Origin: an uncultured Gemmatimonadaceae bacterium
Lineage (GTDB): Bacteria > Gemmatimonadota > Gemmatimonadetes > Gemmatimonadales > Gemmatimonadaceae
Direction: 5' to 3'
Assembly: GCA_963781585.1 (NCBI GenBank)
Contig: CAWAGQ010000004.1
Coordinates: 192,001-256,000, forward strand
DNA: 64,000 bases
A model generated the notes under the pieces. That model worked only from the letters and a program-made list of their open reading frames with translations, did no database searches and was not told the DNA's origin. Every line of letters begins with the position of its first letter. Positions within the stretch are counted from its first letter, which is position 1. The translations under genes were made by a program, and so were the position numbers. Shown here one piece after another: positions 1 to 64,000 of the stretch.

Positions 1-2
1 CG

Positions 3-215
3 AGCGAAGAGGGCGCGCCGTGGGTCAAGTACATCCACGGCGACTACGGGAAGGGCTCGTGGACATTCCTTGGCGGGCATGATCCCGAATCGCCGCAGCA
101 CAACATCGGTGCCGCGCCCACCGATCTGTCGCTCTTCCCGACCTCGCCCGGCTATCGCCTGATTCTGAACAACGTGCTCTTCCCGGCGGCGAAGAAGAAA
201 CCGCTGAAGACCTAG
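3..215 (+). CDS. 3' end of a conserved hypothetical protein (family often labelled 'asparagine synthetase B'-like in FCB-group bacteria), truncated by the window edge
   Basis: Open frame from position 3 to TAG 213-215 reading ...GKGSWTFLGGHDPE...SPGYRLILNNVLFPAAKKKPLKT*. Family label is from memory. Confidence 0.7.
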   Translation, partial: SEEGAPWVKYIHGDYGKGSWTFLGGHDPESPQHNIGAAPTDLSLFPTSPGYRLILNNVLFPAAKKKPLKT

Positions 216-218
216 GGC

Positions 219-2723
219 GTGTCGGCGCGCATTGCGGCCAGCGCCGCGGCGGGGATCCGCACGGCGATCAGCCTGGCCGGCGGCAGGGAAGTGTGTTTCG
301 TCTGCACGGCCGACGCGGACGGCAGCGTGGTCACCGCACGGGTGGTTTCCAGGGGCGATGTGCGCGGCGTGCTCGCACTCCCCGGGTTCGCCCAGCGCGG
401 CGAACTGCTGCTCCACAACCATCCCTCGGGAATCCTGGAGCCGTCGGATCCGGATCTGGAGATCGCGGCGCGGATGCACGACCAGGGCGTGGGCTTCGCC
501 ATCACCAACAACGACGCGACCGATCTCTACGTGGTGGTGGAGGTGCCGCGGGTCCGACCAGTGATTCGGGTCGATCTGGCGGAGATCGAAGCCGAACTCG
601 GTCCGGACGGCGACATCGCCCGCCTCCACGCGCGCTACGAGGACCGTCCGGGGCAGCGTGCCTACGCGCGATCGGTGGCCCGGCTGTACAACGGTGGCGG
701 CATCGGACTCCTCGAAGCCGGTACCGGGATCGGCAAGTCGTTAGGCTATCTGCTTCCGGCGCTGCGCTGGGCGGCCGCCAACGGGGAGCGTACCATCGTC
801 TCCACCAACACCATCAACCTCCAGGAGCAGCTGGTCGGCAAGGACCTCCCGTTTCTCGCGCAGGCGCTGCGGGACCAACCGGTGCGATTCGCGCTGCTCA
901 AGGGATGGCGGAACTACCTCTGCCTCCATCGGCTCGACCAGGCCCGGTCGGCCGGCACCACCCTGTTCGATGCCGACGCGGAGGGCGATCTCGAGATGCT
1001 CTCGGCGTGGGCGGCGCGCACGCGCGACGGAACGCGCAGCGACCTGCCGGTCGAGCCTCGCGACGAGGTGTGGGACGAGGTGGCGGCGGAATCCGACCTC
1101 TGCCTGCGGCTCAAGTGCCCGCATTTCGACCGCTGCTTTCTCTATGCGGCCCGGCGTGAGGCGGCGCAGGCCGACGTCATCGTGGTGAATCATCACCTGC
1201 TGCTCGCCGATCTGGCGGTGCGTCGAAGCACCCAGAACTGGGAGGACGCCGCGGTCCTTCCCCCCTACCGGCGTCTGGTGATCGACGAAGGGCACCATCT
1301 GGAGGACGCGGCGGCCGCCCACCTGGGGGCATCGATCTCCCGGAGGGGCCTCGATCGGTTGCTCACCCGCCTGGAGCGCCGCGGCAAGGGGCTCCTTCCG
1401 ACGCTGGCCGCCAGGCTCGAGGGGCGGAAGGATCTGCTGAGCGTGGCGAGCCTCGACCTGGTGCATGCGCGCCTCTTCTCCTCGGTCCGCGCGGCAGCTG
1501 CGAAAGGGGGGCTGGTGTTCGACCTGCTCGACACCGTGCTGGTGGAAGCCTCGCAGCCGGTCCTTCGGGTGGACGACGCCTTTGGCGAACACCCCGCGTG
1601 GCGTGGCGGGCTGCGGGCCGCGCTCGACGATCTGGTGGGGGAATTGGCGCTGCTGGCCGATGGACTGCGCCTGGTGCGAGAGCGGCTCGAGCAGGACCCG
1701 CTTGCCGCCGAGCAGGTCGCCGCGCTGATCGGAGAGGTGCGCGGCGTGACGCGCCGGCTCCAGGCCGCGGGCGACGCACTGCGATCGGGCCTCTCGCCCT
1801 CTCCCGACGCACCGCCGGCCGTGCGCTGGATGGAAATCCGCGGACGGGACCGCAATCTGGCGGTGACGTCGGTGCCGCTGGACCTGGCGCCGATTCTGCG
1901 CGACGACCTGTTCCGGCGTCTCGAGACGGGCGTGGTGACCAGCGCCACGCTTGCCGCCGAGGGGCGTTTCGACTTTCTGCGGGGGCGGCTGGGGCTGGAC
2001 GAGCCCGATGTGGAGCCCGAGTGCGGCGTGTTCCGGTCGCCGTTCGACTTCTACTCTCAGTCGGTGCTGGGGATCCCGATCGATTTTCCGGCGCCTAACG
2101 ACGATCCGCGCGCGCACCTGGACGCCGTCTCGTCGGCGGTGGCCGAACTGGTCGAAATGGCGGACGGCGGCGTGTTCGCGCTGTTCACGAGTCATCGGGA
2201 CGTGCGTCTGGTGGCCGAGGCGCTGCGTGCCCGCGGGATCGACCGGCGATGGCCCCTGCTGGTGCATGGGGACGAAGGGCGCGATGTGTTGTTGCGCCGA
2301 TTCCGGGAGACGGGGCGCGGCGTGCTGCTCGGCACGGCGAGTTTCTGGGAGGGGGTGGATGTGCCCGGACAGCCGCTGCGGGTGCTCGTGCTTGCGAAAC
2401 TTCCGTTTCGCGTTCCCACCGAGCCGCTCACCGCCGCGCGAAGCGAGGCGGTGGAGGCGCGGGGTGGGAATGCCTTCCTCGACTACCTTCTTCCGGACGC
2501 GGCCCTCAAACTCAAGCAGGGCTTCGGACGCCTCATCCGGACGACTGAGGACTACGGCGCCGTGGTGCTGATGGATCCGCGGGTCTTCACCCGGTCGTAT
2601 GGCGCGTCGTTGGTGGACGGCCTCCCGCCCGCCCGCCGCGTCGTGGGCCCGTGGGATGAGGTGCGACGCGAGATCGCGAAGTTGTTCGCCCACGTGTCGC
2701 CCACCGCCCTCACCGTGCGCTAG
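219..2723 (+). CDS. DinG/YoaA-family Fe-S helicase with N-terminal JAB/MPN (RadC-like) domain
   Basis: Walker A EAGTGIGKS, DEGHH motif II, Fe-S cysteines (C..CLRLKC...C), FWEGVDVPG, QGFGRLIR; N-terminal HNHPSG..PS..D. Confidence 0.92.
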   Translation: MSARIAASAAAGIRTAISLAGGREVCFVCTADADGSVVTARVVSRGDVRGVLALPGFAQRGELLLHNHPSGILEPSDPDLEIAARMHDQGVGFAITNNDATDLYVVVEVPRVRPVIRVDLAEIEAELGPDGDIARLHARYEDRPGQRAYARSVARLYNGGGIGLLEAGTGIGKSLGYLLPALRWAAANGERTIVSTNTINLQEQLVGKDLPFLAQALRDQPVRFALLKGWRNYLCLHRLDQARSAGTTLFDADAEGDLEMLSAWAARTRDGTRSDLPVEPRDEVWDEVAAESDLCLRLKCPHFDRCFLYAARREAAQADVIVVNHHLLLADLAVRRSTQNWEDAAVLPPYRRLVIDEGHHLEDAAAAHLGASISRRGLDRLLTRLERRGKGLLPTLAARLEGRKDLLSVASLDLVHARLFSSVRAAAAKGGLVFDLLDTVLVEASQPVLRVDDAFGEHPAWRGGLRAALDDLVGELALLADGLRLVRERLEQDPLAAEQVAALIGEVRGVTRRLQAAGDALRSGLSPSPDAPPAVRWMEIRGRDRNLAVTSVPLDLAPILRDDLFRRLETGVVTSATLAAEGRFDFLRGRLGLDEPDVEPECGVFRSPFDFYSQSVLGIPIDFPAPNDDPRAHLDAVSSAVAELVEMADGGVFALFTSHRDVRLVAEALRARGIDRRWPLLVHGDEGRDVLLRRFRETGRGVLLGTASFWEGVDVPGQPLRVLVLAKLPFRVPTEPLTAARSEAVEARGGNAFLDYLLPDAALKLKQGFGRLIRTTEDYGAVVLMDPRVFTRSYGASLVDGLPPARRVVGPWDEVRREIAKLFAHVSPTALTVR

Positions 2724-2877
2724 ATTCGCCCACCCACCCATGGTTCCCTCCCACGGCGCGCACGCGGAACCGGGCGAGACTCGATGGTCGTGTTCGCGCG
2801 CCGCCGACCACCGATGATCGCTGGACGCGGAACCCCTGTAGCTGATAACTCACTTCGTCTGAGAACCGATCCATCCC

Positions 2878-3495
2878 ATGCTTCCCCGTCCCTCGAAAAT
2901 CGTCTGCGTCGGCCGGAACTACCTCGAACACGCCAAAGAGCTCGGCAATGACGTTCCCAGTGAACCGCTGATCTTCCTCAAGCCGCCGTCGAGTATCATC
3001 GCAGACGGCGATTACATCGAGCTGCCGCCGCAGTCGACACAGGTGGATCACGAAGCCGAGATCGGGATCATCATCGGCAAACGCCTCAGAAACGCGAACG
3101 AGGACGCGGCGACGCAGGCAATCCGTGGTGTCGCTGCACTCAACGACGTCACCGCCAGGGATCTGCAGCGAAAGGACGGCCAATGGACGCGTGCGAAGGG
3201 ATTCGACACGTTCTGTCCGATCGGTGACGTGTTCGAGGGAAAGGTGGACCTCGGCGCCCTGGAGCTCGTCGGCAAAGTGAATGATGAGGTCCGACAGCAC
3301 GCGACGAGCGACGAAATGGTGTTCCCCATTCCGCTACTGTTGTCGTACATCTCGCACGTCATGACGCTCGAGCCCGGCGACGTGGTGGCAACCGGCACGC
3401 CGGCCGGAATCTCCAGGCTGCAACCAGGCGACGTGGTGGAAGTCGAGATCGTCGGGGTTGGCAGGGTGCGCAATCCGGTGCGGAGTGCGGGCTAG
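2878..3495 (+). CDS. Fumarylacetoacetate hydrolase family protein
   Basis: VGRNYLEHAKE, HEAE, NDVTARD, AKGFDTFCP, TGTPAG motifs. Confidence 0.95.
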   Translation: MLPRPSKIVCVGRNYLEHAKELGNDVPSEPLIFLKPPSSIIADGDYIELPPQSTQVDHEAEIGIIIGKRLRNANEDAATQAIRGVAALNDVTARDLQRKDGQWTRAKGFDTFCPIGDVFEGKVDLGALELVGKVNDEVRQHATSDEMVFPIPLLLSYISHVMTLEPGDVVATGTPAGISRLQPGDVVEVEIVGVGRVRNPVRSAG

Positions 3496-3709
3496 CATCT
3501 TGCAGGGCACGCGACGTGGGGTGCGCGGAGCGAAATGTGTCTGACTATGGGCACTGTCCACGGTGCCTGACTATGCAGCGGCAGGTTCCGACCGACAGCG
3601 CTCCGCGTGCAGCGGAGCTGTGTCGCAACCAGTAGATTACTGCGGGGTAGCTAGAGATCCGCCGTCCGGCGACGGGGGTTCCTTCCTGGCGTCGAGAGCA
3701 TATTCACGG

Positions 3710-4651
3710 ATGAGAATGCAGCTCCGACTCGCACGAAACGCCCAGCTCGAAGCAAGCGCCGAACCACCGAAGCGGCGATTGGTGTCGCCGACGGCGATTT
3801 CGCTGGTGCTGCACGTGGTGCTCGGAGTCGCCCTGTGGAACGCCCTGCTGGTGCCTGCCGGTTTCCAGCGACTGCTCACGCCGCGCGAGACCACCCCGCG
3901 AACCGGGGAGCGGGTCGAATTCGTGACCACCGCACCGGCGGCGAACTCCGCGGTCGCGCCGGCACGCCCCGGCCAGCCTTCGGCGCGACCGGCGGCGCAG
4001 GAGCCCCCTCCGTTGGTTGCCCCCACGGAGGTTCCTGCCAGCATTCCGGAGCCGGCGAAACCAGGGGCGCCCGTTCCCTCATCGCTGTCGGGCAGCGGTC
4101 CGCCGGGCGCGCTGGCCGGCGGCACCGGGCCATCGCGTGGTGCGCAGCCGACCTACGTGGATCCTCGCGTCTGGGTCGAGGCGCCCCCGCTGGTGTACGC
4201 GCCCAAGACGGACGAGGAGCGTCTCGACAGTGCGCTGGTAACGACGCTGCGACGGACAGCGGATTCCCTCGCGGCGAACACCCACACGCCTAACAAGTTC
4301 GAGCGCGGCGACTGGACGGTGGAACGGAACGGAAAGAAATACGGGATCGATCAGAAGTACATTCACCTCGGAAGCTTCTCCATTCCCACCGCGCTGCTCG
4401 CGCTCCTGCCGCTGAATCGGGCACAGGGGAATCCGATCGCCATGGATCGGGATCGCGAGATGGCATTCATGCATTCCGACATTCAGTATCACGCGCAGGC
4501 GGCGCTCACCGAGGCGCAATTCCGGGCAGCGGTGAATGCGATCCGCGAGCGCAAGGATCGGGAGCATCGGGGACTGGGCAGGACAGTGGCCGGCTCCATC
4601 CCCGGCGATCCGCGCACGCTGGTGGCGCCGGGCGAGCGCCCGCCCCAGTAG
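3710..4651 (+). CDS. Hypothetical TonB-like protein: N-terminal TM anchor, Pro-rich linker, unknown C-terminal domain (start uncertain)
   Basis: TM segment AISLVLHVVLGVALW with S-x3-H, followed by a Pro/Ala-rich tract. Confidence 0.65.
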   Translation: MRMQLRLARNAQLEASAEPPKRRLVSPTAISLVLHVVLGVALWNALLVPAGFQRLLTPRETTPRTGERVEFVTTAPAANSAVAPARPGQPSARPAAQEPPPLVAPTEVPASIPEPAKPGAPVPSSLSGSGPPGALAGGTGPSRGAQPTYVDPRVWVEAPPLVYAPKTDEERLDSALVTTLRRTADSLAANTHTPNKFERGDWTVERNGKKYGIDQKYIHLGSFSIPTALLALLPLNRAQGNPIAMDRDREMAFMHSDIQYHAQAALTEAQFRAAVNAIRERKDREHRGLGRTVAGSIPGDPRTLVAPGERPPQ

Positions 4652-4679
4652 GGCTGCACGGGCGAGCACGCGGGCAAGC

Positions 4680-5318
4680 TCAGCCCGCCGCCTCCGGCTC
4701 GTCGTGGAAGGGGCGAAGTACCGCGGCCACCACCCCGAGCACCTCGAAATCATCGTTCGGTCCCACAATCCACTCCGGCTCGTCGGCCGACGCCGTTGTG
4801 AGGGCGACGTGCATCCCGCGATGCGACAGCGACCGCACGAGGCACTGGTCTCCCACTCGCACCGCCACCGCGTCAGTTTCGCGGGCCCGCACCGACGGGT
4901 TCACCAGCACCAGATCACCGTGCTGAATGCCGCGGGCGTTCATCGCCTGATCGGCCACCCGCAGAAAAAATGCATCGTCGCTGGGCACGAAGGCGCGATC
5001 CATGGCGATGAACCGTACGCGATTGCCATCGGTGAGGCGTGGGCCGGCGGAATTCACCGCCGCGTACAGTGGAACCGGCTGCGTCTGGCCGATGGATGAG
5101 AATCCGATGATGCGCACGCCACGGGACCGGGCGCCGTTGCGCTCGATGTATCCCTTGATCTCGAGCGAGCGGAGAATCTCGGCGACCGATTTGGTGGACT
5201 TGATGCGGAAGTGCCGGCCGATGTCGCGGACGCTCGGCTGGAACGTGTTCTCCGCGAGGAAATCGATCAGGTAGTGGTAGACGCGCCGCTCGAGCGGCGT
5301 GAGCGGCTCCGGCATCAC
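4680..5318 (-). CDS. lexA: LexA-family repressor with degenerate S24 peptidase catalytic residues
   Basis: N-terminal LexA winged HTH (PSVRDIG..F.IKS..V..L..L..KGYI.R...RSRG) and C-terminal S24-like fold (FFLRV..AM...GI..GDLVLV). Confidence 0.85.
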   Translation of the reverse strand: MMPEPLTPLERRVYHYLIDFLAENTFQPSVRDIGRHFRIKSTKSVAEILRSLEIKGYIERNGARSRGVRIIGFSSIGQTQPVPLYAAVNSAGPRLTDGNRVRFIAMDRAFVPSDDAFFLRVADQAMNARGIQHGDLVLVNPSVRARETDAVAVRVGDQCLVRSLSHRGMHVALTTASADEPEWIVGPNDDFEVLGVVAAVLRPFHDEPEAAG

Positions 5319-5463
5319 GACTCCGCGCAGTCAGGTCCCGGTGCGTGAGACCGAGTGGTGCAGCGCCCGAGATTGCATCACGCCACTGACCGCGTCAACC
5401 GCTCCGGCCCGCATCGAGGACGCGCGATCCGGCGGCTGGCTTGCCTTCGGACTGACCACCGCG

Positions 5464-6924
5464 TCAACCGCGCACGTTTTGGCCATCCGAGGCCTCGAGA
5501 TAGCGCACTGCCGCGTCCATACGATCGAGCGATTTTTCGCGCCGCAGGGCGAGCAGCACGTCGAAAATGCCGGGGCTCACCGCCAGACCTGTCAAAGCGA
5601 CGCGGAGGGGCTGGAAGATTTTGCCGCCCGCCACCCCTCGTTGCTCGGCGAGTCCGCGCAGGGAGGCCTCGAGGGACTCCGGGGTCCATTCCGCGACCGC
5701 CAGGCGGGCGCGCGCCTGCCGCAGGATGTCGGCCGACTCCACGGCGTCCTTCCAATTCCTGGCTACCGCGTCGGGATCGTAGTTGATGGCATCACGGAAG
5801 TACGGCGCGGCCTGCTGGACAATGTCGTGCGTGGTGCGCGCACGCACGCGCAGGAGGTCGAGGAGACGCAGCCACCAGTCGTGGCGCGTCTGGAGCTCGC
5901 CGGTCGAAACAAGGCCCGCGGCCACGATCAGCGGAGTGACGACGGGTTCCAGCCGATCGAGCGGAATGCGGCTCAGGTGCTGCCCGTTCATCCACTCCAG
6001 CTTCTTCGGATCGAAGATCGACGCCTTGCGGAGCATCCCATCGGACGAAAAGAGCTCGATCATCTCGGCCCGGGTCATGATCTCGCGATCGCCGCCGGGC
6101 GACCAGCCGAGGAGGGCCAGGAAGTTGCACATGGCCTCGGGGAGGATGCCGAGGTGCTGATAATCGGCCACCGCCGTGGCGCCGTGGCGCTTGCTCAACT
6201 TCTTCCCGTCCATCCCGTGGATCATCGGAAGGTGGGCGAACGTGGGCAGCGTCGCGCCCAGGGCGCGGTAGAGCATGATCTGCTTCGGAGTGTTCGAGAT
6301 GTGATCGTCGCCGCGCATAACGAGGCTGATGCGCATGGCGATATCGTCGGACACCACGGCCATGTTGTACACCGGCGTGCCGTCGGAGCGCAGGATGATG
6401 AAGTCGTCGACGTCCTGGTTGGGGAAGCTGATGTGCCCATGTACCAGGTCGTCCCATTCGGTGGTGCCGGCCGGAGCGCGGAAGCGGATGGCGTATGGCT
6501 CATTGCGTGCGAGACGGCGCTCGATCTCGTCGTGCGGAAGATCGGCGAGGCGGTGGTCGAACTTGAACGCCCGCCGTTCGGCCTCGGCGGCCCGGCGAAG
6601 CCGGTCGAGCTCCTCGGAAGGGGTGAAGTCGCGGTAGGCGTGGCCCGACTCGAGCAGTCGGCGTGCATCGCCCTGATGGCGCTCGAGATTCGCCCCCTGA
6701 TAGACGACCTCTTCGTCCCATTGGAGTCCGAGCCAGGTCAGGCCCTCGAAGATGGCCCGGGTGCTGGCGTCGGTACTCCGCGCCTTGTCGGTGTCCTCGA
6801 TCCGGAGCAGAAAAGTGCCGCCGTACTTTCGCGCGAAGAGCCAGTTGAACAGCGCCGTGCGCGCGCCGCCGACGTGGAGATAGCCGGTGGGCGACGGGGC
6901 GAACCGCAGGCGCGGCGCGTTCAC
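5464..6924 (-). CDS. gltX: Glutamate--tRNA ligase
   Basis: RFAPSPTGYLHVG, LRIEDTD, RGDDH, KLSKR motifs. Confidence 0.97.
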   Translation of the reverse strand: MNAPRLRFAPSPTGYLHVGGARTALFNWLFARKYGGTFLLRIEDTDKARSTDASTRAIFEGLTWLGLQWDEEVVYQGANLERHQGDARRLLESGHAYRDFTPSEELDRLRRAAEAERRAFKFDHRLADLPHDEIERRLARNEPYAIRFRAPAGTTEWDDLVHGHISFPNQDVDDFIILRSDGTPVYNMAVVSDDIAMRISLVMRGDDHISNTPKQIMLYRALGATLPTFAHLPMIHGMDGKKLSKRHGATAVADYQHLGILPEAMCNFLALLGWSPGGDREIMTRAEMIELFSSDGMLRKASIFDPKKLEWMNGQHLSRIPLDRLEPVVTPLIVAAGLVSTGELQTRHDWWLRLLDLLRVRARTTHDIVQQAAPYFRDAINYDPDAVARNWKDAVESADILRQARARLAVAEWTPESLEASLRGLAEQRGVAGGKIFQPLRVALTGLAVSPGIFDVLLALRREKSLDRMDAAVRYLEASDGQNVRG

Positions 6925-6966
6925 CTGAGCGCGCGTGCGGCGCGCCCGTGATCGGGCGTGTGTCGA

Positions 6967-7057
6967 CGGAGACGGAGGGATTCGAACCCTCGATACAGGT
7001 GTAAGCCCGTATAACGGTTTAGCAAACCGCCGCCTTCAGCCTCTCGGCCACGTCTCC
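6967..7057 (-). tRNA. tRNA-Ser(GCT)
   Basis: Reverse complement GGAGACGTGGCCGAGAGGCTGAAGGCGGCGGTTTGCTAAACCG...GGTTCGAATCCCTCCGTCTCCG; long variable arm; no encoded CCA. Confidence 0.95.
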
Positions 7058-7479
7058 TCGGAAGCACCCGGCACGGCCGCCGGGACGGGCCCTCGACGGG
7101 GCACGCGCCGCCGGGGTTGCGCATCATATCGGCGCCACGCGCCTCGGTCAACGGATGCAGCCCGCCCGTCCCGTTGGGTCTCACGTACTCGACCTATGCA
7201 ACGGGTCTGTGGCGGTGACACCGCCCGGACGACTGATCCGCGTACGCCGCGCTTCCCTGCTATCATTCGGACTGACGGCGGGTTGTCACGCCGGCGACAG
7301 GTCGCCGGTGACAGACTCGGGACAGGCAGCATCGCCGGGCAAGGCTCCAGCCGGGTCGCGCAGCAGCGCGCGGCCGCCCTCGCTGATGACGCGATCTGTC
7401 CGGAACCCGGGATTCCGCCACTGCGTGTTTCGCGCCGGCACTCGTCGGCACTCTCCCATTCCTCCAGGACCGTGCCAAC

Positions 7480-8787
7480 ATGATTGCGTGCAGAGGCATC
7501 TTTGTGTGGTCGACCCTCCTGTTGCTCGCGGCGGGCGCGGGCGCGCAGGTCGCGCCAGTGCCCCGTGCGGACTCCGCCTCGGAGGTACTGCCGCGCGTCT
7601 TTCTCGATTGTCAGGCGGATGGGTGTGACACGGATTTCCTGCGCACCGAGCTCACCTGGATGAACTTCGTGCGCGATCGGAACGTCGCGCTGGTGCACAT
7701 TCTCGCCACCGACCGATCGACCGCCTCCGGGGGACGCGAGATCACCATCGCGTTCATCGGGCAGGACTCGCTGAGCGCGGTGGTGGACACGATCGTGCAA
7801 TTCGCGCCGTTGGGGGCCACGGACGACGAGCAGCGGCGGTTGGTCGCGCGGACCATCGCCCAGGGCATGCTGCGGTTCGTACGGGCGTCGCCGCTGGCGA
7901 CGCAGCTGAGCGTCGTGTACCGTCCCCGCCCCGGTGGGCTGATCGTAACGGATACGCGTGGCGCCCGCGACCGGTGGCATCTCTGGGTCTTCCGCATCGG
8001 CGCCAGCGGGTTCCTGAACGGTGATGAGAACTACAAGTCCTCGTCCTTGTCGGGCTCGGTGCGGGCCACCCGGACGACCGAGCGCTGGAAGGCGAGTCTG
8101 TCGGTCAGCGGCGACTACCGGGAGAACAGCTACGCGCTCTCGGACAGCGAGACGCTGGTGACGTATCGTCACGGCTACAACGTCGACGGTCTGGTGGCCA
8201 GGAGTTTGAGCACCCACTGGTCGTTAGGCGTGCAGGCGAACGCGGCCTCGTCAGTAGTCTCCAATCTCGACCTCGGGCTGCGAGTGGGGCCGGCGCTGGA
8301 ATACGACGTTTTCCCGTACTCGGAGTCGACCAGGCGGCAGGTCATCGTGCGGTACGGCGTGGGCGTAAAGGCGCTCAACTACTCGGACGTGACGATCTAC
8401 GACAGGACCAGCGAGACGCTGGTCGATCATCGTCTGGTGGTGGCGGCCGAGATGACCCAGCCCTGGGGCGAGCTCGGCGCCGACGTGTCGGTGAACCAGT
8501 ACCTGCACGACATGACCAAGCGGAGCTTCAACGTTGGCGTGGGGGTGAGCTGGCGCGTGCTCACCGGTCTCAACCTCAATCTCGACGCCGGCTATTCGCA
8601 GATCCGCGATCAGATCAACCTCAAGCGCGCCGAGCTGACGGACGAGGATGTGCTGCTGCAGCTGCGTCAGTTGCGGACCGGGTATTCGTACTACGGGAGC
8701 GTGGGGCTCAGCTACACGTTCGGGTCGATTTTCCAGAACGTGGTGAATCCGCGGATGTCGCGGAACAACGGCAACTTCTTCTTCTAG
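7480..8787 (+). CDS. Hypothetical exported outer-membrane beta-barrel-type protein
   Basis: Signal peptide, alternating beta-strand pattern rich in Y/G/S, terminal Phe residues. Confidence 0.75.
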   Translation: MIACRGIFVWSTLLLLAAGAGAQVAPVPRADSASEVLPRVFLDCQADGCDTDFLRTELTWMNFVRDRNVALVHILATDRSTASGGREITIAFIGQDSLSAVVDTIVQFAPLGATDDEQRRLVARTIAQGMLRFVRASPLATQLSVVYRPRPGGLIVTDTRGARDRWHLWVFRIGASGFLNGDENYKSSSLSGSVRATRTTERWKASLSVSGDYRENSYALSDSETLVTYRHGYNVDGLVARSLSTHWSLGVQANAASSVVSNLDLGLRVGPALEYDVFPYSESTRRQVIVRYGVGVKALNYSDVTIYDRTSETLVDHRLVVAAEMTQPWGELGADVSVNQYLHDMTKRSFNVGVGVSWRVLTGLNLNLDAGYSQIRDQINLKRAELTDEDVLLQLRQLRTGYSYYGSVGLSYTFGSIFQNVVNPRMSRNNGNFFF

Positions 8788-9260
8788 TGCGCCGGATTCG
8801 GCGCCGGAACCTCCACGCGCCGGGAGAGGGATGTGCGCCACGAGGGATGTTGCACCGCGTCGAAAGTGGTGCAGGGAGGGTTTCCTGTGGTGGGGCTCGG
8901 CGAGCCTTGTCGGGAGCTGCGCGACGGCACCCAGGGTCGTCGGGCGGCTCCCGGCGGCGCGCTGTTAGCACCCGGCCAGCCGCTTTTCGGCTGGCGCGTC
9001 GTGGCGGCGTCCGCGAACACCCCGATTGTTGACGCTGCAATGCGGGTACAGCCGTGCCGCGGTACTGTCCCGGAGCTTGCGAAGCAGTGGCCGATCGTCA
9101 GTTCTTCAGTTCCATCAACCTCCACATCGACGAGGTTAAATTCGGTCCCGCCGGCCCACTCGTATGTCGCACAATCTGTCAGTAGTTAGGGCGAATTCTG
9201 ATTGGTCCCCTTGGCAGTGTAATCCTGGTAATGCAGTTGAGCCTGGAGGTGCGGTTTCTG

Positions 9261-9818
9261 ATGCGAGTGCTCGATTTGGGATGCGGACAGGGGCGGGATC
9301 TGGGTTCCTGGGGTGTCAACGCTTCCGATGAGATCGTTGGACTTGACATCCACGGCAGCAGTCTGGAAATCGCCAGGGAGCGATTCCCGAGCCGAACCTA
9401 CCTGCTAGGCGCCGGGGAACACTTGCCATTCCAGGAAGAGAGTTTTGAGCGAGTGATCTCAGCTGTTGCGCTCCCGTATATGAACATCCAAAGGTCACTT
9501 TCGGAAATTCGCCGCACCCTCGTTCCTGGTGGGACTTTGTCGCTCAGTCTGCATCTTCCGAGTTTCACAATGGCGGAACTACTCCACAATGCGCTGCCGA
9601 ATCCAATCCCCACGCTCTTTCGGCTCTACGTCATGGCCAATGGCCTGTTTTTCCATTGCACTGGCAGAACCGTCGCATTCCTCCACGGGCGGACAGAATC
9701 ATTCCAGACCGAGCGAGGGATGAGAATCGCGCTGGAGCGTGCCGGATATACCAATTCTTCGTTGCGTCGAGTAGGCGGGCCCGCCGGCGAATCGCTGTTT
9801 GTGGAAGCCACGAAATAG
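9261..9818 (+). CDS. Class I SAM-dependent methyltransferase (Methyltransf_11-like); alternative start 9231
   Basis: VLDLGCGQG motif I, GLDI, LPF.EESFE.V, LVPGG. Confidence 0.88.
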   Translation: MRVLDLGCGQGRDLGSWGVNASDEIVGLDIHGSSLEIARERFPSRTYLLGAGEHLPFQEESFERVISAVALPYMNIQRSLSEIRRTLVPGGTLSLSLHLPSFTMAELLHNALPNPIPTLFRLYVMANGLFFHCTGRTVAFLHGRTESFQTERGMRIALERAGYTNSSLRRVGGPAGESLFVEATK

Positions 9819-9919
9819 AATTTGGCCATGATACCGGAGCCAACACGTCCGGGCATGTACACACCCGATCCGCCAACCCGCGAGCCGCTCGCCTAACGCG
9901 GCAGCGGCCCTAGTTCCAA

Positions 9920-10005
9920 CGGAGGGCACAGGATTCGAACCTGTAAGGGTGTCTCCACCCGGCGGTTTTCAAGACCGCTGCCTTACCAGTTAGGTCTAGC
10001 CCTCC
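9920..10005 (-). tRNA. tRNA-Ser(TGA)
   Basis: Reverse complement GGAGGGCTAGACCTAACTGGTAAGGCAGCGGTCTTGAAAACCGC...AGGTTCGAATCCTGTGCCCTCCG; anticodon loop CTTGAAA; long variable arm. Confidence 0.93.
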
Positions 10006-10035
10006 CGAATCCGTAGTATCGCGATCCTGCGGCGC

Positions 10036-10084
10036 CAGACGCAACGCGGCCCCGGGAAGGGCTCCCGGGGCCGCGTTGCGTCTG
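10036..10084. terminator. Perfect 22-bp stem hairpin downstream of the PEP-CTERM gene
   Basis: CAGACGCAACGCGGCCCCGGGA-AGGGC-TCCCGGGGCCGCGTTGCGTCTG; no clear U-tract. Confidence 0.65.
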
Positions 10085-10103
10085 ACGCTCCAGCGGTATC
10101 GAC

Positions 10104-10775
10104 CTAGCGCCGTTTGCGCCGGCGCGCCACCGCGCCACTCAGCATCCCGACCAGGCCCGTGCCCATCAGCGCCAGCGACGCCGGCTCGGGGGCCACCGTC
10201 GGTCCGGGTCCTGGATCAACTGTCGGACTGGCGCACGAGGAATCGTACGGCCCGTTGTTCGCCACGCCGTTCGTTACAACCAGCTTGGTGGAGCAATCGT
10301 TGGGACCCGCCTGCCCGTGGATGGCCCAATTCGCGGTATTGAGACTGGCGAACGTGGGTCCCGAGATGCGGAACGTGAACTGCGTCGTCTGGCCAGGCTG
10401 CAATCCGTTCTTCACGGGAGAGGGATTGGGATGCACTCCCCCCGCGTTCTTGGTGATGCCGGCGCCCGACAGGCCGTTCGTCCCGAGCGACCACGACCCC
10501 GGTCCCACCACCGAGAGCGATCCGTTGACGTAGCTGAAGTTCGCCACGCCGAACAGACCCATGGCGGTGAAGATGGTGCCGCCATAGGTGCCGTTGAAAC
10601 CGGCGTTGTTGGTCACCATCATCACGATCTCCGTGATGCTGGACGTGATCGACGTCTTCGTAATCGAGACCGAAGCACAAGTCGAGAATGTATTCCCGCC
10701 GCACACCTGCGCCTGCGCCACGTTAGGCACCACCGAAACAAGCGCCGCAACCGTTGCTGCTCGAACGAACTTCAT
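10104..10775 (-). CDS. PEP-CTERM sorting-domain surface protein
   Basis: Signal peptide (AQA), S/T/G/N-rich body, C-terminal VAPEPASLALMGTGLVGMLSGAVARRRKRR; AAGGAG RBS upstream. Confidence 0.93.
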   Translation of the reverse strand: MKFVRAATVAALVSVVPNVAQAQVCGGNTFSTCASVSITKTSITSSITEIVMMVTNNAGFNGTYGGTIFTAMGLFGVANFSYVNGSLSVVGPGSWSLGTNGLSGAGITKNAGGVHPNPSPVKNGLQPGQTTQFTFRISGPTFASLNTANWAIHGQAGPNDCSTKLVVTNGVANNGPYDSSCASPTVDPGPGPTVAPEPASLALMGTGLVGMLSGAVARRRKRR

Positions 10776-10912
10776 GGTCAGGGGCTCCTTCGCCCGGTTC
10801 TTCGCCCGCACATTTGGCCATCTGAACAGCTTGCTTCGCACATTAAATTAACAACATCTAACATTCGCGCAATGCTCTGTCGCGCAGCAGGATACGACCT
10901 TTCGGACCCGCA

Positions 10913-11404
10913 TCATGGACCGCGAAGTCGCCCGATCGAGAACACCGCAGACCAGATGTGGAACAACCCGTACGCCACCAGCGCGGCTACCGCCTTGATG
11001 ATCCCCGACTGCAATCCGCTTCGCGCCACCGGCTCCTGCACCGAACGCAGCGCCAGCGGCACGTCCAGCACGTAGAACACTGCACATCCTGCCAGAAACA
11101 GCGTTACCGCGATCGACCACACCGTCGCACCAAGTAACTGCGCCCTTCGGTCCCGTGCCGCAGCCTGCGCCAGCACGAGCGCGAATCCCATCGCCGGGAC
11201 CGGCATGTTGTTGAGCGTGGCGCTGATCGTTCCGAATTCCCACTCCGGAGATCCGACGTGCAGCGGAAGCCAGGCGAGCAGCAGATCCACCACTCCCACC
11301 ACGAACAGTGCGAGTCCGACCGACCCCACCACGCTCCACGCGGCACTGGTCTCGGTGTCTCCCGGCGGTGCTGAATCGGGGAACCCGGTCTTAGGCGCCG
11401 TCAT
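10913..11404 (-). CDS. Four-TM membrane protein resembling HpsJ-like exosortase-associated proteins
   Basis: LPL...SPEWEFGTISATLNNMPVPAMGFALVL segment recalls the HpsJ-like pattern; four hydrophobic segments. Confidence 0.6.
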   Translation of the reverse strand: MTAPKTGFPDSAPPGDTETSAAWSVVGSVGLALFVVGVVDLLLAWLPLHVGSPEWEFGTISATLNNMPVPAMGFALVLAQAAARDRRAQLLGATVWSIAVTLFLAGCAVFYVLDVPLALRSVQEPVARSGLQSGIIKAVAALVAYGLFHIWSAVFSIGRLRGP

Positions 11405-11603
11405 GTTGTCTCAGCTGTGAATGGACGCGCACTCTTCGCCTCAGAAGTGAGGCAAGTCACAGGCCGATGGCATGGCATCCGAGAGCACGGTGCCACACCA
11501 GATAACCGCGCCGACACCAATCACTTGAGGTCCTGTCGGAGCCGATTCATCTCGCCACCAGCGCGTCGCTGTAGCACGTGCGCAGCGCACGAATACTGCA
11601 GTG

Positions 11604-13907
11604 TCACTTCCTTGGCACCGGACTCTTCGGAACCGCGGGGACCAGCTGTTTGGCGGCGGTGTCGGTGTTCACCGCAGGCGGAAGGTTCGGCTGCGCCGAG
11701 AAGTCAAAGAATTCTTCGATGTGTGTCGCCCGGGCCACCTGCTCAACCTGATTGAGGACGCGGGTCGCCGTCGTGTCATCGTGTGCGGACCGCAGCACGT
11801 CATAGAGCATCATCCCGGTCTGCACGTAGAGCGCCGGGATTCCGATGGACGCCTTGTCGGGCCATCCATTCTTCCGGATCATCGCCTCGGGTCCCAGGAA
11901 GTCCTTCGTCCAGAGATCTCGGGTCCGCGCCACGTCGACGAATCCTTCGCCCGGCACGAGTACCGTATCCCGCCCGGGATTGGGGACACTGTCGATCAGC
12001 TTGCGCGCCAGCCCCTGGGTAAGCAGCCACGGTCCGAAGCCGAACTCCTCGCCATACCGGCCCGAGGTGCGACTGAAGTACACGGGACGGTTCGGGTTGT
12101 CCTTGATCATGCGCAGGACCGCGATGTCCGCCTTGGTGATGACCCGGGGGGGAATAGTGGTCCTGATGTTGCCGGCCTCGAAGACGGCGGAATCGGACAA
12201 CTGCTGGGCCAGCGGGATGGCGTCCGCTTCATCGAGGGACATCCTGAGCGGTGGCGCGTCCGGCTTTGGCCACGACCTGCCGCGAAACAGGGCCGGACCC
12301 CGGGCGGCGTCGTATGCGCGCACCGGTGCGCGAATGAGCTGCCGCACGTACCAGTCGGTGTTCAGGAGCGAGGTGTTGGCGATCACGACATCGCGGCGGA
12401 TGCCCTCCACCTCCTGGGCGTACCAGAGTGGGAAGGTGTCGTTATCGCCCACCGTGACGAGAATGCCGTACGGCTCCACCGAGTCGAGGAGATCGTGGGC
12501 GAAGTCGCGTGTGCTCGTGTCGCCGTGTCGCGTCGCGGCCGACCAGTTGCCGATCAGAGGAGCTATGGCCAACGCCAGCACAGGCGCGGACAGCGCCCAG
12601 CTCCTGCGGCGCGGGAGCTCGAGCACCTGCTTGCCGAGTCTGACCATCTCGGTGCCGATCAGCGCAGCCACCGATTCCCACACGAAGATCAGCCCCAGTG
12701 CCGCCCAGACGCTCCAGGCCGAGAAGCTCCAGAGGTAGAAGTAGTCGCGATCGCGCACCTCGCGATCGACAGAATCAGCGAGGCCCGGCGACTGTGAGTA
12801 TCCGTATTTGAAATTCAGGTAGTAGATGAGCAGCAGTGTCAGCGTCAGCATCAGCGGCCCGAAGAACCAGAAGCTCTGGCGGTCGCGTTTCCAGTGCACC
12901 CACGCGCCGAACATGCCCAGCACGAGGAAGAGCGCTGCCAGGACGGCCTGCAGCGCCGCGTGCCGGCTGTACGGGTCGCGCAGCCACTGCCAGCGGAAGT
13001 AGGTCCACCACATTCCCACCTGTGCGGGGAATGGGGCCTGCCGTTCGGTAAGCGACGGCTTGCCGTACTGCTCTCGATTGAAGTTGTACTTGAACGCCTC
13101 CCAGGTCTTGGCGCTGAACGTGCAGCTCCAGTTGAATTCCGTGCGGCATCCGGTGGGCTCCCCCTCGTTTATGGCGGGGAAGTAGGCCGCCCGAATGGGC
13201 TGGGTCGCGAACGGCGTGAGTCCAAAGACGAGTGCACCAACGCAGGCGAGCAGCAGTCGCCAGCGCACCAGTGTCTGCGGCCGGCGCACCAGCACGGCCA
13301 CGGCCACGGCCGGGCCGGGAATGAAGCCCGCCATGTGATTGGCGTAGCCCAGGCCTAACAGGTAGGCGATGAGCACCAGCAATCGGTCGGCCTTGGGGCC
13401 GGCGGGGTCGTCGCACCAGCGCACCGTCAGCCAGGCGATGATAGCCACGCCGGCCAGCGCGACCGTGTAGACCTTCTCGTTCACCACCGACTGACTCCAC
13501 ACCGTGAATGCGGTGGCGCCGATCAGGGCTGCCAGCGCGCCCCCGGTGATGCGCTGCCACCGCTCGGCCAGCCAGGAGACCAGGACTCGCTCGGTGATGA
13601 GAAACCACATCCCGGCCGAGGTCGCGCTGCAGAGGGCCGCGAGGACGTTGACCCGCAGGGCCGCGTTGCCACCGATCGGCAAAATGGTGAACACGCGGCC
13701 GAGCAGCACGAAAAGCGGATTGCCGGGCGGATGAGGGAGGCCGACGAGATACGCCGCCGAGATGTACTCGCTCGTGTCCCACATGGCCGTCGACGGGCCG
13801 AGGGTAAGCAGGTACAGGAGAAACACGAGCCCGGCGGCAATCGCCGCGGCGCCGTAGGACGGGCGATAGTCGAGATCCGACGGGGCGCGCGTGCTCATGC
13901 GCGGCAC
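11604..13907 (-). CDS. DUF2723 / TMEM260-like GT-C membrane glycosyltransferase
   Basis: WDTSEY...GLPHPPGNPLF, EKVY, VRDRDYFY, GDNDTFPLWYAQEVEG motifs; multiple TM helices. Confidence 0.9.
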   Translation of the reverse strand: MPRMSTRAPSDLDYRPSYGAAAIAAGLVFLLYLLTLGPSTAMWDTSEYISAAYLVGLPHPPGNPLFVLLGRVFTILPIGGNAALRVNVLAALCSATSAGMWFLITERVLVSWLAERWQRITGGALAALIGATAFTVWSQSVVNEKVYTVALAGVAIIAWLTVRWCDDPAGPKADRLLVLIAYLLGLGYANHMAGFIPGPAVAVAVLVRRPQTLVRWRLLLACVGALVFGLTPFATQPIRAAYFPAINEGEPTGCRTEFNWSCTFSAKTWEAFKYNFNREQYGKPSLTERQAPFPAQVGMWWTYFRWQWLRDPYSRHAALQAVLAALFLVLGMFGAWVHWKRDRQSFWFFGPLMLTLTLLLIYYLNFKYGYSQSPGLADSVDREVRDRDYFYLWSFSAWSVWAALGLIFVWESVAALIGTEMVRLGKQVLELPRRRSWALSAPVLALAIAPLIGNWSAATRHGDTSTRDFAHDLLDSVEPYGILVTVGDNDTFPLWYAQEVEGIRRDVVIANTSLLNTDWYVRQLIRAPVRAYDAARGPALFRGRSWPKPDAPPLRMSLDEADAIPLAQQLSDSAVFEAGNIRTTIPPRVITKADIAVLRMIKDNPNRPVYFSRTSGRYGEEFGFGPWLLTQGLARKLIDSVPNPGRDTVLVPGEGFVDVARTRDLWTKDFLGPEAMIRKNGWPDKASIGIPALYVQTGMMLYDVLRSAHDDTTATRVLNQVEQVARATHIEEFFDFSAQPNLPPAVNTDTAAKQLVPAVPKSPVPRK

Positions 13908-14092
13908 CGGCGCGCGTGGCGCGCCGGTCGTTGCCTGAAACTGATGGGGTGGCCGCTCACCGGATCACTCATATCGCTCTGACGTTCCAATCAAAGGCCT
14001 CGCTTCCGCGAGGCCACGCACAAAGATGCCCGTCGTCGAAGGTCGATGGTAGTGAGCGCGGATGGCTTGGCCCTGGGCTTCTGGCTCTTGGC

Positions 14093-15625
14093 CTAGTGTC
14101 TGAACAACCGCTGCCCCGTGAAGACCATGGCCAGTCCCTTCTCGTCCGCCGCGGCGATGACTTCCTGATCGCGTACGGATCCGCCGGGTTGAACGATGGC
14201 CTTTACCCCGGCGTCTACGGCCTGGTCCACTCCGTCGCGAAACGGGAAATAGGCGTCCGATCCGAGCACGGCGCCGTCGATGACGTGGCCCGCGAGGCGC
14301 GCCTTGTGCACCGCGATGAACGCGGCATCGACGCGGGACATCTGGCCGGCGCCGATGCCGATCGTGGCACCTTCTCTGGCGAGGACGATCGCGTTGGACT
14401 TGACACTGGCGACCGCACGCCAGGCAAAAGAGAGGTTCGCCTGCTCCTCCGCGGTGGGGCCTCGTCTCGTGACGACCTGCCACGCGCTGTGGTCGGCCAA
14501 TTCCGGCATGCGCTCCTGCACCAGGAATCCGCCGCGGACACGCTTCACGTCGAGGGCGCCATTGCTCCAGCGGGCCGTTCCTTCCAGCACGCGCAGGTTC
14601 TTTTTCCGTCCGAGGATGTCGAGCGCCTCGGCCGAGAAAGCCGGCGCGACCAGGCACTCCACGAAGAGCGACGAGATTGCTTCGGCCGCGGCTGCGTCGA
14701 CCGGCGCGGTAAAGGCGATGACCGACCCGAATGCCGAGACGGGATCGCAGGCCAGGGCCTTCTGATACGAGTCGAGGGCGGACGTCCCGATCGCGATGCC
14801 GCACGGCGTGGTGTGCTTGATGATGGCGCAACACACCTCACCGGCGAACGGGTCCGTGGCGTGCAGCGCCCCCTCGAGATCGAGCAGATTGTTGAACGAA
14901 AGCTCCTTGCCGCCGCGCTGAACGAGCGCGCCGAGTCCGGCTTCGCGATCCTCGAGGTACAGGGCGGCGCGCTGCCCGGGGTTCTCGCCGTAGCGCAGCG
15001 TCTGTCGGCGCGTTGCCGAGATCGTCACGCATTCGGGGAACTGCTCGCCCCGGGTCGCGGCGAACCAGGCGGCGATGGCGGCGTCGTAGGCTGCCGTGTG
15101 CGCGAACACCTTGCCTGCGAGAAGCCGCCGCAGGTCGAGATCGTCGTCTCCGGCGCCGAGGGCCGACAGTACGCGCTCGTAGTCTTCAGGATCGACCAGC
15201 GCGTAGACGCTTGCAAAATTCTTGGCCGCCGAGCGCAGCATCGAGGGACCGCCGATGTCGATCTGTTCTATAACCGCCTCGGGAGCAACCTGCGGCTTCG
15301 CCGCAGTTTCCCGGAATGGATAGAGGTTCACGGCGACGAGGTCGATCGGGGCAATCCCATGCCCGGCCAGCGCCTGCATGTGCTCCGGGAGGTCGCGGCG
15401 CGCGAGCAGGCCGCCGTGCACGCCGGGGTGGAGGGTCTTCACCCGGCCGTCGAGCATCTCGGGAAAGCCCGTCAGCGCTTCGACGTCCTCTACGTCGAGA
15501 CCGGCCGCCCGCAACGTGCGCGCCGTGCCGCCGGTGGAGACGAGCTCCCAACCTAACGAGACGAGGGCGGCGGCGAATTCGGTGAGGTGCGACTTGTCGT
15601 AGACGGAAAGAAGGGCGCGGGGCAT
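14093..15625 (-). CDS. purH: Bifunctional AICAR formyltransferase / IMP cyclohydrolase
   Basis: ALLSVYDK, STGGT, GRVKTLHP, IDIGGPSM, LRYGENP, GAGQMSRVD, SDAYFPF, QPGGS. Confidence 0.97.
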   Translation of the reverse strand: MPRALLSVYDKSHLTEFAAALVSLGWELVSTGGTARTLRAAGLDVEDVEALTGFPEMLDGRVKTLHPGVHGGLLARRDLPEHMQALAGHGIAPIDLVAVNLYPFRETAAKPQVAPEAVIEQIDIGGPSMLRSAAKNFASVYALVDPEDYERVLSALGAGDDDLDLRRLLAGKVFAHTAAYDAAIAAWFAATRGEQFPECVTISATRRQTLRYGENPGQRAALYLEDREAGLGALVQRGGKELSFNNLLDLEGALHATDPFAGEVCCAIIKHTTPCGIAIGTSALDSYQKALACDPVSAFGSVIAFTAPVDAAAAEAISSLFVECLVAPAFSAEALDILGRKKNLRVLEGTARWSNGALDVKRVRGGFLVQERMPELADHSAWQVVTRRGPTAEEQANLSFAWRAVASVKSNAIVLAREGATIGIGAGQMSRVDAAFIAVHKARLAGHVIDGAVLGSDAYFPFRDGVDQAVDAGVKAIVQPGGSVRDQEVIAAADEKGLAMVFTGQRLFRH

Positions 15626-15707
15626 GGAGTGACAAAGGTCAAGGGCCAACGGCCAGGGGCCAATGGCCGGGGGTCATCGTTCAGGGCCGGAATTCACAGG
15701 CAAGACA

Positions 15708-16424
15708 TTATCCTCTTGCTGCGCGTGGTGGCAGCCCGAGCATCTTCCGCAGCGACGAAACGGCCGTCCGCGTGTCGGACGCCAATGCGAAGACACCGGT
15801 GCGCGCCTCGGCGCCCCAGCCCTCCACGCGTCCGTCGTCGTTCAGCCGGATGCGGCCTGCACACAGGGCCTGAATCACGCGCGGATAGAGCAGGTGCTCC
15901 ACCGCGAGGACCCGGGCGGCCAGGGTTGCGGGCGTGTCGTCGCCGTACACCGGCACCGGCCACTGCGCCACAATGGGACCGTGATCGTATTCCGCGTCCA
16001 CGAAATGCACGGTGGCGCCGGTGAGCCGCGCGCCGCTCGCGAGGACCGCCTTGTGCACGTGCTCTCCAAACATCCCGCGGCCCCCGAATGCTGGCAGCAG
16101 CGCCGGATGAATGTTGAGCATGCGGCCGCGATACGCCGATGTGACGGCGCCCGGCACGCGACGAAGGTACCCGGCCAGTACGACTGCGCCTATATCGTGC
16201 TCGCGGAGTATGGCGGCCAGGCCGTGCGACCGCGCGGTCCCCTCGAGCACCTGCGTCTGCACGCCGTGTAACGCGGCGCGACGCAGCGCGCCGGCATCGG
16301 CGCGGTCGCTGGCGACCAGCGCTACCTCGCCGCTGCAGGCGTCGTCCAGCGCGTCGCGGTGATCGAGGATCGCCTGCAGATTGCTGCCACCGCCCGAGGC
16401 CAGGACCGCGATTCGCGTCGGCAT
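15708..16424 (-). CDS. purN: Phosphoribosylglycinamide formyltransferase
   Basis: IAVLASGGGSNLQA, LAGY, NIHPALLP, GATVHFVD..YDHG. Confidence 0.96.
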   Translation of the reverse strand: MPTRIAVLASGGGSNLQAILDHRDALDDACSGEVALVASDRADAGALRRAALHGVQTQVLEGTARSHGLAAILREHDIGAVVLAGYLRRVPGAVTSAYRGRMLNIHPALLPAFGGRGMFGEHVHKAVLASGARLTGATVHFVDAEYDHGPIVAQWPVPVYGDDTPATLAARVLAVEHLLYPRVIQALCAGRIRLNDDGRVEGWGAEARTGVFALASDTRTAVSSLRKMLGLPPRAARG

Positions 16425-16480
16425 GCGGCGGATAGTAGCCGTCACGATGCGCGGACCGATAGAGGGCCGCGAAACCCGGC

Positions 16481-17032
16481 TCAACCGGGCGCGGACTCGA
16501 GGAATCGCCGCACGGCGTCGTCCAGCGATTGCGCGAGGACACCATCGCGACGCGCGTGCTCCAACTCGTCGGGAGGGGTGCGGTGAGAGGGGACCAGCAG
16601 CGCGACGGCGCCGGCGGCAATTCCGGGTAGCACGTCACGAGTCCGATCGCCCGCATAGAGCGACGTCCCGAGATCCAGATCGAGATCGCGGGCAGCGCGC
16701 CGAAAGAGCCCGGCTCCCGGCTTGCGGCAATCGCATGGCCCCGAGAACTGGGGATGGTGCGGGCAGTGATATTGTGCGTCGATTCGTGCGCCGGCCCCGG
16801 TCATCAATACCTCCAGGCGCGCACGGGTCTCCTGGTACTGGCGCTCGGTGATCAATCCCTGCGCAATTCCCGACTGATTCGTCACCACCACTACCGCCAC
16901 CCCTGCGTCGTTGAGCCGACGCACGGCCGCCGCTGCGCCGTCGAGCAGCCGCATCGCCATCGCGTCCGACAGGTAGTCGGCGTCTTCGACGAGGGTCCCG
17001 TCCCGATCGAGGAACGCGGCGCGGCGGGACAC
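16481..17032 (-). CDS. gmhB: HAD-IIIA phosphatase, D-glycero-D-manno-heptose-1,7-bisphosphate phosphatase-like
   Basis: FLDRDGTL, VTNQSG, CPHHP...CDCRKP, GDR; GTG start. Confidence 0.85.
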   Translation of the reverse strand: MSRRAAFLDRDGTLVEDADYLSDAMAMRLLDGAAAAVRRLNDAGVAVVVVTNQSGIAQGLITERQYQETRARLEVLMTGAGARIDAQYHCPHHPQFSGPCDCRKPGAGLFRRAARDLDLDLGTSLYAGDRTRDVLPGIAAGAVALLVPSHRTPPDELEHARRDGVLAQSLDDAVRRFLESAPG

Positions 17033-17034
17033 CC

Positions 17035-18417
17035 TCAACCGTCGCCCAGGGTGTCGCGCACCACCCGCTCGAAGGCCGCATCTTCCGATTCCGCTATCGA
17101 GCGCAGGTCGAGCAGGAAGCGGCCGTCGGCGATGCGACCGATGACAGGGATGCGCGCCGCACGCAGGCGCGCCTCCAGCAACGATGGATCTCCCGGTGGC
17201 GAGACCGCGCACGATGGCAATCGGGCCGTGGGGAAGGCGCCCCCGCCCACGCTTCCCTCGGAGCTGACGATCTCACACTCTACGCCGCGCTCTCGCAGGG
17301 TGGCGACCAGGCGCTCCGCCCGTTCGCGCACGCGATTTACGGGCGCCGTGATCATGGCCAGGGCCGGAATCTCGCGTACCGCGCGCTCGGGATCGCGGTA
17401 GAGCGCCAGCGTGGATTCCAGCGCCGCCAGCGTCAGCTTGTCGACGCGCAGCGCGCGCGCCAGCGGATTGCGGCGACACCGCTCGACGATCTCATGTGCC
17501 CCGACGATGATTCCGGCCTGTGGTCCGCCGAGGAGTTTGTCGCCGCTCATGCAGACCAGAGTGGCGCCATCGGACACTGCCTGATGGGCCGTGGGTTCAC
17601 CGGTGAGCCCGAATCGCTCGAGCGATACCAGCAATCCGCTTCCCAGATCGAACAGCAGCGGCACTCCGGCTTCGTCGGCGATCGGGCGCAGATCCCGCAA
17701 CGACGCTTCGGCGACGAAGCCGCGCACCTCGAAGTTGCTGCGGTGCACCTTCACGATCGCGCCGGTGTCCGCGCCGAGCGCGCGCCGGTAGTCGTCGGCG
17801 TGCGTGCGATTGGTCGTCCCGACTTCGCGCAGGATGGCCCCGCTTCGCGCCATGATGTCGGGCACGCGGAAGCTTCCACCGATCTCGATGAGCTCCCCGC
17901 GCGAGACGATCGCCTCACGGCCGTTCGCCACGGTGTTGAGCGCCAGCACCAGCGCCGCGGCGCCATTGTTGACGACCATGGCGTCTTCAGCGCCCGTCAG
18001 TTCGCACAACAGCGCGGCACAGTGCACGTAGCGGGAGCCTCGTTCCCCACGCGACAGATCGTACTCGAGGTTGTTGGCGCCGCCCGCGGTCCGGGCGATG
18101 GCCTCCAGCGCCGCGGGTGCCAACGGCGCCCGACCGAGGTTGGTGTGCAGCACCACTCCGGTCGCGTTGAACACCGGCCGCAACGACGGGCGCTGGCGAA
18201 GCGCCACTTCAGCGCTGATGGCGGCCACCCAGTCGCGCTCGCTCATCCCGGTGGTCGTGGTGGCAACGCGCGGATCTCCCGTGGTGCGAACGCGATCGAC
18301 CACGGCGCGCACCGCGTCGACGACGAGGGAGCGAGGCGCCTGCGCGAGAAGCGTCCGCACGCCCGACAGCTCGAGCAGGGCCGCCACCGCGGGTAGCGTG
18401 CTCCGCCGGTCACCCAC
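17035..18417 (-). CDS. selA: L-seryl-tRNA(Sec) selenium transferase
   Basis: NATGVVLHTNLGRA, NLEYDL, SRGELIEIGGSFR, EVGTTNRT, SGDKLLGGPQAG, RALRVDK. Confidence 0.95.
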   Translation of the reverse strand: MGDRRSTLPAVAALLELSGVRTLLAQAPRSLVVDAVRAVVDRVRTTGDPRVATTTTGMSERDWVAAISAEVALRQRPSLRPVFNATGVVLHTNLGRAPLAPAALEAIARTAGGANNLEYDLSRGERGSRYVHCAALLCELTGAEDAMVVNNGAAALVLALNTVANGREAIVSRGELIEIGGSFRVPDIMARSGAILREVGTTNRTHADDYRRALGADTGAIVKVHRSNFEVRGFVAEASLRDLRPIADEAGVPLLFDLGSGLLVSLERFGLTGEPTAHQAVSDGATLVCMSGDKLLGGPQAGIIVGAHEIVERCRRNPLARALRVDKLTLAALESTLALYRDPERAVREIPALAMITAPVNRVRERAERLVATLRERGVECEIVSSEGSVGGGAFPTARLPSCAVSPPGDPSLLEARLRAARIPVIGRIADGRFLLDLRSIAESEDAAFERVVRDTLGDG

Positions 18418-19678
18418 GCGGCCGCCCGGTGAGGAGCCGGCGCACCGAAGAGGTGTCCTTCGGTGGTGGGGGTCGCGGGGTGTTGAACACCCGATCGGTG
18501 GAGCGCAAGGCGCCGGTAATGCTGCGGAGGTCTGCCGCGTGCAGCCGGAGGCTGCTGCCTGGCGGAAGGGCACGCTGGAGCTGGATCACCAGCTCGGTAC
18601 TGGGGATCGGTGCGACCGGTCTGGGGGCAACGCGATGTGTTGTGTCGGCCGACGATACTTGCGGCGGCGCGGTGGCAACGCCGGGGCGTCGGCCGGTCGG
18701 ACGTGACGGCGGAGCGGCACCGGCGCGGGCGCTGTCGGCCGCACGGATCGAATCCCGCCGGGCGGCGGCCTGCACCGAATCCTGAACGTGCTTTGCGACG
18801 ATGGAGTCGGCGATGTGTCGCTCCACTTCGCGTGCGGTGAGGACGGTGTCGATGGCGAGCTGCGTGCTGTCGCTGGTCTTGAGGGTGAACAGCGAGGACG
18901 TGAGCGTGAATGCCGTGTCCAGTGCGCGATCGAGCGTCACGCGCAAGGTCAGGCTGTCCTTGACCGTCACGCTGGCGATACCGGGCCCCAGTGAGTCACG
19001 CAGGATGGCGAGCATTTCGCGTCGCACCGAGTCCTGCAGCGGGATCGTCACGGAATCGAACAGTTCGCGCGGGTCGAGAAGCCGATTATGATTCTGGTCG
19101 ACGATCGCGCGGACGAGGTAACTGCCAGCCGGCATGTTGTCGATCCGGAACGCGCCAAGGGAATCACTGGTCGCCGAGTATCGCGTGCTGTCGGGCAGGA
19201 CGAGCGCTTCCACATAGGCCTGCGGCGCCGGTCGCGCGGCGAGCCAATCGAATACGCGCCCTGCGATCACGCCGTGGGCGATCTCCGCGCCGGTGGAGAA
19301 GACGATTACACGGCCGACCGAATCGACGTTGTTGGAGAGGTCGCTGACACCCGGTCGCATGCGAACGGTGTAGGTCGTGTTCCGCCGGAATCCGCCGTCG
19401 ATGGTGACGACGACGCGCGACCGGTGCCAGGACACCCTCGGCGTCCCGTCGCTGGGCGAGACGAGAAAAAGGTCGGCGAGGGACGTCGCGCCACGGGGGC
19501 GTTCGCTGACGACTTCGTTGAAGTCGAAGCTCACGCCTCCGGTGCGGACGTCCCGCGAGTTGCTGTCGGGGCGCACCCGGACCACCTTCGGCGGCGTGAC
19601 ATCGGTCGGTCCACCGGGCGGGACGCCGGGTTGGTAGCAGGCGGCGGTCACGGCCGCGATCGGAATCAGCCACCGCAC
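18410..19678 (-). CDS. Ig-like (Big_5-type) domain lipoprotein
   Basis: Lipobox-like TAAC, PPGGP.D.TPP.V, F.F.E.V, RNTTYTV; overlaps the valS stop and the selA start. Confidence 0.8.
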   Translation of the reverse strand: MRWLIPIAAVTAACYQPGVPPGGPTDVTPPKVVRVRPDSNSRDVRTGGVSFDFNEVVSERPRGATSLADLFLVSPSDGTPRVSWHRSRVVVTIDGGFRRNTTYTVRMRPGVSDLSNNVDSVGRVIVFSTGAEIAHGVIAGRVFDWLAARPAPQAYVEALVLPDSTRYSATSDSLGAFRIDNMPAGSYLVRAIVDQNHNRLLDPRELFDSVTIPLQDSVRREMLAILRDSLGPGIASVTVKDSLTLRVTLDRALDTAFTLTSSLFTLKTSDSTQLAIDTVLTAREVERHIADSIVAKHVQDSVQAAARRDSIRAADSARAGAAPPSRPTGRRPGVATAPPQVSSADTTHRVAPRPVAPIPSTELVIQLQRALPPGSSLRLHAADLRSITGALRSTDRVFNTPRPPPPKDTSSVRRLLTGRPRG

Positions 19679-22431
19679 AGCGTTGCGACCTTCGCGGCGA
19701 GCTGCTGCCGGCGGGTGCTCCACTCGGTCTCGCGGCGGCGCTCGGCGTCGACGACGTCGGGCTTCGCTCTCGACACGAAGGTCGGGTTCTCGAGGCGGGC
19801 GCGCAGCGCGGCCAGCCGCTGATCGAGCGCTTCCAACTCACTGCCGAGCCGCGAGCACTCCTTGTCGATGTCGATCGCACCCGCGAGCGGCAAGACCACT
19901 TCGGTGCCGTCGACGAGGACGGCGTGCGCGGCGGGCCCGGTGGGCGCATCTGCAGCCAGCGTTGCGGTGCACCGGGTGAGCCGGCCGATGAGGCCGGCCT
20001 CGGCGGCGACCGCGGCCTGTGCGTCCTCACCAGGAACGATGACGAGCGGAAGGGTGGTGGCAGGCGGGATCGCGTAGTCGCCGCGAAGCTGCCTGGTGGC
20101 GGTCACGATCTCCCGCACGAGATCGAAGGAGCTGGTCTCGCCCGGCACGTCCCGCGGTCGCGGCCACGGCGCAGAGGCGAGGAAGTCCTGTTCGGTGATT
20201 CCCGGAAGCCGTTGCCACAGGGTCTCGGTAACGAACGGGACGATTGGTTGCAGGAGGCGAAGCGCCTGGTCGAAGGCGTACACCAGCACCGCGCGCGCCA
20301 CGTCACCGTCGTCGGTGCTGGCGAGGCGGCCGCCCTTGACCGACTCGAGGTACCAGTCGGCGAGCTCGTTCCACACGAATGCGCGCGCCGCCTCGGTGTA
20401 TTCGTTGAGTCGCAGGCCGGCCGTCCGCTCCCGGGCGGTCCAGCCGCCGGCGGTGGGGCGCGCGGGCCCGAGGGCGGCGTCGCAGGCTGCCACCGCCGCG
20501 TTCACCCGACCGAGGATCCAGCGATCGGCGCTGGTGAGCCGTCCGGGCGCGATGGCGTCCAGGTCGGTGACCGGTGCGGTGCCGACATGGGTGAGCAGGT
20601 AGCGGCCGATGTTCCACAGCTTGGTAACGAAGTTCCGTCCCGGGGCGAACGACCGATCGAGGTCGCCGGGGTCGAGAATCGTATCGGCGCCGAGTCCCAT
20701 GCCGGCGATGACGGTGTAGCGCAGGGCGTCGGCGCCGTAGAGCGACACCACGTCCAGCGGGTCGATCCCGTTGCCTAACGATTTGGACATCTTCACGTGC
20801 GACGTGTCGCGCACCGTGCCGTGCAGGTACACGGTATGAAATGGCGCCTCGCCCAGGAAGGCGAAGCCGTTCATGATCATCCGCGCGACCCAGAAGAACA
20901 GGATTTCGGGCGCGGTGATGAGGGCGTCGGTGGGATAGAAGGCGCGCAGGTCGGGCGTCTCATCGGGCCAGCCGAGGGTGGAGAATGGCCACAACCCGGA
21001 GGAGAACCAGGTGTCGAGCACATCCTCGTCCTGGCGCACCGGGCCGGAACACGCCGGACACCGGGTGAGATCATCGCGACTGGCGGTGACCTTGCCGCAC
21101 CCGTCGCAATACCAGACCGGGATGCGGTGTCCCCACCAGAGCTGCCGCGAGATGTTCCAGTCGCGGATGTTCTCCAGCCAGTTCACGTATACGGCCTCCC
21201 AGCGCTCGGGCAGGATTCGCACTCCGCCGTCGCGCACCGCCTGCAGCGCGGGCTCGGCGAGCGGTCGCATGCGCACGAACCACTGCTCCGAGAGACGCGG
21301 CTCCACCACCGTGTCGCACCGGTAGCAGCGCCGCAGCGCCACCCGGTACCGCTCCTGCTTCACCAGCAGCCCCTCAGCGTCGAGCATCCGCACGATCTGC
21401 TTGCGGGCCTCGAAACGATCGAGGCCGCGAAGCTCGTCGGGCACGCGTCCACCGGCATCCATCACCTCGCGCATCGCGCCGTGCTCGTCGATCACCACCG
21501 GCATCGCCAGCTGATGCCGCTGCGCCACCTCGAAATCGTTGGCGTCATGCGCCGGCGTGATCTTCACCACGCCGGTCCCGAAGGCCGGATCGGTGAATTC
21601 GTCGGCGATCACCGGGATCTCGATCCTGGCGATGGGCAACGTGACGGTGCGTCCCACCAGATCGGCATAGCGTTCGTCGGCCGGATGCACGGCCACCGCC
21701 ACGTCGCCCAGCATGGTTTCGGGCCGGGTGGTGGCCACCACCAGGCGCGGCTCGGTCGACCCTCGTGGCGCCGCCGTGAGTGGGTAGGCGATGTGATACA
21801 GGGTGCCGTCCGTCTCGTGGTGCTCGGCCTCTTCGTCGGACAGCGACGTAAGGCACCGTGGGCACCAGTGAATGACCCGGTGCCCCCGATAGATGAGGCC
21901 CCGTTCGTACAGGCGCACAAACGCCTCGCGAACGGCGCGCGAGAGCTGTGGTGACAGTGTGTACGCGGTGCGCGTCCAGTCGGCCGACGATCCGATCGCA
22001 CGCAACTGCTCGAGGATCGTGCCGCCAGTCTCGGCCACGAACCCCTCCGTCCGCTTCACGAAGGCCGCCCGGCCGATGTCGTGGCGCGACACTCCCTCCT
22101 GCACCAGCAGCTTCTCCACCACATTCTGCGTGGCGATGCCCGCGTGGTCGGTTCCGGGAACCCACAGGGTCTCGTCGCCGCACATGCGGCGCCACCGGAT
22201 GATGACGTCCTGGACCGTGTTGTTCAGCCCGTGCCCCATGTGCAGGACCGCGGTGACGTTCGGCGGAGGCATCACGATCACGAACGCGTCCCGGTCGCCG
22301 CCGGAGCGGCGCGACCGGGAGGCGTTCGCCGTGAAGAGGCCGGCCGCCATCCAGCGCGCGTAGAGCGGACGCTCGACGGCGGCCGCATCGTACTGCGGGG
22401 GAAGGTCGGTCAGGAGAGGCGTCGCGGACAC
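19666..22431 (-). CDS. valS: Valine--tRNA ligase
   Basis: PPPNVT..LHMGH, DHAGIATQ, ISRQLWWGH, DVLDTWFSS, KMSKS. Confidence 0.97.
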   Translation of the reverse strand: MSATPLLTDLPPQYDAAAVERPLYARWMAAGLFTANASRSRRSGGDRDAFVIVMPPPNVTAVLHMGHGLNNTVQDVIIRWRRMCGDETLWVPGTDHAGIATQNVVEKLLVQEGVSRHDIGRAAFVKRTEGFVAETGGTILEQLRAIGSSADWTRTAYTLSPQLSRAVREAFVRLYERGLIYRGHRVIHWCPRCLTSLSDEEAEHHETDGTLYHIAYPLTAAPRGSTEPRLVVATTRPETMLGDVAVAVHPADERYADLVGRTVTLPIARIEIPVIADEFTDPAFGTGVVKITPAHDANDFEVAQRHQLAMPVVIDEHGAMREVMDAGGRVPDELRGLDRFEARKQIVRMLDAEGLLVKQERYRVALRRCYRCDTVVEPRLSEQWFVRMRPLAEPALQAVRDGGVRILPERWEAVYVNWLENIRDWNISRQLWWGHRIPVWYCDGCGKVTASRDDLTRCPACSGPVRQDEDVLDTWFSSGLWPFSTLGWPDETPDLRAFYPTDALITAPEILFFWVARMIMNGFAFLGEAPFHTVYLHGTVRDTSHVKMSKSLGNGIDPLDVVSLYGADALRYTVIAGMGLGADTILDPGDLDRSFAPGRNFVTKLWNIGRYLLTHVGTAPVTDLDAIAPGRLTSADRWILGRVNAAVAACDAALGPARPTAGGWTARERTAGLRLNEYTEAARAFVWNELADWYLESVKGGRLASTDDGDVARAVLVYAFDQALRLLQPIVPFVTETLWQRLPGITEQDFLASAPWPRPRDVPGETSSFDLVREIVTATRQLRGDYAIPPATTLPLVIVPGEDAQAAVAAEAGLIGRLTRCTATLAADAPTGPAAHAVLVDGTEVVLPLAGAIDIDKECSRLGSELEALDQRLAALRARLENPTFVSRAKPDVVDAERRRETEWSTRRQQLAAKVATLCGG

Positions 22432-22608
22432 AGGGGAGAAAGATAGAGGCTGGCCGCCACTGGCACGGCACCCGACACCAGCGGTGCCGGGTGCCCGTCT
22501 ATGGTCTTCACCGGCAGCCGCCGGGAGGACAGAAACGACCGCGCTGGACTGCGCCGCAACGATCACGTCCGCCCGGGCAGCGGGTGATCGGGAAGACGCG
22601 CCGGGGCA

Positions 22609-23277
22609 TTACGGCGCAGCGGGGGGCGGCGAACCCTCCTCGTTTTCATCATCTCGCGGCACGCTCGCCGTATCGACGCTGCCGGATCCGCGCACCGTCA
22701 CACGGTTCAGAACCATCGTAACGCCGGGGGTGTGCCGCGCGACCGACGCGGCGTGGTCCGCTTCTTCGATGGCGTGGACGGACCCGGTCAGCTCCACGAC
22801 ACCGCGGCCCACGGCACCGATGGATACGCCGCGCTCGCGAAGTACGGGATCGTGCTCGAAGGCGGAGAGGACGGCCCGTTCGAGCGCGCGCTCCTCACGC
22901 CGATCGACCGGCGCCGGAGCGGCCGGCACCTGGTCTGCCGAGTCGGTGAGCTCCTGCACATCGTCATCGCTGACCAGCGCGGGCATGGCGTCCGCTCCCG
23001 CGTGCCGCGATGCCGTGTCGTCTTCCTCGTCCAGCAGGTCGTCGCTCTCGTCGGCATCCAGCACATCCGCTTCCTCCTCGTCGAGCTCGTCCGCCGTGGC
23101 GTCCCAGTACTCGCGCAGCCTGGCCAGTCCGCCGCGCAGGGCATCAACCACTTCGGCGCGCGTGCGGTACCGCCGCGCGAGGTACGCACCGGCAGCCCCG
23201 CCGCTGATCGCTCCCGCGACGAAGAAGAACAGCGCGCGACCTTCCGCCTCCTCTCGCTCATATGTGGTTCGGCGCAT
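22609..23277 (-). CDS. BON-domain protein with N-terminal TM helix and acidic linker
   Basis: TM FFFVAGAISGGAAGAYL, D/E-rich tract, GVVELTG.V.....A..VA...PGV..V.N. Confidence 0.8.
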   Translation of the reverse strand: MRRTTYEREEAEGRALFFFVAGAISGGAAGAYLARRYRTRAEVVDALRGGLARLREYWDATADELDEEEADVLDADESDDLLDEEDDTASRHAGADAMPALVSDDDVQELTDSADQVPAAPAPVDRREERALERAVLSAFEHDPVLRERGVSIGAVGRGVVELTGSVHAIEEADHAASVARHTPGVTMVLNRVTVRGSGSVDTASVPRDDENEEGSPPPAAP

Positions 23278-23324
23278 CGGTGGTCCTGTGGCGTGAGGTA
23301 TAGTCCTAGGATAATTTGGCCTTC

Positions 23325-23477
23325 GTGAATTTGCGAACCGACGAGGAAATCGGCCGACCGGCGCGCGCCGGGACGTATCTCGTGTGGGCCGTCGTGGCCC
23401 TCGCGATCGTGGCGGGCGTGGCGCTGGCATTCGAGCTGGGACCCCGGATGACTCCGCTGCTCGACACGCTTCGCTGA
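23325..23477 (+). CDS. Small 50-aa single-pass membrane protein (absent from the ORF track)
   Basis: GTG 23325 to TGA 23477, MNLRTDEEIGRPARAGTYLVWAVVALAIVAGVALAFELGPRMTPLLDTLR; ends 3 nt before the thrS ATG. Confidence 0.6.
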   Translation: MNLRTDEEIGRPARAGTYLVWAVVALAIVAGVALAFELGPRMTPLLDTLR

Positions 23478-23480
23478 TCG

Positions 23481-25445
23481 ATGACCGGGGCCACGTCGGG
23501 CGGCAACGGGGACGACCTGCTGCGCCTGGAGCTTCCGGACGGTTCGGTCCGCCAGGTGAAGCCAGGGACGCCGGCCCGCGACGTGGTAGCCTCGATCGGA
23601 CCGCGCCTGCTGCGGGACGCGATCGCGGTGAAGCTGGGCGACGAGATCCAGGATCTCGTGACGCCGCTGCGGCGCAGCGGTCCGTTCCGGGTTCTCACGC
23701 AAAAGGACGGGGAGTCGTTGACCGTCCTCCGGCACTCGGGCGCGCACGTGCTCGCCACCGCCGTGCGGCGGTTGCGTCCCGACGCCCGGATCGGCTTCGG
23801 CCCCGCCATCGCCGACGGGTTCTACTACGACTTCGAGGTGGAGTCGCCGTTCACGCCGGAGGATCTTCAGGCGTTCGAGGCCGAGATGGCGAAGGTGGCC
23901 GGCCAGAAACTTCCCTTCGTGCGCGAAGAAGTCAGCCGTGCGGAGGCGTTGCGGCGCTTCGCCGATGACCCGCTCAAGCTCGAGCGCATCGCCGATCTGG
24001 GTGCGGACGAAGTGATCAGCGTGTACACCGACGGTTCGTTCGTCGATCTCTGCCGCGGCCCGCACGTTCCGGACACCTCGTACCTGAAGCACTTCAAGCT
24101 CCTGCACACGGCGGCCGCCTACTGGCGGGGTGACGAACGACGGCAGCAACTGCAGCGGATCTACGCCACGGCGTGGTGGTCGAAGGATGAACTGGAGCAG
24201 TACCTCCATCGGATCGAGGAGGCGAAGCGTCGCGATCACCGCGTGCTGGGCAAGGCACTCGATCTCTTCCAGTTTCACGCCGTGTCGCCGGGCGCGCCGT
24301 TCTGGACGGAGCGGGGAACGACGATCTACAACCTGCTGGTGGACTATTTGCGGGAGTTGCAGCGCGACGCGTTTCAGGAGGTGAAGACGCCGCTCCTGTA
24401 CCACAAGGCGCTCTGGGAGCAGTCGGGTCACTGGGGCAAGTACCAGGAGAACATGTTCCTGGTGCTCAACACGGAGTCCGGCGAGCACGATACGGGCGTG
24501 AAGCCCATGAACTGTCCATCGCACTATCTGCTGTATCTGGCCAGGAAGCACTCGTACCGCGAACTGCCGCTGCGGCTGGTCACGTTCGACGTGTTGCATC
24601 GCAACGAGGTGACGGGGGCGCTGTCGGGGCTGACGCGGGTACGGCAGTTCCAGCAGGATGACTGCCACGTATTTCTGATGGAATCGCAGATCGCCACCGA
24701 AGTGCGGTTTCTGCTCGAGTTCATTCTTGGCTACTATCGGACGTTCGGCCTGCAGGCGAGTCTGCGGTTCGCGACCCGTCCCGAGACGCGGATTGGCGAC
24801 GACGCCCTCTGGGATCGGGCCGAGGCGGGGCTCAAGGCCGCGCTGGACGCGACCGGAATGGCGTATGCGTTCAAGGCCGGGGACGGTGCGTTCTATGGCC
24901 CCAAGATCGATTTCGACGCGACCGACTCGTTAGGTCGCGCGTGGCAACTGGGCACCATCCAGCTCGACTACAACGCGCCCGAGCGGTTCGACCTCCAGTT
25001 CGTGGGCGAGGACAACACGCTCCACCGGCCGGTGGTGATCCATCGGGCGGTGAGCGGCTCGATGGAGCGGTTCATCGCGATCCTGATCGAGCATTTTGCC
25101 GGTGCCTTTCCGGTCTGGCTGGCGCCCGAGCAGGTGCGGGTGATGCCCATTACCGACGACCTGGCGGGTCACGCCCGCGCGGTCACCGCCCGGCTGCGGG
25201 CGGCGGGGGTACGCGCGCACTGCGACGACCGGAACGACACGTTGAACTACCGCATTCGAGAAGGGGAAATGATGAAGGTCCCCTACATGGCGGTGGTCGG
25301 CAAGCGCGAAGCCGAGAGCGGCACCATCGCGGTGCGCGTGCGCGGCGCAGGGAGGAAGCAGGAGATCGTGACCGTGGAGGCTTTTCTGGCGCGTCTCGCC
25401 GACGAGATCCGGACGCGCGCGCTGGCTCCGGCGCCGGCATCCTGA
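23481..25445 (+). CDS. thrS: Threonine--tRNA ligase
   Basis: TGS domain, RHSGAH, DLCRGPH, KPMNCP.H, GAFYGPKID, IHRA. Confidence 0.97.
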   Translation: MTGATSGGNGDDLLRLELPDGSVRQVKPGTPARDVVASIGPRLLRDAIAVKLGDEIQDLVTPLRRSGPFRVLTQKDGESLTVLRHSGAHVLATAVRRLRPDARIGFGPAIADGFYYDFEVESPFTPEDLQAFEAEMAKVAGQKLPFVREEVSRAEALRRFADDPLKLERIADLGADEVISVYTDGSFVDLCRGPHVPDTSYLKHFKLLHTAAAYWRGDERRQQLQRIYATAWWSKDELEQYLHRIEEAKRRDHRVLGKALDLFQFHAVSPGAPFWTERGTTIYNLLVDYLRELQRDAFQEVKTPLLYHKALWEQSGHWGKYQENMFLVLNTESGEHDTGVKPMNCPSHYLLYLARKHSYRELPLRLVTFDVLHRNEVTGALSGLTRVRQFQQDDCHVFLMESQIATEVRFLLEFILGYYRTFGLQASLRFATRPETRIGDDALWDRAEAGLKAALDATGMAYAFKAGDGAFYGPKIDFDATDSLGRAWQLGTIQLDYNAPERFDLQFVGEDNTLHRPVVIHRAVSGSMERFIAILIEHFAGAFPVWLAPEQVRVMPITDDLAGHARAVTARLRAAGVRAHCDDRNDTLNYRIREGEMMKVPYMAVVGKREAESGTIAVRVRGAGRKQEIVTVEAFLARLADEIRTRALAPAPAS

Positions 25446-25608
25446 TTTCTGCGCCATGGTCGCGGCCACGTCAGGCAGAGCTGGTGAATCCCGTCCTGCT
25501 GGTGGAAGGTCGAGGCGATCGCGGTCTTCCCGCCTCGCCAGGCCACGGTACACCTTTGACGCCCGCGCGCTGTCCAAGGGCCGTGACCCGTTCCCGATCC
25601 CATCACAC

Positions 25609-27555
25609 ATGACCGCCTTGCACCGGCGCCGCCCGCTCGCCCTGGCCGGCGCGCTCATCCTGGTGGGCGGCTGCATCCAGCCGCTGCGCCTGGCCAGGGA
25701 CGATTCGCCCGTTGTTCTGGCGCACCAGCTGCTGAACGCGCCGGATCCCAGCGCGCACGGCCAATACCGCGTTCGCACCCTGTACTACGGCAGCGGCACG
25801 GACAAACGTCGCCCCGAATACCGCGACTCGGTGACGCTGAAAACACACAGCGTGGACGGGAGCAAGCTCGCGGAAGCGCCGAGTCCGGCCGCCGGCAAGG
25901 ACCGCGCGAAGTACTGGGGGTTCGACTTCAAGAAAATGCCGGTGAACGGGAGAGTCTGGTATCCGGATGGGAACGGGCCGTTCCCGCTGGTGCTGATCGT
26001 GCACGGCAACCACAACATGAAGGACTACTCCGACCCGGGTTACGGGTACCTGGGCGAGCTGCTGGCGTCGCGCGGTTTCATCCTGGCGTCGGTGGACGAG
26101 AATTTTCTCAACGGCAATATCCGCGGAGAGAACGACGCACGCGGGTGGATGCTGCTCCAGCACCTCAAGGCATGGCGGGGGTTCAACGATTCCGCGACGT
26201 CTCCGCTCGCGGGGAAGATCGACATGCACCGGATCGCGCTCATGGGCCATTCGCGGGGCGGGGAAGCGATCGCCGTGGCCGGCGCGTTCAACCGGCTGAC
26301 GCACTACCCCGATGACGCGACGATCAAGTTCGATTTCGGATTCGACATCCAGTCGCTGGTGGCGATCGCGCCGGTCGACGGACAGTACCGGCCTTCCGAC
26401 AAGCCGACCCCGCTTGCCGACTACAACTACTTCCTGATCCACGGCTCGCACGACGGCGATGTGTCCACCTTCAGCGGCCTGACCCAGTACGAGCGCATCC
26501 GGTTCACCGACGGGCAGCCGCGCTTCAAGGCGGCGATCTGGGTGTACCGCGCCAACCACGGGCAGTGGAACACCGTGTGGGGAAACAAGGACAACGGACC
26601 ACGCAGCGGCCGGGTGCTCGATCTCCGCGGACTCCTGCCGCCGGAGGATCAGCGTCGCTTTGCCGAGGTGTACATCACGGCCTTTCTCGAGGCGACCCTG
26701 AACGGACGCCACGAGTACCTGCCCATGTTCCGCGACCACCGGGTGGTGGGGCATTGGCTGCCGAAGACGATGTACGTGACCCGGTTTCAGGAGAGCGGGT
26801 TTCACGCCGCGGCCGACTACGAAGAAGACATCGACGTCACCACCGGAAGCGCCCCCGGCATCGTACTGTCCGGGGACTCGCTTTCGACCTGGAAGGAGGC
26901 GGCGGTGCCGTTCCGGTCGCGGAACAGCAACATGGCGCACGACGCGGTGTGGCTCGGCTGGAACAACCACATTGCCGGCGATGACACCACCAGGATGGGG
27001 CGCCCCGCCTCATACGCGCTCACGTTAGGCGATTCGATCCGGAGTGCGTGGCAGGTCGGGACGCGCAGTGAGCTCGTGTTCTCGCTCCGGCCTACCGATG
27101 CCCGACCGGGTCCCCGGTCACCGGCTCGCGACTCGACGAAGAAGGACTCCGTCAAGGCCAAACCGGCCCCGAAGCGCGCTGCACCGCGCAAGCCAGCCGC
27201 CGCCGATTCCACGCCGTTCGATCTCAGCGTGGAAGTGGCCGACGCCGCCGGGCACGCGGCCCGCCTCCCGCTGAGCCGGTACGGCGCCGTGCGCCGTCCC
27301 CTCGACGCGTACGTGTACCTGCGAAGCGGTCGGGACAAGCAGCGATTCGCCAGTCTCGCCGAAATGGTCCTCCAGACCTACGTCATTCCACTGGCCGATT
27401 TCCACGAGGCCGATTCCGCACTCGACCTGAGCTCGGTGAAGACGGTCCGGTTCGTCTTCGATCGCACGCCGGTTGGAACCGTGGTCCTCGACAACGTGGG
27501 CTTCTCGAACATGAGTCCGGATTTCCTGCTCGCCGCAGACGGACGGCCCCAATGA
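25609..27555 (+). CDS. Alpha/beta-hydrolase (chlorophyllase-like) lipoprotein
   Basis: Lipobox LVGGC, PLVLIVHGNH, GHSRGG nucleophile elbow, HG..DGDV, ANHGQWN. Confidence 0.85.
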   Translation: MTALHRRRPLALAGALILVGGCIQPLRLARDDSPVVLAHQLLNAPDPSAHGQYRVRTLYYGSGTDKRRPEYRDSVTLKTHSVDGSKLAEAPSPAAGKDRAKYWGFDFKKMPVNGRVWYPDGNGPFPLVLIVHGNHNMKDYSDPGYGYLGELLASRGFILASVDENFLNGNIRGENDARGWMLLQHLKAWRGFNDSATSPLAGKIDMHRIALMGHSRGGEAIAVAGAFNRLTHYPDDATIKFDFGFDIQSLVAIAPVDGQYRPSDKPTPLADYNYFLIHGSHDGDVSTFSGLTQYERIRFTDGQPRFKAAIWVYRANHGQWNTVWGNKDNGPRSGRVLDLRGLLPPEDQRRFAEVYITAFLEATLNGRHEYLPMFRDHRVVGHWLPKTMYVTRFQESGFHAAADYEEDIDVTTGSAPGIVLSGDSLSTWKEAAVPFRSRNSNMAHDAVWLGWNNHIAGDDTTRMGRPASYALTLGDSIRSAWQVGTRSELVFSLRPTDARPGPRSPARDSTKKDSVKAKPAPKRAAPRKPAAADSTPFDLSVEVADAAGHAARLPLSRYGAVRRPLDAYVYLRSGRDKQRFASLAEMVLQTYVIPLADFHEADSALDLSSVKTVRFVFDRTPVGTVVLDNVGFSNMSPDFLLAADGRPQ

Positions 27556-28490
27556 GCCGCTTCGCGAGAGATGCGGTCCTCGCCGCCGGGCTGCTGGCCG
27601 TCTCCGCGGTAGCGGCGCGCGCCCAGCGCGACCGCTACGCGCCCATCGTGCTCCAGCTTCCAGCGTCGGCGCGCGCCACGGGTCTGGGCGGCGCGACCGT
27701 GGCCCTGCGGGATATCGAAAGCCTGTTCGCGAATCCCGCTCTGGCCGGCACCCTCACGGGGGTCGCGGTGTCGGGCGAACAGTTCCGGGCCAGCCGCCAG
27801 GGGACGATCGCCGCCAGCGTGTCGTTAGGCACCCTCGGGGTGTCGGTCGGCGCCCAGTTCTTCGACTTCGGGGTTTCGCAGGGTGCAGCCGACGGCTTCC
27901 CGACGGCGCGGCAGTGGCCCGCACCCAGTACCGTGATCGACGAGCGCGCGGCCGCGGCAGCCTCGAGTTTCTCCGGCGCCATCGCCCTCGCCGCGGCGTT
28001 CAAGGGCTACCGCTTCGGTCTTGCGGCGAAGTACATCGATGAGCGGCTCGGTGTGCGCCGCGCGGAAAGACCGGCGTTCGACCTCGGCATCGCTCGCGAT
28101 CGGGGGAGGGTGACAGTGGGCTTGAGCGTGCAGAACATCGGCCCCACCGTCGACTTCGCACCTCTGCGCAGTGCGCAGCTGCCGTTGCGCGCTACGCTGG
28201 GCATGGCGGCGTTCGGTCTCACCGAGGGCCCACTCGATCTCGGGCTTTCGGCGGCCGTCACGGTCCGACGTGACGGGTATGTCGCGCCCGCGGTGGGCAT
28301 GGAGTGGTCGTACTGGCCGCTCGAAGGGTACACCTTCGCGGTGCGCGCCGGCGTCCGCAGGCCGGAGCTGCGCGAACAACGGCCGCTGACGGCCGGCGCG
28401 TCATTCACGCTCGATCGGATCTCGGTGGACTACGCGTTCGAGCAGATGCGTCACGGCGCAGGACACCGGATCGGTCTGAGACTGCGCTAG
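27552..28490 (+). CDS. PorV/PorQ (FadL-like) outer-membrane barrel protein
   Basis: Signal peptide, LPASARATGLGGA, ANPA, DYAF..., HRIGL end; ATGA overlap with the hydrolase gene. Confidence 0.7.
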   Translation: MSRFARDAVLAAGLLAVSAVAARAQRDRYAPIVLQLPASARATGLGGATVALRDIESLFANPALAGTLTGVAVSGEQFRASRQGTIAASVSLGTLGVSVGAQFFDFGVSQGAADGFPTARQWPAPSTVIDERAAAAASSFSGAIALAAAFKGYRFGLAAKYIDERLGVRRAERPAFDLGIARDRGRVTVGLSVQNIGPTVDFAPLRSAQLPLRATLGMAAFGLTEGPLDLGLSAAVTVRRDGYVAPAVGMEWSYWPLEGYTFAVRAGVRRPELREQRPLTAGASFTLDRISVDYAFEQMRHGAGHRIGLRLR

Positions 28491-28805
28491 CGGCGCGACT
28501 CTCCGGCGCCGGGTTGATTCGACCGGGCCGGCCGGCCCCCACCGAAGATGTGACCTTCTTGCAGTTCGGTTTTTGTCGCCGCGCTGCAACGAATCAGCGA
28601 TCTGTCCGCGCCTCGCGCGACAGCTGCGCACCGGACCAGGGGCGCCCCTCTCCCCGCATCGCATCTGACTGTCGCGCAACGACTTCAGCATCAATTCCGA
28701 CAACAGGTCTGGAGATTGCGTTATTCCCCGCACAACTCGGGCGGTGGAGGGGTCGCCGGTGCGCCGGCGACCGCGGGTACGGGGTCACCTCGGACTCTCA
28801 CACTC

Positions 28806-29381
28806 ATGAAAACAAGGAAACTCTGGCGTTCACTGCGGGCCGTGCTGGCGATCGTCGGCATTGCCGGCTGCGCATCGGATCCGACGTCGCCTGCTCCTGT
28901 TTCCGGGGCTTCCCCGAATCTCGTGGGGGGACTGCTGGGAAGCCTGACGACTGTCAACGCACTCACGCGCATCACGCCGCTCAACAAGGACGTCTCCGTC
29001 TCGGCGGTGATCGGGAAGGCAGGCGGGACCATCCGGATCCCCGAAGCGGGCTTCACTCTTACCGTACCGAAGAACGCGGTGAAGTCGCCGACCACGTTCA
29101 CCGTCACCGCGGTGAAGGGAAAGCTGGTTGCGTACGAATTCGAGCCGCACGGAACGCAGTTCTCGCACAAGCCGGTTGCGGAGCAGGACCTCCGCGTCAC
29201 GAACTGGAACGGACGCCTGCTGCCGCTGCTCAAGGCGGCGTACTTTGCGGACCGGAGCCAGCTCGACCTGAAAAACCTCACGGCTGAGGTCTCGGAGATC
29301 ATCTCCGGGCTCCTCCAGCCGCTCACCGGGAAGTTCCGGTGGGACATTCCGCACTATTCAGGATACATCGTCTGCTGGTAG
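28806..29381 (+). CDS. Hypothetical lipoprotein with ZU5-like beta domain and C-terminal HYS motif
   Basis: Lipobox IAGC; IGKAGGTI.IPEAGFTLTVPKNAV; FEPHG.QF..PV; ends IPHYSGYIVCW. Confidence 0.75.
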   Translation: MKTRKLWRSLRAVLAIVGIAGCASDPTSPAPVSGASPNLVGGLLGSLTTVNALTRITPLNKDVSVSAVIGKAGGTIRIPEAGFTLTVPKNAVKSPTTFTVTAVKGKLVAYEFEPHGTQFSHKPVAEQDLRVTNWNGRLLPLLKAAYFADRSQLDLKNLTAEVSEIISGLLQPLTGKFRWDIPHYSGYIVCW

Positions 29382-29542
29382 GTTGCCGGACAGTCTCGAA
29401 CCCCACGCCCCGCTAAGCAGTGGGCCGTGAGGGCGCAGGGTGGGGAAGCGCGATCATGGCGTTTCCCCACCCTTGTTTGCCTGGGATGGAAACGGCTGAG
29501 CGGTCGCGCTCGTCGAGTTGGGAGGCTCGCGCCCCAGGCCAA

Positions 29543-31168
29543 ATGCCCCGCCCATCCCATTCGAGCGTCAGAATCGACGATCCGTTCCCGAGCGCGCGCG
29601 GCGGCGACCCCGCGGCGGCGCTGGTGCGCGCCGCGCAGGCCGAGCGGGACGGCCAGCTCGCCGTCGCCCGCAACCTGTATGAGCAGTGCGTCTGGTCGCA
29701 CGCGCGCACGCTGTCGCCGGCGCAGATCGGCGCGTGCCTGATCGGCATTGCCCGCACCTATCATCTCGACGGTGACTCCGAGGCGGCGCTCGATGTGCTC
29801 GAGGCGGCGTTCGCGCTCGCATCGGCGCAGGGAGACGACGCGTCGCTCGGAGCCGCCCTCAATTGCCAGGCGGTGGTGCGTTGGCACCGCGGACAGCTCG
29901 ACGAGGCCGAGCGGCTCTATCTCGAGGCCCAGGACTGTGGCGCGCGAATCGGCGATCGCCGCCTGGTCGCCATGACGGCACAGAACCGCGGTATCATCGC
30001 GAACGTGCGTGGTGAGCTGTCGGTCGCCTTGAACCACTATCGCGAGGCCCTGGTGGCTTTCCGCGCCCTCGGCCTCACCCGCGAGGTGTGCAACGTCCTC
30101 GGCAATCTCGGGATGCTCCACACGGATCTGGAGCAATGGGACGATGCCGAGCGGGCCTTCGGCGAGGCGCGGGGGCTGGCGGAGTCGGCAGCCGACGCGC
30201 ACACCCGCGTGCTGATCGAAGTCAACATCGCCGAGCTGGCCATCGCGCGCGCCGAGTTCGATCGGGCCCGGGTCATCAGCGAGCAGGCGTTGCGCCTGGC
30301 GCACACGCTCGGCGACGCCAGCGCCGAGGCCGAGTTGCGGAAGCATCTGGGAGTGGTGTGCCGCGAGACGGGTCACTACGAAGACGCCGACCATCATTTC
30401 GCCATCGGCGAGTCGCTCGCCGAGCGCCGCCAGAACCTGCTGCTCCTGGCGGAACTGGCTCGCGAGCGGGCAGATCTGCATTCCCGCCTGGGGCGCTTCC
30501 GCGAGACGGTACGGTGTCTCAATCGCTCCCATCAGTTGTTCTCCGAGCTGCGCGCGCGGCGCGACATCGCCGACATCGATCGCCGTCACCTGCGCATCGA
30601 GAGCACGTTCCTCGACGTTGTGCGACAGTGGGGTGAGTCGATCGAGTCCAAGGATGCGTACACGCAGGGCCACTGTCTTCGTGTGGCCGATCTGTCCTGC
30701 GCGATCGCGCGTCGCGTTGGCGTGGACGACCGCCGGCTGTTCTGGTTTCGCGTGGGCGCGCTGCTCCACGATGTCGGGAAGATTGCCGTGCCGGCCGAGG
30801 TGCTGAACAAGCCCGGGCGTCTCACCAGCGAGGAATGGGCGCTGATGCGCTCACATCCCGAAGCCGGCGTGGAACTGCTGCGAGGCATCGACTTTCCGGA
30901 GGATGTCATCCCGATCGTGTTGTCGCACCACGAGCGCTGGGACGGGACCGGGTATCCCCAGGGGCTCGCCGGCGAGCAGATCCACCTGGCGGCGCGGATT
31001 CTCGGCCTGGCGGACGTCTACGATGCGCTCACCACGAATCGGAGCTACAAGCCGGGGATGACCCATGCCGACGCCATGCAGACCATGCGCGACGGGGCCG
31101 GCTCGCACTTCGACCCGGCGTTGTTCTCCGAATTCGAAGCGGTGATGATGACGCTCTCGCCGCGTTAG
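29543..31168 (+). CDS. TPR-repeat plus HD-GYP cyclic-dinucleotide phosphodiesterase (start could be 29456 or 29486)
   Basis: About 7 TPR-like repeats; HCLRV, LHDVGK, HHERWDGTGYP, ADVYDA, RSYK. Confidence 0.9.
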   Translation: MPRPSHSSVRIDDPFPSARGGDPAAALVRAAQAERDGQLAVARNLYEQCVWSHARTLSPAQIGACLIGIARTYHLDGDSEAALDVLEAAFALASAQGDDASLGAALNCQAVVRWHRGQLDEAERLYLEAQDCGARIGDRRLVAMTAQNRGIIANVRGELSVALNHYREALVAFRALGLTREVCNVLGNLGMLHTDLEQWDDAERAFGEARGLAESAADAHTRVLIEVNIAELAIARAEFDRARVISEQALRLAHTLGDASAEAELRKHLGVVCRETGHYEDADHHFAIGESLAERRQNLLLLAELARERADLHSRLGRFRETVRCLNRSHQLFSELRARRDIADIDRRHLRIESTFLDVVRQWGESIESKDAYTQGHCLRVADLSCAIARRVGVDDRRLFWFRVGALLHDVGKIAVPAEVLNKPGRLTSEEWALMRSHPEAGVELLRGIDFPEDVIPIVLSHHERWDGTGYPQGLAGEQIHLAARILGLADVYDALTTNRSYKPGMTHADAMQTMRDGAGSHFDPALFSEFEAVMMTLSPR

Positions 31169-31231
31169 GCAGCGGGCAGGCTCCAGCCTCGACCGGAATC
31201 CCGGGCCCCCACCGGGAATGCCGGCGCCCGC

Positions 31232-32284
31232 TCAGTGCCTGGGGATGGACGGTCTCCAGTTGAATGGCGGACCCTCATTGATTCCGATCAGCGAGACGTC
31301 GATCACAGACTCGAATGTTCCCGCGTCGATGAACTGCTGCATCTGCGCCATGGACTTCTGCATCTGGCCTTCGACCATCTGCTTCTGGCTCGCGTTCAGT
31401 TTCGCCAGCTCCGGCTGCATCGCGTCCCACTGCGCCTTGACCTTTACCATCGACTGTCGGGCCTTGGCCATCTCCTGCCGCCGCTTGGGGTCGGCCGCCA
31501 TCGCCTCGAGCATTCCCGACATCCGCATCACCAGGTGCTGGGGCTGATACATCGTCGCGACGTGGTGATAGTCCTTCTGCTGCAGTTCCAGCTCCACCGG
31601 AGTCGTCTTGCCGTTCATCTGCAGGTCACCGGCCACTTTCATTGCCAGCGGCACGTATTCCTCGGCGTCGATCCAGAGATCGAGCTCACGCAGGGTCATC
31701 TTCGCCGCGGATCCCGAATCGGCCAGCACGATGTCCGAGACCTTGTCTGCGATCAGTCGAAACGCGTCCCTGCCATCGATTGTTTCGCGCCCGGCCAGGC
31801 GGGCGCGACTCGTGAAGGCCGCCATTCCGGAGTCGGCCGCGGCCACGTCCGCTCTGCCGTCGTTCTCGTGATAATCCTGGGCCATCCGGAGCATTGCCGA
31901 CATGTCGCTCATCATCGAGTGCATGAAGATGTTGTGAGCTGGACCGATCTCCTTCGCGAATCCCTGATCGAGCAGGTCCAGCGCGTCGGCCATGCCGCCT
32001 GCCACGGCCTCGAGGTCCTGCGGCGTTTCGGAACCGAGCCTGCGCCATTCGGTCATCGGAACCAGCCGGAATCCTGGCTGCCCGTTCACCTCCATTCGTT
32101 CGTAGTACGAGGGCGTCTCTATTCCCTGAACCGTCTGGATGAGCGTGTAGTTGTTCACGCCGTTCCAGCGTTCGATCTGCCTGGTTCGCGCCGTCGCGAG
32201 AATCGACTGTGCGGTCTGCGGACGGGCCTCTTGCGGCAGGAGCATGACCAGGCCCAGGACTGACAGGGCAGTGTGGCGGCGCAT
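31232..32284 (-). CDS. Hypothetical secreted protein, possibly LolA-like fold
   Basis: Signal peptide; GRETIDGRDA, LWID.EEY.P; GGAGG RBS. Confidence 0.7.
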   Translation of the reverse strand: MRRHTALSVLGLVMLLPQEARPQTAQSILATARTRQIERWNGVNNYTLIQTVQGIETPSYYERMEVNGQPGFRLVPMTEWRRLGSETPQDLEAVAGGMADALDLLDQGFAKEIGPAHNIFMHSMMSDMSAMLRMAQDYHENDGRADVAAADSGMAAFTSRARLAGRETIDGRDAFRLIADKVSDIVLADSGSAAKMTLRELDLWIDAEEYVPLAMKVAGDLQMNGKTTPVELELQQKDYHHVATMYQPQHLVMRMSGMLEAMAADPKRRQEMAKARQSMVKVKAQWDAMQPELAKLNASQKQMVEGQMQKSMAQMQQFIDAGTFESVIDVSLIGINEGPPFNWRPSIPRH

Positions 32285-32474
32285 GAGACGATCCTCCTGG
32301 TAGTCCGTGCGAATGGGATGCTTCGCATCCTTCAACGGATTCCCGGGTGCAACTCCGCCACACGGCGGCCTCAACCCCCGCGGTTGACCGGCGCCCGCCG
32401 CTGTTTCGGGCGCCTTCGTCCGGGTAGTTTTGGACGTGCCCGCGGCGGGCCCATTTCACTCTGGAAACGCTGTC

Positions 32475-33683
32475 ATGACCGATACAACCCGCATTCCCGT
32501 CATCGTTGGCGCGGCGCGCACCCCGATCGGGCGGTACCTGGGCGGCCTCGCGACGCTCCCGGCGCCTGACCTCGGAGGCATCGCGATTCGCGAGGCCGTA
32601 CGGCGCAGCGGCGTCCCGGCTGCCGACATCCGCGAAGTCATCTTGGGAAACGTGCTGCAGGGTGGTGTGGGACAGGCCCCGGCGCGCCAGGCGCTGATCA
32701 AGTCGGGGCTGCCCGCCACGATTTCGGCGGTCACGGTGAACAAGGTGTGTGGCTCCGGACTCAAGGCCGTCATGCTGGCCGCCCAGGCGATCCGGGCCGG
32801 GGATCTGGAGGTGGCGGTCGCCGGCGGGCAGGAGTCGATGTCGAACGCGCCGCACTACCTCTACGGCTACCGCTCCGGCATCAAGCTTGGCGACCAGACG
32901 ATTGTGGATGGCATGATCCGCGACGGTCTTTGGTGTTCGTTCTGCAACGTGCACATGGGCTCGCACGCCGAGTACACGGCGCGGAAAGCGGGCGTGTCGC
33001 GCGAGCGGCAGGATGCGTTCGCGGTCGAGTCGCATCGGAGGGCGGTTGCCGCCATCGACGCAGGGAAGTTTCGCAACGAGATCGTGCCGGTCGAGATTCA
33101 TGGGAAGCGCGGCACCACCGTAGTGGACACCGACGAGGGCCCCCGCCGCGAGACTACCGTGGAGTCGCTCGCTTCGCTGCGTCCGGCGTTCGGATCGAAG
33201 GACGCGCGCGGCGAGTTGTCGGTGACCGCGGGGAACGCCTCAACGCTGAACGACGGCGCCGCGGCGCTCGTGGTGACGTCGGAGGCATACGCACGGGCGC
33301 ACGATCTGGCGATCCTGGCGCGCATCGACGCCTACGCGACCGGAGCGACCGAGCCGCAGGACCTGTTCTTCGCCCCGATTCGGGCCGTCGGTAACCTGAT
33401 GGCTCGCGAAGGGACAAGCATCGGCGATTACGACCTGATCGAGGCAAACGAGGCCTTCGCGTCCCAGGCGCTGGCCGATGGCGACGGACTGGGCTGGGAC
33501 TGGTCGCGCGTGAACGTGAACGGGGGCGCGATCGCACTCGGCCATCCGATCGGGGCCAGCGGGGCGCGCGTGCTGGTGACGCTGTTGTACGCGTTGATCG
33601 ATCGGGGCAAGAAGCGGGGACTGGCAACCCTCTGTCTCGGCGGGGGCGACGCGGTTGCGCTCAGCGTGACGAGGATCGCGTGA
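32475..33683 (+). CDS. Acetyl-CoA C-acyltransferase (thiolase)
   Basis: [25 protein letters not shown]. Confidence 0.96.
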
Positions 33684-33798
33684 GACAGCCGGCTCCGTCG
33701 TTTCGCGCACCTGGTCATCGGCGACTCAGTGCGACGCGCTTCGCCATTGGTCTGCGACAGAATAGCGCGTCGACCTGACGGCGGGCGATTCATCGTTC

Positions 33799-34653
33799 AT
33801 GGAGGCACATCCGCCAGACGCCGCCGTCGGTCGCCCGTGGCGTCTGATCATCTTCATGCTCGCCTGCGCCGTCGGCGTACTTGGTCTGCGGCTTCTGTTC
33901 AGTCCACTGGCGGGCAGAGTGGGGCCGATTGGCGGAGTGTCGTTCGTTTCGCACGCCTATGTGTGGACATTGGCCGGAGGGCTGCTGATCGGCCATGCCT
34001 GGACGTTTCGTCTGGTGGAGCCTCGCGGCTGGGGGTACGCGGGGTTGGGGCGACAGGCGATGCGACCTGGAGTGGTGGTGGCGGGACTCATCCTGGGGGC
34101 TGCCGCCATCGGGATTCCATCGCTGACCCTCCTCGGCGTCGGCTGGCTCCAGGTGCAGCACGCCGATGCGGGGAGCCCGGGTTCGGCCGCACTGGGACTG
34201 GCGGCTTTGCTGTTGCCGGCCTCACTCTGGGAAGAACTGCTCATGCGCGGGTTCTTCTTCGCCGTTCTGCGGGAGGTGTGGGGGCCGTGGCGGGCGATAT
34301 TGGCGACCAGCGTCCTCTTTGGCCTGATGCACCTGCAGAACGCCGAGGCCACGTCACAGTCGGTCGCGATGGTGGCGCTGGCAGGGGTCTTTCTCGGCAT
34401 GGTCTTGGTGACCACGGGAAGCCTGTACGCGGCGTGGGCGGCGCATTTCGCGTGGAACTTCGTGCTGGCCGCGGTGCTTCACGCGACGTTGAGCGGACTG
34501 ACGCTGCCGGCGCCCGGCTATCGGATGGTGGATGCGGGGCCTGACTGGGCGACGGGTGGTGCGTGGGGCCCGGAAGGTGGTTTCTTCGCGGCCGCCGGGA
34601 TGGCGGCGGGGATCCTCATCCTGTATCGACTGCGGCTTCGCCGCGGGGAGTGA
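33799..34653 (+). CDS. CPBP (CAAX/Abi) intramembrane metalloprotease
   Basis: EELLMRG, FGLMH, AHFAWN, GGAWGPEG. Confidence 0.92.
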   Translation: MEAHPPDAAVGRPWRLIIFMLACAVGVLGLRLLFSPLAGRVGPIGGVSFVSHAYVWTLAGGLLIGHAWTFRLVEPRGWGYAGLGRQAMRPGVVVAGLILGAAAIGIPSLTLLGVGWLQVQHADAGSPGSAALGLAALLLPASLWEELLMRGFFFAVLREVWGPWRAILATSVLFGLMHLQNAEATSQSVAMVALAGVFLGMVLVTTGSLYAAWAAHFAWNFVLAAVLHATLSGLTLPAPGYRMVDAGPDWATGGAWGPEGGFFAAAGMAAGILILYRLRLRRGE

Positions 34654-34659
34654 AAGGAC

Positions 34660-35511
34660 ATGGCGGATCACGTGGCGGTGGTGGGCGCGGGCCAGATGGG
34701 GAACGGCATCGCGCACGTGTTCGGGCTTCACGGATTTCCGGTGACGATGGTGGACGTATCGTCGGAGGCGGTGGCCAGGGGTCGCGCGGCGATCGAGGCG
34801 AACCTGGCGCGGCAGGTGAAGAAGGGGATCGTCGATGCGGACACGCGGAACGCCGTCCTGGAACGCATCGGGGGGAGCACCGATCTGTCGAGCGTGGCGG
34901 AGGCCACGATTGTGGTCGAGGCGGCGACGGAGGACGAGGACCTCAAGTACCGCCTGTTCGCCGATCTCGACCGGCAGGCGCCGGCCGGGGCGATCCTGGC
35001 CACGAATACGAGCTCCATCTCCATCACGGCGATCGGCGCCCACACCGGTCGTCCCGATCGGGTGATCGGCATGCACTTCATGAATCCGGTGCCGGTGATG
35101 CAGCTGGTGGAGGTGATCCGGGGCCTGGCCACCAGCGACCAGACCACCCAGCGGGTGCTGGATCTCGCCGCTTCGTTAGGCAAGACGCCGGTGGAGGTCC
35201 ACGATGCCCCCGGCTTCGTCGCGAACCGGATCCTGATGCCGATGATCAACGAGGCCGCCTACTGCCTGATGAACGGGGTGGCCGGGGCTGATGCCATCGA
35301 CACGGTGATGAAGCTCGGGATGAATCATCCGATGGGTCCGCTCGCCCTCGCCGACCTTATCGGGCTCGACACCTGCGTGGCGATTCTCGAGGTGCTTCAG
35401 CGGGGGCTCGGCAGCGACAAGTACGCACCGTGCCCGCTGCTGCGCCAATACGTCGCCGCCGGCTGGTTAGGCAGGAAGAGCGGGCGGGGATTCCATTCCT
35501 ATGCCAAATGA
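34660..35511 (+). CDS. hbd: 3-hydroxybutyryl-CoA dehydrogenase
   Basis: GAGQMGNG, TNTSSI, GMHFMNP, PMGPLALAD, GRKSGRGF. Confidence 0.93.
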   Translation: MADHVAVVGAGQMGNGIAHVFGLHGFPVTMVDVSSEAVARGRAAIEANLARQVKKGIVDADTRNAVLERIGGSTDLSSVAEATIVVEAATEDEDLKYRLFADLDRQAPAGAILATNTSSISITAIGAHTGRPDRVIGMHFMNPVPVMQLVEVIRGLATSDQTTQRVLDLAASLGKTPVEVHDAPGFVANRILMPMINEAAYCLMNGVAGADAIDTVMKLGMNHPMGPLALADLIGLDTCVAILEVLQRGLGSDKYAPCPLLRQYVAAGWLGRKSGRGFHSYAK

Positions 35512-35523
35512 CCGCGTGACGAC

Positions 35524-36687
35524 ATGTCCTGGGCGCTGATTCCCCTTACCGAGCAGCAGCGCGCCGTGCAGGATGCGGCGCGCGAATTTGCGCGCACCGA
35601 AATTGCGCCCTTCTCCGATGCCTGGGATCGCGAGGCGTGCTTCGAACCTGCGCTCGTTCCCAAACTCGCCGCGCTCGGACTCCTGGGCATGATGATCCCG
35701 GAAGCCTACGGCGGGCTGGGCCTCGACACCTCCACCTATCTCGTGGCGCTCGAGGAGATCGCCGCGGTCGATGCCTCGGTGGCCGTGCTGATGAGCGTGC
35801 ACAATTCGCTGCCGGCCCAGATGATCACGCGGTTCGGCACTGAAGAGCAGAAGGAGCACTTTCTCCGCCCGATGGCGAGCGGTGAAATGCTGGGCGCGTT
35901 TGCCCTGTCCGAGCCGGATGCGGGCTCCGACGCCGCGAACATCGCAACCCGCGCGGTGCTGGAGGGCGATCACTGGATCCTCAACGGCACCAAAGCGTGG
36001 GTGTCGAGCGGAAGCCATGCCGGCGTCATCCTGACGCTGGCCCGCACCGACCAGCCGGGTGATCGCCGCGGCCCGCGCGGAATCGGCGCCTTCCTCGTCA
36101 CACCGGATGCACCCGGATTCGCGGTCGGCAAGAAGGAAAACAAGATGGGACTCAGGGCGTCGCCCACCGTGCAGCTGGTGTTCGAAAACCTGCGCCTGCC
36201 GCGGACCAACCTGCTTGGTGATCCGACCAAGGGCTTTGTGTACGCCATGCAGTCGCTCGAGCACGGCCGACTGGGCATCGCCGCCCAGGCCATCGGCATC
36301 GCAAGGGCGGCGCTGGAGCATTCGGTGTCGTATGCGGCCGAGCGAAGGCAGTTCGGCAAGCCGATCAAGGAGTTCCAGGCGATTCAGTTCAAGTTGGCGG
36401 ACATGGCCATGCGCATCACGGCCTCCCGCGCCCTGTTGTACGCGGCGGCCGCGGCGAAGGACCGTGGCGAACCCACGACGCAGTTCAGCGCGATGAGCAA
36501 GCTGATGGCGAGCGAGACCGCCATGTGGGTGACCACGCAGGCGATCCAGATATTCGGCGGCTACGGATACGTCAAGGAATATCCCGTGGAGCGGTTGTTC
36601 CGGGACGCCAAAGTCACCGAGATCTACGAGGGAACCTCGGAAATCCAGCGCATCGTGATCGCGCGGGAGCTGTATGCGAGGACCTGA
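35524..36687 (+). CDS. Acyl-CoA dehydrogenase (short/branched chain type)
   Basis: FALSEPDAGSD, NGTKAWV, RRQFGKPI, GGYGY, IYEGTSEIQR. Confidence 0.95.
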   Translation: MSWALIPLTEQQRAVQDAAREFARTEIAPFSDAWDREACFEPALVPKLAALGLLGMMIPEAYGGLGLDTSTYLVALEEIAAVDASVAVLMSVHNSLPAQMITRFGTEEQKEHFLRPMASGEMLGAFALSEPDAGSDAANIATRAVLEGDHWILNGTKAWVSSGSHAGVILTLARTDQPGDRRGPRGIGAFLVTPDAPGFAVGKKENKMGLRASPTVQLVFENLRLPRTNLLGDPTKGFVYAMQSLEHGRLGIAAQAIGIARAALEHSVSYAAERRQFGKPIKEFQAIQFKLADMAMRITASRALLYAAAAAKDRGEPTTQFSAMSKLMASETAMWVTTQAIQIFGGYGYVKEYPVERLFRDAKVTEIYEGTSEIQRIVIARELYART

Positions 36688-36794
36688 GGATTACGATCCG
36701 TGGTCGTGCACCCGGAGCATCCCGCACTCAGCGCCGCGCATTCAGCTTCGAGCAATGACCTGACCACCCACCGCTTCCACCATAACCTGCGCCG

Positions 36795-37868
36795 ATGAAG
36801 GTCTTCGATCTCCTCTCCGAGATGGGCCACGAACAACTCGTGATGTGCCACGACAAGTCGTGTGGCTACCGCGGCATCATCGCCATCCACGATACGACCC
36901 TCGGCCCGGCGCTGGGTGGAACCCGGTTCTGGAACTACCGGACCGACGACGAGGCGATCGTCGACGGACTCCGGCTGGCGAAGGGCATGACCTACAAGAA
37001 CGCCGTGGCCGGCCTGAATCTGGGTGGCGGCAAGGCGGTGATCATTGGCGACAACCGCACCACGCGACGGGAGATGCTGTTCCGCGCGCATGGGCGATTC
37101 GTGGAGTCGCTCGGCGGCCGATACATCACTGCCGAGGACGTCGGCACCACGAGCGCCGACATGGACTTCGTCCACATGGAGACCGAATACGTTGCGGGGC
37201 TGACGACCCGGTCAGGCGATCCCTCGCCGGTCACCGCGCGGGGCGTGTTCCGGGCGATTCAGGCGGCGGCGCATGAGCGCTGGGGAAGCGACGGGGTGGC
37301 CGGGAAGACGGTCGCCGTCCAGGGACTTGGACACGTGGGATATTTCCTGTGCCGGGAACTGCACGGGGCGGGCGCACGGCTCATCGTCACGGATATCGAT
37401 GCGGCCAAAGTCGAGCGCGCCGTGGCCGACTGCGGCGCCCGCGCGGTGAGTGCCGACGAGATCTATGCCGTGCCAGCCGACATCTTCTCGCCGTGCGCGT
37501 TAGGCGGCGTGCTGAACGACGATACCATTCCCCGCCTGCAGGTCGAAATCGTCGCCGGCGGCGCCAACAACCAGTTGCTCGAGGAACGGCATGGCGACGT
37601 GCTCGAGCAGCGGGGTATCCTGTATGCCCCCGACTTCGTCGCCAATGCCGGCGGCGTGATCAATGTGTACGGCGAGATCGCCGGGTGGACCGCGCCACGC
37701 GCGTTGCGCAAGGCCGACGAGATCTACCAGACCATGCTGGGCGTGTTCGAGATCGCGCGCGAGCAGAGGGTCCCGACCCACCTGGCCGCCGACCGGCTTG
37801 CAGAGCGACGGCTGAACGCGGTTGGCGGCCTGGTGCGCACCTGGCCCCAATGGCCGCGCAAGAGTTGA
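36795..37868 (+). CDS. Leucine dehydrogenase (Glu/Leu/Phe/Val dehydrogenase)
   Basis: LGPALGGTR, GMTYK, GGGKAV, TAEDVG, GDPSP, ANNQL. Confidence 0.94.
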   Translation: MKVFDLLSEMGHEQLVMCHDKSCGYRGIIAIHDTTLGPALGGTRFWNYRTDDEAIVDGLRLAKGMTYKNAVAGLNLGGGKAVIIGDNRTTRREMLFRAHGRFVESLGGRYITAEDVGTTSADMDFVHMETEYVAGLTTRSGDPSPVTARGVFRAIQAAAHERWGSDGVAGKTVAVQGLGHVGYFLCRELHGAGARLIVTDIDAAKVERAVADCGARAVSADEIYAVPADIFSPCALGGVLNDDTIPRLQVEIVAGGANNQLLEERHGDVLEQRGILYAPDFVANAGGVINVYGEIAGWTAPRALRKADEIYQTMLGVFEIAREQRVPTHLAADRLAERRLNAVGGLVRTWPQWPRKS

Positions 37869-37982
37869 CCCGGGGAGCCGGCGACCGGGCCGCGACACCG
37901 CACTCCCCCGGTTCCGGGCTCGCGAGTACGTTCGAGGGGATGCGCCTGTCGCGCTATGTACCCACTCTCCACTCGTGGACCG

Positions 37983-38432
37983 ATGTCTGAAGTAATCCCC
38001 ATCGCATCCGATCACGCCGGTTTCGAGATGAAGCAGAAGCTGGAGGCCCATCTGCGCGCGCTCGGTTTCCAGGTCGACGACCTCGGCGCCGAAACCGCGG
38101 CCGCCTCCGACTACCCCGACTACGCCCACCCGCTCGCCAGGATGGTCTCCAGAGGCGACGTGAAAAGGGGCGTGCTGCTGTGCGGAACCGGTGTCGGCAT
38201 GGCGATGGCCGCCAATCGCCATCCCAATGTGCGGGCGGCGGTCGTCTGGTCGCCCAAGGTGGCCGAGCTTACGAGACGCCATAACGACGCCAACGTCCTG
38301 GTGCTTCCAGCACGCTGTCTGTCCGAGGCGGAGGGTGAGGAGATTCTCGACGTCTTTCTCCGAACGGGATTCGACGGCGGACGCCACGAACGCCGGGTCG
38401 AGAAGATCGAAACCGAGGAGGCGCACGCATGA
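37983..38432 (+). CDS. rpiB: Ribose-5-phosphate isomerase B
   Basis: SDHAG, DYPD, CGTGVG, HNDAN, GGRH.RR. Confidence 0.95.
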
Positions 38433-39721
38433 GCGACTGGCACGAATGGGACCGATGTCCGCCGGGCCCCGCTCTCCGCGAGGCCGACCCCCAGGTGGCG
38501 CGCCTCATCGACCGCGAAATCGAACGGCAGTCCGACGGGCTCGAGCTGATCGCCAGCGAGAACTTCGTGTCGCCAGCCGTACTCGAAGCCCTTGGCTCGC
38601 CGCTGACCAACAAGTATGCCGAAGGTCTGCCGCGCAAGCGTTACTATGGCGGGTGTGAGGTGGTGGACGAGCTCGAGCAGCTCGCGATCGATCGCGCCAA
38701 GGCCTTGTTCGGTGCCGAGCACGCCAATGTCCAGCCGCACTCGGGCGCCTCGGCGAACTTTGCGGCTTGCTTCGCCTTCCTGAAGCCGGGTGAGACGCTC
38801 CTCGGCCAGGACCTCTCGCAGGGCGGGCACCTCACCCATGGATCGCCGGTGAACTTCTCGGGGATTCTCTACCGGGCGGTGCACTACGGGGTGAACGATC
38901 TCGGCTACATCGACTACGACGCGTTGCGCGATATCGCTCGCCGGGAGCGGCCGCGCCTGATTCTCGCTGGCGCCAGCGCCTATCCCCGGTTCATCGATTT
39001 CGCGGCGTTCGCGGAAGTGGCGGCCGAAGTGGGGGCGGTTCTGATGGTGGATATGGCACACATCGCCGGGCTCATCGCCACCGGTCTTCATCCCTCGCCG
39101 GTACCCCACGCCGATGTCGTGACCAGTACGACGCACAAGACACTTCGCGGGCCGCGCGCCGGTCTCATTCTCTGTCGTGCCGCGCACGCCAAGCTGATCG
39201 ACAAGGCGGTGTTCCCGGGTTCCCAGGGCGGGCCGCTCGAACACGTCATCGCGGCCAAGGCCGTGGCGTTCCGCGAAGCGGCGGAGCCGTCGTTCCGGGA
39301 CTACTGCGCGCAGGTGGTCGCCAATGCCCGTGCGCTCGGAGACGGGCTGTCCGAGCGGGGATACCACCTGGTCTCCGGCGGAACCGACAACCATCTGTTG
39401 CTGGTGGACCTTCGCAACAAGGGGCTCACCGGCAAGGCGGCGGAGCAGGCGCTGGACCGTGCCGGCATCACCGTGAACAAGAACACCGTTCCCCGCGAGA
39501 CGCAGTCGCCGTTCGTGACCAGTGGGGTGCGGATCGGGACCCCGGCGCTCACCACCCGGGGCATGAAGACGGACGAGATGCGGCGCATTGCCGGCATGAT
39601 GGACCGGGTGCTGGCCGCGCCTAACGACGAACTCGTGGCCACCGAGGTGCGCACCGAGGTAAAGGAAATGACGGCGGCGTTCCCGCTCTACCCCGCGCCC
39701 ACCGCTATCGCAGCGGACTGA
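38429..39721 (+). CDS. glyA: Serine hydroxymethyltransferase
   Basis: [31 protein letters not shown]. Confidence 0.97.
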
Positions 39722-39805
39722 CTTGCCGGCGCCGACCTTCCGCCGACGCGGCGCTGCAGTATCTTGCCCGCTCCAGAACGCGGCGGGCGTACTCCCGGAG
39801 GACCG

Positions 39806-40441
39806 ATGGCGATTCGACTTGGTGACGAGGCCCCCGATTTCTCGGCCGACACGACCCTCGGCCCCGTTCAGTTCCACGACTGGAAGCGGGGCAGCTGGGC
39901 CGTTCTCTTCTCGCATCCGAAGGACTTCACGCCAGTCTGCACCACCGAGCTGGGGCGGGTCGCGGCGCTCAAGCCGGAATTCGAGAAGCGGAATTGCAAG
40001 GTGATCGGGCTGAGCGTTGATCCCGTCGAGTCCCACCTGAAGTGGGAGAAGGACATTACCGACGTCACCGGGAATACCGTCAACTTCCCGATGATCGGCG
40101 ATCCGGACCGCACGATCGCCACGCTCTACGACATGATCCATCCGAATGCCAACGATTCGCAGACGGTCCGCTCGGTGTTCGTGATCGGCCCTGACAACAA
40201 GGTGAAGCTGATGCTCACCTATCCCGCCAGCACCGGGCGCAACTTCGACGAGATCGTGCGCATCCTCGATGCGGTGCAGCTCACCGCCGACTATGCCGTG
40301 TCGACGCCGGCGGACTGGAAGCCGGGCGACGACGTGATCATCGCACCCGCGGTTTCGGACGATGACGCGCGGAAGAAGTTCCCCAAGGGATTCGTGGCGA
40401 AGAAGTCCTACCTGCGCGTCACGCCGCAGCCGAATCTCTGA
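39806..40441 (+). CDS. 1-Cys peroxiredoxin (Prx6 type)
   Basis: FSHPKDFTPVCTTE, YPASTGRNF, TPADW. Confidence 0.95.
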   Translation: MAIRLGDEAPDFSADTTLGPVQFHDWKRGSWAVLFSHPKDFTPVCTTELGRVAALKPEFEKRNCKVIGLSVDPVESHLKWEKDITDVTGNTVNFPMIGDPDRTIATLYDMIHPNANDSQTVRSVFVIGPDNKVKLMLTYPASTGRNFDEIVRILDAVQLTADYAVSTPADWKPGDDVIIAPAVSDDDARKKFPKGFVAKKSYLRVTPQPNL

Positions 40442-40493
40442 CGCCGCCGCCGGATCCGCGCCGCGCCCGGCCGCCGCTGCGCGGCGAGCGCGC

Positions 40494-41423
40494 CTAACGC
40501 ATGAAGACGCTGCGCGCCACGAACCAGGCGTTCGCCGGCCGCTCGGCAAGGCGCCGCATGTACCACGGGAACCACTGGCTGCCGTAGCTGATCAGGCAGC
40601 GAACCGCGCGCCCCTCGGCGGCCAGCGACCGCTGCTCGGTGGACCGAATGCCGTACAGCATGTGGATCTCGTAGCCTCCGGGTCCCACGTTCAGTCGGGC
40701 GGCCCGGGCCACCAGGTGGCGGATGATATTCAGGTCGTGCGTTCCGAATACCGGGAACGCGGCGTCGGCCGCTGCCGCGTTCAACAACCGCTCGCCGACC
40801 GAAATGTACTGGGCATCCACGTCCTTCTTCGACGGAAAGGCCGCGTCGGGAGGTTCAGCGTAAGCGCCCTTCACCAGCCGGATCCAGGGCCGCACCTCGA
40901 GCAGCGCCTCCACGTCCTGCGGCGTGCGCCGCAGGTATGCCTGCAGGCAGACCCCCACCGGTTCGTACCGCTCACGGAGCTGTCGATACAGCGACAGCGT
41001 CCGGTCCACGTACGTCGAGTCCTCCATGTCGATCCACAGCTGGCTCCCGGTGGCCGTCGCCTTGGCGGCCAGCGCCGCGAGGTGGTCGAGGCAGACGTCA
41101 AACGAGAGGTCGAGGCCCAGCTGAGTGGGCTTTACCGAAATGACCGCGGGCAGTCCCGCGCGTTGGACCAGGTCGTACGCTTCCAGGTAGTGATCGCGAA
41201 CGCCGTCGGCCTGCGATTCGCCCGTGAGGGTCTCCCCCAGTCGCGTAATGACGGATCCGATGCGCACGCCGGTGAGTTGCCTGGCGGCGGCCAGCGCATC
41301 GGCGAGCTCCTCGCCGGGCATGAATCGCTTGAGGGCGCGGCGCGCGAACGGCCGCCGCATGAACCGGTGCGCGAGCCACGGGCTCTTCGAGGCGCGCAGG
41401 AAGACACTTCGGGCGATGGACAT
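40494..41423 (-). CDS. Monofunctional proline dehydrogenase
   Basis: SVKPTQLG, IDMED, QAYLRR, RLVKGAY, THD, MLYG, YMRRLAERPAN. Confidence 0.93.
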   Translation of the reverse strand: MSIARSVFLRASKSPWLAHRFMRRPFARRALKRFMPGEELADALAAARQLTGVRIGSVITRLGETLTGESQADGVRDHYLEAYDLVQRAGLPAVISVKPTQLGLDLSFDVCLDHLAALAAKATATGSQLWIDMEDSTYVDRTLSLYRQLRERYEPVGVCLQAYLRRTPQDVEALLEVRPWIRLVKGAYAEPPDAAFPSKKDVDAQYISVGERLLNAAAADAAFPVFGTHDLNIIRHLVARAARLNVGPGGYEIHMLYGIRSTEQRSLAAEGRAVRCLISYGSQWFPWYMRRLAERPANAWFVARSVFMR

Positions 41424-41434
41424 GCGAGGGGGAC

Positions 41435-42580
41435 TCAGGCCTTCGGGATGGCTTTCTGCGGATCCAGGAACGGCTTCGGCACCACCGTCGCCGCGCGTTC
41501 GCCGACCAGCGGCACAGCAATCGTGAGGCCGGTTCCCATGGTCGCATAGGCGGCCGGTATCATCGCGTAGCCGAGGTTCTTCTTCAGGCGCGGTGACCAG
41601 ATCGCCGACGTCACCCGGCCGATCGGCACGCCACCCGCCACCACCGCCCACTTCGAGTCGTTGAACCCGAGCGGATCCCCTGCGATCTCGATGCCGACCA
41701 GTTTCCTGCTCACCCCGCGCGCGCGAACGGCGTCGAGCGCTTCTTTCCCGATATACGCCGCGGACTTGTTCGCGTCCACGAGCCAGTCGAGGCCCACCTC
41801 GTAGAGGTTGTCCTGGAGCGTGATGTCGGCGCCCCAATTGAGTATTCCCGCCTCGATCCGGCGGATGTCCGAGGGACCGGTGGGCCGGATCTGGTGCGGC
41901 TTGCCCGCCTCCATGATGCGCTCCCACAGCGCGTCGCCACGGCTGCCGTCGCGGAGGTACACCTCGAATCCCACTTCGCCCGTCCATCCGGTCCGCGTCA
42001 CGACCACCGGCACGCCGTCGAGCGATGCCTCGAAGAAATGGTAGTACTTGAGCGCGTTCACGCGGTCGCCGAACAGCGCCTGGGCCACCTCCCGCGACTT
42101 CGGGCCCTGCAGCTGAAGCGGCGAAACATCCGGCTCGCTCAGGGTGACCATCATCCCCGAGTTCAGCGCCACGCCGCGCGCCCAGAGCAGAACATCGCTG
42201 TCGGCGAGTGCCAGCCAGAAGTGGTTTTCGCCGAGGCGCAGAAGGACGGGGTCGTTGATGACCCCGCCGTCGGCCGCGGTGATCGCCACGTATTTTCCCT
42301 GACCCACGGCGCAGCGGCTCAGGTCGCGCGGCGTCAGCATGTTCACGAACGCGAAGGCGTCGGGCCCGGTTATCTCGACCTGACGTTCCACGGCCACGTC
42401 CCACAGTGTGACGTGATTGATGAGGTGCCAGTACTCCGCCTCGAGGTCGTCGAAGCGGATGGGGAAGAGCATGTGGTTGTAGACGGTGTACGCCTTCGCG
42501 CCCCAACGCTGCGTGGCCTCGAAGAACGGACTGCGGCGCAGCCGGGCGCCGCGCTGCACGAGAGCCATGTCGAACGTCAT
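41435..42580 (-). CDS. GcvT-family THF-dependent aminomethyltransferase/demethylase (DmdA-like)
   Basis: YTVYNHM, WDVAVERQ..I.GPDA, NDP, RTGWTGE.GFE, RRIEAG. Confidence 0.88.
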   Translation of the reverse strand: MTFDMALVQRGARLRRSPFFEATQRWGAKAYTVYNHMLFPIRFDDLEAEYWHLINHVTLWDVAVERQVEITGPDAFAFVNMLTPRDLSRCAVGQGKYVAITAADGGVINDPVLLRLGENHFWLALADSDVLLWARGVALNSGMMVTLSEPDVSPLQLQGPKSREVAQALFGDRVNALKYYHFFEASLDGVPVVVTRTGWTGEVGFEVYLRDGSRGDALWERIMEAGKPHQIRPTGPSDIRRIEAGILNWGADITLQDNLYEVGLDWLVDANKSAAYIGKEALDAVRARGVSRKLVGIEIAGDPLGFNDSKWAVVAGGVPIGRVTSAIWSPRLKKNLGYAMIPAAYATMGTGLTIAVPLVGERAATVVPKPFLDPQKAIPKA

Positions 42581-42593
42581 TGCAACCCGACTC

Positions 42594-43109
42594 CTACAAG
42601 TAGCGGGCCATCGCCATTGACGCGACAGCCAGCAGCAGAAACACGCCCACGATGCGGGCGCTCAGCGCTGCCCGCACTCGAAAGACCTGCGCTTCGACCA
42701 GGCGTGCCGCGCGCGTGGACTCGTCCGCGATCTGTGGGAGCGCGCGCATGATCGCCCAGATCCGTACCGCCGAAGGACGCATCACCCCCATGCCGACGAA
42801 GAAGGCGACGAGTGCACACGCGGCGCCGAAGCTCATTGTGCGCCCCAACGCCGATCGCATCCAGAGCGAGCTGAATCCCGATGACACCACCCACATCAGC
42901 CGCAGTCCGGCCAGGATGGTCACGGCGGCGACGATCGGCAGGACCGTCAGGTAGCGGCGGGCGAAGAGCTGGATCATGACCTTCCCGCCCTCGGGTCCGG
43001 CGGCCCGAATGCTCGGTTCCAGGTAGGTCACGAAGAAGAAGATCGTGCCGGCCCAGTAGACGCCCAGCACGATATGCACGATGCGAAGGGTGACCAGTTC
43101 CGCGTGCAT
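42594..43109 (-). CDS. Hypothetical four-TM membrane protein
   Basis: LRIVHIVLGVYWAG start and four hydrophobic segments. Confidence 0.75.
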   Translation of the reverse strand: MHAELVTLRIVHIVLGVYWAGTIFFFVTYLEPSIRAAGPEGGKVMIQLFARRYLTVLPIVAAVTILAGLRLMWVVSSGFSSLWMRSALGRTMSFGAACALVAFFVGMGVMRPSAVRIWAIMRALPQIADESTRAARLVEAQVFRVRAALSARIVGVFLLLAVASMAMARYL

Positions 43110-43318
43110 GCACGCTCCGGGTTTCGATCAGGTATCCGCGGCAGATTGGACGGCCCGCCACATGCAGGGTGGGCGCATCGAGCGCGGAACATACACCGGA
43201 ACCGGGACGATGCCAGCCGCCGACGCGCCTGCGGGGCTCGGGAGCACACGATGCTGGCGCGCCTCGCGCGCGAATCCGGCGGTGCCCCGCGGCGGAGGGA
43301 GCTGGCGGCGCAGTGGCC

Positions 43319-43750
43319 CTAGCGGTCCTGCTCGCGCGGCCGGGCAGTGTAGCACCACGCTTCGCCCTCCAACACCGTGTCGCCCGCCTGATTGGTGACC
43401 TTTACCGCCAGCTGCGTCACCGGCTTGGTGGGGTGCACGTGCAGCACTTCGACGTCCGCCGTGATCGAGTCACCGACGTAGACCGGGGCGGTGAACTTCC
43501 AGCTCTGGCTCAGGAACACCGTTCCCGGGCCGGGCAGATCCATCGCCACCAGCGCGTGCAGGAGACCAGTCGTTAGGCCGCCCTGCGTGATGAGACGTCC
43601 GAACCGCGTTCCGGCGGTAAAGGCCTGGTCGAAGTGCAGGGGGTTGCGGTCGCCGGTCAGCTGCGCGAACGCTTCCACGTCGCCCGCCGTGATGGTGGCG
43701 CTCCGCGAGGCGCGATCGCCCACGCGCGGCGGGCCGGCCGGCTCCGTCAC
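43319..43750 (-). CDS. MaoC-family dehydratase
   Basis: TGDRNPLHFD, LPGPGTVF, F.APVYVGD; GTGA overlap with the upstream gene. Confidence 0.9.
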   Translation of the reverse strand: MTEPAGPPRVGDRASRSATITAGDVEAFAQLTGDRNPLHFDQAFTAGTRFGRLITQGGLTTGLLHALVAMDLPGPGTVFLSQSWKFTAPVYVGDSITADVEVLHVHPTKPVTQLAVKVTNQAGDTVLEGEAWCYTARPREQDR

Positions 43751-44694
43751 TCCTCGGGCGGGCCACCGGCCCGCGCGACCTGGTCGGTCTTGATCTTCGC
43801 CGCGTCGAACCGGCGCGCACTCGCCAGCATCTTGTCGATCGTCTCGTCGAAGTCCGCTACCGCCCGTCGCTGGAACCGGAGCGGGTTGATACGTGCCACT
43901 ACGAACGCCCGCAGGTACGGGCTCTCGAACCCGCGCTTCTTGAGTAACGCCACGGCCTCGCTCACCGCCTCGTTCAGTTCCAGCAGCTTGGCCGCACGCG
44001 CCCGCCGCGTCTCCAGGGCAGTGGGCAACCTGGACGCCAGGAACTTGTCGCAGCGCTTGAGGACGCTGTGATACGCGCCGCCGGCGAAGCGCCCGTTCTG
44101 CTGGTAGCACAGCCCGAGTGTGATCAGTGCCGGCTCCTCGAACTCGGCAGAGAACTCCTTCTCCGGGCGGTCGTCCAGGGCCGCCAGCCCCTCGGCGAGC
44201 CGCGACACTTCGAGCGCGCGCTCCCGCAGGTTGTGCGCCTTCTCGGTGTTGAGCAGCAGGATGCGATGCGCCACTTCCGGCTCGGGAACGACGATAGCCA
44301 CGATGGACTTCGCGCCCAGTTCGCGCATCGCGCCCAGACGATGGTGCCCGTTAGGCGTCCAGTACTGCCCATCGTCGGCCGGCACGGCGACGATCGGATC
44401 GAGGTAGCGGTCGAGCCGGTCGATCGCCGACGACAACCGCTGCACGTGCAGTGCCGACAGGTCCCGCTGATACGGCGTGGGCGCCACCTTCGCGAGCGGA
44501 AGCGCGGCCAGCACCTGCCAGTGACCGCCAAGCGGGTCGCGGTAAGTGGCCAGGACATCACCGCCGTCGGCCATGACGCGCTCGGCCAGCCGCTGAATGG
44601 TGGCCGGCGGTTCCGCGGTGGCGAGCCGTCGCGCGTCGAGCCCCCGGGATGCGGCGGGGACCGCTGTCTTTCGTTTGCGTCGGACGGCGGGCAT
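43747..44694 (-). CDS. ParB/Srx N-terminal domain protein
   Basis: PTPYQRDLS, LDPIV, TPNGHHRL. Confidence 0.8.
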   Translation of the reverse strand: MPAVRRKRKTAVPAASRGLDARRLATAEPPATIQRLAERVMADGGDVLATYRDPLGGHWQVLAALPLAKVAPTPYQRDLSALHVQRLSSAIDRLDRYLDPIVAVPADDGQYWTPNGHHRLGAMRELGAKSIVAIVVPEPEVAHRILLLNTEKAHNLRERALEVSRLAEGLAALDDRPEKEFSAEFEEPALITLGLCYQQNGRFAGGAYHSVLKRCDKFLASRLPTALETRRARAAKLLELNEAVSEAVALLKKRGFESPYLRAFVVARINPLRFQRRAVADFDETIDKMLASARRFDAAKIKTDQVARAGGPPEE

Positions 44695-44748
44695 GATGTG
44701 GCAGGAGTATCGAGTGGTGCCGGGCCGCGTGCAACCCCTGGGACCACC

Positions 44749-45180
44749 CTAGATCTCGCCCTGACGCAACAGGCGCGCGCATGCATGCACTCCGCCCAGA
44801 TCGAGTCCCAACCAGGAGGCCGCTTCCGGCCAGGTGCGGAAGACCGCGAACCGCGCGCCGCTCGGCTGCACCGAAACGAGGATGTCGATCATCCGCGCGG
44901 TGGCGTACACCAGGTCCGAAGACGCCACCACCGCTGTTGGAACCGAGCCCACCAGGTCGGCGCCGGTCGCGACCTGCGCCGCGAGCGCTTCCACATCGGC
45001 CGCGGGCATCTCGAGTTCGTGGAGCGCGGACGAGTCGACCACGTGCGCGGCCGCGCCGCGCACCAGGGGATCATCGGCGCGGCGCCGACGCAACTGCGCG
45101 ATCTCGCCGAACGAAACCTTCCCCCAGTAGCACGTCAGGAGGATCCGCTCGCCCTGCCGATATCGGTACTCAGCTCCCAC
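44749..45180 (-). CDS. Hypothetical protein, STAS/SpoIIAA-like
   Basis: Pattern G.V...E.....D...VVDSS...TAVV....YATARM....AVFRT..EA..WL; GTG start. Confidence 0.6.
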   Translation of the reverse strand: MGAEYRYRQGERILLTCYWGKVSFGEIAQLRRRRADDPLVRGAAAHVVDSSALHELEMPAADVEALAAQVATGADLVGSVPTAVVASSDLVYATARMIDILVSVQPSGARFAVFRTWPEAASWLGLDLGGVHACARLLRQGEI

Positions 45181-45226
45181 GCCCGTGCCTCCCGGCCATC
45201 GTGCCGCACGACAGAAGGACCGCTCG

Positions 45227-45865
45227 TCACGACCCGACGTCACGGACCGCATCGGCCAGCGCAAGCCAGGCCGCCAGCGCCGCGGACTTCTCGTCCGCCC
45301 GCCACGGTGATCCGACCCTCCCCCCGATATCGGCGAGCGCCCGCCGGATGCCCCGGTCGCCGCGCTTCAGCCGCCTGACCGCCACGTGCATCAGCTCTTT
45401 CGCGGCGAACGTCGCGGGCTCGAGGCCCGCCGCACACACCCCGTCCTCCACAATCGTCCGGAAGAAGTGTCCTTCCTCCGCGTGCGCGCGAATATGCTCG
45501 TTGGCGATCGTCGAAGGGTCGATCAGACTTCCGGCCACGACGCCGGCACCGCACAGATCCCGGCCGGACGACCGGTATTCGCGAAACAGCCTCGCCAACT
45601 GCCCCCGCGCGTGAGTCTCTGCCACCCGGCGCAACCGTGCGACATCACGCGCGGCGGCAGCCCGGTGCACGCCGAGCGCCGCGTGGTAGGGCTGCGCTGA
45701 TGCGGGAACATCGGGATCGGACAGCTCCACCACACGCCGATCGGCGATCGCGGGCTCGTCGTCGGTCAGTCGCAACAGCACGACGACGCACCGTCCCGAT
45801 TTGACGCGGAACCCGGCGGCCCACCGGCCGGACTCCAGCGCCACCCGGCCGCGTTTGGACGCCAT
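45227..45865 (-). CDS. Conserved hypothetical protein (alternative GTG start 45844)
   Basis: GFRVKSG, QPYHAA, H...HAEEG, G.PW..DEK.AALAAW; codon pattern typical of this genome. Confidence 0.7.
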   Translation of the reverse strand: MASKRGRVALESGRWAAGFRVKSGRCVVVLLRLTDDEPAIADRRVVELSDPDVPASAQPYHAALGVHRAAAARDVARLRRVAETHARGQLARLFREYRSSGRDLCGAGVVAGSLIDPSTIANEHIRAHAEEGHFFRTIVEDGVCAAGLEPATFAAKELMHVAVRRLKRGDRGIRRALADIGGRVGSPWRADEKSAALAAWLALADAVRDVGS

Positions 45866-46050
45866 TGAATCGGTCCTCCCTTGTGCACCTGCGGCACTCC
45901 GTCGGTCATCCACGTCGGGGCCGGCGCGTCCTTCAGGTAGTGGTCGAAGAACTGCTTCATCCGCACCTGGAAGTCCTTCTGGTTTTCCTTCTTCGCCAGG
46001 TGATGCGGTTCGTCCGGATAAGAGAGGAAGATCACTTGCTAACCGTTGCG
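45864..46050 (-). pseudogene. Displaced 3'-end remnant of the S9 peptidase gene (direct repeat of 47945-48131)
   Basis: 187 bp with 13 mismatches to 47945-48131 by hand alignment; in-frame TAG replaces a Lys codon and the terminal TAG has become TGG. Confidence 0.9.
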
Positions 46051-46126
46051 GCTCGTGCGGGCGCGTCGGCGAGTCGGAACTGACCAGCGCCCTCGGCAGC
46101 GGTCCGAGTATCTCTCACCGGCGCCT

Positions 46127-47290
46127 TCAGAACGTGTAACGACGCAAGTACTGCAATCCGTCCTCGTCCACTCGTACGACGTAGATGGACCGCGGCCCGA
46201 AACCCACCACGTGACAATGCTGTGGAAGGATCACTCGTTCCACGAGACGGCCATCGCGGGCCAGCACGTCGTACATCGGCGGGTCGTCCACCGATCTGGC
46301 TCGCCGAATCCACAGTCGGCCATCCGGTGCGAACAGCAGCGCGTCATGAAGGAACGGCGGGAAGCCCGTTGGCCATCGGACTGGTCGTCCTGCACTCGGA
46401 GACCTCGTCATGGCGCGTGTGGCTCTTTTCGACCCTTCAGGGACGATGACGGCTTCGGTCGGCGAACTCAGCTCAGCCAGCCACTGCTTTTTGTCCTCCT
46501 CCGTAACCCGCACGCGTTCGTATGCGATCACGGGACCGTCCAACCGCCGGCCGCGCTCGAAGTACGTGACGCGATATGGATCGACCGACATCACGGCCAC
46601 GCGGCCGTCAGGTGCCACAATCCACTGATCACTGCTTCCGAAGCCGGGTATCTCCGATCTTGGCCGAACGGCGTGGCCACGACTCCCCGGCACAGGTTGG
46701 AAACCCAGGGCCGGATCTCGCATGAATGCCACCGTATCTCGGCGCCAGGTATTCAGGTCCAGTCGCTCGATCGGGGACGAATCGGACTGGGGCGTCGGAC
46801 CATTCGGCTGCATGCGTACGCCACCCAGCAAGTGATAGACGCTGTCGGCCGTGTCGCTCGCCGCAGGCACGACCAGCCTGGCTCCCGTCGCCGTATTAGC
46901 GCCAGCTCCCGCGCCGAGAAGGGTGATAATCGAGCCGATCTCCCCATGCGCGCTGACCGTAAGGAGCCTTTCGTTGCCCGCGTCGTAAACCGCGAGTTTC
47001 CGAACGCTCAAGGGCAGGAGTTGATTCGGACGGACGTACTCGCCGGGACCGCTTCCCGAGCGTCCAAGTTGTGTCACGCTTCCCTGAGCGAGGTCTACTA
47101 GGCGCAGCAACCATTCCCGCTTGTCGAGCAGCACGAGACGACCGTCTGCCAGCTCCCGGACGGCATCGACCTGCGTGAACCCCTCGGGCAGTTCAACGTC
47201 CGGCTTGGAAAGTGTGCGCGTGGCAACGTGCTGATGAGCCGATAGAACGGTCGATATGATCGCGACGCACGCGACGAAGTTGGTACGCAT
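46127..47290 (-). CDS. Secreted six-bladed beta-propeller (NHL-like) protein
   Basis: Signal peptide; DGR.V.LD, GRSGSGPGEY..P, PDGR.W, YDV...DG. Confidence 0.8.
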   Translation of the reverse strand: MRTNFVACVAIISTVLSAHQHVATRTLSKPDVELPEGFTQVDAVRELADGRLVLLDKREWLLRLVDLAQGSVTQLGRSGSGPGEYVRPNQLLPLSVRKLAVYDAGNERLLTVSAHGEIGSIITLLGAGAGANTATGARLVVPAASDTADSVYHLLGGVRMQPNGPTPQSDSSPIERLDLNTWRRDTVAFMRDPALGFQPVPGSRGHAVRPRSEIPGFGSSDQWIVAPDGRVAVMSVDPYRVTYFERGRRLDGPVIAYERVRVTEEDKKQWLAELSSPTEAVIVPEGSKRATRAMTRSPSAGRPVRWPTGFPPFLHDALLFAPDGRLWIRRARSVDDPPMYDVLARDGRLVERVILPQHCHVVGFGPRSIYVVRVDEDGLQYLRRYTF

Positions 47291-47710
47291 GATTCACCGC
47301 CTGATTCCGGTGCACTTGATGAGGACCGAAGGCATTGGCAGAACACGAGCGTGTGCTTGAGATCCAGATGCCCAGCCGTCCATGGCATGACCCCGCGGAC
47401 CGACGCCAATCGCGTACCAGACGCGCGTGGCGCACTACTTCGACCGATTGTGCCGCACGGCACCGTGGCTTGCACTGCGGACATCGCGTCGTGAATCCGG
47501 CCCTCAATCGCGATGGAAGCGCACCCATCGTCTCGCCGGGGAAACAAAGCCTGGATGATCGCGCTGCTATTCATCGGACGTCATTCGGTGGTGCCCGCTA
47601 CAGCGACTTGACAGGAGCGCCGACCAGTTTACTGGCATCGCTTGTCAACACCACGACGCTCCCCCTAAAGCAAATTGCACGCACGAGTCACGTGCGCGGG
47701 TGCCGCGAAA

Positions 47711-47922
47711 CTAGTCCTGATGGACATAAATATATGAACGTATTCTCTGGACTTCTGGAGTCGCGCGTGGCACCCTTCCGTGACCTGGAGGGAGAAATGC
47801 CACGAGAGAGTCCTTTTGTGGTTCGCCTGTCCCGCGAGGAGCGGCGCATCCTCCAGCGGGCTGCACTCGTCGCGCTTCCAACCAGTTCTACGCCAGTGCC
47901 GAGGACTACTGCACAGTCCTGA
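47711..47922 (+). mobile_element. IS630-family left-end remnant (truncated transposase N-terminus)
   Basis: CTAGTCCTGATGGACATAAAT end-like sequence, then RBS and ATG 47797 MPRESPFVVRLSREERRILQR, resembling IS630 ORF starts; frame stops at 47922. Confidence 0.5.
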
Positions 47923-47942
47923 GGGCAGCATGAGCCGAAGGG

Positions 47943-50882
47943 CTATTGAATCGGTCCTCCCTTGTGTACCTGCGGCACTCCGTCGGTCATCCACTGCGGG
48001 GCGGGAGCCCCCTTCAGGTAGTGGTCGAAGAACTGCTTCATGCGCACCTGGAAGTCCTTCTGGTTTTCCTTCTTCGCCAGGTGATGCGGCTCGTCCGGAT
48101 AGGAGAGGAAGATCACCTGCTTGCCGTTGCGCCGCGCGGCGTTGAAGAACTGCAGGCCTTCGACCCAGTCCACCGCGCCATCCGCCGTTCCCTGCAGAAT
48201 CAGAAACGGCGTCTTGATGTTGCGCACATTGTAGACGGGGGACTGGCTCTCGTAGAGATCGTGTGAATTCCAGGGCGTGACGTTGTCTCCCATGCGCACC
48301 TGACCCACTTCGGTGATGCCCTGCTGGACGGTCCCCGTCTGCTTGTAGAGTTCGTCGTAGAAACTGATGAGGTTCGTGGGCGGAGCGCCGGTCACGACGG
48401 CGGCAAAGATGTCGGTCTGTGTGAGGATGTACGACGACTGATATCCACCCCAGCTGTGTCCCTGCAGCCCGATGTGGGCCGGATCCGCATAGCCGAGGGC
48501 GATCACCTTCTTCACCGCCGCCGTCACGCAGTCCACCGCCGAGGTCCCCGGTTTGCCGATCTCGTAGACCACGTCGGGCTGCAGCACCAGGTAGCCATCG
48601 CTGGCGTACTCCGACATGTGTGGCCGATCGTCGTACACCGGCATCGAGAACGAGTGATGCGTGTTCGACATGATCTCGTAGAAATAGACCAGCATCGGGT
48701 ACTTCTTCCCGGGTTGGTAACCGGCGGGGAGGGTGAGGGTAGCCTGGAGGCGCCGTCCCTTCGAGTTCTTGTAATCGATGAGTACCTTCGAGCCCCAGGC
48801 GTACTCGCTCAGTTGCGGGTTGGCGTCGGTGACCCTGGTCGGGTTGCTGTATGACGTCGAAGCCACCCAGTAGTCGGGAAACTCGTTGAAGGTCTGCTCG
48901 GTGTAGAGCACGCGGTCGGCCTCGGACGCCTTCTGCGGAGTCCCGAACTGTTTGTCCTCCCAGCGAAGGGGCGCCGGCGCCTGACCCGGCGCGACACGCC
49001 AGAATCCTGTCTTCTTGGTCCACTCGCCGTACGCCGACAGAGTGAGCGGCTGGCTCAGATCGATTCCCGCGTCCTCCGCGCTGCCTCCGCCAAAGCCCCC
49101 GCCGCGGCCGCCGCGACCGCCCGCACCATAGCGCACCAGATGGAATTCGATTTGCTGCGCCGCCCCGATGCCCCTGGTGAGGTTCACGGCCTTGCCGCCA
49201 TCGAGCGGGAGCTGCCACAGATCGTACTTGTCGTACAGCAATACGGAGTGTCCGTCCTTCGACCATCCTGCCACGCCGAACACCGGCTTCTCGTAGTCGT
49301 GGTCGTCTTCGTCGTTCACGAAGCTTCGACCGGCGGCCGCATCCACCGCGATCGCCTTGCCGGACTCCAGATCGTACGCCATGACGTGCTTGTTCTGGAG
49401 GTAGAGGAACCACCGCCCGTCGGGCGAGATGCCCATCGTGCGCGTGAGCTTCGACGCAATTGGTGTCCGCTCCCCGGTCTCGAGACTCACCCGGTAGTAG
49501 TCGGCGTGCCCCCCACTCCACGCCACCTCACCACGGTAGGTCGTATCGTTCCGCCCCACCGCCCACTTCCCGTTAGGCGAGGTGGACAGGGTGCGCATGG
49601 CGCTGTCCGCCAGCACCAGGAATCGTCCGGAACCCACCAGCAGCTCGCCGGGATAGGTTGCGCGCCGCTCCTGCTGCAGACGCACCATCTGTACTGATTG
49701 CGGTTCGGCATCCTTCCAGTGCCAGACATCCACGTTGGCCCTGGGTTCCTCGCTGCGTGGTGGCTCGGGCTCCTGTTCCTTCACTCCCACGAAGATACGG
49801 GCGCCGTCCGCACTCCAGCGCGGCGGCGTGAACTCGCTGATCACCATCCCCTTTGGGAAGGCCGCGTCGTGCGAGGGATCATACGTCAGATTCCGCGAAC
49901 CTGTCGTGCCGAGGGCCGTCCACGCGAGGAGTGTGTTGTCCTTCTGGCGGTTGGCGCGCTGCTTTTCGCCACGCAGGACGGCGAGGTTCGATCCCGAGTC
50001 ACTCCACGCCAGTTGATCGTAGTCTGCCGCGGCTCCATCCAGAGTCTGCGCGAGGCCGCTCGCGAGCTCGAGCAGATAGATCCCGTTGCCGAGCCGACTG
50101 GTGGCGTCGACCGTGTAGGCGAGCAGGCGGCCCGCGTCGTCGAAGTCGTACTGGACGACGTTGCCGACGTTGCGGATCGTCCCGGTGGAGAGGTCGCGCA
50201 CGAGGAGATCGGTGCCCTGTACACTCGTGTCCGCCCCGGCAGCCCGGTTGAGGCGCACAGCCAGCCAGTGCGATCCCTTGGAGAACTGGAATCCGGCAGG
50301 ATTCGGAACGCTGAACTTGGCGCCGTTCGTCAGATCCAGCAGTTCCAGCCGCCGCTGACCACGGCCTCCGCTGCCCCCTCCGGGAGCCCCGCGGCCCGGA
50401 CTCTGCGCGCCTGGCGGCACGGCGCCGCGGCTCCCGCGCCCGCTCGCGCCGGGTGCCGGCGTCGGCGGATTCACGTAGTACGCCACCCAGTGCGAATCGT
50501 CGGAGAACTGCGGTCCTCCGCCGCCGCCCCCGCCACCGAAGCCGCCGCCGCGACCGCCGCCGGCCGGAGCGCCAACGGACGTGGAGTACACCGTGGTCCC
50601 GTCCAACTGCTTCACGAAGAGCGTCGCGTCGCCATCGTTGGGTTGATACGTGTAGGTGACCCACTTGCCATCCGCCGACAGCGACGCCGCGGTAATGCGG
50701 TTCCATGTCGCGTAGTCGCTCAGCCCCAGAACCTTCAGGCTCGGTGACGCCGCCCTTGCGGTCGTCGCGACGGTCGCAACGCGCGCGCTTTGTTGAGCGC
50801 GTGCAGACCGTCCAGGCGCGATCCAGGCAACCAAGGCGAAAACCAGCGGCCAACGTGATGACGAGCGACGCATGGGACGCAT
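47943..50882 (-). CDS. S9 family (prolyl oligopeptidase-like) exported peptidase
   Basis: GHSWGG nucleophile, DGAV, EPHH; N-terminal beta-propeller; signal peptide. Confidence 0.93.
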   Translation of the reverse strand: MRPMRRSSSRWPLVFALVAWIAPGRSARAQQSARVATVATTARAASPSLKVLGLSDYATWNRITAASLSADGKWVTYTYQPNDGDATLFVKQLDGTTVYSTSVGAPAGGGRGGGFGGGGGGGGPQFSDDSHWVAYYVNPPTPAPGASGRGSRGAVPPGAQSPGRGAPGGGSGGRGQRRLELLDLTNGAKFSVPNPAGFQFSKGSHWLAVRLNRAAGADTSVQGTDLLVRDLSTGTIRNVGNVVQYDFDDAGRLLAYTVDATSRLGNGIYLLELASGLAQTLDGAAADYDQLAWSDSGSNLAVLRGEKQRANRQKDNTLLAWTALGTTGSRNLTYDPSHDAAFPKGMVISEFTPPRWSADGARIFVGVKEQEPEPPRSEEPRANVDVWHWKDAEPQSVQMVRLQQERRATYPGELLVGSGRFLVLADSAMRTLSTSPNGKWAVGRNDTTYRGEVAWSGGHADYYRVSLETGERTPIASKLTRTMGISPDGRWFLYLQNKHVMAYDLESGKAIAVDAAAGRSFVNDEDDHDYEKPVFGVAGWSKDGHSVLLYDKYDLWQLPLDGGKAVNLTRGIGAAQQIEFHLVRYGAGGRGGRGGGFGGGSAEDAGIDLSQPLTLSAYGEWTKKTGFWRVAPGQAPAPLRWEDKQFGTPQKASEADRVLYTEQTFNEFPDYWVASTSYSNPTRVTDANPQLSEYAWGSKVLIDYKNSKGRRLQATLTLPAGYQPGKKYPMLVYFYEIMSNTHHSFSMPVYDDRPHMSEYASDGYLVLQPDVVYEIGKPGTSAVDCVTAAVKKVIALGYADPAHIGLQGHSWGGYQSSYILTQTDIFAAVVTGAPPTNLISFYDELYKQTGTVQQGITEVGQVRMGDNVTPWNSHDLYESQSPVYNVRNIKTPFLILQGTADGAVDWVEGLQFFNAARRNGKQVIFLSYPDEPHHLAKKENQKDFQVRMKQFFDHYLKGAPAPQWMTDGVPQVHKGGPIQ
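47945..48131. repeat. Second copy of the 187-bp direct repeat (functional 3' end of the S9 peptidase)
   Basis: Matches 45864-46050 at a constant offset of 2081 bp. Confidence 0.9.
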
Positions 50883-51280
50883 CCTCACAAGGGAATCGAG
50901 CGCGGAGTTGAAAGAGCGGACGGGCAAACGGCAACCGGGCCAAAGGCCAAATGGCACATCGCGGCGAATCTAAGCTGCGCGTTGCGAGGCCCTTGTGCGA
51001 GAGGCGATTACTCTTTGGCACGGACGCGGCCCGGTCGCGCGGGGGACTCCTGCATATCCTCCGACCGCACTCGGCTCGTGGCTGATTGGCGGCCAGTTGG
51101 CGGGTGGGCTGGTTACCCTCGAACGGAACTGCGTCTCGCGCGTAGGTTACCTGCCGGCGACGGCGATCCAGCTATGGCGGCCCTGCACTTTGGTCGGTCC
51201 GTGTGTCATGCTGGACAGTATTTGCTCCGTCCGGCATGTTGGCCGGCCGTGGATGGTCTGATAATTCCTCTCTTCCTCGC

Positions 51281-53758
51281 ATGACTGAAGCGCACTCGCA
51301 TTCCGTTCCCGCGCCGTCAGAATCGAGCCGCGCGCTCCCGCTTCTGCTTCTGCTCTTTGTGGGTAGCGGGTTGGCCGCACTCATCTATGAAGTGGTGTGG
51401 TTCCAGCTTCTGGTGCTGGTCATCGGGTCGACCGCTGTGTCACTGGGCGTGGTCCTGGCGACGTACATGGGCGGACTCTGCATCGGGAGCCTGGCGCTTC
51501 CCCGATTCGTCTCGCCCCGCAAACACCCCCTGCGCATCTACGCGCTGATCGAATTGGGCATCGGTGTCATCGGCATGGTCGTTCTCTTCGCCGTCCCCTT
51601 CCTCGGACATCTTTATTCCGGCGCCGGGGCGCAGGGATTTTCAGGAATCGTGCTGCGTGCAGTGGTCTGCGCGATCTGTCTGCTCCCCCCGACGATCCTG
51701 ATGGGCGCGACGCTCCCCGCCGCGGCCCGTTGGGTCGAGTCCACGCCGCGCGGTGTCTCGTGGCTGGGGCTGCTGTACGGGAGCAATACGGCCGGCGCGG
51801 TCATCGGCAGTTTGCTCGCCGGGTTCTTCCTGCTCCGTGTCTATGACATGGCGACGGCAACGTTTGTGGCAGCGGCCGTGAACTTCATCGTCGCCGGCCT
51901 CGCGATCGTCCTGGCACGTCGGACGGCGGGCGGGATCGAGGAGGCCGAGACGACGGCAGACAGCGTGGCTCCAGCGGAGGCCCTCCCGGGCGCGTGGGCG
52001 GTATACGTCACCATCGCGCTTTCCGGCGCCACAGCACTGGGTGCGGAAGTGGTGTGGACGCGACTGCTCTCGCTGATGCTCGGCGCGTCCACGTACACGT
52101 TTTCGATCATCCTCGGTGTGTTCCTCTTCGGCCTCGCGTTCGGAAGCGCGGGAGGATCGTGGCTCGCTCGCCGGCTCACGCAACCCAGAGCCGCCCTCGG
52201 ATGGTGCCAGCTCCTGCAGACCCTCGGTATCATGTGGGCCGCCCTGATGATCGCCGTCGTGCTGCCGTACTGGCCCATCAACCCGTCGCTCGCTCCAAGT
52301 CCCTGGTTCAATATTCATCTCGACCTGACGAAGACCCTGTGGGTCGTTGTGCCCGGCGCGATACTGTGGGGAGCGAGCTTTCCGCTGGCCCTCGCTGCGC
52401 TCGTGTCTCGCGGCGAGGACTCCGGACGGCTGGTGAGCCGCGTGTATGCCGCCAACACTGTCGGCGCAATCCTCGGCGCGCTGGTGTTCAGCCTCGTCAT
52501 GATTCCGTGGTTCGGAACGCATACGGCACAGCGCGTGCTCATCGTGCTGACCACGCTCTCCGCCGTGCTGATGTTCGTCATCGTGATGTTGCCGCGGGCC
52601 GCATCATCGAGCGGTGGTGCGCCCGCGTCGCTCCGTCGGTTCGGTCTCACCTCGAGTCTGATCGCGGTCGGACTCGGCACCTTGCTCGCCATCAAGGTGC
52701 CCGACATCCCGCCGCTGCTCGTCGCGTTTGGCCGATACATGGTCACCTGGATGGGGCAGGTGGACATCCTCTTCACGGGCGAGGGAACGAACTCGTCGAT
52801 CGCCGTGACACAGCTGCACAGCAGCGGGGCGACGCAGTTCCACGTGGCCGGCAAGGTACAGGCGTCGAACCTCACCCAGGACATGCGGCTGCAGCGGATG
52901 CTGGGCCATCTGCCGGCGCTCATCCATCCGGATCCCCAATCGGTCCTGATTGTGGGCTTCGGTGCCGGCGTGACGGCGGGCACGTTCGTGCCGTATCCCG
53001 ACATCCGGAACATCACCATCTGCGAGATCGAGCCGCTCGTGCCACGGACGTCGTCGGTCTACTTCAAGAACGAGAACCGCGACGTCTTTCACGATCCGCG
53101 CACACGCATGGTTTACGATGATGCGCGGAACTACATCTTCACCACGAAAGACAAGTTCGACATCATCACGTCTGACCCACTCGACCCGTGGGTGAAGGGC
53201 GCCGCCACGCTGTACACCCGCGAGCACTTCGAGGCCATCAAGCGGCACCTCAACCCGGGTGGGGTCGTGAGCCAATTCGTCCAGCTCTATGAAAGCAACC
53301 TCGAGGCGGTCAAGAGCGAGGTCGCGACCTTCCTCGATGTCTTTCCGAACGGGACCGTCTGGGCCAACAACATCAATGGCAAGGGGTATGATGTCGTCCT
53401 GCTCGGCACCGTGGAGCCGACCAGGATCGACGTGAATCAGGTGATGGCTCGACTGAACCGGCCGGATTACGCACCGGTCGTGCAGTCCATGCTCGACGTC
53501 GGCTATCAGACGCCCATGGATCTGTTCGCCACCTATTCCGCGAACAAGAGTGACCTCGCCGAATGGCTCCAGGATGCGCAGGTGAATCGCGATCGGAACC
53601 TTCGCCTGCAGTTCCTCGCCGGCCTCGGATTGAACGAGTACAACAGCGAAGGCATCTACGACGACATGGCGCGCTTTCGCAGATTCCCCGAAGGCATGTT
53701 CGTTGCCGACGACGCCTGGTTGCAGCAGCTGCGCAACGCGATGGGATTCTATCCGTAG
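51281..53758 (+). CDS. Fused MFS-like membrane domain / spermidine synthase-like protein
   Basis: SG.AAL.YEVVW, LYG.NT.GA repeats over many TM helices; IVGFGAGVT, CEIEP, DDARNY, DIITSDP. Confidence 0.92.
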   Translation: MTEAHSHSVPAPSESSRALPLLLLLFVGSGLAALIYEVVWFQLLVLVIGSTAVSLGVVLATYMGGLCIGSLALPRFVSPRKHPLRIYALIELGIGVIGMVVLFAVPFLGHLYSGAGAQGFSGIVLRAVVCAICLLPPTILMGATLPAAARWVESTPRGVSWLGLLYGSNTAGAVIGSLLAGFFLLRVYDMATATFVAAAVNFIVAGLAIVLARRTAGGIEEAETTADSVAPAEALPGAWAVYVTIALSGATALGAEVVWTRLLSLMLGASTYTFSIILGVFLFGLAFGSAGGSWLARRLTQPRAALGWCQLLQTLGIMWAALMIAVVLPYWPINPSLAPSPWFNIHLDLTKTLWVVVPGAILWGASFPLALAALVSRGEDSGRLVSRVYAANTVGAILGALVFSLVMIPWFGTHTAQRVLIVLTTLSAVLMFVIVMLPRAASSSGGAPASLRRFGLTSSLIAVGLGTLLAIKVPDIPPLLVAFGRYMVTWMGQVDILFTGEGTNSSIAVTQLHSSGATQFHVAGKVQASNLTQDMRLQRMLGHLPALIHPDPQSVLIVGFGAGVTAGTFVPYPDIRNITICEIEPLVPRTSSVYFKNENRDVFHDPRTRMVYDDARNYIFTTKDKFDIITSDPLDPWVKGAATLYTREHFEAIKRHLNPGGVVSQFVQLYESNLEAVKSEVATFLDVFPNGTVWANNINGKGYDVVLLGTVEPTRIDVNQVMARLNRPDYAPVVQSMLDVGYQTPMDLFATYSANKSDLAEWLQDAQVNRDRNLRLQFLAGLGLNEYNSEGIYDDMARFRRFPEGMFVADDAWLQQLRNAMGFYP

Positions 53759-53805
53759 TCTGCTGCCCGCCCGGGACTCCCGCGCCGAGCTGAGGGTGTA
53801 GCACC

Positions 53806-54990
53806 ATGGTCGTCACGAAACGCCGCCGCGCCATCATCGTTGGGCTGTCGCTCCTGTGGGCGGCCGGGCTCACGTCCTATGCGCCCACGTCGGGCGGGCT
53901 TCATGCCGCCGCGCTCGCGGGCGTGCCCACCGCCCAGGGCATCCCGGCGCGCCTCAGCGACCCGGTCTTCTGGCGGCTGGTCACCGAGTTCAGCGAGGAA
54001 GGCGGCTTCTTTCAATCCGACAACTTCGTTTCGAACGAGACGACGTATCAGCGGGTGATCCCCGAGCTGCAACGCATGCTGGGCCACGGCGGCGTGTACC
54101 TGGGCGTCGGCCCTGATCAGAATTTCACGTATATCGTGGCGCTGCAGCCGAGACTGTCGTTCATCGTCGACATTCGGCGCGGAGCGCTGCTGCAGCATCT
54201 GCTCTACAAGGCCCTGATCGAGATGTCGCGCGACCGCGCGGACTTCCTTTCGCTCCTGTTTTCGCGCCCACGTCCCCCCGGCGTCTCCGACACGGTATCA
54301 GCAACCGCGCTCCTCAAGGCGTTCTACCTCGAGTCGCCGGACAGCGCGAGCTACTACCGGAATCTCGACGCCGTGAAGAACCGGCTGGTCCGGATGCACG
54401 GATTCGCCCTGACCGGCGATGACTTCGCGAACATGGAGTACGTCTATACCTCTTTCTACAATGCGGGACCGGACATCACGTACAGCTATGGTTCCGGCCG
54501 CGGAGGGTTTGGCGGGCGGGGCATGCCGACGTTCGCGCAACTGATGGTCGAGGACGACGGCACCGGGACGCAACGCAGCTACCTGGCCACCGAAGAGAAC
54601 TTCCGCGTGCTGAGGGACCTGCAGTCGCGAAACCTGATCGTGCCGCTGGTCGGGAATTTCGCCGGACCCAAGGCCATCCGCGCGGTCGGCCAGTACCTGA
54701 AGGAGACTGGCGGCACGGTGAAGGCGTTCTATACCTCCAACGTCGAACAGTATCTGTTCCGCGATCCGGAGCAGTGGCGCGCCTTCTACTCGAGCGTGGC
54801 CGCGCTGCCCATCGACTCGTCGAGCACGTTCATTCGTGCCGCGTTCAACGGGATGGGCGGATTTCGCTCGTCGTACACGTCTCCCGGACCTCGATCGGTC
54901 ACCCTCCTCTGTCCCATCAACGTGCTGGTCAGGGCGTTCTACGACGGCCGCATTCAGCAGTATGGCGACGTGCTGAACATGTCCCGATAG
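53806..54990 (+). CDS. Conserved hypothetical exported protein, possible SAM-binding fold
   Basis: N-terminal signal; DNFVSNE, YLGVGPDQNFTYI, VDIRR, FYTSNVEQYL. Confidence 0.75.
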   Translation: MVVTKRRRAIIVGLSLLWAAGLTSYAPTSGGLHAAALAGVPTAQGIPARLSDPVFWRLVTEFSEEGGFFQSDNFVSNETTYQRVIPELQRMLGHGGVYLGVGPDQNFTYIVALQPRLSFIVDIRRGALLQHLLYKALIEMSRDRADFLSLLFSRPRPPGVSDTVSATALLKAFYLESPDSASYYRNLDAVKNRLVRMHGFALTGDDFANMEYVYTSFYNAGPDITYSYGSGRGGFGGRGMPTFAQLMVEDDGTGTQRSYLATEENFRVLRDLQSRNLIVPLVGNFAGPKAIRAVGQYLKETGGTVKAFYTSNVEQYLFRDPEQWRAFYSSVAALPIDSSSTFIRAAFNGMGGFRSSYTSPGPRSVTLLCPINVLVRAFYDGRIQQYGDVLNMSR

Positions 54991-54991
54991 C

Positions 54992-55022
54992 ACACGGGCG
55001 GGAGACCCACTCCCGCCCGTGT
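54992..55022. terminator. 13-bp stem hairpin between convergent genes
   Basis: ACACGGGCGGGAG-ACCCA-CTCCCGCCCGTGT. Confidence 0.7.
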
Positions 55023-55056
55023 ACGTGCGCCGCCGGCCTCGCCCAATGTGGCAACC

Positions 55057-58000
55057 CTACCAGCCTGGCATCAGCTGGAAGCCCCACAGCGACGACTTCG
55101 TGGGACGCTGATAGGGATGCGCCCAGTAAGCTTCGAGCACCGCGAACCCGAGCACGTTGAAGCGCGCCGAGATCCCGGTACTGACCAGTGGCACACGGTC
55201 GGTGGTGTGCGAATCGAAGCGCCACGACTCCGGTCGAGACTGGCTCCACGCCGCGCCGACGTCCAGGAAGGGAGATACCTCGAGCGGCAGGAACGGGACG
55301 TTGAGCAGTCCGAAGCGTTCCGTCCCGAAGAGCGGGATACGGAACTCCATGTTGGCCACCGCCAGGCGGGTACCGCTCAGCCGATCGAATTCGGGACACG
55401 ACTGATCGTTCGGGCCGGTGGTGGTGCACTCACTCGGGTCGAAGCTCCAGACGTCGTAGCCGCGGATCAACCCCGGCTGTCCCACGTAGAGCGGATAGAG
55501 ACGGCCGTTGTCGGCATCAGAACCGTATCGCCCGTAACTGATCCCGCGCACGGCAAACGTGAATGGCCGCTTGAAGAAGTAACGCCGGTAGTCGGCGAGC
55601 AGGGTCGTGTAGTTGAGGGAGCCGACATTCGGCGAGACCTCGAAGCGATAGCGTCCGCCCGCAACCGGAGAGGTAAAGCCGAAGAACGAATAGTCGCCCA
55701 CGAACGCCGCCGATGCGGTGGCAAAATTGAGCCCGGTTCCCGCGGGAACTCCGCTCCGGCGCTCGTACACCTGGTTGCCGACATAGTAGAAGCTGTCCAC
55801 TTCGATGTCGAAGCTGATGCGCTGCACGCCGGCACTCAGCTCCAGACGCCGGGTCGTCGAGAGTGGATACTGGGTGATGAACGACAGGTTGTCGAAGAAT
55901 TCACGCTGGATGATCTGGGTGTACACATCCGCCGGGCCCAGATTCGTCTGCGCCACTCCGTAGGTCGCGTAGGCGCCGGCATACGGGACGTGATACGCCT
56001 CGACCCCCCAGTTCCAGCGGTGGGCGCGGTCCAGGTACATCACCTCGCCGCCGATGTCCTTCACGTTCCCCTGTGCCTGCAGCACGGTGTTGAAGATCTT
56101 GTTGCCGAGCATGTCGGAGAACCCCAGGGCCACGCCGCCGGCGAGCCCCGTGCCGTAGGCACCGCCGAACGACACGCCTACCGATGGGCCACCCACATAG
56201 TCGAGCGACAGTGCGCTGCTGTACGGGCGCGACGCTACGTGATGCGTCGCCGGCAGTCCGGTCTTCGGGTCCCGCAATGAACGAAGGACCGTGCTGGTGG
56301 CGACCGCCTCGGCCGGCGGCAGGATGCCCGGCGCGCCATCCGCGAGCGCCACGTTGAGTGACGTGCCGTCCGCCTGCGACGCGCTCATGGTGCGGATGCT
56401 GAACCCCTGCTTGTCGAAGACCGTGAACACGAGGTCCCCCGACTTGCGCGCCACCGAGAGTGTCGGCGAGAGGTAGGTGATGCCGCTCACCCCGGTCGAG
56501 ACCCGCGTCAGGCGGGACACGTCGCCGGTGGACAGCGAATACCGGTAGATGTCGCTCACCCCGTCCTGGTCCGACACGAAGTACAGCGTCCGACCATCGG
56601 GAGCGAATTGCGGATTGATCGACTTCCCCTCGCCGAACCGCGGCAGCAACCGGATCTCGCGCGATCTCAGGTCCAGCAGCGCCAACCGCATCGGGCCGAA
56701 GCGCAGATCCTGGAAATTCGTTTCGGGACCCGCGTCGGTGGTGAACGCCAGCGAGTTCCCGTCCGGGCTCCAGTTGGGCTGCAACTGCGCTTCGCGATCG
56801 TTTGTGAGCTGGGTGGTCTGCCGCGTGCGCAGGTCGTACAGATACAGGTCGCTGATGCCGCCGTGAATTCCGGCAAACGCCAGCCGCTGTCCGTCGGGGC
56901 TCCACGCCGGATCATTCAGCGCGCCTACCCCCGATATTCTGATCCGCTCTTCGATCCCCCCGTTGTCGATCCGCGCCACGTCGATCTCGTTGTCGCCATC
57001 CGCAAAGGTCACGAACGCCAGGCGCGTGCCGTCGGGGGACCAGCTTCCCGATGAACTGATGAAGCTCAGCTCGTCGAAGTGGGCATCACGCGTCACCGTG
57101 GTGATCTGCTTGACTATGCGGCCGGTCGCTGTTTCGGCCACGTACAAGTCCATCCCGAACAGGCTCCGGCTGGAAAAGAACGCCACGTACTTTCCGTCCG
57201 GACTCACCGTCGGCGACACATTCTGGTCGCCGTCCTTCTTCACGACCACCACCGGCTGCCCCACGTCGTTAGGTGCGGCCCGGCCGGCCAGCACCGGACC
57301 GTATTCCTTGCGGATCGCGGCCTTCCATTCCTTGCTGAGGGAATCGGAATTCACGCCCAGCGACCGGGTCAGAGCGCCTTCCCATCCGAGCTGCAGGGCC
57401 GAGCGGAACACCCGGCTCACCATCTCGTCGCCCCACACGCCGCCGATATATGCCCACAATGCCTCCCCGTAGCGGTATGGGAAGTAGCGGGGATCCGTGG
57501 TGAGCTGCTTGATCGAGGGCAGGTCGTCCCGACGCAGCGCGTCGCGCAGCCACATCGCGGTATTCGGATCGTCGCGGCCCAGACTCAGATACTCCGCCAT
57601 GCCCTCGATCAGCCAGAGGGGTATCTGCTCGACGTTCGCGATCCCCCCTCGGGTCGTCTCCGCGATCCGGTACTGGAAGACGTGCACCAGCTCGTGTCCG
57701 AGCACGTGATCGTTATCCGCGTACACGCCGGTGAATGGCATGATGACACGGTCCTTCGCGCCTTCGGTCACGCCGCCCGTGCCCTCGCCAATCAGCCCCT
57801 CGATCACGTTCGACTGCTGAAAGTCGGGCGGATCGGCGTACAGGATGATCGGATTCTTCTCGAATGTGAAATTCAGCAGCGCGCTGTGCCGGGCGTACCA
57901 TCGTTCGGCCATGCGCGCGGCGTCCGCTGTCGCCAGCGATTCGCTCGGATAGAAGAACAGGTTGTAGTGATCGCTCGGAAGAACGCGGAAATTGAACCGG

Positions 58001-58125
58001 TCATACTGAACCTTGTTCCGGCCGAAGGCCTGCGCCTCGGCGGTAGCCGTGCCGATCGACAATGCCATGATTCCCGCGACGACTGCGATGATAGCGTGCG
58101 ACGGACGCCTGCGAGGAGTGCGCAT
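55057..58125 (-). CDS. Gluzincin peptidase + TolB/PD40 propeller + Omp85-type barrel fusion
   Basis: FGRNKVQY, HELVH...WLIEGMAEY, multiple WSPDG repeats, IRGYD loop, C-terminal Trp. Confidence 0.88.
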   Translation of the reverse strand: MRTPRRRPSHAIIAVVAGIMALSIGTATAEAQAFGRNKVQYDRFNFRVLPSDHYNLFFYPSESLATADAARMAERWYARHSALLNFTFEKNPIILYADPPDFQQSNVIEGLIGEGTGGVTEGAKDRVIMPFTGVYADNDHVLGHELVHVFQYRIAETTRGGIANVEQIPLWLIEGMAEYLSLGRDDPNTAMWLRDALRRDDLPSIKQLTTDPRYFPYRYGEALWAYIGGVWGDEMVSRVFRSALQLGWEGALTRSLGVNSDSLSKEWKAAIRKEYGPVLAGRAAPNDVGQPVVVVKKDGDQNVSPTVSPDGKYVAFFSSRSLFGMDLYVAETATGRIVKQITTVTRDAHFDELSFISSSGSWSPDGTRLAFVTFADGDNEIDVARIDNGGIEERIRISGVGALNDPAWSPDGQRLAFAGIHGGISDLYLYDLRTRQTTQLTNDREAQLQPNWSPDGNSLAFTTDAGPETNFQDLRFGPMRLALLDLRSREIRLLPRFGEGKSINPQFAPDGRTLYFVSDQDGVSDIYRYSLSTGDVSRLTRVSTGVSGITYLSPTLSVARKSGDLVFTVFDKQGFSIRTMSASQADGTSLNVALADGAPGILPPAEAVATSTVLRSLRDPKTGLPATHHVASRPYSSALSLDYVGGPSVGVSFGGAYGTGLAGGVALGFSDMLGNKIFNTVLQAQGNVKDIGGEVMYLDRAHRWNWGVEAYHVPYAGAYATYGVAQTNLGPADVYTQIIQREFFDNLSFITQYPLSTTRRLELSAGVQRISFDIEVDSFYYVGNQVYERRSGVPAGTGLNFATASAAFVGDYSFFGFTSPVAGGRYRFEVSPNVGSLNYTTLLADYRRYFFKRPFTFAVRGISYGRYGSDADNGRLYPLYVGQPGLIRGYDVWSFDPSECTTTGPNDQSCPEFDRLSGTRLAVANMEFRIPLFGTERFGLLNVPFLPLEVSPFLDVGAAWSQSRPESWRFDSHTTDRVPLVSTGISARFNVLGFAVLEAYWAHPYQRPTKSSLWGFQLMPGW

Positions 58126-58364
58126 GGTGAGTTCGGAAAGATGAGTCGGCGAAACGCCCTCGGATACGAGTGTGCGCCTTGTACCCGCGGCACCCGTCAA
58201 AGTGCGGCTCCGCAGCGCGTCGCATCGCATCCGTGGTCTCATACCGTACTCGACACCCGGAGAGCCTCGCACCCTAGGACGCGACGCCGCGATTCCAGAC
58301 AGGCCGACCGGTCGAGCGCGACGAAGCGACGTAGCCGGTCGGTCGATTCGCCCGGCGATGGCGC

Positions 58365-59279
58365 CTACTTCGGCCACTTCGCCCAGAGGCCGCAGAACCC
58401 TGCCTTGTCCGTTCCCTGCAGCGCGTGCACGGCTCCGTTGTACAACGGGTTCATCACTGCCAGCGGTGCCCAATGCGGCTTTCCGTTGGCGACAGTCACG
58501 AACAGCTTGCCGTAGTGCTCGAGGTCGAGCGCGTGACCGGTTTCGTGCAGCGCGACCGCCTCCACGTCGATCAGGGGCCAGAGCGCATCGATCGCCCACG
58601 GCCAGTCGCTGTTGTAATAGGTCTCGGCGAAGAACTCGTCGAACTTGCCGTCGCGGTTGTCGTCCGAGAGGAAGTAGAACGTGAACGTGATCCCCAACCA
58701 ATCTCCCGCGACAATGCTCCCCGGCAACCACCCCGCGTGCGTGAAGTCCGCCGCTGGCGCTGGCGAGCCGCCCATTCCCAGGAGATACCGCACGACCCCG
58801 AGCTCGACGCCCGGCTGGTTGGGCATTCGGGTGATCGGAATGTGTCCGCACGCAAGGCTGTTCCAGGTTCCGACCGCCCGGTCAATGGCCGCGGTTGTCG
58901 CACCCGTCGACGGCCCGCCCGGCGCGCCGTCAACCTGGTCTACCGCATAGGTGAGATATGCGCGCCCACCGCGGCGGGGATCGCCGCTCATCCACCGAAA
59001 CGCGGCCGATTTCCCACCAACCAGCTTGAACAGTACACTGCGCCCCGATGAGTTCGCGCCGACCCACTGAGCCCGTCCCATTCGGTACGCCGCGCCCGAC
59101 GCCGCGAGCTTGTCGTTGACCCGGACCATGATCGTCTGCAGGTCGACGTCCATTTGATCTGTGGCGACAACCGACGCCGATCCGCCGCCACGCGGTGGCC
59201 CGGAGGGATCCACGCAGCCGGACTGAAGCATGGCCACGCAGCACGCAACAGCGAGGGGGCGCAGTGGCGATCTGGACAT
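58365..59279 (-). CDS. Matrixin (M10-like metzincin) lipoprotein
   Basis: HETGHALDLEH zinc motif, AVMNP Met-turn, QSGC lipobox-like. Confidence 0.88.
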   Translation of the reverse strand: MSRSPLRPLAVACCVAMLQSGCVDPSGPPRGGGSASVVATDQMDVDLQTIMVRVNDKLAASGAAYRMGRAQWVGANSSGRSVLFKLVGGKSAAFRWMSGDPRRGGRAYLTYAVDQVDGAPGGPSTGATTAAIDRAVGTWNSLACGHIPITRMPNQPGVELGVVRYLLGMGGSPAPAADFTHAGWLPGSIVAGDWLGITFTFYFLSDDNRDGKFDEFFAETYYNSDWPWAIDALWPLIDVEAVALHETGHALDLEHYGKLFVTVANGKPHWAPLAVMNPLYNGAVHALQGTDKAGFCGLWAKWPK

Positions 59280-59432
59280 GAGGTCTCCCGTTAGGCCGTG
59301 GACCGGCGCGTGCGCGCTGTCGTCCCGACAGCGGGGGGATGGGACGCGCGGCGAACAGGTGAAGGAAGCGGCGCGCCCAACCTGCAATGCACTGCATCCG
59401 CCGTCAACGGTGAAGCCCCTCACACGATCGCG

Positions 59433-59849
59433 CTACCCCGCGTCCAGAAACCGCGCCCGGTTCTCGGCGGGCGGGAGGGGACAAGCCTTGAGTCTTCCGA
59501 AGAGCGCGGTCCGATGGCGCGCGACCGCGTCATATGCGGCGTCGCGCCAGGCGTGCGGGATCACTGCCGCGAGGTGCGCGAGCAGGCGCCACGGCTGCCC
59601 CGCGCCGAGCCCGATGGCCAGCACGCCGTCGGAGCGCGTCACAACGGCCTCACGTGCCGTATTGAAGTCACGGACGACGATTACCGAGTCGATCCCGCGC
59701 AAGCCCGGATGGCGAGCGAGCACGGCCTTCGCGATTCCACTGTCCAGTGCGGCGAACGCGAACACCTGACGTCTGTCGCGACGGAGGGCCCAGCGCACGG
59801 ACGCGTTGCAAAGCGCACAGAGATTGTCGTAGAGCACGAGGTTCTGCAC
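59433..59849 (-). CDS. DCC1-like (DUF393) thiol-disulfide oxidoreductase
   Basis: YD..CALCN, DS, RSD, RDAAYDAVARHR..LFG...C. Confidence 0.9.
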   Translation of the reverse strand: MQNLVLYDNLCALCNASVRWALRRDRRQVFAFAALDSGIAKAVLARHPGLRGIDSVIVVRDFNTAREAVVTRSDGVLAIGLGAGQPWRLLAHLAAVIPHAWRDAAYDAVARHRTALFGRLKACPLPPAENRARFLDAG

Positions 59850-60029
59850 CCGGCGAATCCGGTTAAGCGGCTCTAACTAGTATAGTTGTGCGCAGAGCGC
59901 GGGAGGGTGTGCCGGAGCACATGGCAGTTGTGCAGGTATTTGCCTTCACGCATACTGTTGCGTCGAGACCATGAGTCGATCGGGCGTGCCGAGGTGCGGC
60001 CCGTCCCTCCTCGGAGTACGGGAGTGGCA

Positions 60030-60416
60030 GTGGGGACTCTGGCGTTCCGCGATGGCGTAATGGACCAGATCAGAGTGCGCGAGTCTCGCTTCGACGAGTC
60101 CGCGTACGTGTTCGTGCTGATGGCCCTGGAGTTCCTGCAGTCCCGACTGCCGGAGCGCCGACACGTCGACGGCCGTGAGCTGGCGCGTGCCGTGCGTGAC
60201 CTCGCGCTCGAACAGTACGGCGTGATGTCGCGCCTCGTACTCGAGCACTGGGGTCTGCGTTCCACGTCGGACGTTGGGGACGTGGTGTTCGCACTGGTCG
60301 ACGCCGGACTGCTCATGAGTCAGCCGTCCGATACCCGGAGGGATTTCGTCGACGTATACGATTTCGACCAGGCGTTCGGCGCCTCCTATCCGTGGAGTGC
60401 CGGACACCTTGGCTGA
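60030..60416 (+). CDS. Minf_1886-like conserved protein
   Basis: AY.FV..AL, RHV.GREL, A...YG, VL..WG..ST.D.G..VF.LV, DF..VYDF..AF. Confidence 0.75.
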   Translation: MGTLAFRDGVMDQIRVRESRFDESAYVFVLMALEFLQSRLPERRHVDGRELARAVRDLALEQYGVMSRLVLEHWGLRSTSDVGDVVFALVDAGLLMSQPSDTRRDFVDVYDFDQAFGASYPWSAGHLG

Positions 60417-60474
60417 CGCCGCGCGGTCCGCACCGCGCAACGGCACAACGGGCGATTCTCGCGAGGAGGCGATC

Positions 60475-60672
60475 GTGGTGCAGGTGACGGAATTGCCGAA
60501 CTGTCGCAAATGCGGAAATGGTCAGCTGCTTCCTCTGAGCGACTACGGTCGTGACGGGGCACCGATCACGTTCAAGGCGTGGGTGTGCAGCAACCCGGAC
60601 TGCGGGTTCAACATCCGGATCGACAACGGCGAGATCAGCTTCGGTCGCGCGCTCGGCCAGTCACACAAGTAA
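60475..60672 (+). CDS. Small zinc-ribbon protein
   Basis: GAGGAGG RBS; CRKC...LLPLSDYG...KAWVCSNPDC. Confidence 0.8.
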   Translation: MVQVTELPNCRKCGNGQLLPLSDYGRDGAPITFKAWVCSNPDCGFNIRIDNGEISFGRALGQSHK

Positions 60673-60705
60673 TCGGAGCCGCTCGCCGCGGGCCCGAGGA
60701 GTCCG

Positions 60706-62244
60706 ATGAGCGTGCGCGTGGTTACCGCAGCCCAGTCTGCCTCACGGGACGCGGCCGCGATCGAGGCCGGCACGCCGTCGCGGAGCCTCATGGAGAACGC
60801 CGGCGCCGCTGCTGCCGGCGTCATCAGACGGCGATTCGGACCGCACCTCGGCGATGGCGTAGCGATCTTCGCCGGCCCCGGCAACAATGGCGGCGACGCC
60901 TGGGTGGTGGCCCGGCACCTGGCGGCATCCGGTTGTGCCGTACGCGTGGTAGAGGCCGGCGAGAGCCGTACCGGCGATGCCGCCGCGGCCCGCCAGGCGG
61001 CGCTGGGCCATGTCTCGTTAGGCGATCCCACAGGACGCGAACGCGTGGTGGTCGATGGGCTCCTCGGGACGGGGTCGCGCGGTGCGCCGAGGGGGCCGGT
61101 TGCCGGCGCGGTGGACCGCGTGCGCCGCCTGCGCGCCGATGGCGCTGCCGTGGTGGCACTGGACGTTCCCACCGGCATCGACGCGTCGAACGGCGCCGCG
61201 GCCGGAAACGTCGATGCCGACGTGACCGTGACGTTCGGCGCGATCAAGCGCGGGCACCTCGTGGCGCGCGGCCAATGCGGCGCCGTGGTCGTGGTCGACA
61301 TCGGACTTGGTGACTGCGCGGAGCTCGACGACGGCGCTCCCCGGTTGATCGACGAGGCCTGGGTCGCCGGGCGTATCCCGCCGATTCCGGCTGAGGCACA
61401 CAAGGGAGTTCGGCGGCGCATTGCCATCGCAGGGGGTGGCGCGGGCATGGCCGGCGCCTGCATCCTCGCCGCGCGGGCCGCCATGCGAAGCGGCGTCGGG
61501 ATGGTGCGACTGGTCGTCGAGAAGGCGTCCCTCGCTGCCGTGCAGAGCGCGGCGGTCGAGGCCACCGCCGCCACCTGGCCGATGGCCGATGCCGGATTCG
61601 GGAGCCAGGTCGCCGACTATGCCCACGCCGTGCTTGCGGGTCCCGGCCTGGGTCATGCGGCCGCGCAGCGTGCCTTCCTGGAGCAACTGCTCACCGCATG
61701 GCGCGGCCCGACGGTGCTCGACGCGGACGCGCTCAACATCTTCGCCGGCGAGGTGCCCGCGCTGGCGCGCCTCCTCGGCGGCCGGCCCACCATCATCACA
61801 CCGCACCCGGGCGAGCTGGGACGCCTGATCGGACTTTCCACGGACGAGGTGGTGACCCAACGATTCGAGGTGGGGAAGGAAATCGCACGCGACCTGCGCG
61901 CCGTGGTACTGCTGAAAGGCGTGCCGACGGTGGTGTTCGCCCCGGATGGCGAGATCCTCGTGAGCGCGGCGGGAACACCGGCGCTGGCCGCGGCCGGGAG
62001 CGGGGACGTGCTTGGCGGCATCGTGACGACCCTGCTGGCGCAGAGCGGCGAGGCGTTCATCAGCGCTGCGTGCGCGGCATGGGCGCACGGGCGCGCGGCT
62101 GAACTGGCCAACGCCGGACGCCCTGTGCGCGGCGTCGTCCTCGACGACGTCGTTGGCGCGCTGGCGGACGTCTGGCGCTTCGATGGGGCGCGGCCCGAAC
62201 CGCCGGTGATGGCCGAGCTGCCGCGGGTGGGCGATGGGCCGTGA
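60706..62244 (+). CDS. nnr: Bifunctional NAD(P)H-hydrate epimerase/dehydratase
   Basis: LMENAG, GPGNNGGD, D.PTG, GPGLG, DADAL, TPHPGE, GSGDVL. Confidence 0.93.
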   Translation: MSVRVVTAAQSASRDAAAIEAGTPSRSLMENAGAAAAGVIRRRFGPHLGDGVAIFAGPGNNGGDAWVVARHLAASGCAVRVVEAGESRTGDAAAARQAALGHVSLGDPTGRERVVVDGLLGTGSRGAPRGPVAGAVDRVRRLRADGAAVVALDVPTGIDASNGAAAGNVDADVTVTFGAIKRGHLVARGQCGAVVVVDIGLGDCAELDDGAPRLIDEAWVAGRIPPIPAEAHKGVRRRIAIAGGGAGMAGACILAARAAMRSGVGMVRLVVEKASLAAVQSAAVEATAATWPMADAGFGSQVADYAHAVLAGPGLGHAAAQRAFLEQLLTAWRGPTVLDADALNIFAGEVPALARLLGGRPTIITPHPGELGRLIGLSTDEVVTQRFEVGKEIARDLRAVVLLKGVPTVVFAPDGEILVSAAGTPALAAAGSGDVLGGIVTTLLAQSGEAFISAACAAWAHGRAAELANAGRPVRGVVLDDVVGALADVWRFDGARPEPPVMAELPRVGDGP

Positions 62245-62281
62245 CAGCGGGCCCGGGGCACCTGACCGGGAGTCGTTAGGC

Positions 62282-63244
62282 ATGACCGATCGAACGCCGG
62301 TGGCATCGGGGAACGTCCCGATGGGCCCGGGCCGCGAATTCGACCTCATTCGCGAGCTGGCCGCGCGGTGGGGCGAACGCGCCCGTGGCATCGGCGACGA
62401 CGCCGCGGTACTGGACGTTCCCCCCGGCAGTCACCTTGTGGCGAGCACCGACACGTCGGTGGAAGGCGTGCATTTTCGCCGCGTCTGGCTCACTCCGCGC
62501 GAAATCGGCTATCGCTGCTGCGCGGCTGCCCTGAGCGACCTGGCCGCGATGGCCGCGGCGCCGCTGGGCATGCTCGTGGCGCTGACCGTATCCCCCGACT
62601 GGCTCGCCCACGCCGGGTCCCTCGCCGATGGGATGGGAGATGCGGCGGCCGCCGAGCGGTGTCCGATCGTTGGCGGCGACGTCACCGCTGGCGATCGCCT
62701 GAGCCTGACGGTCACGGTGCTCGGCCACGCATCCAGGCCGGTCGGGCGACGTGGAGCGCGTCCCGGCGACGCGCTATTCGTCACCGGGCGCCTGGGTGGA
62801 CCAGGAGCGGCGCTGGCCGCGCTGCGAGCCGGTCAGAGCCCGTCGCCGCCGCACCGCGAGCGCTTCGCGCATCCGGTGCCGCGCATTGGCGAAGCGCGCT
62901 GGCTGGCTGAGCGCGGCGCCACGGCGATGATCGACATCTCCGACGGACTGTCGTCGGAGTTGCGTCATCTGGCGGCCGCCGGAGTGGTCGCCCTGGACAT
63001 CGACCTCGACACCATGCCCGTCGTGGACGACGTGCTGACGCGCGATGCGGCCGTGAGTGGCGAGGAGTACGAGCTGCTCTGTGCGGCTCCGCCGGACATC
63101 GACACCGCGGCGTTCGGCCGGACATTCGGTATCCCGCTTACGATGGTGGGTCGTGTGGCGGCCGACCGTGGGCCCGAGGTTCGCGTGACGCAGGGAGGTC
63201 GTCGCGTTGACCTCCCGGGGGGGTACGATCAGCTTTCGGGGTAA
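62282..63244 (+). CDS. thiL: Thiamine-phosphate kinase
   Basis: EFDLI, IGDDAAV, EGVHF, SDLAAM, IDISDGL, GEEYEL. Confidence 0.94.
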   Translation: MTDRTPVASGNVPMGPGREFDLIRELAARWGERARGIGDDAAVLDVPPGSHLVASTDTSVEGVHFRRVWLTPREIGYRCCAAALSDLAAMAAAPLGMLVALTVSPDWLAHAGSLADGMGDAAAAERCPIVGGDVTAGDRLSLTVTVLGHASRPVGRRGARPGDALFVTGRLGGPGAALAALRAGQSPSPPHRERFAHPVPRIGEARWLAERGATAMIDISDGLSSELRHLAAAGVVALDIDLDTMPVVDDVLTRDAAVSGEEYELLCAAPPDIDTAAFGRTFGIPLTMVGRVAADRGPEVRVTQGGRRVDLPGGYDQLSG

Positions 63245-64000
63245 TGCGAACGGTCCTGGTGGTGCTCGCGCTGATCGTACTCACGCCACTGCTTGGATCG
63301 CTCGTGATCGTGGCGGCGTTGCTGGGGGTGAAGGATCGCGAGGGGGGCGTATTCGAGTGGGCGCCGCGCCTGTGGTCGAAGTCGCTGCTGGCCATGGCGG
63401 GAGTGCGGGTGGTCCTGCACGATGCGCACCGCATGGATCGCTCCGAACCGCGCATCTACGTCTCGAACCACGTCAGCTGGTTCGACGTGCTGACGCTGGC
63501 CGCCGTGCTGCCGCGGTACAAGTTCGTGGGAAAGGCGGAGCTCTTCCGCATTCCGCTCTTTGGGGCCGCGGCGCGGGCCACCGGGATGGTCCCCATCGAG
63601 CGGGCGAATCGGAAGGCGGCCTTTCACTCGTACGAGGTGGCGGCCTCCCGCATCCGGGGAGGGGCGTCGGTTGTCGTGTTTCCCGAGGGAACGCGCGGCC
63701 GCACGTACGCGCTGCGGCCATTCAAGAAGGGCCCGTTCGTTCTCGCCGCTTCGGCACAGGCGCCGATCATTCCGACCGTGGTGCACGGGACCATTCACGT
63801 GCTTCCCCGTGGTTCATTGCGCGCGCGCGCCGGGACCATCCACGTGCGGTTTCTCGAGCCCATTGCAACCAGCGGCATGACGTACGACGACCGCGATCGT
63901 CTGTCGGTCGAATGCTGGGACCGGATGGCGGAAGCGCTTCGCCGCGAGTACGGTGTGGACAGCGTGTCGCCTCACGAAGAGAATGATCAGGAGAACGGGA
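63244..64000 (+). CDS. plsC: 1-acyl-sn-glycerol-3-phosphate acyltransferase (runs off the window)
   Basis: ATG 63244 overlapping the thiL stop; NHVSWFD (HX4D), FPEGTR, PFKKG. Confidence 0.9.
   Translation, partial: MRTVLVVLALIVLTPLLGSLVIVAALLGVKDREGGVFEWAPRLWSKSLLAMAGVRVVLHDAHRMDRSEPRIYVSNHVSWFDVLTLAAVLPRYKFVGKAELFRIPLFGAAARATGMVPIERANRKAAFHSYEVAASRIRGGASVVVFPEGTRGRTYALRPFKKGPFVLAASAQAPIIPTVVHGTIHVLPRGSLRARAGTIHVRFLEPIATSGMTYDDRDRLSVECWDRMAEALRREYGVDSVSPHEENDQENG

Follow-up and report, generated by a model that had tools for sequence, protein, structure and literature searches.

An asymmetric octamer written into the genes of certain Gemmatimonadaceae, a candidate DNA-uptake or self-recognition tag

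The octamer CGTTAGGC (below, the word) is lineage-specific, being restricted to certain lineages of the family Gemmatimonadaceae, and it is written into genes against the lineage's own codon habits. The best reading is that of an uptake or self-recognition tag with a putative reader, similar to the DUS of the Neisseriaceae and the USS of the Pasteurellaceae, jointly named DUES (PMC1939737, PMC12616744). This reading, which we hold tentatively and at a little under even confidence, builds on directly observed features, namely enrichment, strand symmetry together with missing replichore polarity, conservation, the override of codon preference and the presence of genes for a DNA-import core. Among the alternatives offered in an earlier note on this DNA, a DNA-uptake sequence fits best, and the word may be kept much as Neisseria and Haemophilus keep their DNA-uptake tags.

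The window, i.e., the whole 64-kb stretch of DNA that was analysed, contains 19 exact copies of the word, 14 on the + strand and 5 on the - strand (Table 1), compared with 1.14 ± 1.06 copies (maximum 5) in dinucleotide-preserving shuffles. All 19 copies had been listed in the earlier note, and every coordinate and strand was verified; the six one-off variants it reported are also real, and the GTTAGG core is present in six of six. The peptide readings KSLG (DinG-like helicase and ValS), APND (helicase and SHMT) and TPNG (gene 43747-44694) were confirmed, while a GGC-CTA-ACG copy assigned to a MaoC gene was not reproduced with our gene calls. The word had also been said to supply the TAG stops of two genes. 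This holds for the HD_5/TPR gene; for the proline dehydrogenase our gene calls did not reproduce it, and they place the copy at 62274 in an AIR-synthase-related gene, with the reading ESLG, and a YjeF-like gene at 60706-62244. The 14:5 strand skew was counted correctly, but it is not significant (two-sided binomial p=0.064).

Table 1. Exact copies and one-off variants of the word in the window.
Feature	Position	Strand	Location	Reading
word	739..746	+	sense, DinG-like helicase gene 219-2723	AAG-TCG-TTA-GGC (KSLG)
word	2093..2100	-	antisense, DinG-like helicase gene 219-2723	GCG-CCT-AAC-GAC (APND)
word	8222..8229	+	sense, gene 7480-8787	TCG-TTA-GGC (SLG)
word	9891..9898	-	between called genes, directly before tRNA-Ser (9920-10005)	
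word	10721..10728	+	antisense, gene 10104-10841 (-)	GTG-CCT-AAC-GTG (VPNV)
word	20773..20780	-	sense, valS 19666-22566 (-)	AAA-TCG-TTA-GGC (KSLG)
word	27023..27030	+	sense, gene 25456-27555	ACG-TTA-GGC (TLG)
word	27823..27830	+	antisense, gene 27635-28003 (-)	GTG-CCT-AAC-GAC (VPND)
word	31163..31170	+	HD_5/TPR gene 29420-31168	gives TAG stop (CGT-TAG)
word	35174..35181	+	sense, 3-hydroxyacyl-CoA dehydrogenase gene	TCG-TTA-GGC (SLG)
word	37498..37505	+	sense, Glu/Leu/Phe/Val dehydrogenase gene	GCG-TTA-GGC (ALG)
word	39619..39626	-	antisense, SHMT (glyA) gene	GCG-CCT-AAC-GAC (APND)
word	40492..40499	-	between called genes	
word	43571..43578	+	between called genes	TAG would end putative ORF 43169-43576
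word	44349..44356	+	antisense, gene 43747-44694 (-)	ACG-CCT-AAC-GGG (TPNG)
word	49571..49578	+	antisense, S9 peptidase gene 47943-50957 (-)	TCG-CCT-AAC-GGG (SPNG)
word	59289..59296	+	between called genes	
word	61016..61023	+	sense, YjeF-like gene 60706-62244	TCG-TTA-GGC (SLG)
word	62274..62281	+	sense, AIR-synthase-related gene 62234-63244	TCG-TTA-GGC (SLG)
variant TGTTAGGC	4288, 13353			GTTAGG core
variant CGTTAGGT	15551, 24928, 57267			GTTAGG core
variant GGTTAGGC	35465			GTTAGG core

In the whole genome (G000, 5.7 Mb), the word occurs 1442 times, 724 forward and 718 reverse, against an expectation of 44-89 copies from Markov models of order 1-3. Within-gene synonymous shuffling of the coding DNA gives 21.8 sense and 33.4 antisense copies, compared with 734 and 341 observed (34-fold and 10-fold, respectively), and the stronger enrichment in sense, which counts against an uptake tag, is tentatively attributed to coding cost. 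The over-representation claimed in the earlier note is borne out under this codon-preserving null, where the word ranks first among the 8-mers of coding DNA (19-fold) and its own shifted overlaps occupy the ranks just below. A maximum-order Markov test leaves it unflagged at a rank of about 17,000, as the 6- and 7-mers inside the word come mostly from the word itself. By plain base composition the enrichment is only 6.7-fold, which places the word 59th among those with at least 200 copies, and the words ranked above it are codon-driven.

The one-mismatch forms CGTTAGGT and TGTTAGGC are enriched 10.5-fold and 3.9-fold, respectively, while one-mismatch forms pooled reach 1.3-fold and two-mismatch forms 0.95-fold. 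Loosely the word can be written YGTTAGGY, and at either end C is strongly favoured. A graded enrichment of one-off variants is the same pattern as that described for DUES (PMC1939737). Each flanking position from -12 to +12 has an information content of at most 0.3 bit, and with no conservation of the flanks the word is therefore not a mobile repeat; a dispersed repeat of the REP or MITE type was rejected, as conservation does not extend beyond the core. In G000 there are 0.234 copies per kb in coding DNA and 0.22-0.27 per kb in the four types of spacer, with no spacer excess. Close pairs are avoided (20 gaps shorter than 200 bp, where 71 are expected), the remaining gaps look exponential, and facing +/- orientation is found in 2 of the 20 close pairs, so that terminator-style inverted pairs are rare. 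DUS, on the other hand, are in excess in intergenic regions and form terminator-like inverted pairs. The word is entirely absent from one run of core genes 38.7 kb long, in which alaS, recA, ftsK and tol-pal lie, and this absence also counts against an uptake tag.

About half of all TTA codons (692 of 1359) lie within NCG-TTA-GGC, and the word is carried by 15.7% of the 4409 [ASTP]LG tripeptides and by 24% of the 1122 PN[VADEG] sites. It also makes 64 of the 1424 TAG and 38 of the 311 TAA stop codons. That selection acts on the DNA rather than on the protein, as proposed earlier, is upheld by the occurrence of the word in several frames, in both orientations, in stop codons and in spacers, and by its use of TTA, CCT and CTA codons that are rare elsewhere. 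The word is imposed on existing conserved peptides ([ASTP]LG, PN), as can be seen in ValS, where the word sites fall on conserved TLG, SLG, ALG, CLT and PPN columns. All 17 aligned ValS proteins share the SLG column that holds the copy at 20773; the word encodes it in seven of the 11 rows from word-rich genomes, and the six word-poor rows all lack the word there. Occupancy of the ValS sites differs among word-rich relatives, and word-poor relatives have the same amino acids at these columns without the word.

Once present, copies are retained. Between contigs C5 and C8, which share 88.9% identity, the aligned copies number 87 and 74 of them are unchanged, compared with 36-51% of all 8-mers, depending on codon phase. 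The same is true of intergenic copies, of which 9 of 13 are intact against a baseline of 36%. DNA specific to C5 and unaligned is as dense in copies (0.25 per kb) as the aligned DNA, which counts against an uptake tag.

At least 300 copies are present in about 93 of 301 Gemmatimonadaceae genomes, and forward and reverse counts are nearly equal in every word-rich genome counted. The density varies about 50-fold among word-carrying genomes, and the highest count in a related genome, 7821 copies, amounts to about 1.3 per kb, which resembles the densities of DUS and USS. The cultured Gemmatirosa kalamazoonensis (KBS708) carries the word, and the megabase-sized plasmids of Gemmatirosa have it at 0.69 per kb. 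On a ValS tree the distribution is patchy, with at least three gains or losses. Our literature searches found no description of the word, and no paper on DNA uptake sequences or natural competence in the Gemmatimonadetes/Gemmatimonadota.

If the word is an uptake or self-recognition tag, it would arise by point mutation where the protein allows and would then be held at the level of double-stranded DNA. A putative reader at the cell surface or in the periplasm, for which a type IV pilus component is the most plausible candidate, would prefer word-bearing DNA, and natural transformation and recombination could then spread and preserve word-bearing alleles across the genome. Competence of the cell, word-biased uptake and the identity of the reader are what we infer in this scheme. 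The genome G000 does encode a DNA-import core (ComEC, DprA, a ComEA-like HHH_3 protein and PilA-type pilins), as well as three minor-pilin clusters, two of which contain a GspH/FimT-like pilin. The sequence-specific receptor for DUS in Neisseria is the minor pilin ComP, and ComN/PpdA is the predicted receptor for USS in the Pasteurellaceae. A search for the ComP_DUS domain gave a match below the cut-off (19.9 bits versus 27.3) on an ordinary pilin, and among the relatives none of the receptor candidates, i.e., the three minor-pilin clusters and the GspH-like pilin, tracks the word-rich genomes. The transformation machinery is equally present in word-poor relatives: ComEC was found in 30 of 31 relatives, word-rich or not, PilA-type pilins in all 31 searched, and in genus g56 the word-poor G119 still has both ComEC and DprA.

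The word resembles DUS and USS (PMC1939737, PMC12616744) in being a short asymmetric sequence with hundreds to thousands of exact copies, in its equal use of the strands without replichore polarity, and in the mainly intragenic position of its copies, in frames that code for common peptides. The likeness extends to an apparent origin by point mutation rather than insertion, to retention between relatives, and to lineage specificity in genomes that encode a type IV pilus and ComEC/DprA. In comparison with DUS and USS, CGTTAGGC belongs to the phylum Gemmatimonadota, is a different and shorter sequence (8 nt), has neither conserved flanks nor an excess in spacers or terminators, and occurs in part of the family only, with no ComP_DUS domain at the family cut-off.

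Much of this evidence would also be expected if a DNA-modification or repair system of the cytoplasm had the word as its target. A methyltransferase, orphan or linked to restriction, or else a mismatch or nicking activity specific for the sequence would recognise CGTTAGGC, and copies would be created and preserved through repair bias or through selection for sites of modification. This explanation, which we consider unlikely though worth weighing, likewise predicts conservation, symmetry between the strands without replichore polarity, and a density in spacers equal to that in coding DNA. Moreover, the two enriched one-off forms are C-to-T changes at the outer cytosines, as deamination of methylated C would give, and the patchy distribution suits an accessory gene. 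A modification or repair target has been proposed for HIP1 (GCGATCGC), the cyanobacterial palindrome that is linked to cognate methyltransferases and that is also an 8-nt word written into coding DNA and conserved, at about one copy per kb. However, CGTTAGGC is asymmetric and differs from its reverse complement, GCCTAACG, and known methyltransferases rarely have a site of 8 bp that is both asymmetric and specified at every position. Of the HIP1-like methylation listed in the earlier note, the analysis covered the Vsr form: across 31 relatives Vsr does not track the word, being present in four, namely G000 and three word-poor genomes (G002, G007 and G028), and not found in the word-rich G001, G005, G009, G014, G015 and G030. 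The sole C5 methyltransferase found in G000 is in one reading frame with Vsr, within a 24.5-kb stretch that has no copy of the word, and adjoins a gene for an EcoRII endonuclease; it is therefore probably a CCWGG system. The only Vsr/C5-methylase pair here, in contrast to the HIP1 case, belongs to an EcoRII-type island that does not track the word. Less probable still is that the word serves as binding site for an abundant protein that organises the chromosome or discriminates self from non-self, with a site favoured once every few kb and no link to uptake. The density that is uniform between coding DNA and every type of spacer, the rarity of close pairs, the strong conservation and the presence of the word on the large Gemmatirosa plasmids agree with such a role, but we know of no candidate protein, the known nucleoid proteins recognise degenerate sequences, and the 50-fold range of density and the word-free 38.7-kb core stretch are difficult to reconcile with a structural requirement.

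It is very improbable that the dispersed copies are secondary recombination sites of an integron integrase, an idea prompted by the identity of the word with the attC R' core (G|TTAGGC) used in this bacterial order. Integron attC sites have a GTTRRRY core in an imperfect palindrome of 60-130 nt and stand next to IntI-linked cassette arrays. The match of GTTAGGC to this consensus, pointed out in the earlier note, is real, and local attC sites do end in CGTTAGGC and carry the full 8-mer: in the word-poor G021 the copies lie in arrays of attC sites of about 95 nt, ending CCGTTAGGC, beside an integrase fragment, while G000 has a full IntI (434 bits versus a cut-off of 265) and an attC arrangement in 8 of its 20 close pairs. 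What does not stand is the link to word richness, as IntI was detected in four of the 7 word-rich relatives and in 16 of the remaining 24, but was not found in G005, in G015 or in G009, which is the richest genome and 92% complete. The dispersed copies in G000 have no attC-like flanks or palindrome, and insertion of cassettes into core genes would do harm. The favoured reading of the earlier note, a Chi-like recombination hotspot for a helicase-nuclease, also seems very improbable to us, although the word, like Chi, is an octamer over-represented and conserved in core genes, it is, at one copy per 4 kb, about as dense in G000 as Chi is in E. coli, and contig C4 has a slight leading-strand surplus beyond gene orientation (91 of 149 versus 81 predicted, and 28 of 82 versus 33). 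Unlike Chi, the word has no leading-strand polarity, with a balanced genome-wide count and 73 leading versus 81 lagging intergenic copies; 59% of sense coding copies are on the leading strand, which equals the gene-orientation bias (58% of gene bases are co-oriented) and counts against a Chi site. Samples of the finished replicons of Gemmatirosa give 141:133, with no 50-kb chunk exceeding 68% on one strand. RecC was not found in G000 (93.5% complete), where PDDEXK_1 matches in frames of about 560 aa scored weakly, at 31 and 21 bits, and the enrichment exceeds that reported for any Chi site we know of. A KOPS, or FtsK-orienting sequence, was rejected for the lack of strong polarity towards dif. 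FtsK with a gamma domain is present.

The asymmetric octamer with the core GTTAGG resembles an uptake or self-recognition tag, and not Chi, in its genomic signature, and from this signature we infer both its function and a putative factor that reads it. To our knowledge, sequence-specific DNA-uptake tags are established in two proteobacterial families only. In the literature, the items listed for the word were all unrelated and of primer type, and no paper was found that pairs GTTAGGC with Gemmatimonad* or Gemmatimonadetes with 'DNA uptake sequence'. What this study adds is a negative polarity test, a conservation test between sister contigs, negative associations for IntI, Vsr and pilins, surveys of the family and the phylum, and confirmation of the word in local attC sites. 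Gemmatimonadota is an abundant but little-studied soil phylum, and a word with the same signature there would point to a wider spread of self-biased gene exchange than assumed so far and would help to trace gene flow through soil communities. If the reader were not an uptake receptor, the word would represent a new kind of genome-wide DNA mark. The idea is bench-testable in the cultured carrier Gemmatirosa kalamazoonensis KBS708, and genera without the word, or such members of word-rich genera, offer natural contrasts in the search for the reader. In practice, the word can help to recognize foreign DNA and wrongly binned contigs within metagenome bins of Gemmatimonadaceae.

The 19 exact copies counted in the earlier note were all recovered where it had placed them, 14 on the plus and 5 on the minus strand, whereas dinucleotide-preserving shuffles of the window gave 1.14 ± 1.06 copies with a maximum of 5. 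Its six one-off variants are also present, each with GTTAGG kept; one-off forms of the word include CGTTAGGT and CGTTAAGC. The source genome (GCA_963781585.1; 17 contigs, 5.72 Mb, 67% GC), placed in Gemmatimonadaceae by the relatives of its ValS, holds 1442 copies (724 forward, 718 reverse) spread over all 17 contigs at 0.19-0.34 per kb, against 89, 44 and 51 expected under Markov nulls of order 1, 2 and 3, respectively. The claimed enrichment survived a codon-preserving test: in a within-gene synonymous shuffle, 734 sense copies in coding sequences compare with 21.8 expected and 341 antisense copies with 33.4, and the word is the top over-represented 8-mer of coding DNA (19-fold), the ranks just below it being shifted overlaps of itself. 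This null is conservative, because the rare codons contributed by the word stay in it. Under a base-composition null, the enrichment is only 6.7-fold and about 58 codon-driven words rank higher. A maximum-order Markov test of the genome did not flag the word, because its sub-words come mostly from the word itself (1442 of 2301 GTTAG occurrences fall within it), and that test is uninformative in this case. All top-ranking words of the same test contain AGGCCA/TGGCCT, which may have been left by a different modification or repair system. Flanking positions from -12 to +12 carry no more than 0.3 bit of information each; with no conserved flank, the word is therefore not part of a longer repeat.

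Placement was analyzed with gene calls from our own crude GC3-based caller (4212 genes, 80% of the genome). Most genic copies lie in sense as NCG-TTA-GGC ([ASTP]LG; 691 copies) or in antisense as nnG-CCT-AAC-G (xPNx; 266), with fewer in antisense nGC-CTA-ACG (73) and sense nnC-GTT-AGG-C (42); 90 overlap the 3' end of a gene, 2 a 5' end, and 278 fall between called genes. The word is present at 15.7% of 4409 [ASTP]LG sites, 24% of 1122 PN[VADEG] sites and 3.1% of 2336 [GRSC]LT sites. TTA makes up 0.9% of Leu codons, and 692 of the 1359 TTA codons fall in the word, which also forms 64 of 1424 TAG and 38 of 311 TAA stops. Within the window, there are 8 sense TTA, 6 antisense CCT-AAC and 4 copies between called genes; a TAG stop supplied by the word, as the earlier note had described, was confirmed once, in the HD_5/TPR gene. 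A tRNA cause for the excess of the TTA over the CTA frame was rejected, as the genome has both tRNA-Leu(taa) and tRNA-Leu(tag). Among the 62 tRNAs predicted by ARAGORN, one is a tRNA-SeC and another, labelled 'Stop', has the anticodon tta.

Coding DNA (0.234 copies per kb) and convergent, divergent and co-directional spacers (0.22-0.27) are equally dense, and co-directional spacers contain 81 sense and 60 antisense copies. In view of this density and this split, the 2:1 sense excess within genes looks like a coding cost rather than an RNA-level signal. An RNA-level or sense-only function was rejected on the same split and on the 10-fold enrichment of antisense copies.

Whether copies are held was tested on contigs C5 and C8 of the source genome, which are syntenic across 354 kb at 88.9% nucleotide identity and have parallel GC-skew profiles; the bin (contamination 7.2%) seems either to combine two related genomes or to contain a large replicon in duplicate. 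Among the 112 copies on C5, 87 align gap-free, and 74 of these (85%) are identical in C8, compared with 36-51% of control 8-mers from matching codon-phase classes; for non-coding copies the figures are 9 of 13 and 36%. Three of the 13 changed copies take the CGTTAGGT form. Conservation across related sequences, which the earlier note had proposed as a check, was thus found. In the ValS alignment, copies sit on conserved TLG, SLG, ALG, CLT and PPN columns with an occupancy that varies among 11 word-rich sequences, whereas all six word-poor sequences retain the residues without the word, so copies arise by synonymous point change and are then held. The earlier proposal of DNA-level selection is supported: the word is real, works at the level of DNA and is conserved.

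Copies are spaced near exponentially (CV 1.0), but gaps below 200 bp are scarce (20 observed, 71 expected). Density climbs from 1.1 per 10 kb at 60-63% local GC to 4.1 at 69-71%, and from 0.10 to 0.36 per kb with C5/C8 conservation. Two observations run counter to such upkeep. One comes from lineage-specific DNA, where no depletion was seen between C5 and C8, DNA specific to C5 being as dense as that shared with C8. The other is the longest word-free stretch, on contig C4 (see table), where about 0.07 such gaps are expected: it consists of core genes (alaS, recX, recA, ftsK, accBC, lptD, tol-pal). Its syntenic region is also word-poor in two low-density genomes, G001 (same genus) and G005; exclusion of the word from this particular region was rejected, since the region is filled in the word-rich genomes G009, G061 and G201, with 13-20 copies per 20 kb. 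Two homologous word-free stretches on C8 and C5 have the look of foreign or otherwise unusual DNA, an island that both contigs share.

Coordinates of the window and of features in the source genome (contigs C4-C13), the window and the valS locus L074
Feature	Sequence	Position (strand)	Remarks
Window	C4	192001-256000	
tRNA-Ser (gct)	window	6967-7057 (-)	
tRNA-Ser (tga)	window	9920-10005 (-)	one word copy 22 bp away
Longest word-free stretch	C4	866742-905435	38.7 kb
Word-free stretch	C8	283862-322251	62% GC, weak coding signal, few Pfam matches
Word-free stretch, homologous to that on C8	C5	298151-324259	62% GC, weak coding signal, few Pfam matches
EcoRII-type restriction island	C7	477177-479892	C5 DNA methyltransferase and Vsr in a single 790-aa open frame, then EcoRII endonuclease gene
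Chromosomal integron	C7	150000-187000	many intergenic copies and attC-like pairs on one side of IntI
IntI, full	C7	185885-186829 (-)	
Tyrosine-recombinase gene (not IntI)	C7	172407-173237	three identical copies
	C7	183006-183836	
	C13	309021-309851	
Short tandem arrays of GTGACTA or complement	L074	2729-2770	
	L074	4868-4923	
	L074	22073-22093	

The earlier note favored a Chi-like reading, based on the density of the word and its skew in the window. The 14:5 count stands, but it is not significant (two-sided binomial p = 0.064). Genome-wide, word orientation correlates weakly with GC skew (rho 0.25). When leading and lagging strands are assigned from local GC skew, no replichore polarity emerges: intergenic copies split 73 leading to 81 lagging and antisense copies 89 to 109, while sense copies split 262 to 183 (59% leading), the same bias as that of gene orientation (58% of gene bases). 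In the two arms of C4, where gene-strand fractions are 0.666 and 0.188, 91 of 149 and 28 of 82 copies are forward, against 81 and 33 predicted from these fractions, and the surplus beyond gene orientation is at most a small residual. Eight 50-kb pieces of the finished plasmids 1 (1.106 Mb) and 2 (1.04 Mb) of KBS708 contain 274 copies (141 forward, 133 reverse) and only 4 occurrences of a control word, the backwards spelling; in no piece does one strand carry more than 68% of the copies. RecC was not found in the source genome, where PDDEXK_1 matches are weak only. These results leave the Chi/KOPS reading unsupported, and the polarity that it predicts was rejected.

Across 301 genomes of the family, copy counts are bimodal and mostly uniform inside a genus, with forward and reverse counts about equal throughout. 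By hand count, some 93 genomes reach 300 copies or more, up to 7821 in 6.1 Mb (G201), and many genera have only 5-60. Exceptions inside word-rich genera are G119, G278 and G301 in genus g56 and G300 in genus g55. A sample of 201 genomes across the phylum showed enrichment beyond the family only in genus g110 of family f2 (5 genomes, 181-1061 copies), and in families f4-f12 (63 genomes) counts never exceed 70. In a separate count, one genome of family f3 (G030) has 345 copies. In a ValS tree of 81 rows (FastTree, SH-like support only), the 13 word-rich rows require at least three changes; the 9-row clade that includes the window is rich throughout and has full support, and the 41 rows on the Gemmatimonas side include no rich one. 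Unpublished genomes (G008, G046, G047, G145, G263, G281, G309, G353, G380 and G449) are counted in these tallies, and no claim depends on any single one. No alternative 'dialect' word was found in word-poor relatives, as judged from the loci longer than 10 kb among 80 valS loci; the one strong match, in L074, from a word-poor Gemmatimonadaceae MAG, was rejected as it is a (GTGACTA)n tandem array. The record of another valS locus, L064, is titled Candidatus Kuenenia stuttgartiensis, and its ValS nests within Gemmatimonadaceae in the 81-row tree; the label or the binning of this contig or MAG is probably wrong.

As to what might read or maintain the word, a drive by Vsr-type repair was rejected, as Vsr occurs in 4 of 31 relatives, three of them word-poor. 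The Dcm-Vsr frame of the source genome belongs to a word-free EcoRII-type restriction island. The genome encodes DprA and a ComEA-like protein, and ComEC is found in 30 of the 31 relatives. Within g56, where G061, G161, G194, G224 and G252 form the word-rich side, the contrast for ComEC and DprA is mixed: word-poor G119 has both, the ComEC match of G278 is spread over two frames, and DprA was not found in G301 (88% complete). Pilins encoded by the source genome comprise three of PilA type and the members of three minor-pilin clusters. A GspH/FimT-like pilin is present in two of these clusters; according to a passage of PMC12616744, this is the fold class of ComN/PpdA, the predicted receptor of the Pasteurellaceae uptake tag (USS), and of DNA-binding FimT. 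None of these pilins discriminates by its presence: PilA-type pilins occur in 31 of 31 genomes, three proteins of the minor-pilin clusters in 15, 27 and 18 without separating word-rich from word-poor, and the best full-length matches of the GspH-like pilin are in word-poor genomes. ComP_DUS fell below the family cut-off in the source genome.

The match to the integron core pointed out in the earlier note proved to be real, as local attC sites do carry the word. Many copies in word-poor relatives form arrays that repeat every 500-700 bp, and those of one such genome, G021, are classic attC sites, imperfect palindromes of ~95 nt running GCCTAAC...CCGTTAGGC; one of its two arrays examined adjoins an integrase fragment. 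The source genome has a full IntI and a few attC-like pairs. IntI as the reader was rejected: 4 of 7 word-rich relatives have it, as do 16 of the remaining 24, and none was found in G009, which has the most copies among the 31. Because IntI does not track the word, the identity of the cores is either a coincidence or an indirect link. A far bolder joint reading, to which we give very little credence, is that an uptake or self-recognition tag is deliberately identical to the local attC recombination core (C-G|TTAGGC). Every gene cassette in circulation in Gemmatimonadales would then carry an entry ticket for word-reading lineages, natural transformation would be coupled to the integron cassette pool, and the reader, a new specificity factor able to move horizontally, would have been gained or lost three or more times in the family. 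The tyrosine-recombinase gene found in three identical copies, two of them within the integron region, is probably an insertion sequence.

Follow-up and report, generated by a model that had tools for sequence, protein, structure and literature searches.

We describe here two adjacent genes of an uncultured Gemmatimonadaceae bacterium that very probably act in one pathway. The first encodes a small lipoprotein with a ZU5 fold and a predicted self-cleavage site close to its C-terminus, and the second a cytoplasmic protein in which an array of TPRs is fused to an HD-GYP domain. The linkage of the two genes is real and conserved, and is best explained if they form a conserved signalling module of Gemmatimonadota. 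Both lie on the forward strand of the window, that is, of the whole 64,000-nucleotide stretch analysed (GenBank assembly GCA_963781585.1, contig CAWAGQ010000004.1, positions 192,001 to 256,000), and coordinates below are those of the window.

The lipoprotein gene (P0001, 191 aa) occupies 28806..29381, with its stop codon at 29379-29381, and the TPR-HD-GYP gene (P0002, 582 aa as the longest ORF) follows directly on the same strand at 29420..31168, as the first-pass annotation of this DNA had it. The gap between them (29382..29419) is 38 bp to the GTG start of this ORF, or 74 bp to an ATG at 29456. The organism's own 5.7-Mb genome has a single full-length copy of each gene and these stand side by side, so their adjacency is not a matter of chance. 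Conserved linkage, on which the first-pass proposal had been made to depend, is indeed found: a TPR gene lies directly downstream (start within 600 bp) of 35 of 61 related lipoprotein ORFs, and a TPR, HD-GYP or GGDEF-STAND-TPR ORF lies within ~6 kb of 50 of the 61, the other 11 having no TPR-type neighbour in the locus DNA examined; since the loci compared come from related genomes, these counts overstate independence. The pairing with TPR-type genes is maintained across several gene orders and spans three different TPR architectures. In relatives the same kind of TPR is either fused to a GGDEF-STAND cyclase or occurs as a separate protein encoded beside a sigma-54 activator that has no receiver domain; in 18 loci the TPR-only protein is encoded immediately before the activator. 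Gaps between ZU5 and TPR-only genes are 5-31 bp in most related loci, and in tandem loci every ZU5 paralogue is followed, 5-31 bp downstream, by a TPR paralogue of its own. These ZU5+TPR cassettes were duplicated as units, and their two members have diverged congruently (r 0.91 over 15 non-independent pairs).

No terminator-like site was found between the two genes in a scan of 28300-31600, which placed one such site inside the HD-GYP gene; a scan of the same interval for sigma-70-like promoters found 0, neither outcome being telling. The sigma-54 promoter consensus matched the window 55 times at up to 2 mismatches against 63 matches expected, and none of these fell in 28490-28806. The PorV/PorQ-like gene that lies upstream (27552-28490) was weighed as a possible partner but discarded: it reaches 63.9 bits in NCBIfam, where the cut-off is 90, and a homologue is present in only two of 64 loci (L001 and L003), in L001 at a distance of 4.6 kb. 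Among public sequencing runs, no RNA run is listed as containing this DNA, and one soil-metagenome DNA run contains 0.08 of the sequence words.

The N-terminus of the lipoprotein is rich in K/R and is followed by a hydrophobic core and then by I19-A20-G21-C22 (codons 28860-28871). We read this as a signal peptide with a lipobox (28806..28871) and Cys22 as the putative lipidation site. The lipobox had been recognized in the first-pass annotation and is well supported by the family, Cys22 being invariant in 78 sequences and a lipobox-like motif being present in 201 of 222 family proteins, as judged by a regular expression written for this analysis. A linker of low model confidence (residues 23-47, 28872..28946; pLDDT <50 over residues 20-43) connects the lipid anchor to the folded domain. 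Relatives of the protein number 78 at E<=1e-3 and 982 as cluster representatives, and the family is present in 93 of 301 sampled genomes. The nearest ESM Atlas clusters are Gemmatimonadota clusters annotated 'hypothetical protein', in which about 50% of members have ZU5.

The whole mature part of the lipoprotein is modelled by AlphaFold2 as a single ZU5 domain of 144 residues (residues 48-191, 28947..29378), with pLDDT >90 across most of residues 50-191. In VIA-align comparisons the model is closest to the ZU5 domains of ankyrin (Z 10.9 to both 3ud1_A, rmsd 2.5 over 116 aligned residues, and 6m3q_E; rmsd range 2.5-2.9) and UNC5b (3g5b_A, Z 9.2), which stand above the unrelated entries that score Z 5-6 in the same comparison. 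GAIN domains follow at Z 7.9-8.1, then the FIIND domains of CARD8 (Z 6.3) and NLRP1 (Z 5.8), and Nup98 at Z 4.6. Foldseek matches the model to 3f59 (E 5.9e-5), and a profile search against the PDB has the ZU5 domain of UNC5B as its top entry (E 0.014). The Pfam ZU5 profile (PF00791) recognizes residues 65-103 (E 9.9e-5; 23 bits, cut-off 21), covering profile positions 1-39 of 97 only, the N-terminal part. The ZU5-like character proposed on the first pass is thus borne out by these fold comparisons, and the modelled fold, the Pfam match and the His/Ser motif described below together identify the lipoprotein as a member of the ZU5 superfamily.

In the triplet H183-Y184-S185 (29352..29360), which lies in the turn preceding the last strand of the domain, His takes the P2 and Ser the P1' position, and we predict the triplet to be a site of N-to-O acyl-shift self-cleavage between Y184 and S185. 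Its position, and the seven residues that follow it to the C-terminus, are as first noted. Across 78 sequences H183 and S185 are invariant, and F184 (the family consensus), G186 and Y187 are each conserved in at least 90%. Within their last 45 residues, 218 of the 222 family proteins have an H-[FYL]-[ST] triplet, which is not a chance occurrence; among full-length family ORFs of related loci, 67 of 68 have H[FY]S. The VIA-align alignments to two cleaved fragments, 6x6c_E (1093-1212) and 5kvm_A (230-382), stop at model residue 184, the P1 position. The former is an NLRP1 fragment reported to end at F1212, where the protein is cut (F1212|S1213), and the latter a GPR56 fragment reported to end at L382, with the cut at L382/T383. 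That the alignments end exactly here, together with the invariance of H183 and S185, supports the original reading of the triplet as an autoproteolysis motif, and by analogy with these proteins the lipoprotein probably cuts itself.

The alternative is that the domain is non-cleaving, an envelope protein-binding module like those of ankyrin, UNC5 and ZO-1 in which HYS is kept for structural reasons. The best structural matches are consistent with this, as the ankyrin and UNC5b ZU5 domains are not known to cleave, as are the presence of Y in the window's protein at a P1 position occupied by F in 216 of 218 relatives and a Pfam match confined to the N-terminal half. The P2 His and P1' Ser are nevertheless invariant in a family whose members are otherwise 33-57% identical, self-cleavage of GAIN domains is reported to be abolished by mutation of this same pair of residues, and the P1 residues of the cleaved NLRP1 and GPR56 fragments align with this site. 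In addition, there is a conserved E164, 21 residues ahead of S185, which may be comparable, by its position in the sequence only, to E1195 of the triad reported for NLRP1 (H1186/E1195/S1213). Taken with these observations, we consider a non-cleaving domain quite unlikely.

The tail beyond the predicted cut, SGYIVCW (29358..29378), is the candidate released peptide and is modelled as the last beta-strand of the domain (residues 186-190, pLDDT ~90). Both of its faces are hydrophobic, and no other segment of the family is as conserved (consensus S-G-Y-[LMIV]-[VIL]-[SA]); its first six positions are near-invariant or conservatively hydrophobic across 218 proteins. In 124 of the 218 the tail is 9-42 residues long, so the family would not yield a uniform short peptide. 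Two co-resident cassettes have ZU5 domains that are ~41% identical and tails, SGYLVGVD and SGYLVA[VI]D, that are nearly the same, and a tail shared in this way cannot give cassette-specific signalling. The idea of a pheromone-like tail is not supported by these observations, and the expected diversification of the peptide together with its receptor is likewise not seen in a sequence that is conserved over its first six positions and common to co-resident cassettes. Such conservation is also expected of a structural and catalytic strand without any signalling role. In known autoproteolytic relatives the strand after the cut is reported to insert into the ZU5 domain, explaining why both fragments hold together so tightly.

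The first 61 residues of the P0002 ORF are disordered in the AlphaFold2 model and fall outside the alignment with relatives; translation may thus begin at a later ATG, such as that at 29456. The protein has no membrane-spanning stretch (maximum Kyte-Doolittle 19-residue mean 1.11), as had been supposed. The ordered part begins with an array of TPRs (residues 64-380, 29609..30559), in five stretches of which Pfam recognizes TPR_12. Such an array had been proposed with ~7 repeats; the array stands, but the model has 16 helices and hence eight TPRs. Four Asn residues (N148, N189, N229 and N269), spaced by ~40 residues with one per repeat, form a ladder on the inner face, and among 38 relatives two of them are invariant and two at least 90% conserved. 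The best Foldseek matches are the TPRs of LGN/Pins (GPSM2; E 1e-10, TM by target 0.61-0.75), which have the same eight-repeat TPR_12-type superhelix with one Asn per repeat on the inner face but differ in that P0002 is bacterial and enzyme-fused, at 19-21% identity. LGN binds extended peptides in its TPR channel. The titles of LGN entries in the PDB list complexes with NuMA, Inscuteable and Frmpd. The matches listed comprise LGN, OGT, KLC and designed TPRs; RRNPP receptors do not appear among them. The conserved Asn residues were correctly identified on the first pass, but they belong to an ordinary TPR_12/LGN-type ladder.

The remainder of P0002 is an HD-GYP domain (residues 384-578, 30569..31153; Pfam HD_5, E 1.3e-43) in which H450, D451, H503, H504, G511, Y512 and P513 are invariant across 38 sequences. 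The domain is intact, as first claimed, and is predicted from its sequence to be a c-di-GMP phosphodiesterase. Its HD and GYP motifs and its fold are common to DvhD (9rbz), PA4781 (4r8z) and PmGH (4mcw), which are its Foldseek matches (TM by target 0.79-0.82, 31-35% identity); the sensor of P0002 is a TPR array, in contrast to the receiver or GAF domain of these phosphodiesterases. A search with Pfam and NCBIfam found no HTH or Rap domain in the protein.

How might the lipoprotein communicate with the TPR array? No membrane-spanning stretch is present in any conserved neighbour across the gene orders, that is, there is no linked transducer, and a signal must therefore either pass through the inner membrane on its own or exert its effect before export takes place. 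An Opp-type permease is absent from 14-46 kb of the window, around the pair. An SBP_bac_5 gene was seen in 13 loci, with no adjacent permease shown in any of these, and the genome of locus L042 has 12 BPD_transp_1 permeases, none of which is beside its SBP_bac_5 gene as far as contig numbering shows. We modelled the TPR array (residues 60-385) with the C-terminal segment of the lipoprotein (residues 162-191). The complex scored 0.34 (runs 0.39, 0.24 and 0.34) against a best of 0.02 for three controls, with contacts agreeing in at least 57% and a partner pLDDT of 45-48. Of 157 solved complexes 116 reach the mark for this score, as do 2 of 215 mismatched pairs; scores of 0.60 or lower include just 18 of the 157 solved complexes together with both mismatched pairs that passed. 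By the calibration of the method, a score as weak as ours is more likely to be false than true unless the contact was probable beforehand. The model thus lends weak support to the predicted contact between the TPRs and the C-terminus. Overall, we put the chances that a segment derived from the ZU5 protein is the TPR ligand at about even. Of the RRNPP-like circuit first proposed, the linkage, the motif and the combination of TPR and HD-GYP hold, but a pheromone-like tail is not supported, and neither an RRNPP receptor among the TPR matches listed nor an importer in the window around the pair was found.

The mechanism we would propose for the pair is as follows. The lipoprotein would be exported, lipid-anchored and ZU5-folded, and would be cut at Y184|S185 by an N-to-O acyl shift, as in GAIN, FIIND/PIDD and Nup98 domains. 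Since SGYIVCW is presumably the last buried strand of the sandwich, it would remain docked after the cut and would be freed only if the holding domain were unfolded, pulled or degraded, making the tail a 'tripwire' for envelope damage or proteolysis. The logic would be the same as that of NLRP1 'functional degradation' and GAIN shedding. The freed peptide, or a C-terminal segment containing it, would then occupy the Asn-lined channel of the cytoplasmic LGN-like TPR encoded by the adjacent gene, which TPR would control the fused phosphodiesterase. That the freed tail, back in the cytoplasm, is the TPR ligand is our best guess among specific routes, though a tentative one that is rather less probable than not. 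A form of diderm peptide signalling that works without a processing protease, in which a self-cleaved strand of 7-8 residues is read by LGN-like TPRs to set HD-GYP, GGDEF-STAND-TPR and sigma-54 outputs in parallel, is more speculative still and we regard it as unlikely.

Two other accounts of the pairing have to be weighed against the tripwire. The coupling may be indirect, with the ZU5 lipoprotein acting as an envelope sensor through a transducer encoded elsewhere, or as an output of the circuit; the tail and HFS would then serve only folding or maturation, the TPR would sense another cytoplasmic ligand or partner, and the linkage would reflect co-expression. The tail looks like a buried strand in the model, is highly conserved and is undifferentiated between co-resident cassettes, no importer is linked within the window, 11 of 61 paralogues lack a TPR neighbour, and ZU5, GAIN and FIIND fragments are reported normally to remain associated after cleavage, all of which is in keeping with indirect coupling. 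It sits less easily with the lack of any TM-bearing conserved neighbour to relay a signal, with congruently diverged tandem pairs in which each ZU5 paralogue has its own closely spaced TPR, with the persistence of the pairing through three TPR architectures and, weakly, with a TPR/C-terminus model that scores above its controls; we consider it credible and nearly as probable as the tripwire, though likewise less probable than not. By analogy with type III secretion, where TPR class II chaperones become co-activators once their substrate has left, the cytoplasmic TPR might instead bind the unexported lipoprotein precursor, for example through its extended C-terminus, so that export or an export jam would set the phosphodiesterase, cyclase or sigma-54 activator and self-cleavage would matter only later, in the envelope. 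One-to-one cassettes with very short gaps, TPR partners that are all cytoplasmic and the 18 loci with a TPR-only protein directly before the sigma-54 activator would fit such control, and the weak complex model is as compatible with an unfolded C-terminus as with a free peptide. The near-universal HFS motif is given no role by this account, however, which is pure analogy, and we judge it improbable.

The beta-sandwich of the lipoprotein is shared with the GAIN/GPS, FIIND (NLRP1/CARD8), PIDD and Nup98 systems (Z 5.8-8.1 for GAIN/FIIND, 4.6 for Nup98), as are an H-hydrophobic-S/T triplet before the last strand and a post-site strand that is part of the fold. Here, however, the domain makes up the entire bacterial lipoprotein and its cleavage is a prediction; the site is followed by seven residues with a free C-terminus, in place of a receptor, a UPA-CARD module or a nucleoporin; and the genes with which it is paired encode cytoplasmic c-di-GMP-turnover enzymes that bear TPRs. 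Zhang et al. (2012, PMC3482391) predicted bacterial ZU5 autopeptidase domains in polymorphic toxins and in large surface proteins. These stand at the N-terminus of RHS, SpvB or adhesin proteins of very great length, and their proposed function is the release of a toxin filament. Those domains are likewise bacterial, exported and predicted to be self-processing, but the present protein is only 191 aa long, lacks a cargo and is linked to signalling genes. With RRNPP systems, which have been described as systems of Gram-positive Firmicutes, the pair shares adjacent genes for an exported precursor and a cytoplasmic TPR protein, and the idea of a short C-terminal peptide ligand. The differences are that an RRNPP precursor is a small propeptide cut by extracellular proteases, and not a folded, predicted self-processing lipoprotein of 191 aa with a 144-residue domain; that RRNPP outputs are HTH or Rap, here replaced by HD-GYP, GGDEF or a sigma-54 partner; that RRNPP peptides are diversified whereas this tail is conserved; and that the host is a diderm whose TPR resembles LGN and not RRNPP receptors among the matches listed. 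Among the papers listed by a search of open PMC papers and bioRxiv that covered bacterial ZU5 autoproteolysis, ZU5 lipoproteins, TPR-HD-GYP and Gemmatimonadetes c-di-GMP, none describes the lipoprotein family or its pairing with TPR-HD-GYP. The pairing is a hint that Gemmatimonadota may have a signalling route not yet described.

If it does cleave itself, the lipoprotein would represent, in minimal bacterial form, the self-cleaving fold found in animals in adhesion GPCRs, NLRP1, CARD8, PIDD and Nup98, and a 144-residue domain with a seven-residue product would be easy to express and study. Should the tail prove only structural, the lipoproteins would remain a well-defined uncharacterised family whose association in the genome with c-di-GMP turnover would lack an explanation. 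The pairing with TPR-bearing c-di-GMP enzymes points to a second-messenger input in a poorly studied soil phylum, and with the module one could ask, concretely and at low cost, whether signalling from peptide to TPR as in RRNPP systems exists outside Gram-positive bacteria.

The lipoprotein (191 residues; window 28806-29381, forward strand, as are its features below) has a basic N-terminus and hydrophobic core followed by the lipobox I-A-G-C22 (28860-28871), and closes with H183-Y184-S185 (29352-29360) and G-Y-I-V-C-W before its TAG stop (29379-29381). Every feature named in the first-pass annotation for this gene and its neighbor was found in its place. Residues 65-103 match Pfam ZU5 with 23 bits (cut-off 21), spanning only profile positions 1-39 of 97, and no NCBIfam model matches. 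A word-indexed search gave 78 relatives (189-242 residues, 32-57% identity), and an exhaustive HMMER search gave 982 cluster representatives at E<=1e-3, of which 623 reach E<=1e-10. C22, H183 and S185 are invariant in the 78-sequence alignment, with conservation of 90% or more at F184, G186 and Y187. The motif H-[FYL]-[ST] falls within the last 45 residues of 218 of the 222 fetched family proteins, as HFS in 216, HLT in one and HYS solely in the window's protein. From the Ser to the C-terminus there are 7 residues in 33 of these 218, 8 in 61 and 9-42 in 124, with the consensus S-G-Y-[LMIV]-[VIL]-[SA]-[WST].

An AlphaFold2 model from the 78-row alignment has pLDDT >90 for most of residues 50-191 and low confidence for residues 1-43. 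The domain is all-beta, and its last strand (residues 186-190) lies in the tail. Among 48,161 PDB representatives the model resembles the ZU5 domains of ankyrin (3ud1_A, 6m3q_E; Z 10.9, rmsd 2.5-2.9, 116 aligned) and UNC5b (Z 9.2), the GAIN domains of CELSR1, CD97 and BAI3 (Z 8.1, 8.0 and 7.9), the FIINDs of CARD8 (Z 6.3) and NLRP1 (Z 5.8), and Nup98 (Z 4.6); Foldseek concurs (ZU5-ANK, E 5.9e-5). By the features of the ZU5 superfamily that could be checked computationally, the lipoprotein is a member. Alignments to the N-terminal fragments of cleaved proteins (6x6c_E 1093-1212, 5kvm_A 230-382) end at model residue 184. The 6x6c ZU5 was built as Phe1079-Phe1212 with UPA starting at Ser1213, and GPR56 is cleaved at H381-L382/T383. 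Since the alignments end where these proteins are cut, Y184|S185 occupies their P1|P1' position, and conservation and model together make self-cleavage there likely. In such proteins the strand beyond the cut slots into ZU5 and accounts for the tight hold between the fragments. We infer that the tail is the counterpart of this strand, and would be cleaved but retained.

Among named genomes, the family occurs in Gemmatimonadaceae and in further Gemmatimonadota. An even sampling of the phylum shows matches at E<=1e-10 in at least 93 of 301 genomes, a lower bound because 10 candidates were scored per genome, and one that counts in two genomes flagged as unpublished (G182, G057). Three Fibrella and Fibrivirga proteins (Bacteroidota) of 448-477 residues (L059:2845-4227, L061:5869-7215, L062:5791-7224) are partial matches, to the N-terminal half of the profile only and without the HFS tail. 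A single full-length member is present in the window's own genome; the N-terminal ZU5 motif alone (profile positions 67-137) recurs there in open frames of 744 and 808 residues (L066, G000:C5:183657-183905, E 1.5e-5; L067, G000:C8:194791-195030, E 4.7e-5).

The partner gene (29420-31168, forward strand) encodes 582 residues with TPR_12 in five stretches and HD_5 at E 1.3e-43 (Pfam), and with no hydrophobic stretch of membrane-spanning length (maximum 19-residue Kyte-Doolittle mean 1.11). As the alignment with relatives begins only at about residue 40-75, its start codon is uncertain. In the AF2 model (mean pLDDT 85.6) residues 1-61 are disordered, 16 helices in residues 64-380 form eight TPRs, and a long helix leads to the HD-GYP domain. 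The proposed fusion of TPRs to an intact HD-GYP domain is borne out by this model and by HD (450-451) and GYP (511-513) motifs invariant in 38 aligned proteins; the repeats number eight, not about seven. N229 and N269 are likewise invariant, and N148 and N189 at least 90% conserved, a spacing of one per 40-residue repeat. The top structural matches are LGN/Pins complexed with NuMA, Inscuteable and Frmpd peptides (E 1e-10) for the TPR part, and the HD-GYP domains DvhD, PA4781 and 4mcw for the C-terminal part. One conserved Asn per repeat and the LGN/Pins matches identify an ordinary TPR_12/LGN ladder, compatible with extended-peptide binding but no specific mark of an RRNPP receptor.

On 64 loci of named genomes the family HMM found 68 full-length lipoprotein ORFs, 67 with H[FY]S. 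Linkage was counted over the 61 that have 1200 bp or more of downstream DNA, in loci whose genomes are related, so that they are not independent of one another. A TPR-homologous gene follows on the same strand, no more than 600 bp away, in 35/61 (32/55 by locus), and a TPR, HD-GYP or GGDEF-STAND-TPR ORF lies anywhere in the locus (flanks up to 6 kb) in 50/61 (44/55). The closest relatives have the order ZU5, TPR-HD-GYP; others have ZU5, TPR-only, receiver-less sigma-54 activator, TPR-HD-GYP, SBP_bac_5 (L042 type), or TPR-HD-GYP, GGDEF-AAA_16-TPR, ZU5 (L026 type), or PAS-GGDEF-EAL, TPR, five ZU5 genes, TPR-HD-GYP (L064). Most gaps from ZU5 to TPR-only genes measure 5-31 bp. The window's genome has 13 partial matches to this type of TPR-HD-GYP and a single full-length one, which adjoins the sole ZU5 lipoprotein. 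The postulated linkage is thus conserved, and its survival through several rearrangements argues for selection; the two genes are likely to act in a shared pathway.

These loci hold further genes. The sigma-54 activator has AAA+ and HTH_8 only, with no receiver or sensor domain, and stands between TPR-only and TPR-HD-GYP genes (L042:7678-8766 and 17 other loci), an arrangement that suggests regulation of the activator by the adjoining TPR-only protein. A lipoprotein gene of the SBP_bac_5 family (peptide/nickel-type solute-binding; 13 loci, among them L042:10358-11983) follows TPR-HD-GYP in 10 loci and lies nearby on the opposite strand in 3; of 12 BPD_transp_1 permease matches in the L042 genome, none is placed beside it as far as contig numbering shows. 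M16 (insulinase-type) peptidase pairs directly precede ZU5 lipoproteins at L019:2858-5694, L020:2925-5617 and L025:2500-5186, where tails are long (13-17 residues after the Ser) and a GGDEF-STAND-TPR gene adjoins. N-termini resembling signal peptides are seen in the L019 pair but not in those of L020 and L025 as called; such pairs may process or degrade the tail. TPR-HD-GYP is continuous with GGDEF-AAA_16(STAND)-TPR in open frames of 1181-1756 residues (L018:6730-10284, L029:6578-11848, L032:678-5465, L036:165-4877, L047:1115-4660), whereas the nearly identical L026 shows a pair of overlapping ORFs; either the long frames encode giant phosphodiesterase-cyclase fusions, or the assemblies differ by frameshifts. 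In the Gemmatimonadales locus L064:1045-9654 the TPR protein has 442 residues, and the five tandem lipoprotein genes encode tails S[VR]Y[AS]LC[VI]E. Upstream in the window (25456-28490) are a 699-residue alpha/beta-hydrolase, which weakly matches chlorophyllase and PETase-like proteins, and a 312-residue PorV/PorQ-family outer-membrane protein (63.9 bits, under the NCBIfam cut-off of 90), both with homologues only at L001 and L003 among 64 loci. Downstream, 2.6 kb from the pair and just past a thiolase gene, lies an Rce1-like CAAX/CPBP intramembrane protease gene (33799-34653), and a SelA (selenocysteine synthase) gene (17035-18573, reverse strand) implies selenoprotein synthesis in this genome.

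No conserved partner gene product spans the membrane by hydrophobicity. Because the partners are all cytoplasmic, TPRs bind peptides and cassettes are one-to-one, the most economical candidate ligand would be a ZU5-derived segment, a proposal on which we are evenly divided. Prediction of TPR residues 60-385 with the last 30 lipoprotein residues, the shortest partner usable, scored 0.34 (runs 0.39, 0.24, 0.34) against 0.02 for the best of three controls, graded as weak support: the mark was reached by 116/157 solved complexes and 2/215 mismatched pairs, and scores <=0.60 include only 18 of those 157 and both mismatched pairs that passed. Runs share at least 57% of contacts, partner pLDDT is 45-48, and no interface was reported for the complex. 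The score makes TPR/tail binding a little more probable, and fits a free peptide and an unfolded precursor C-terminus alike. Binding of the precursor by the TPR before export, which it would equally suit, seems to us quite improbable.

Our preferred reading, held tentatively, is of a cleaved tail stored as a buried strand of the ZU5 domain, released only upon unfolding or degradation of its holder in the envelope, and then read by the TPR sensors. Against such release, the tail is conserved and hydrophobic, many tails are longer, the 11 remaining family ORFs have no TPR-type neighbour, no importer is linked to the pair (window 14-46 kb), and co-resident cassettes share tails. In four loci (L021-L024) the ZU5+TPR pair occurs twice in tandem, with identities of 77-80% (ZU5) and 78-84% (TPR) within the A-type and 62-82% and 71-87% within the B-type, and of about 41% and 57% between types; as within-type values exceed between-type values for both genes, the pair was duplicated and retained as a unit. 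Their tails, SGYLVGVD and SGYLVA[VI]D, are nearly alike, although a private signal would be expected to differ more. Such constancy would suit a purely structural tail with indirect coupling to the TPR protein, a rival we rate nearly as highly, though the linkage and, weakly, the complex score lean towards contact. That the ZU5 domain does not cleave, which overlaps these alternatives, is unlikely given the invariant His and Ser.

Of the RRNPP-like circuit first envisaged, three defining features are absent: the small propeptide, the RRNPP-type receptor output and the diversified peptide. Bacterial ZU5 autopeptidases were predicted earlier (PMC3482391, section 8), though in polymorphic toxins and surface proteins of giant size, and searching open PMC and bioRxiv texts turned up nothing on this ZU5 lipoprotein family or its link to TPR/c-di-GMP genes.
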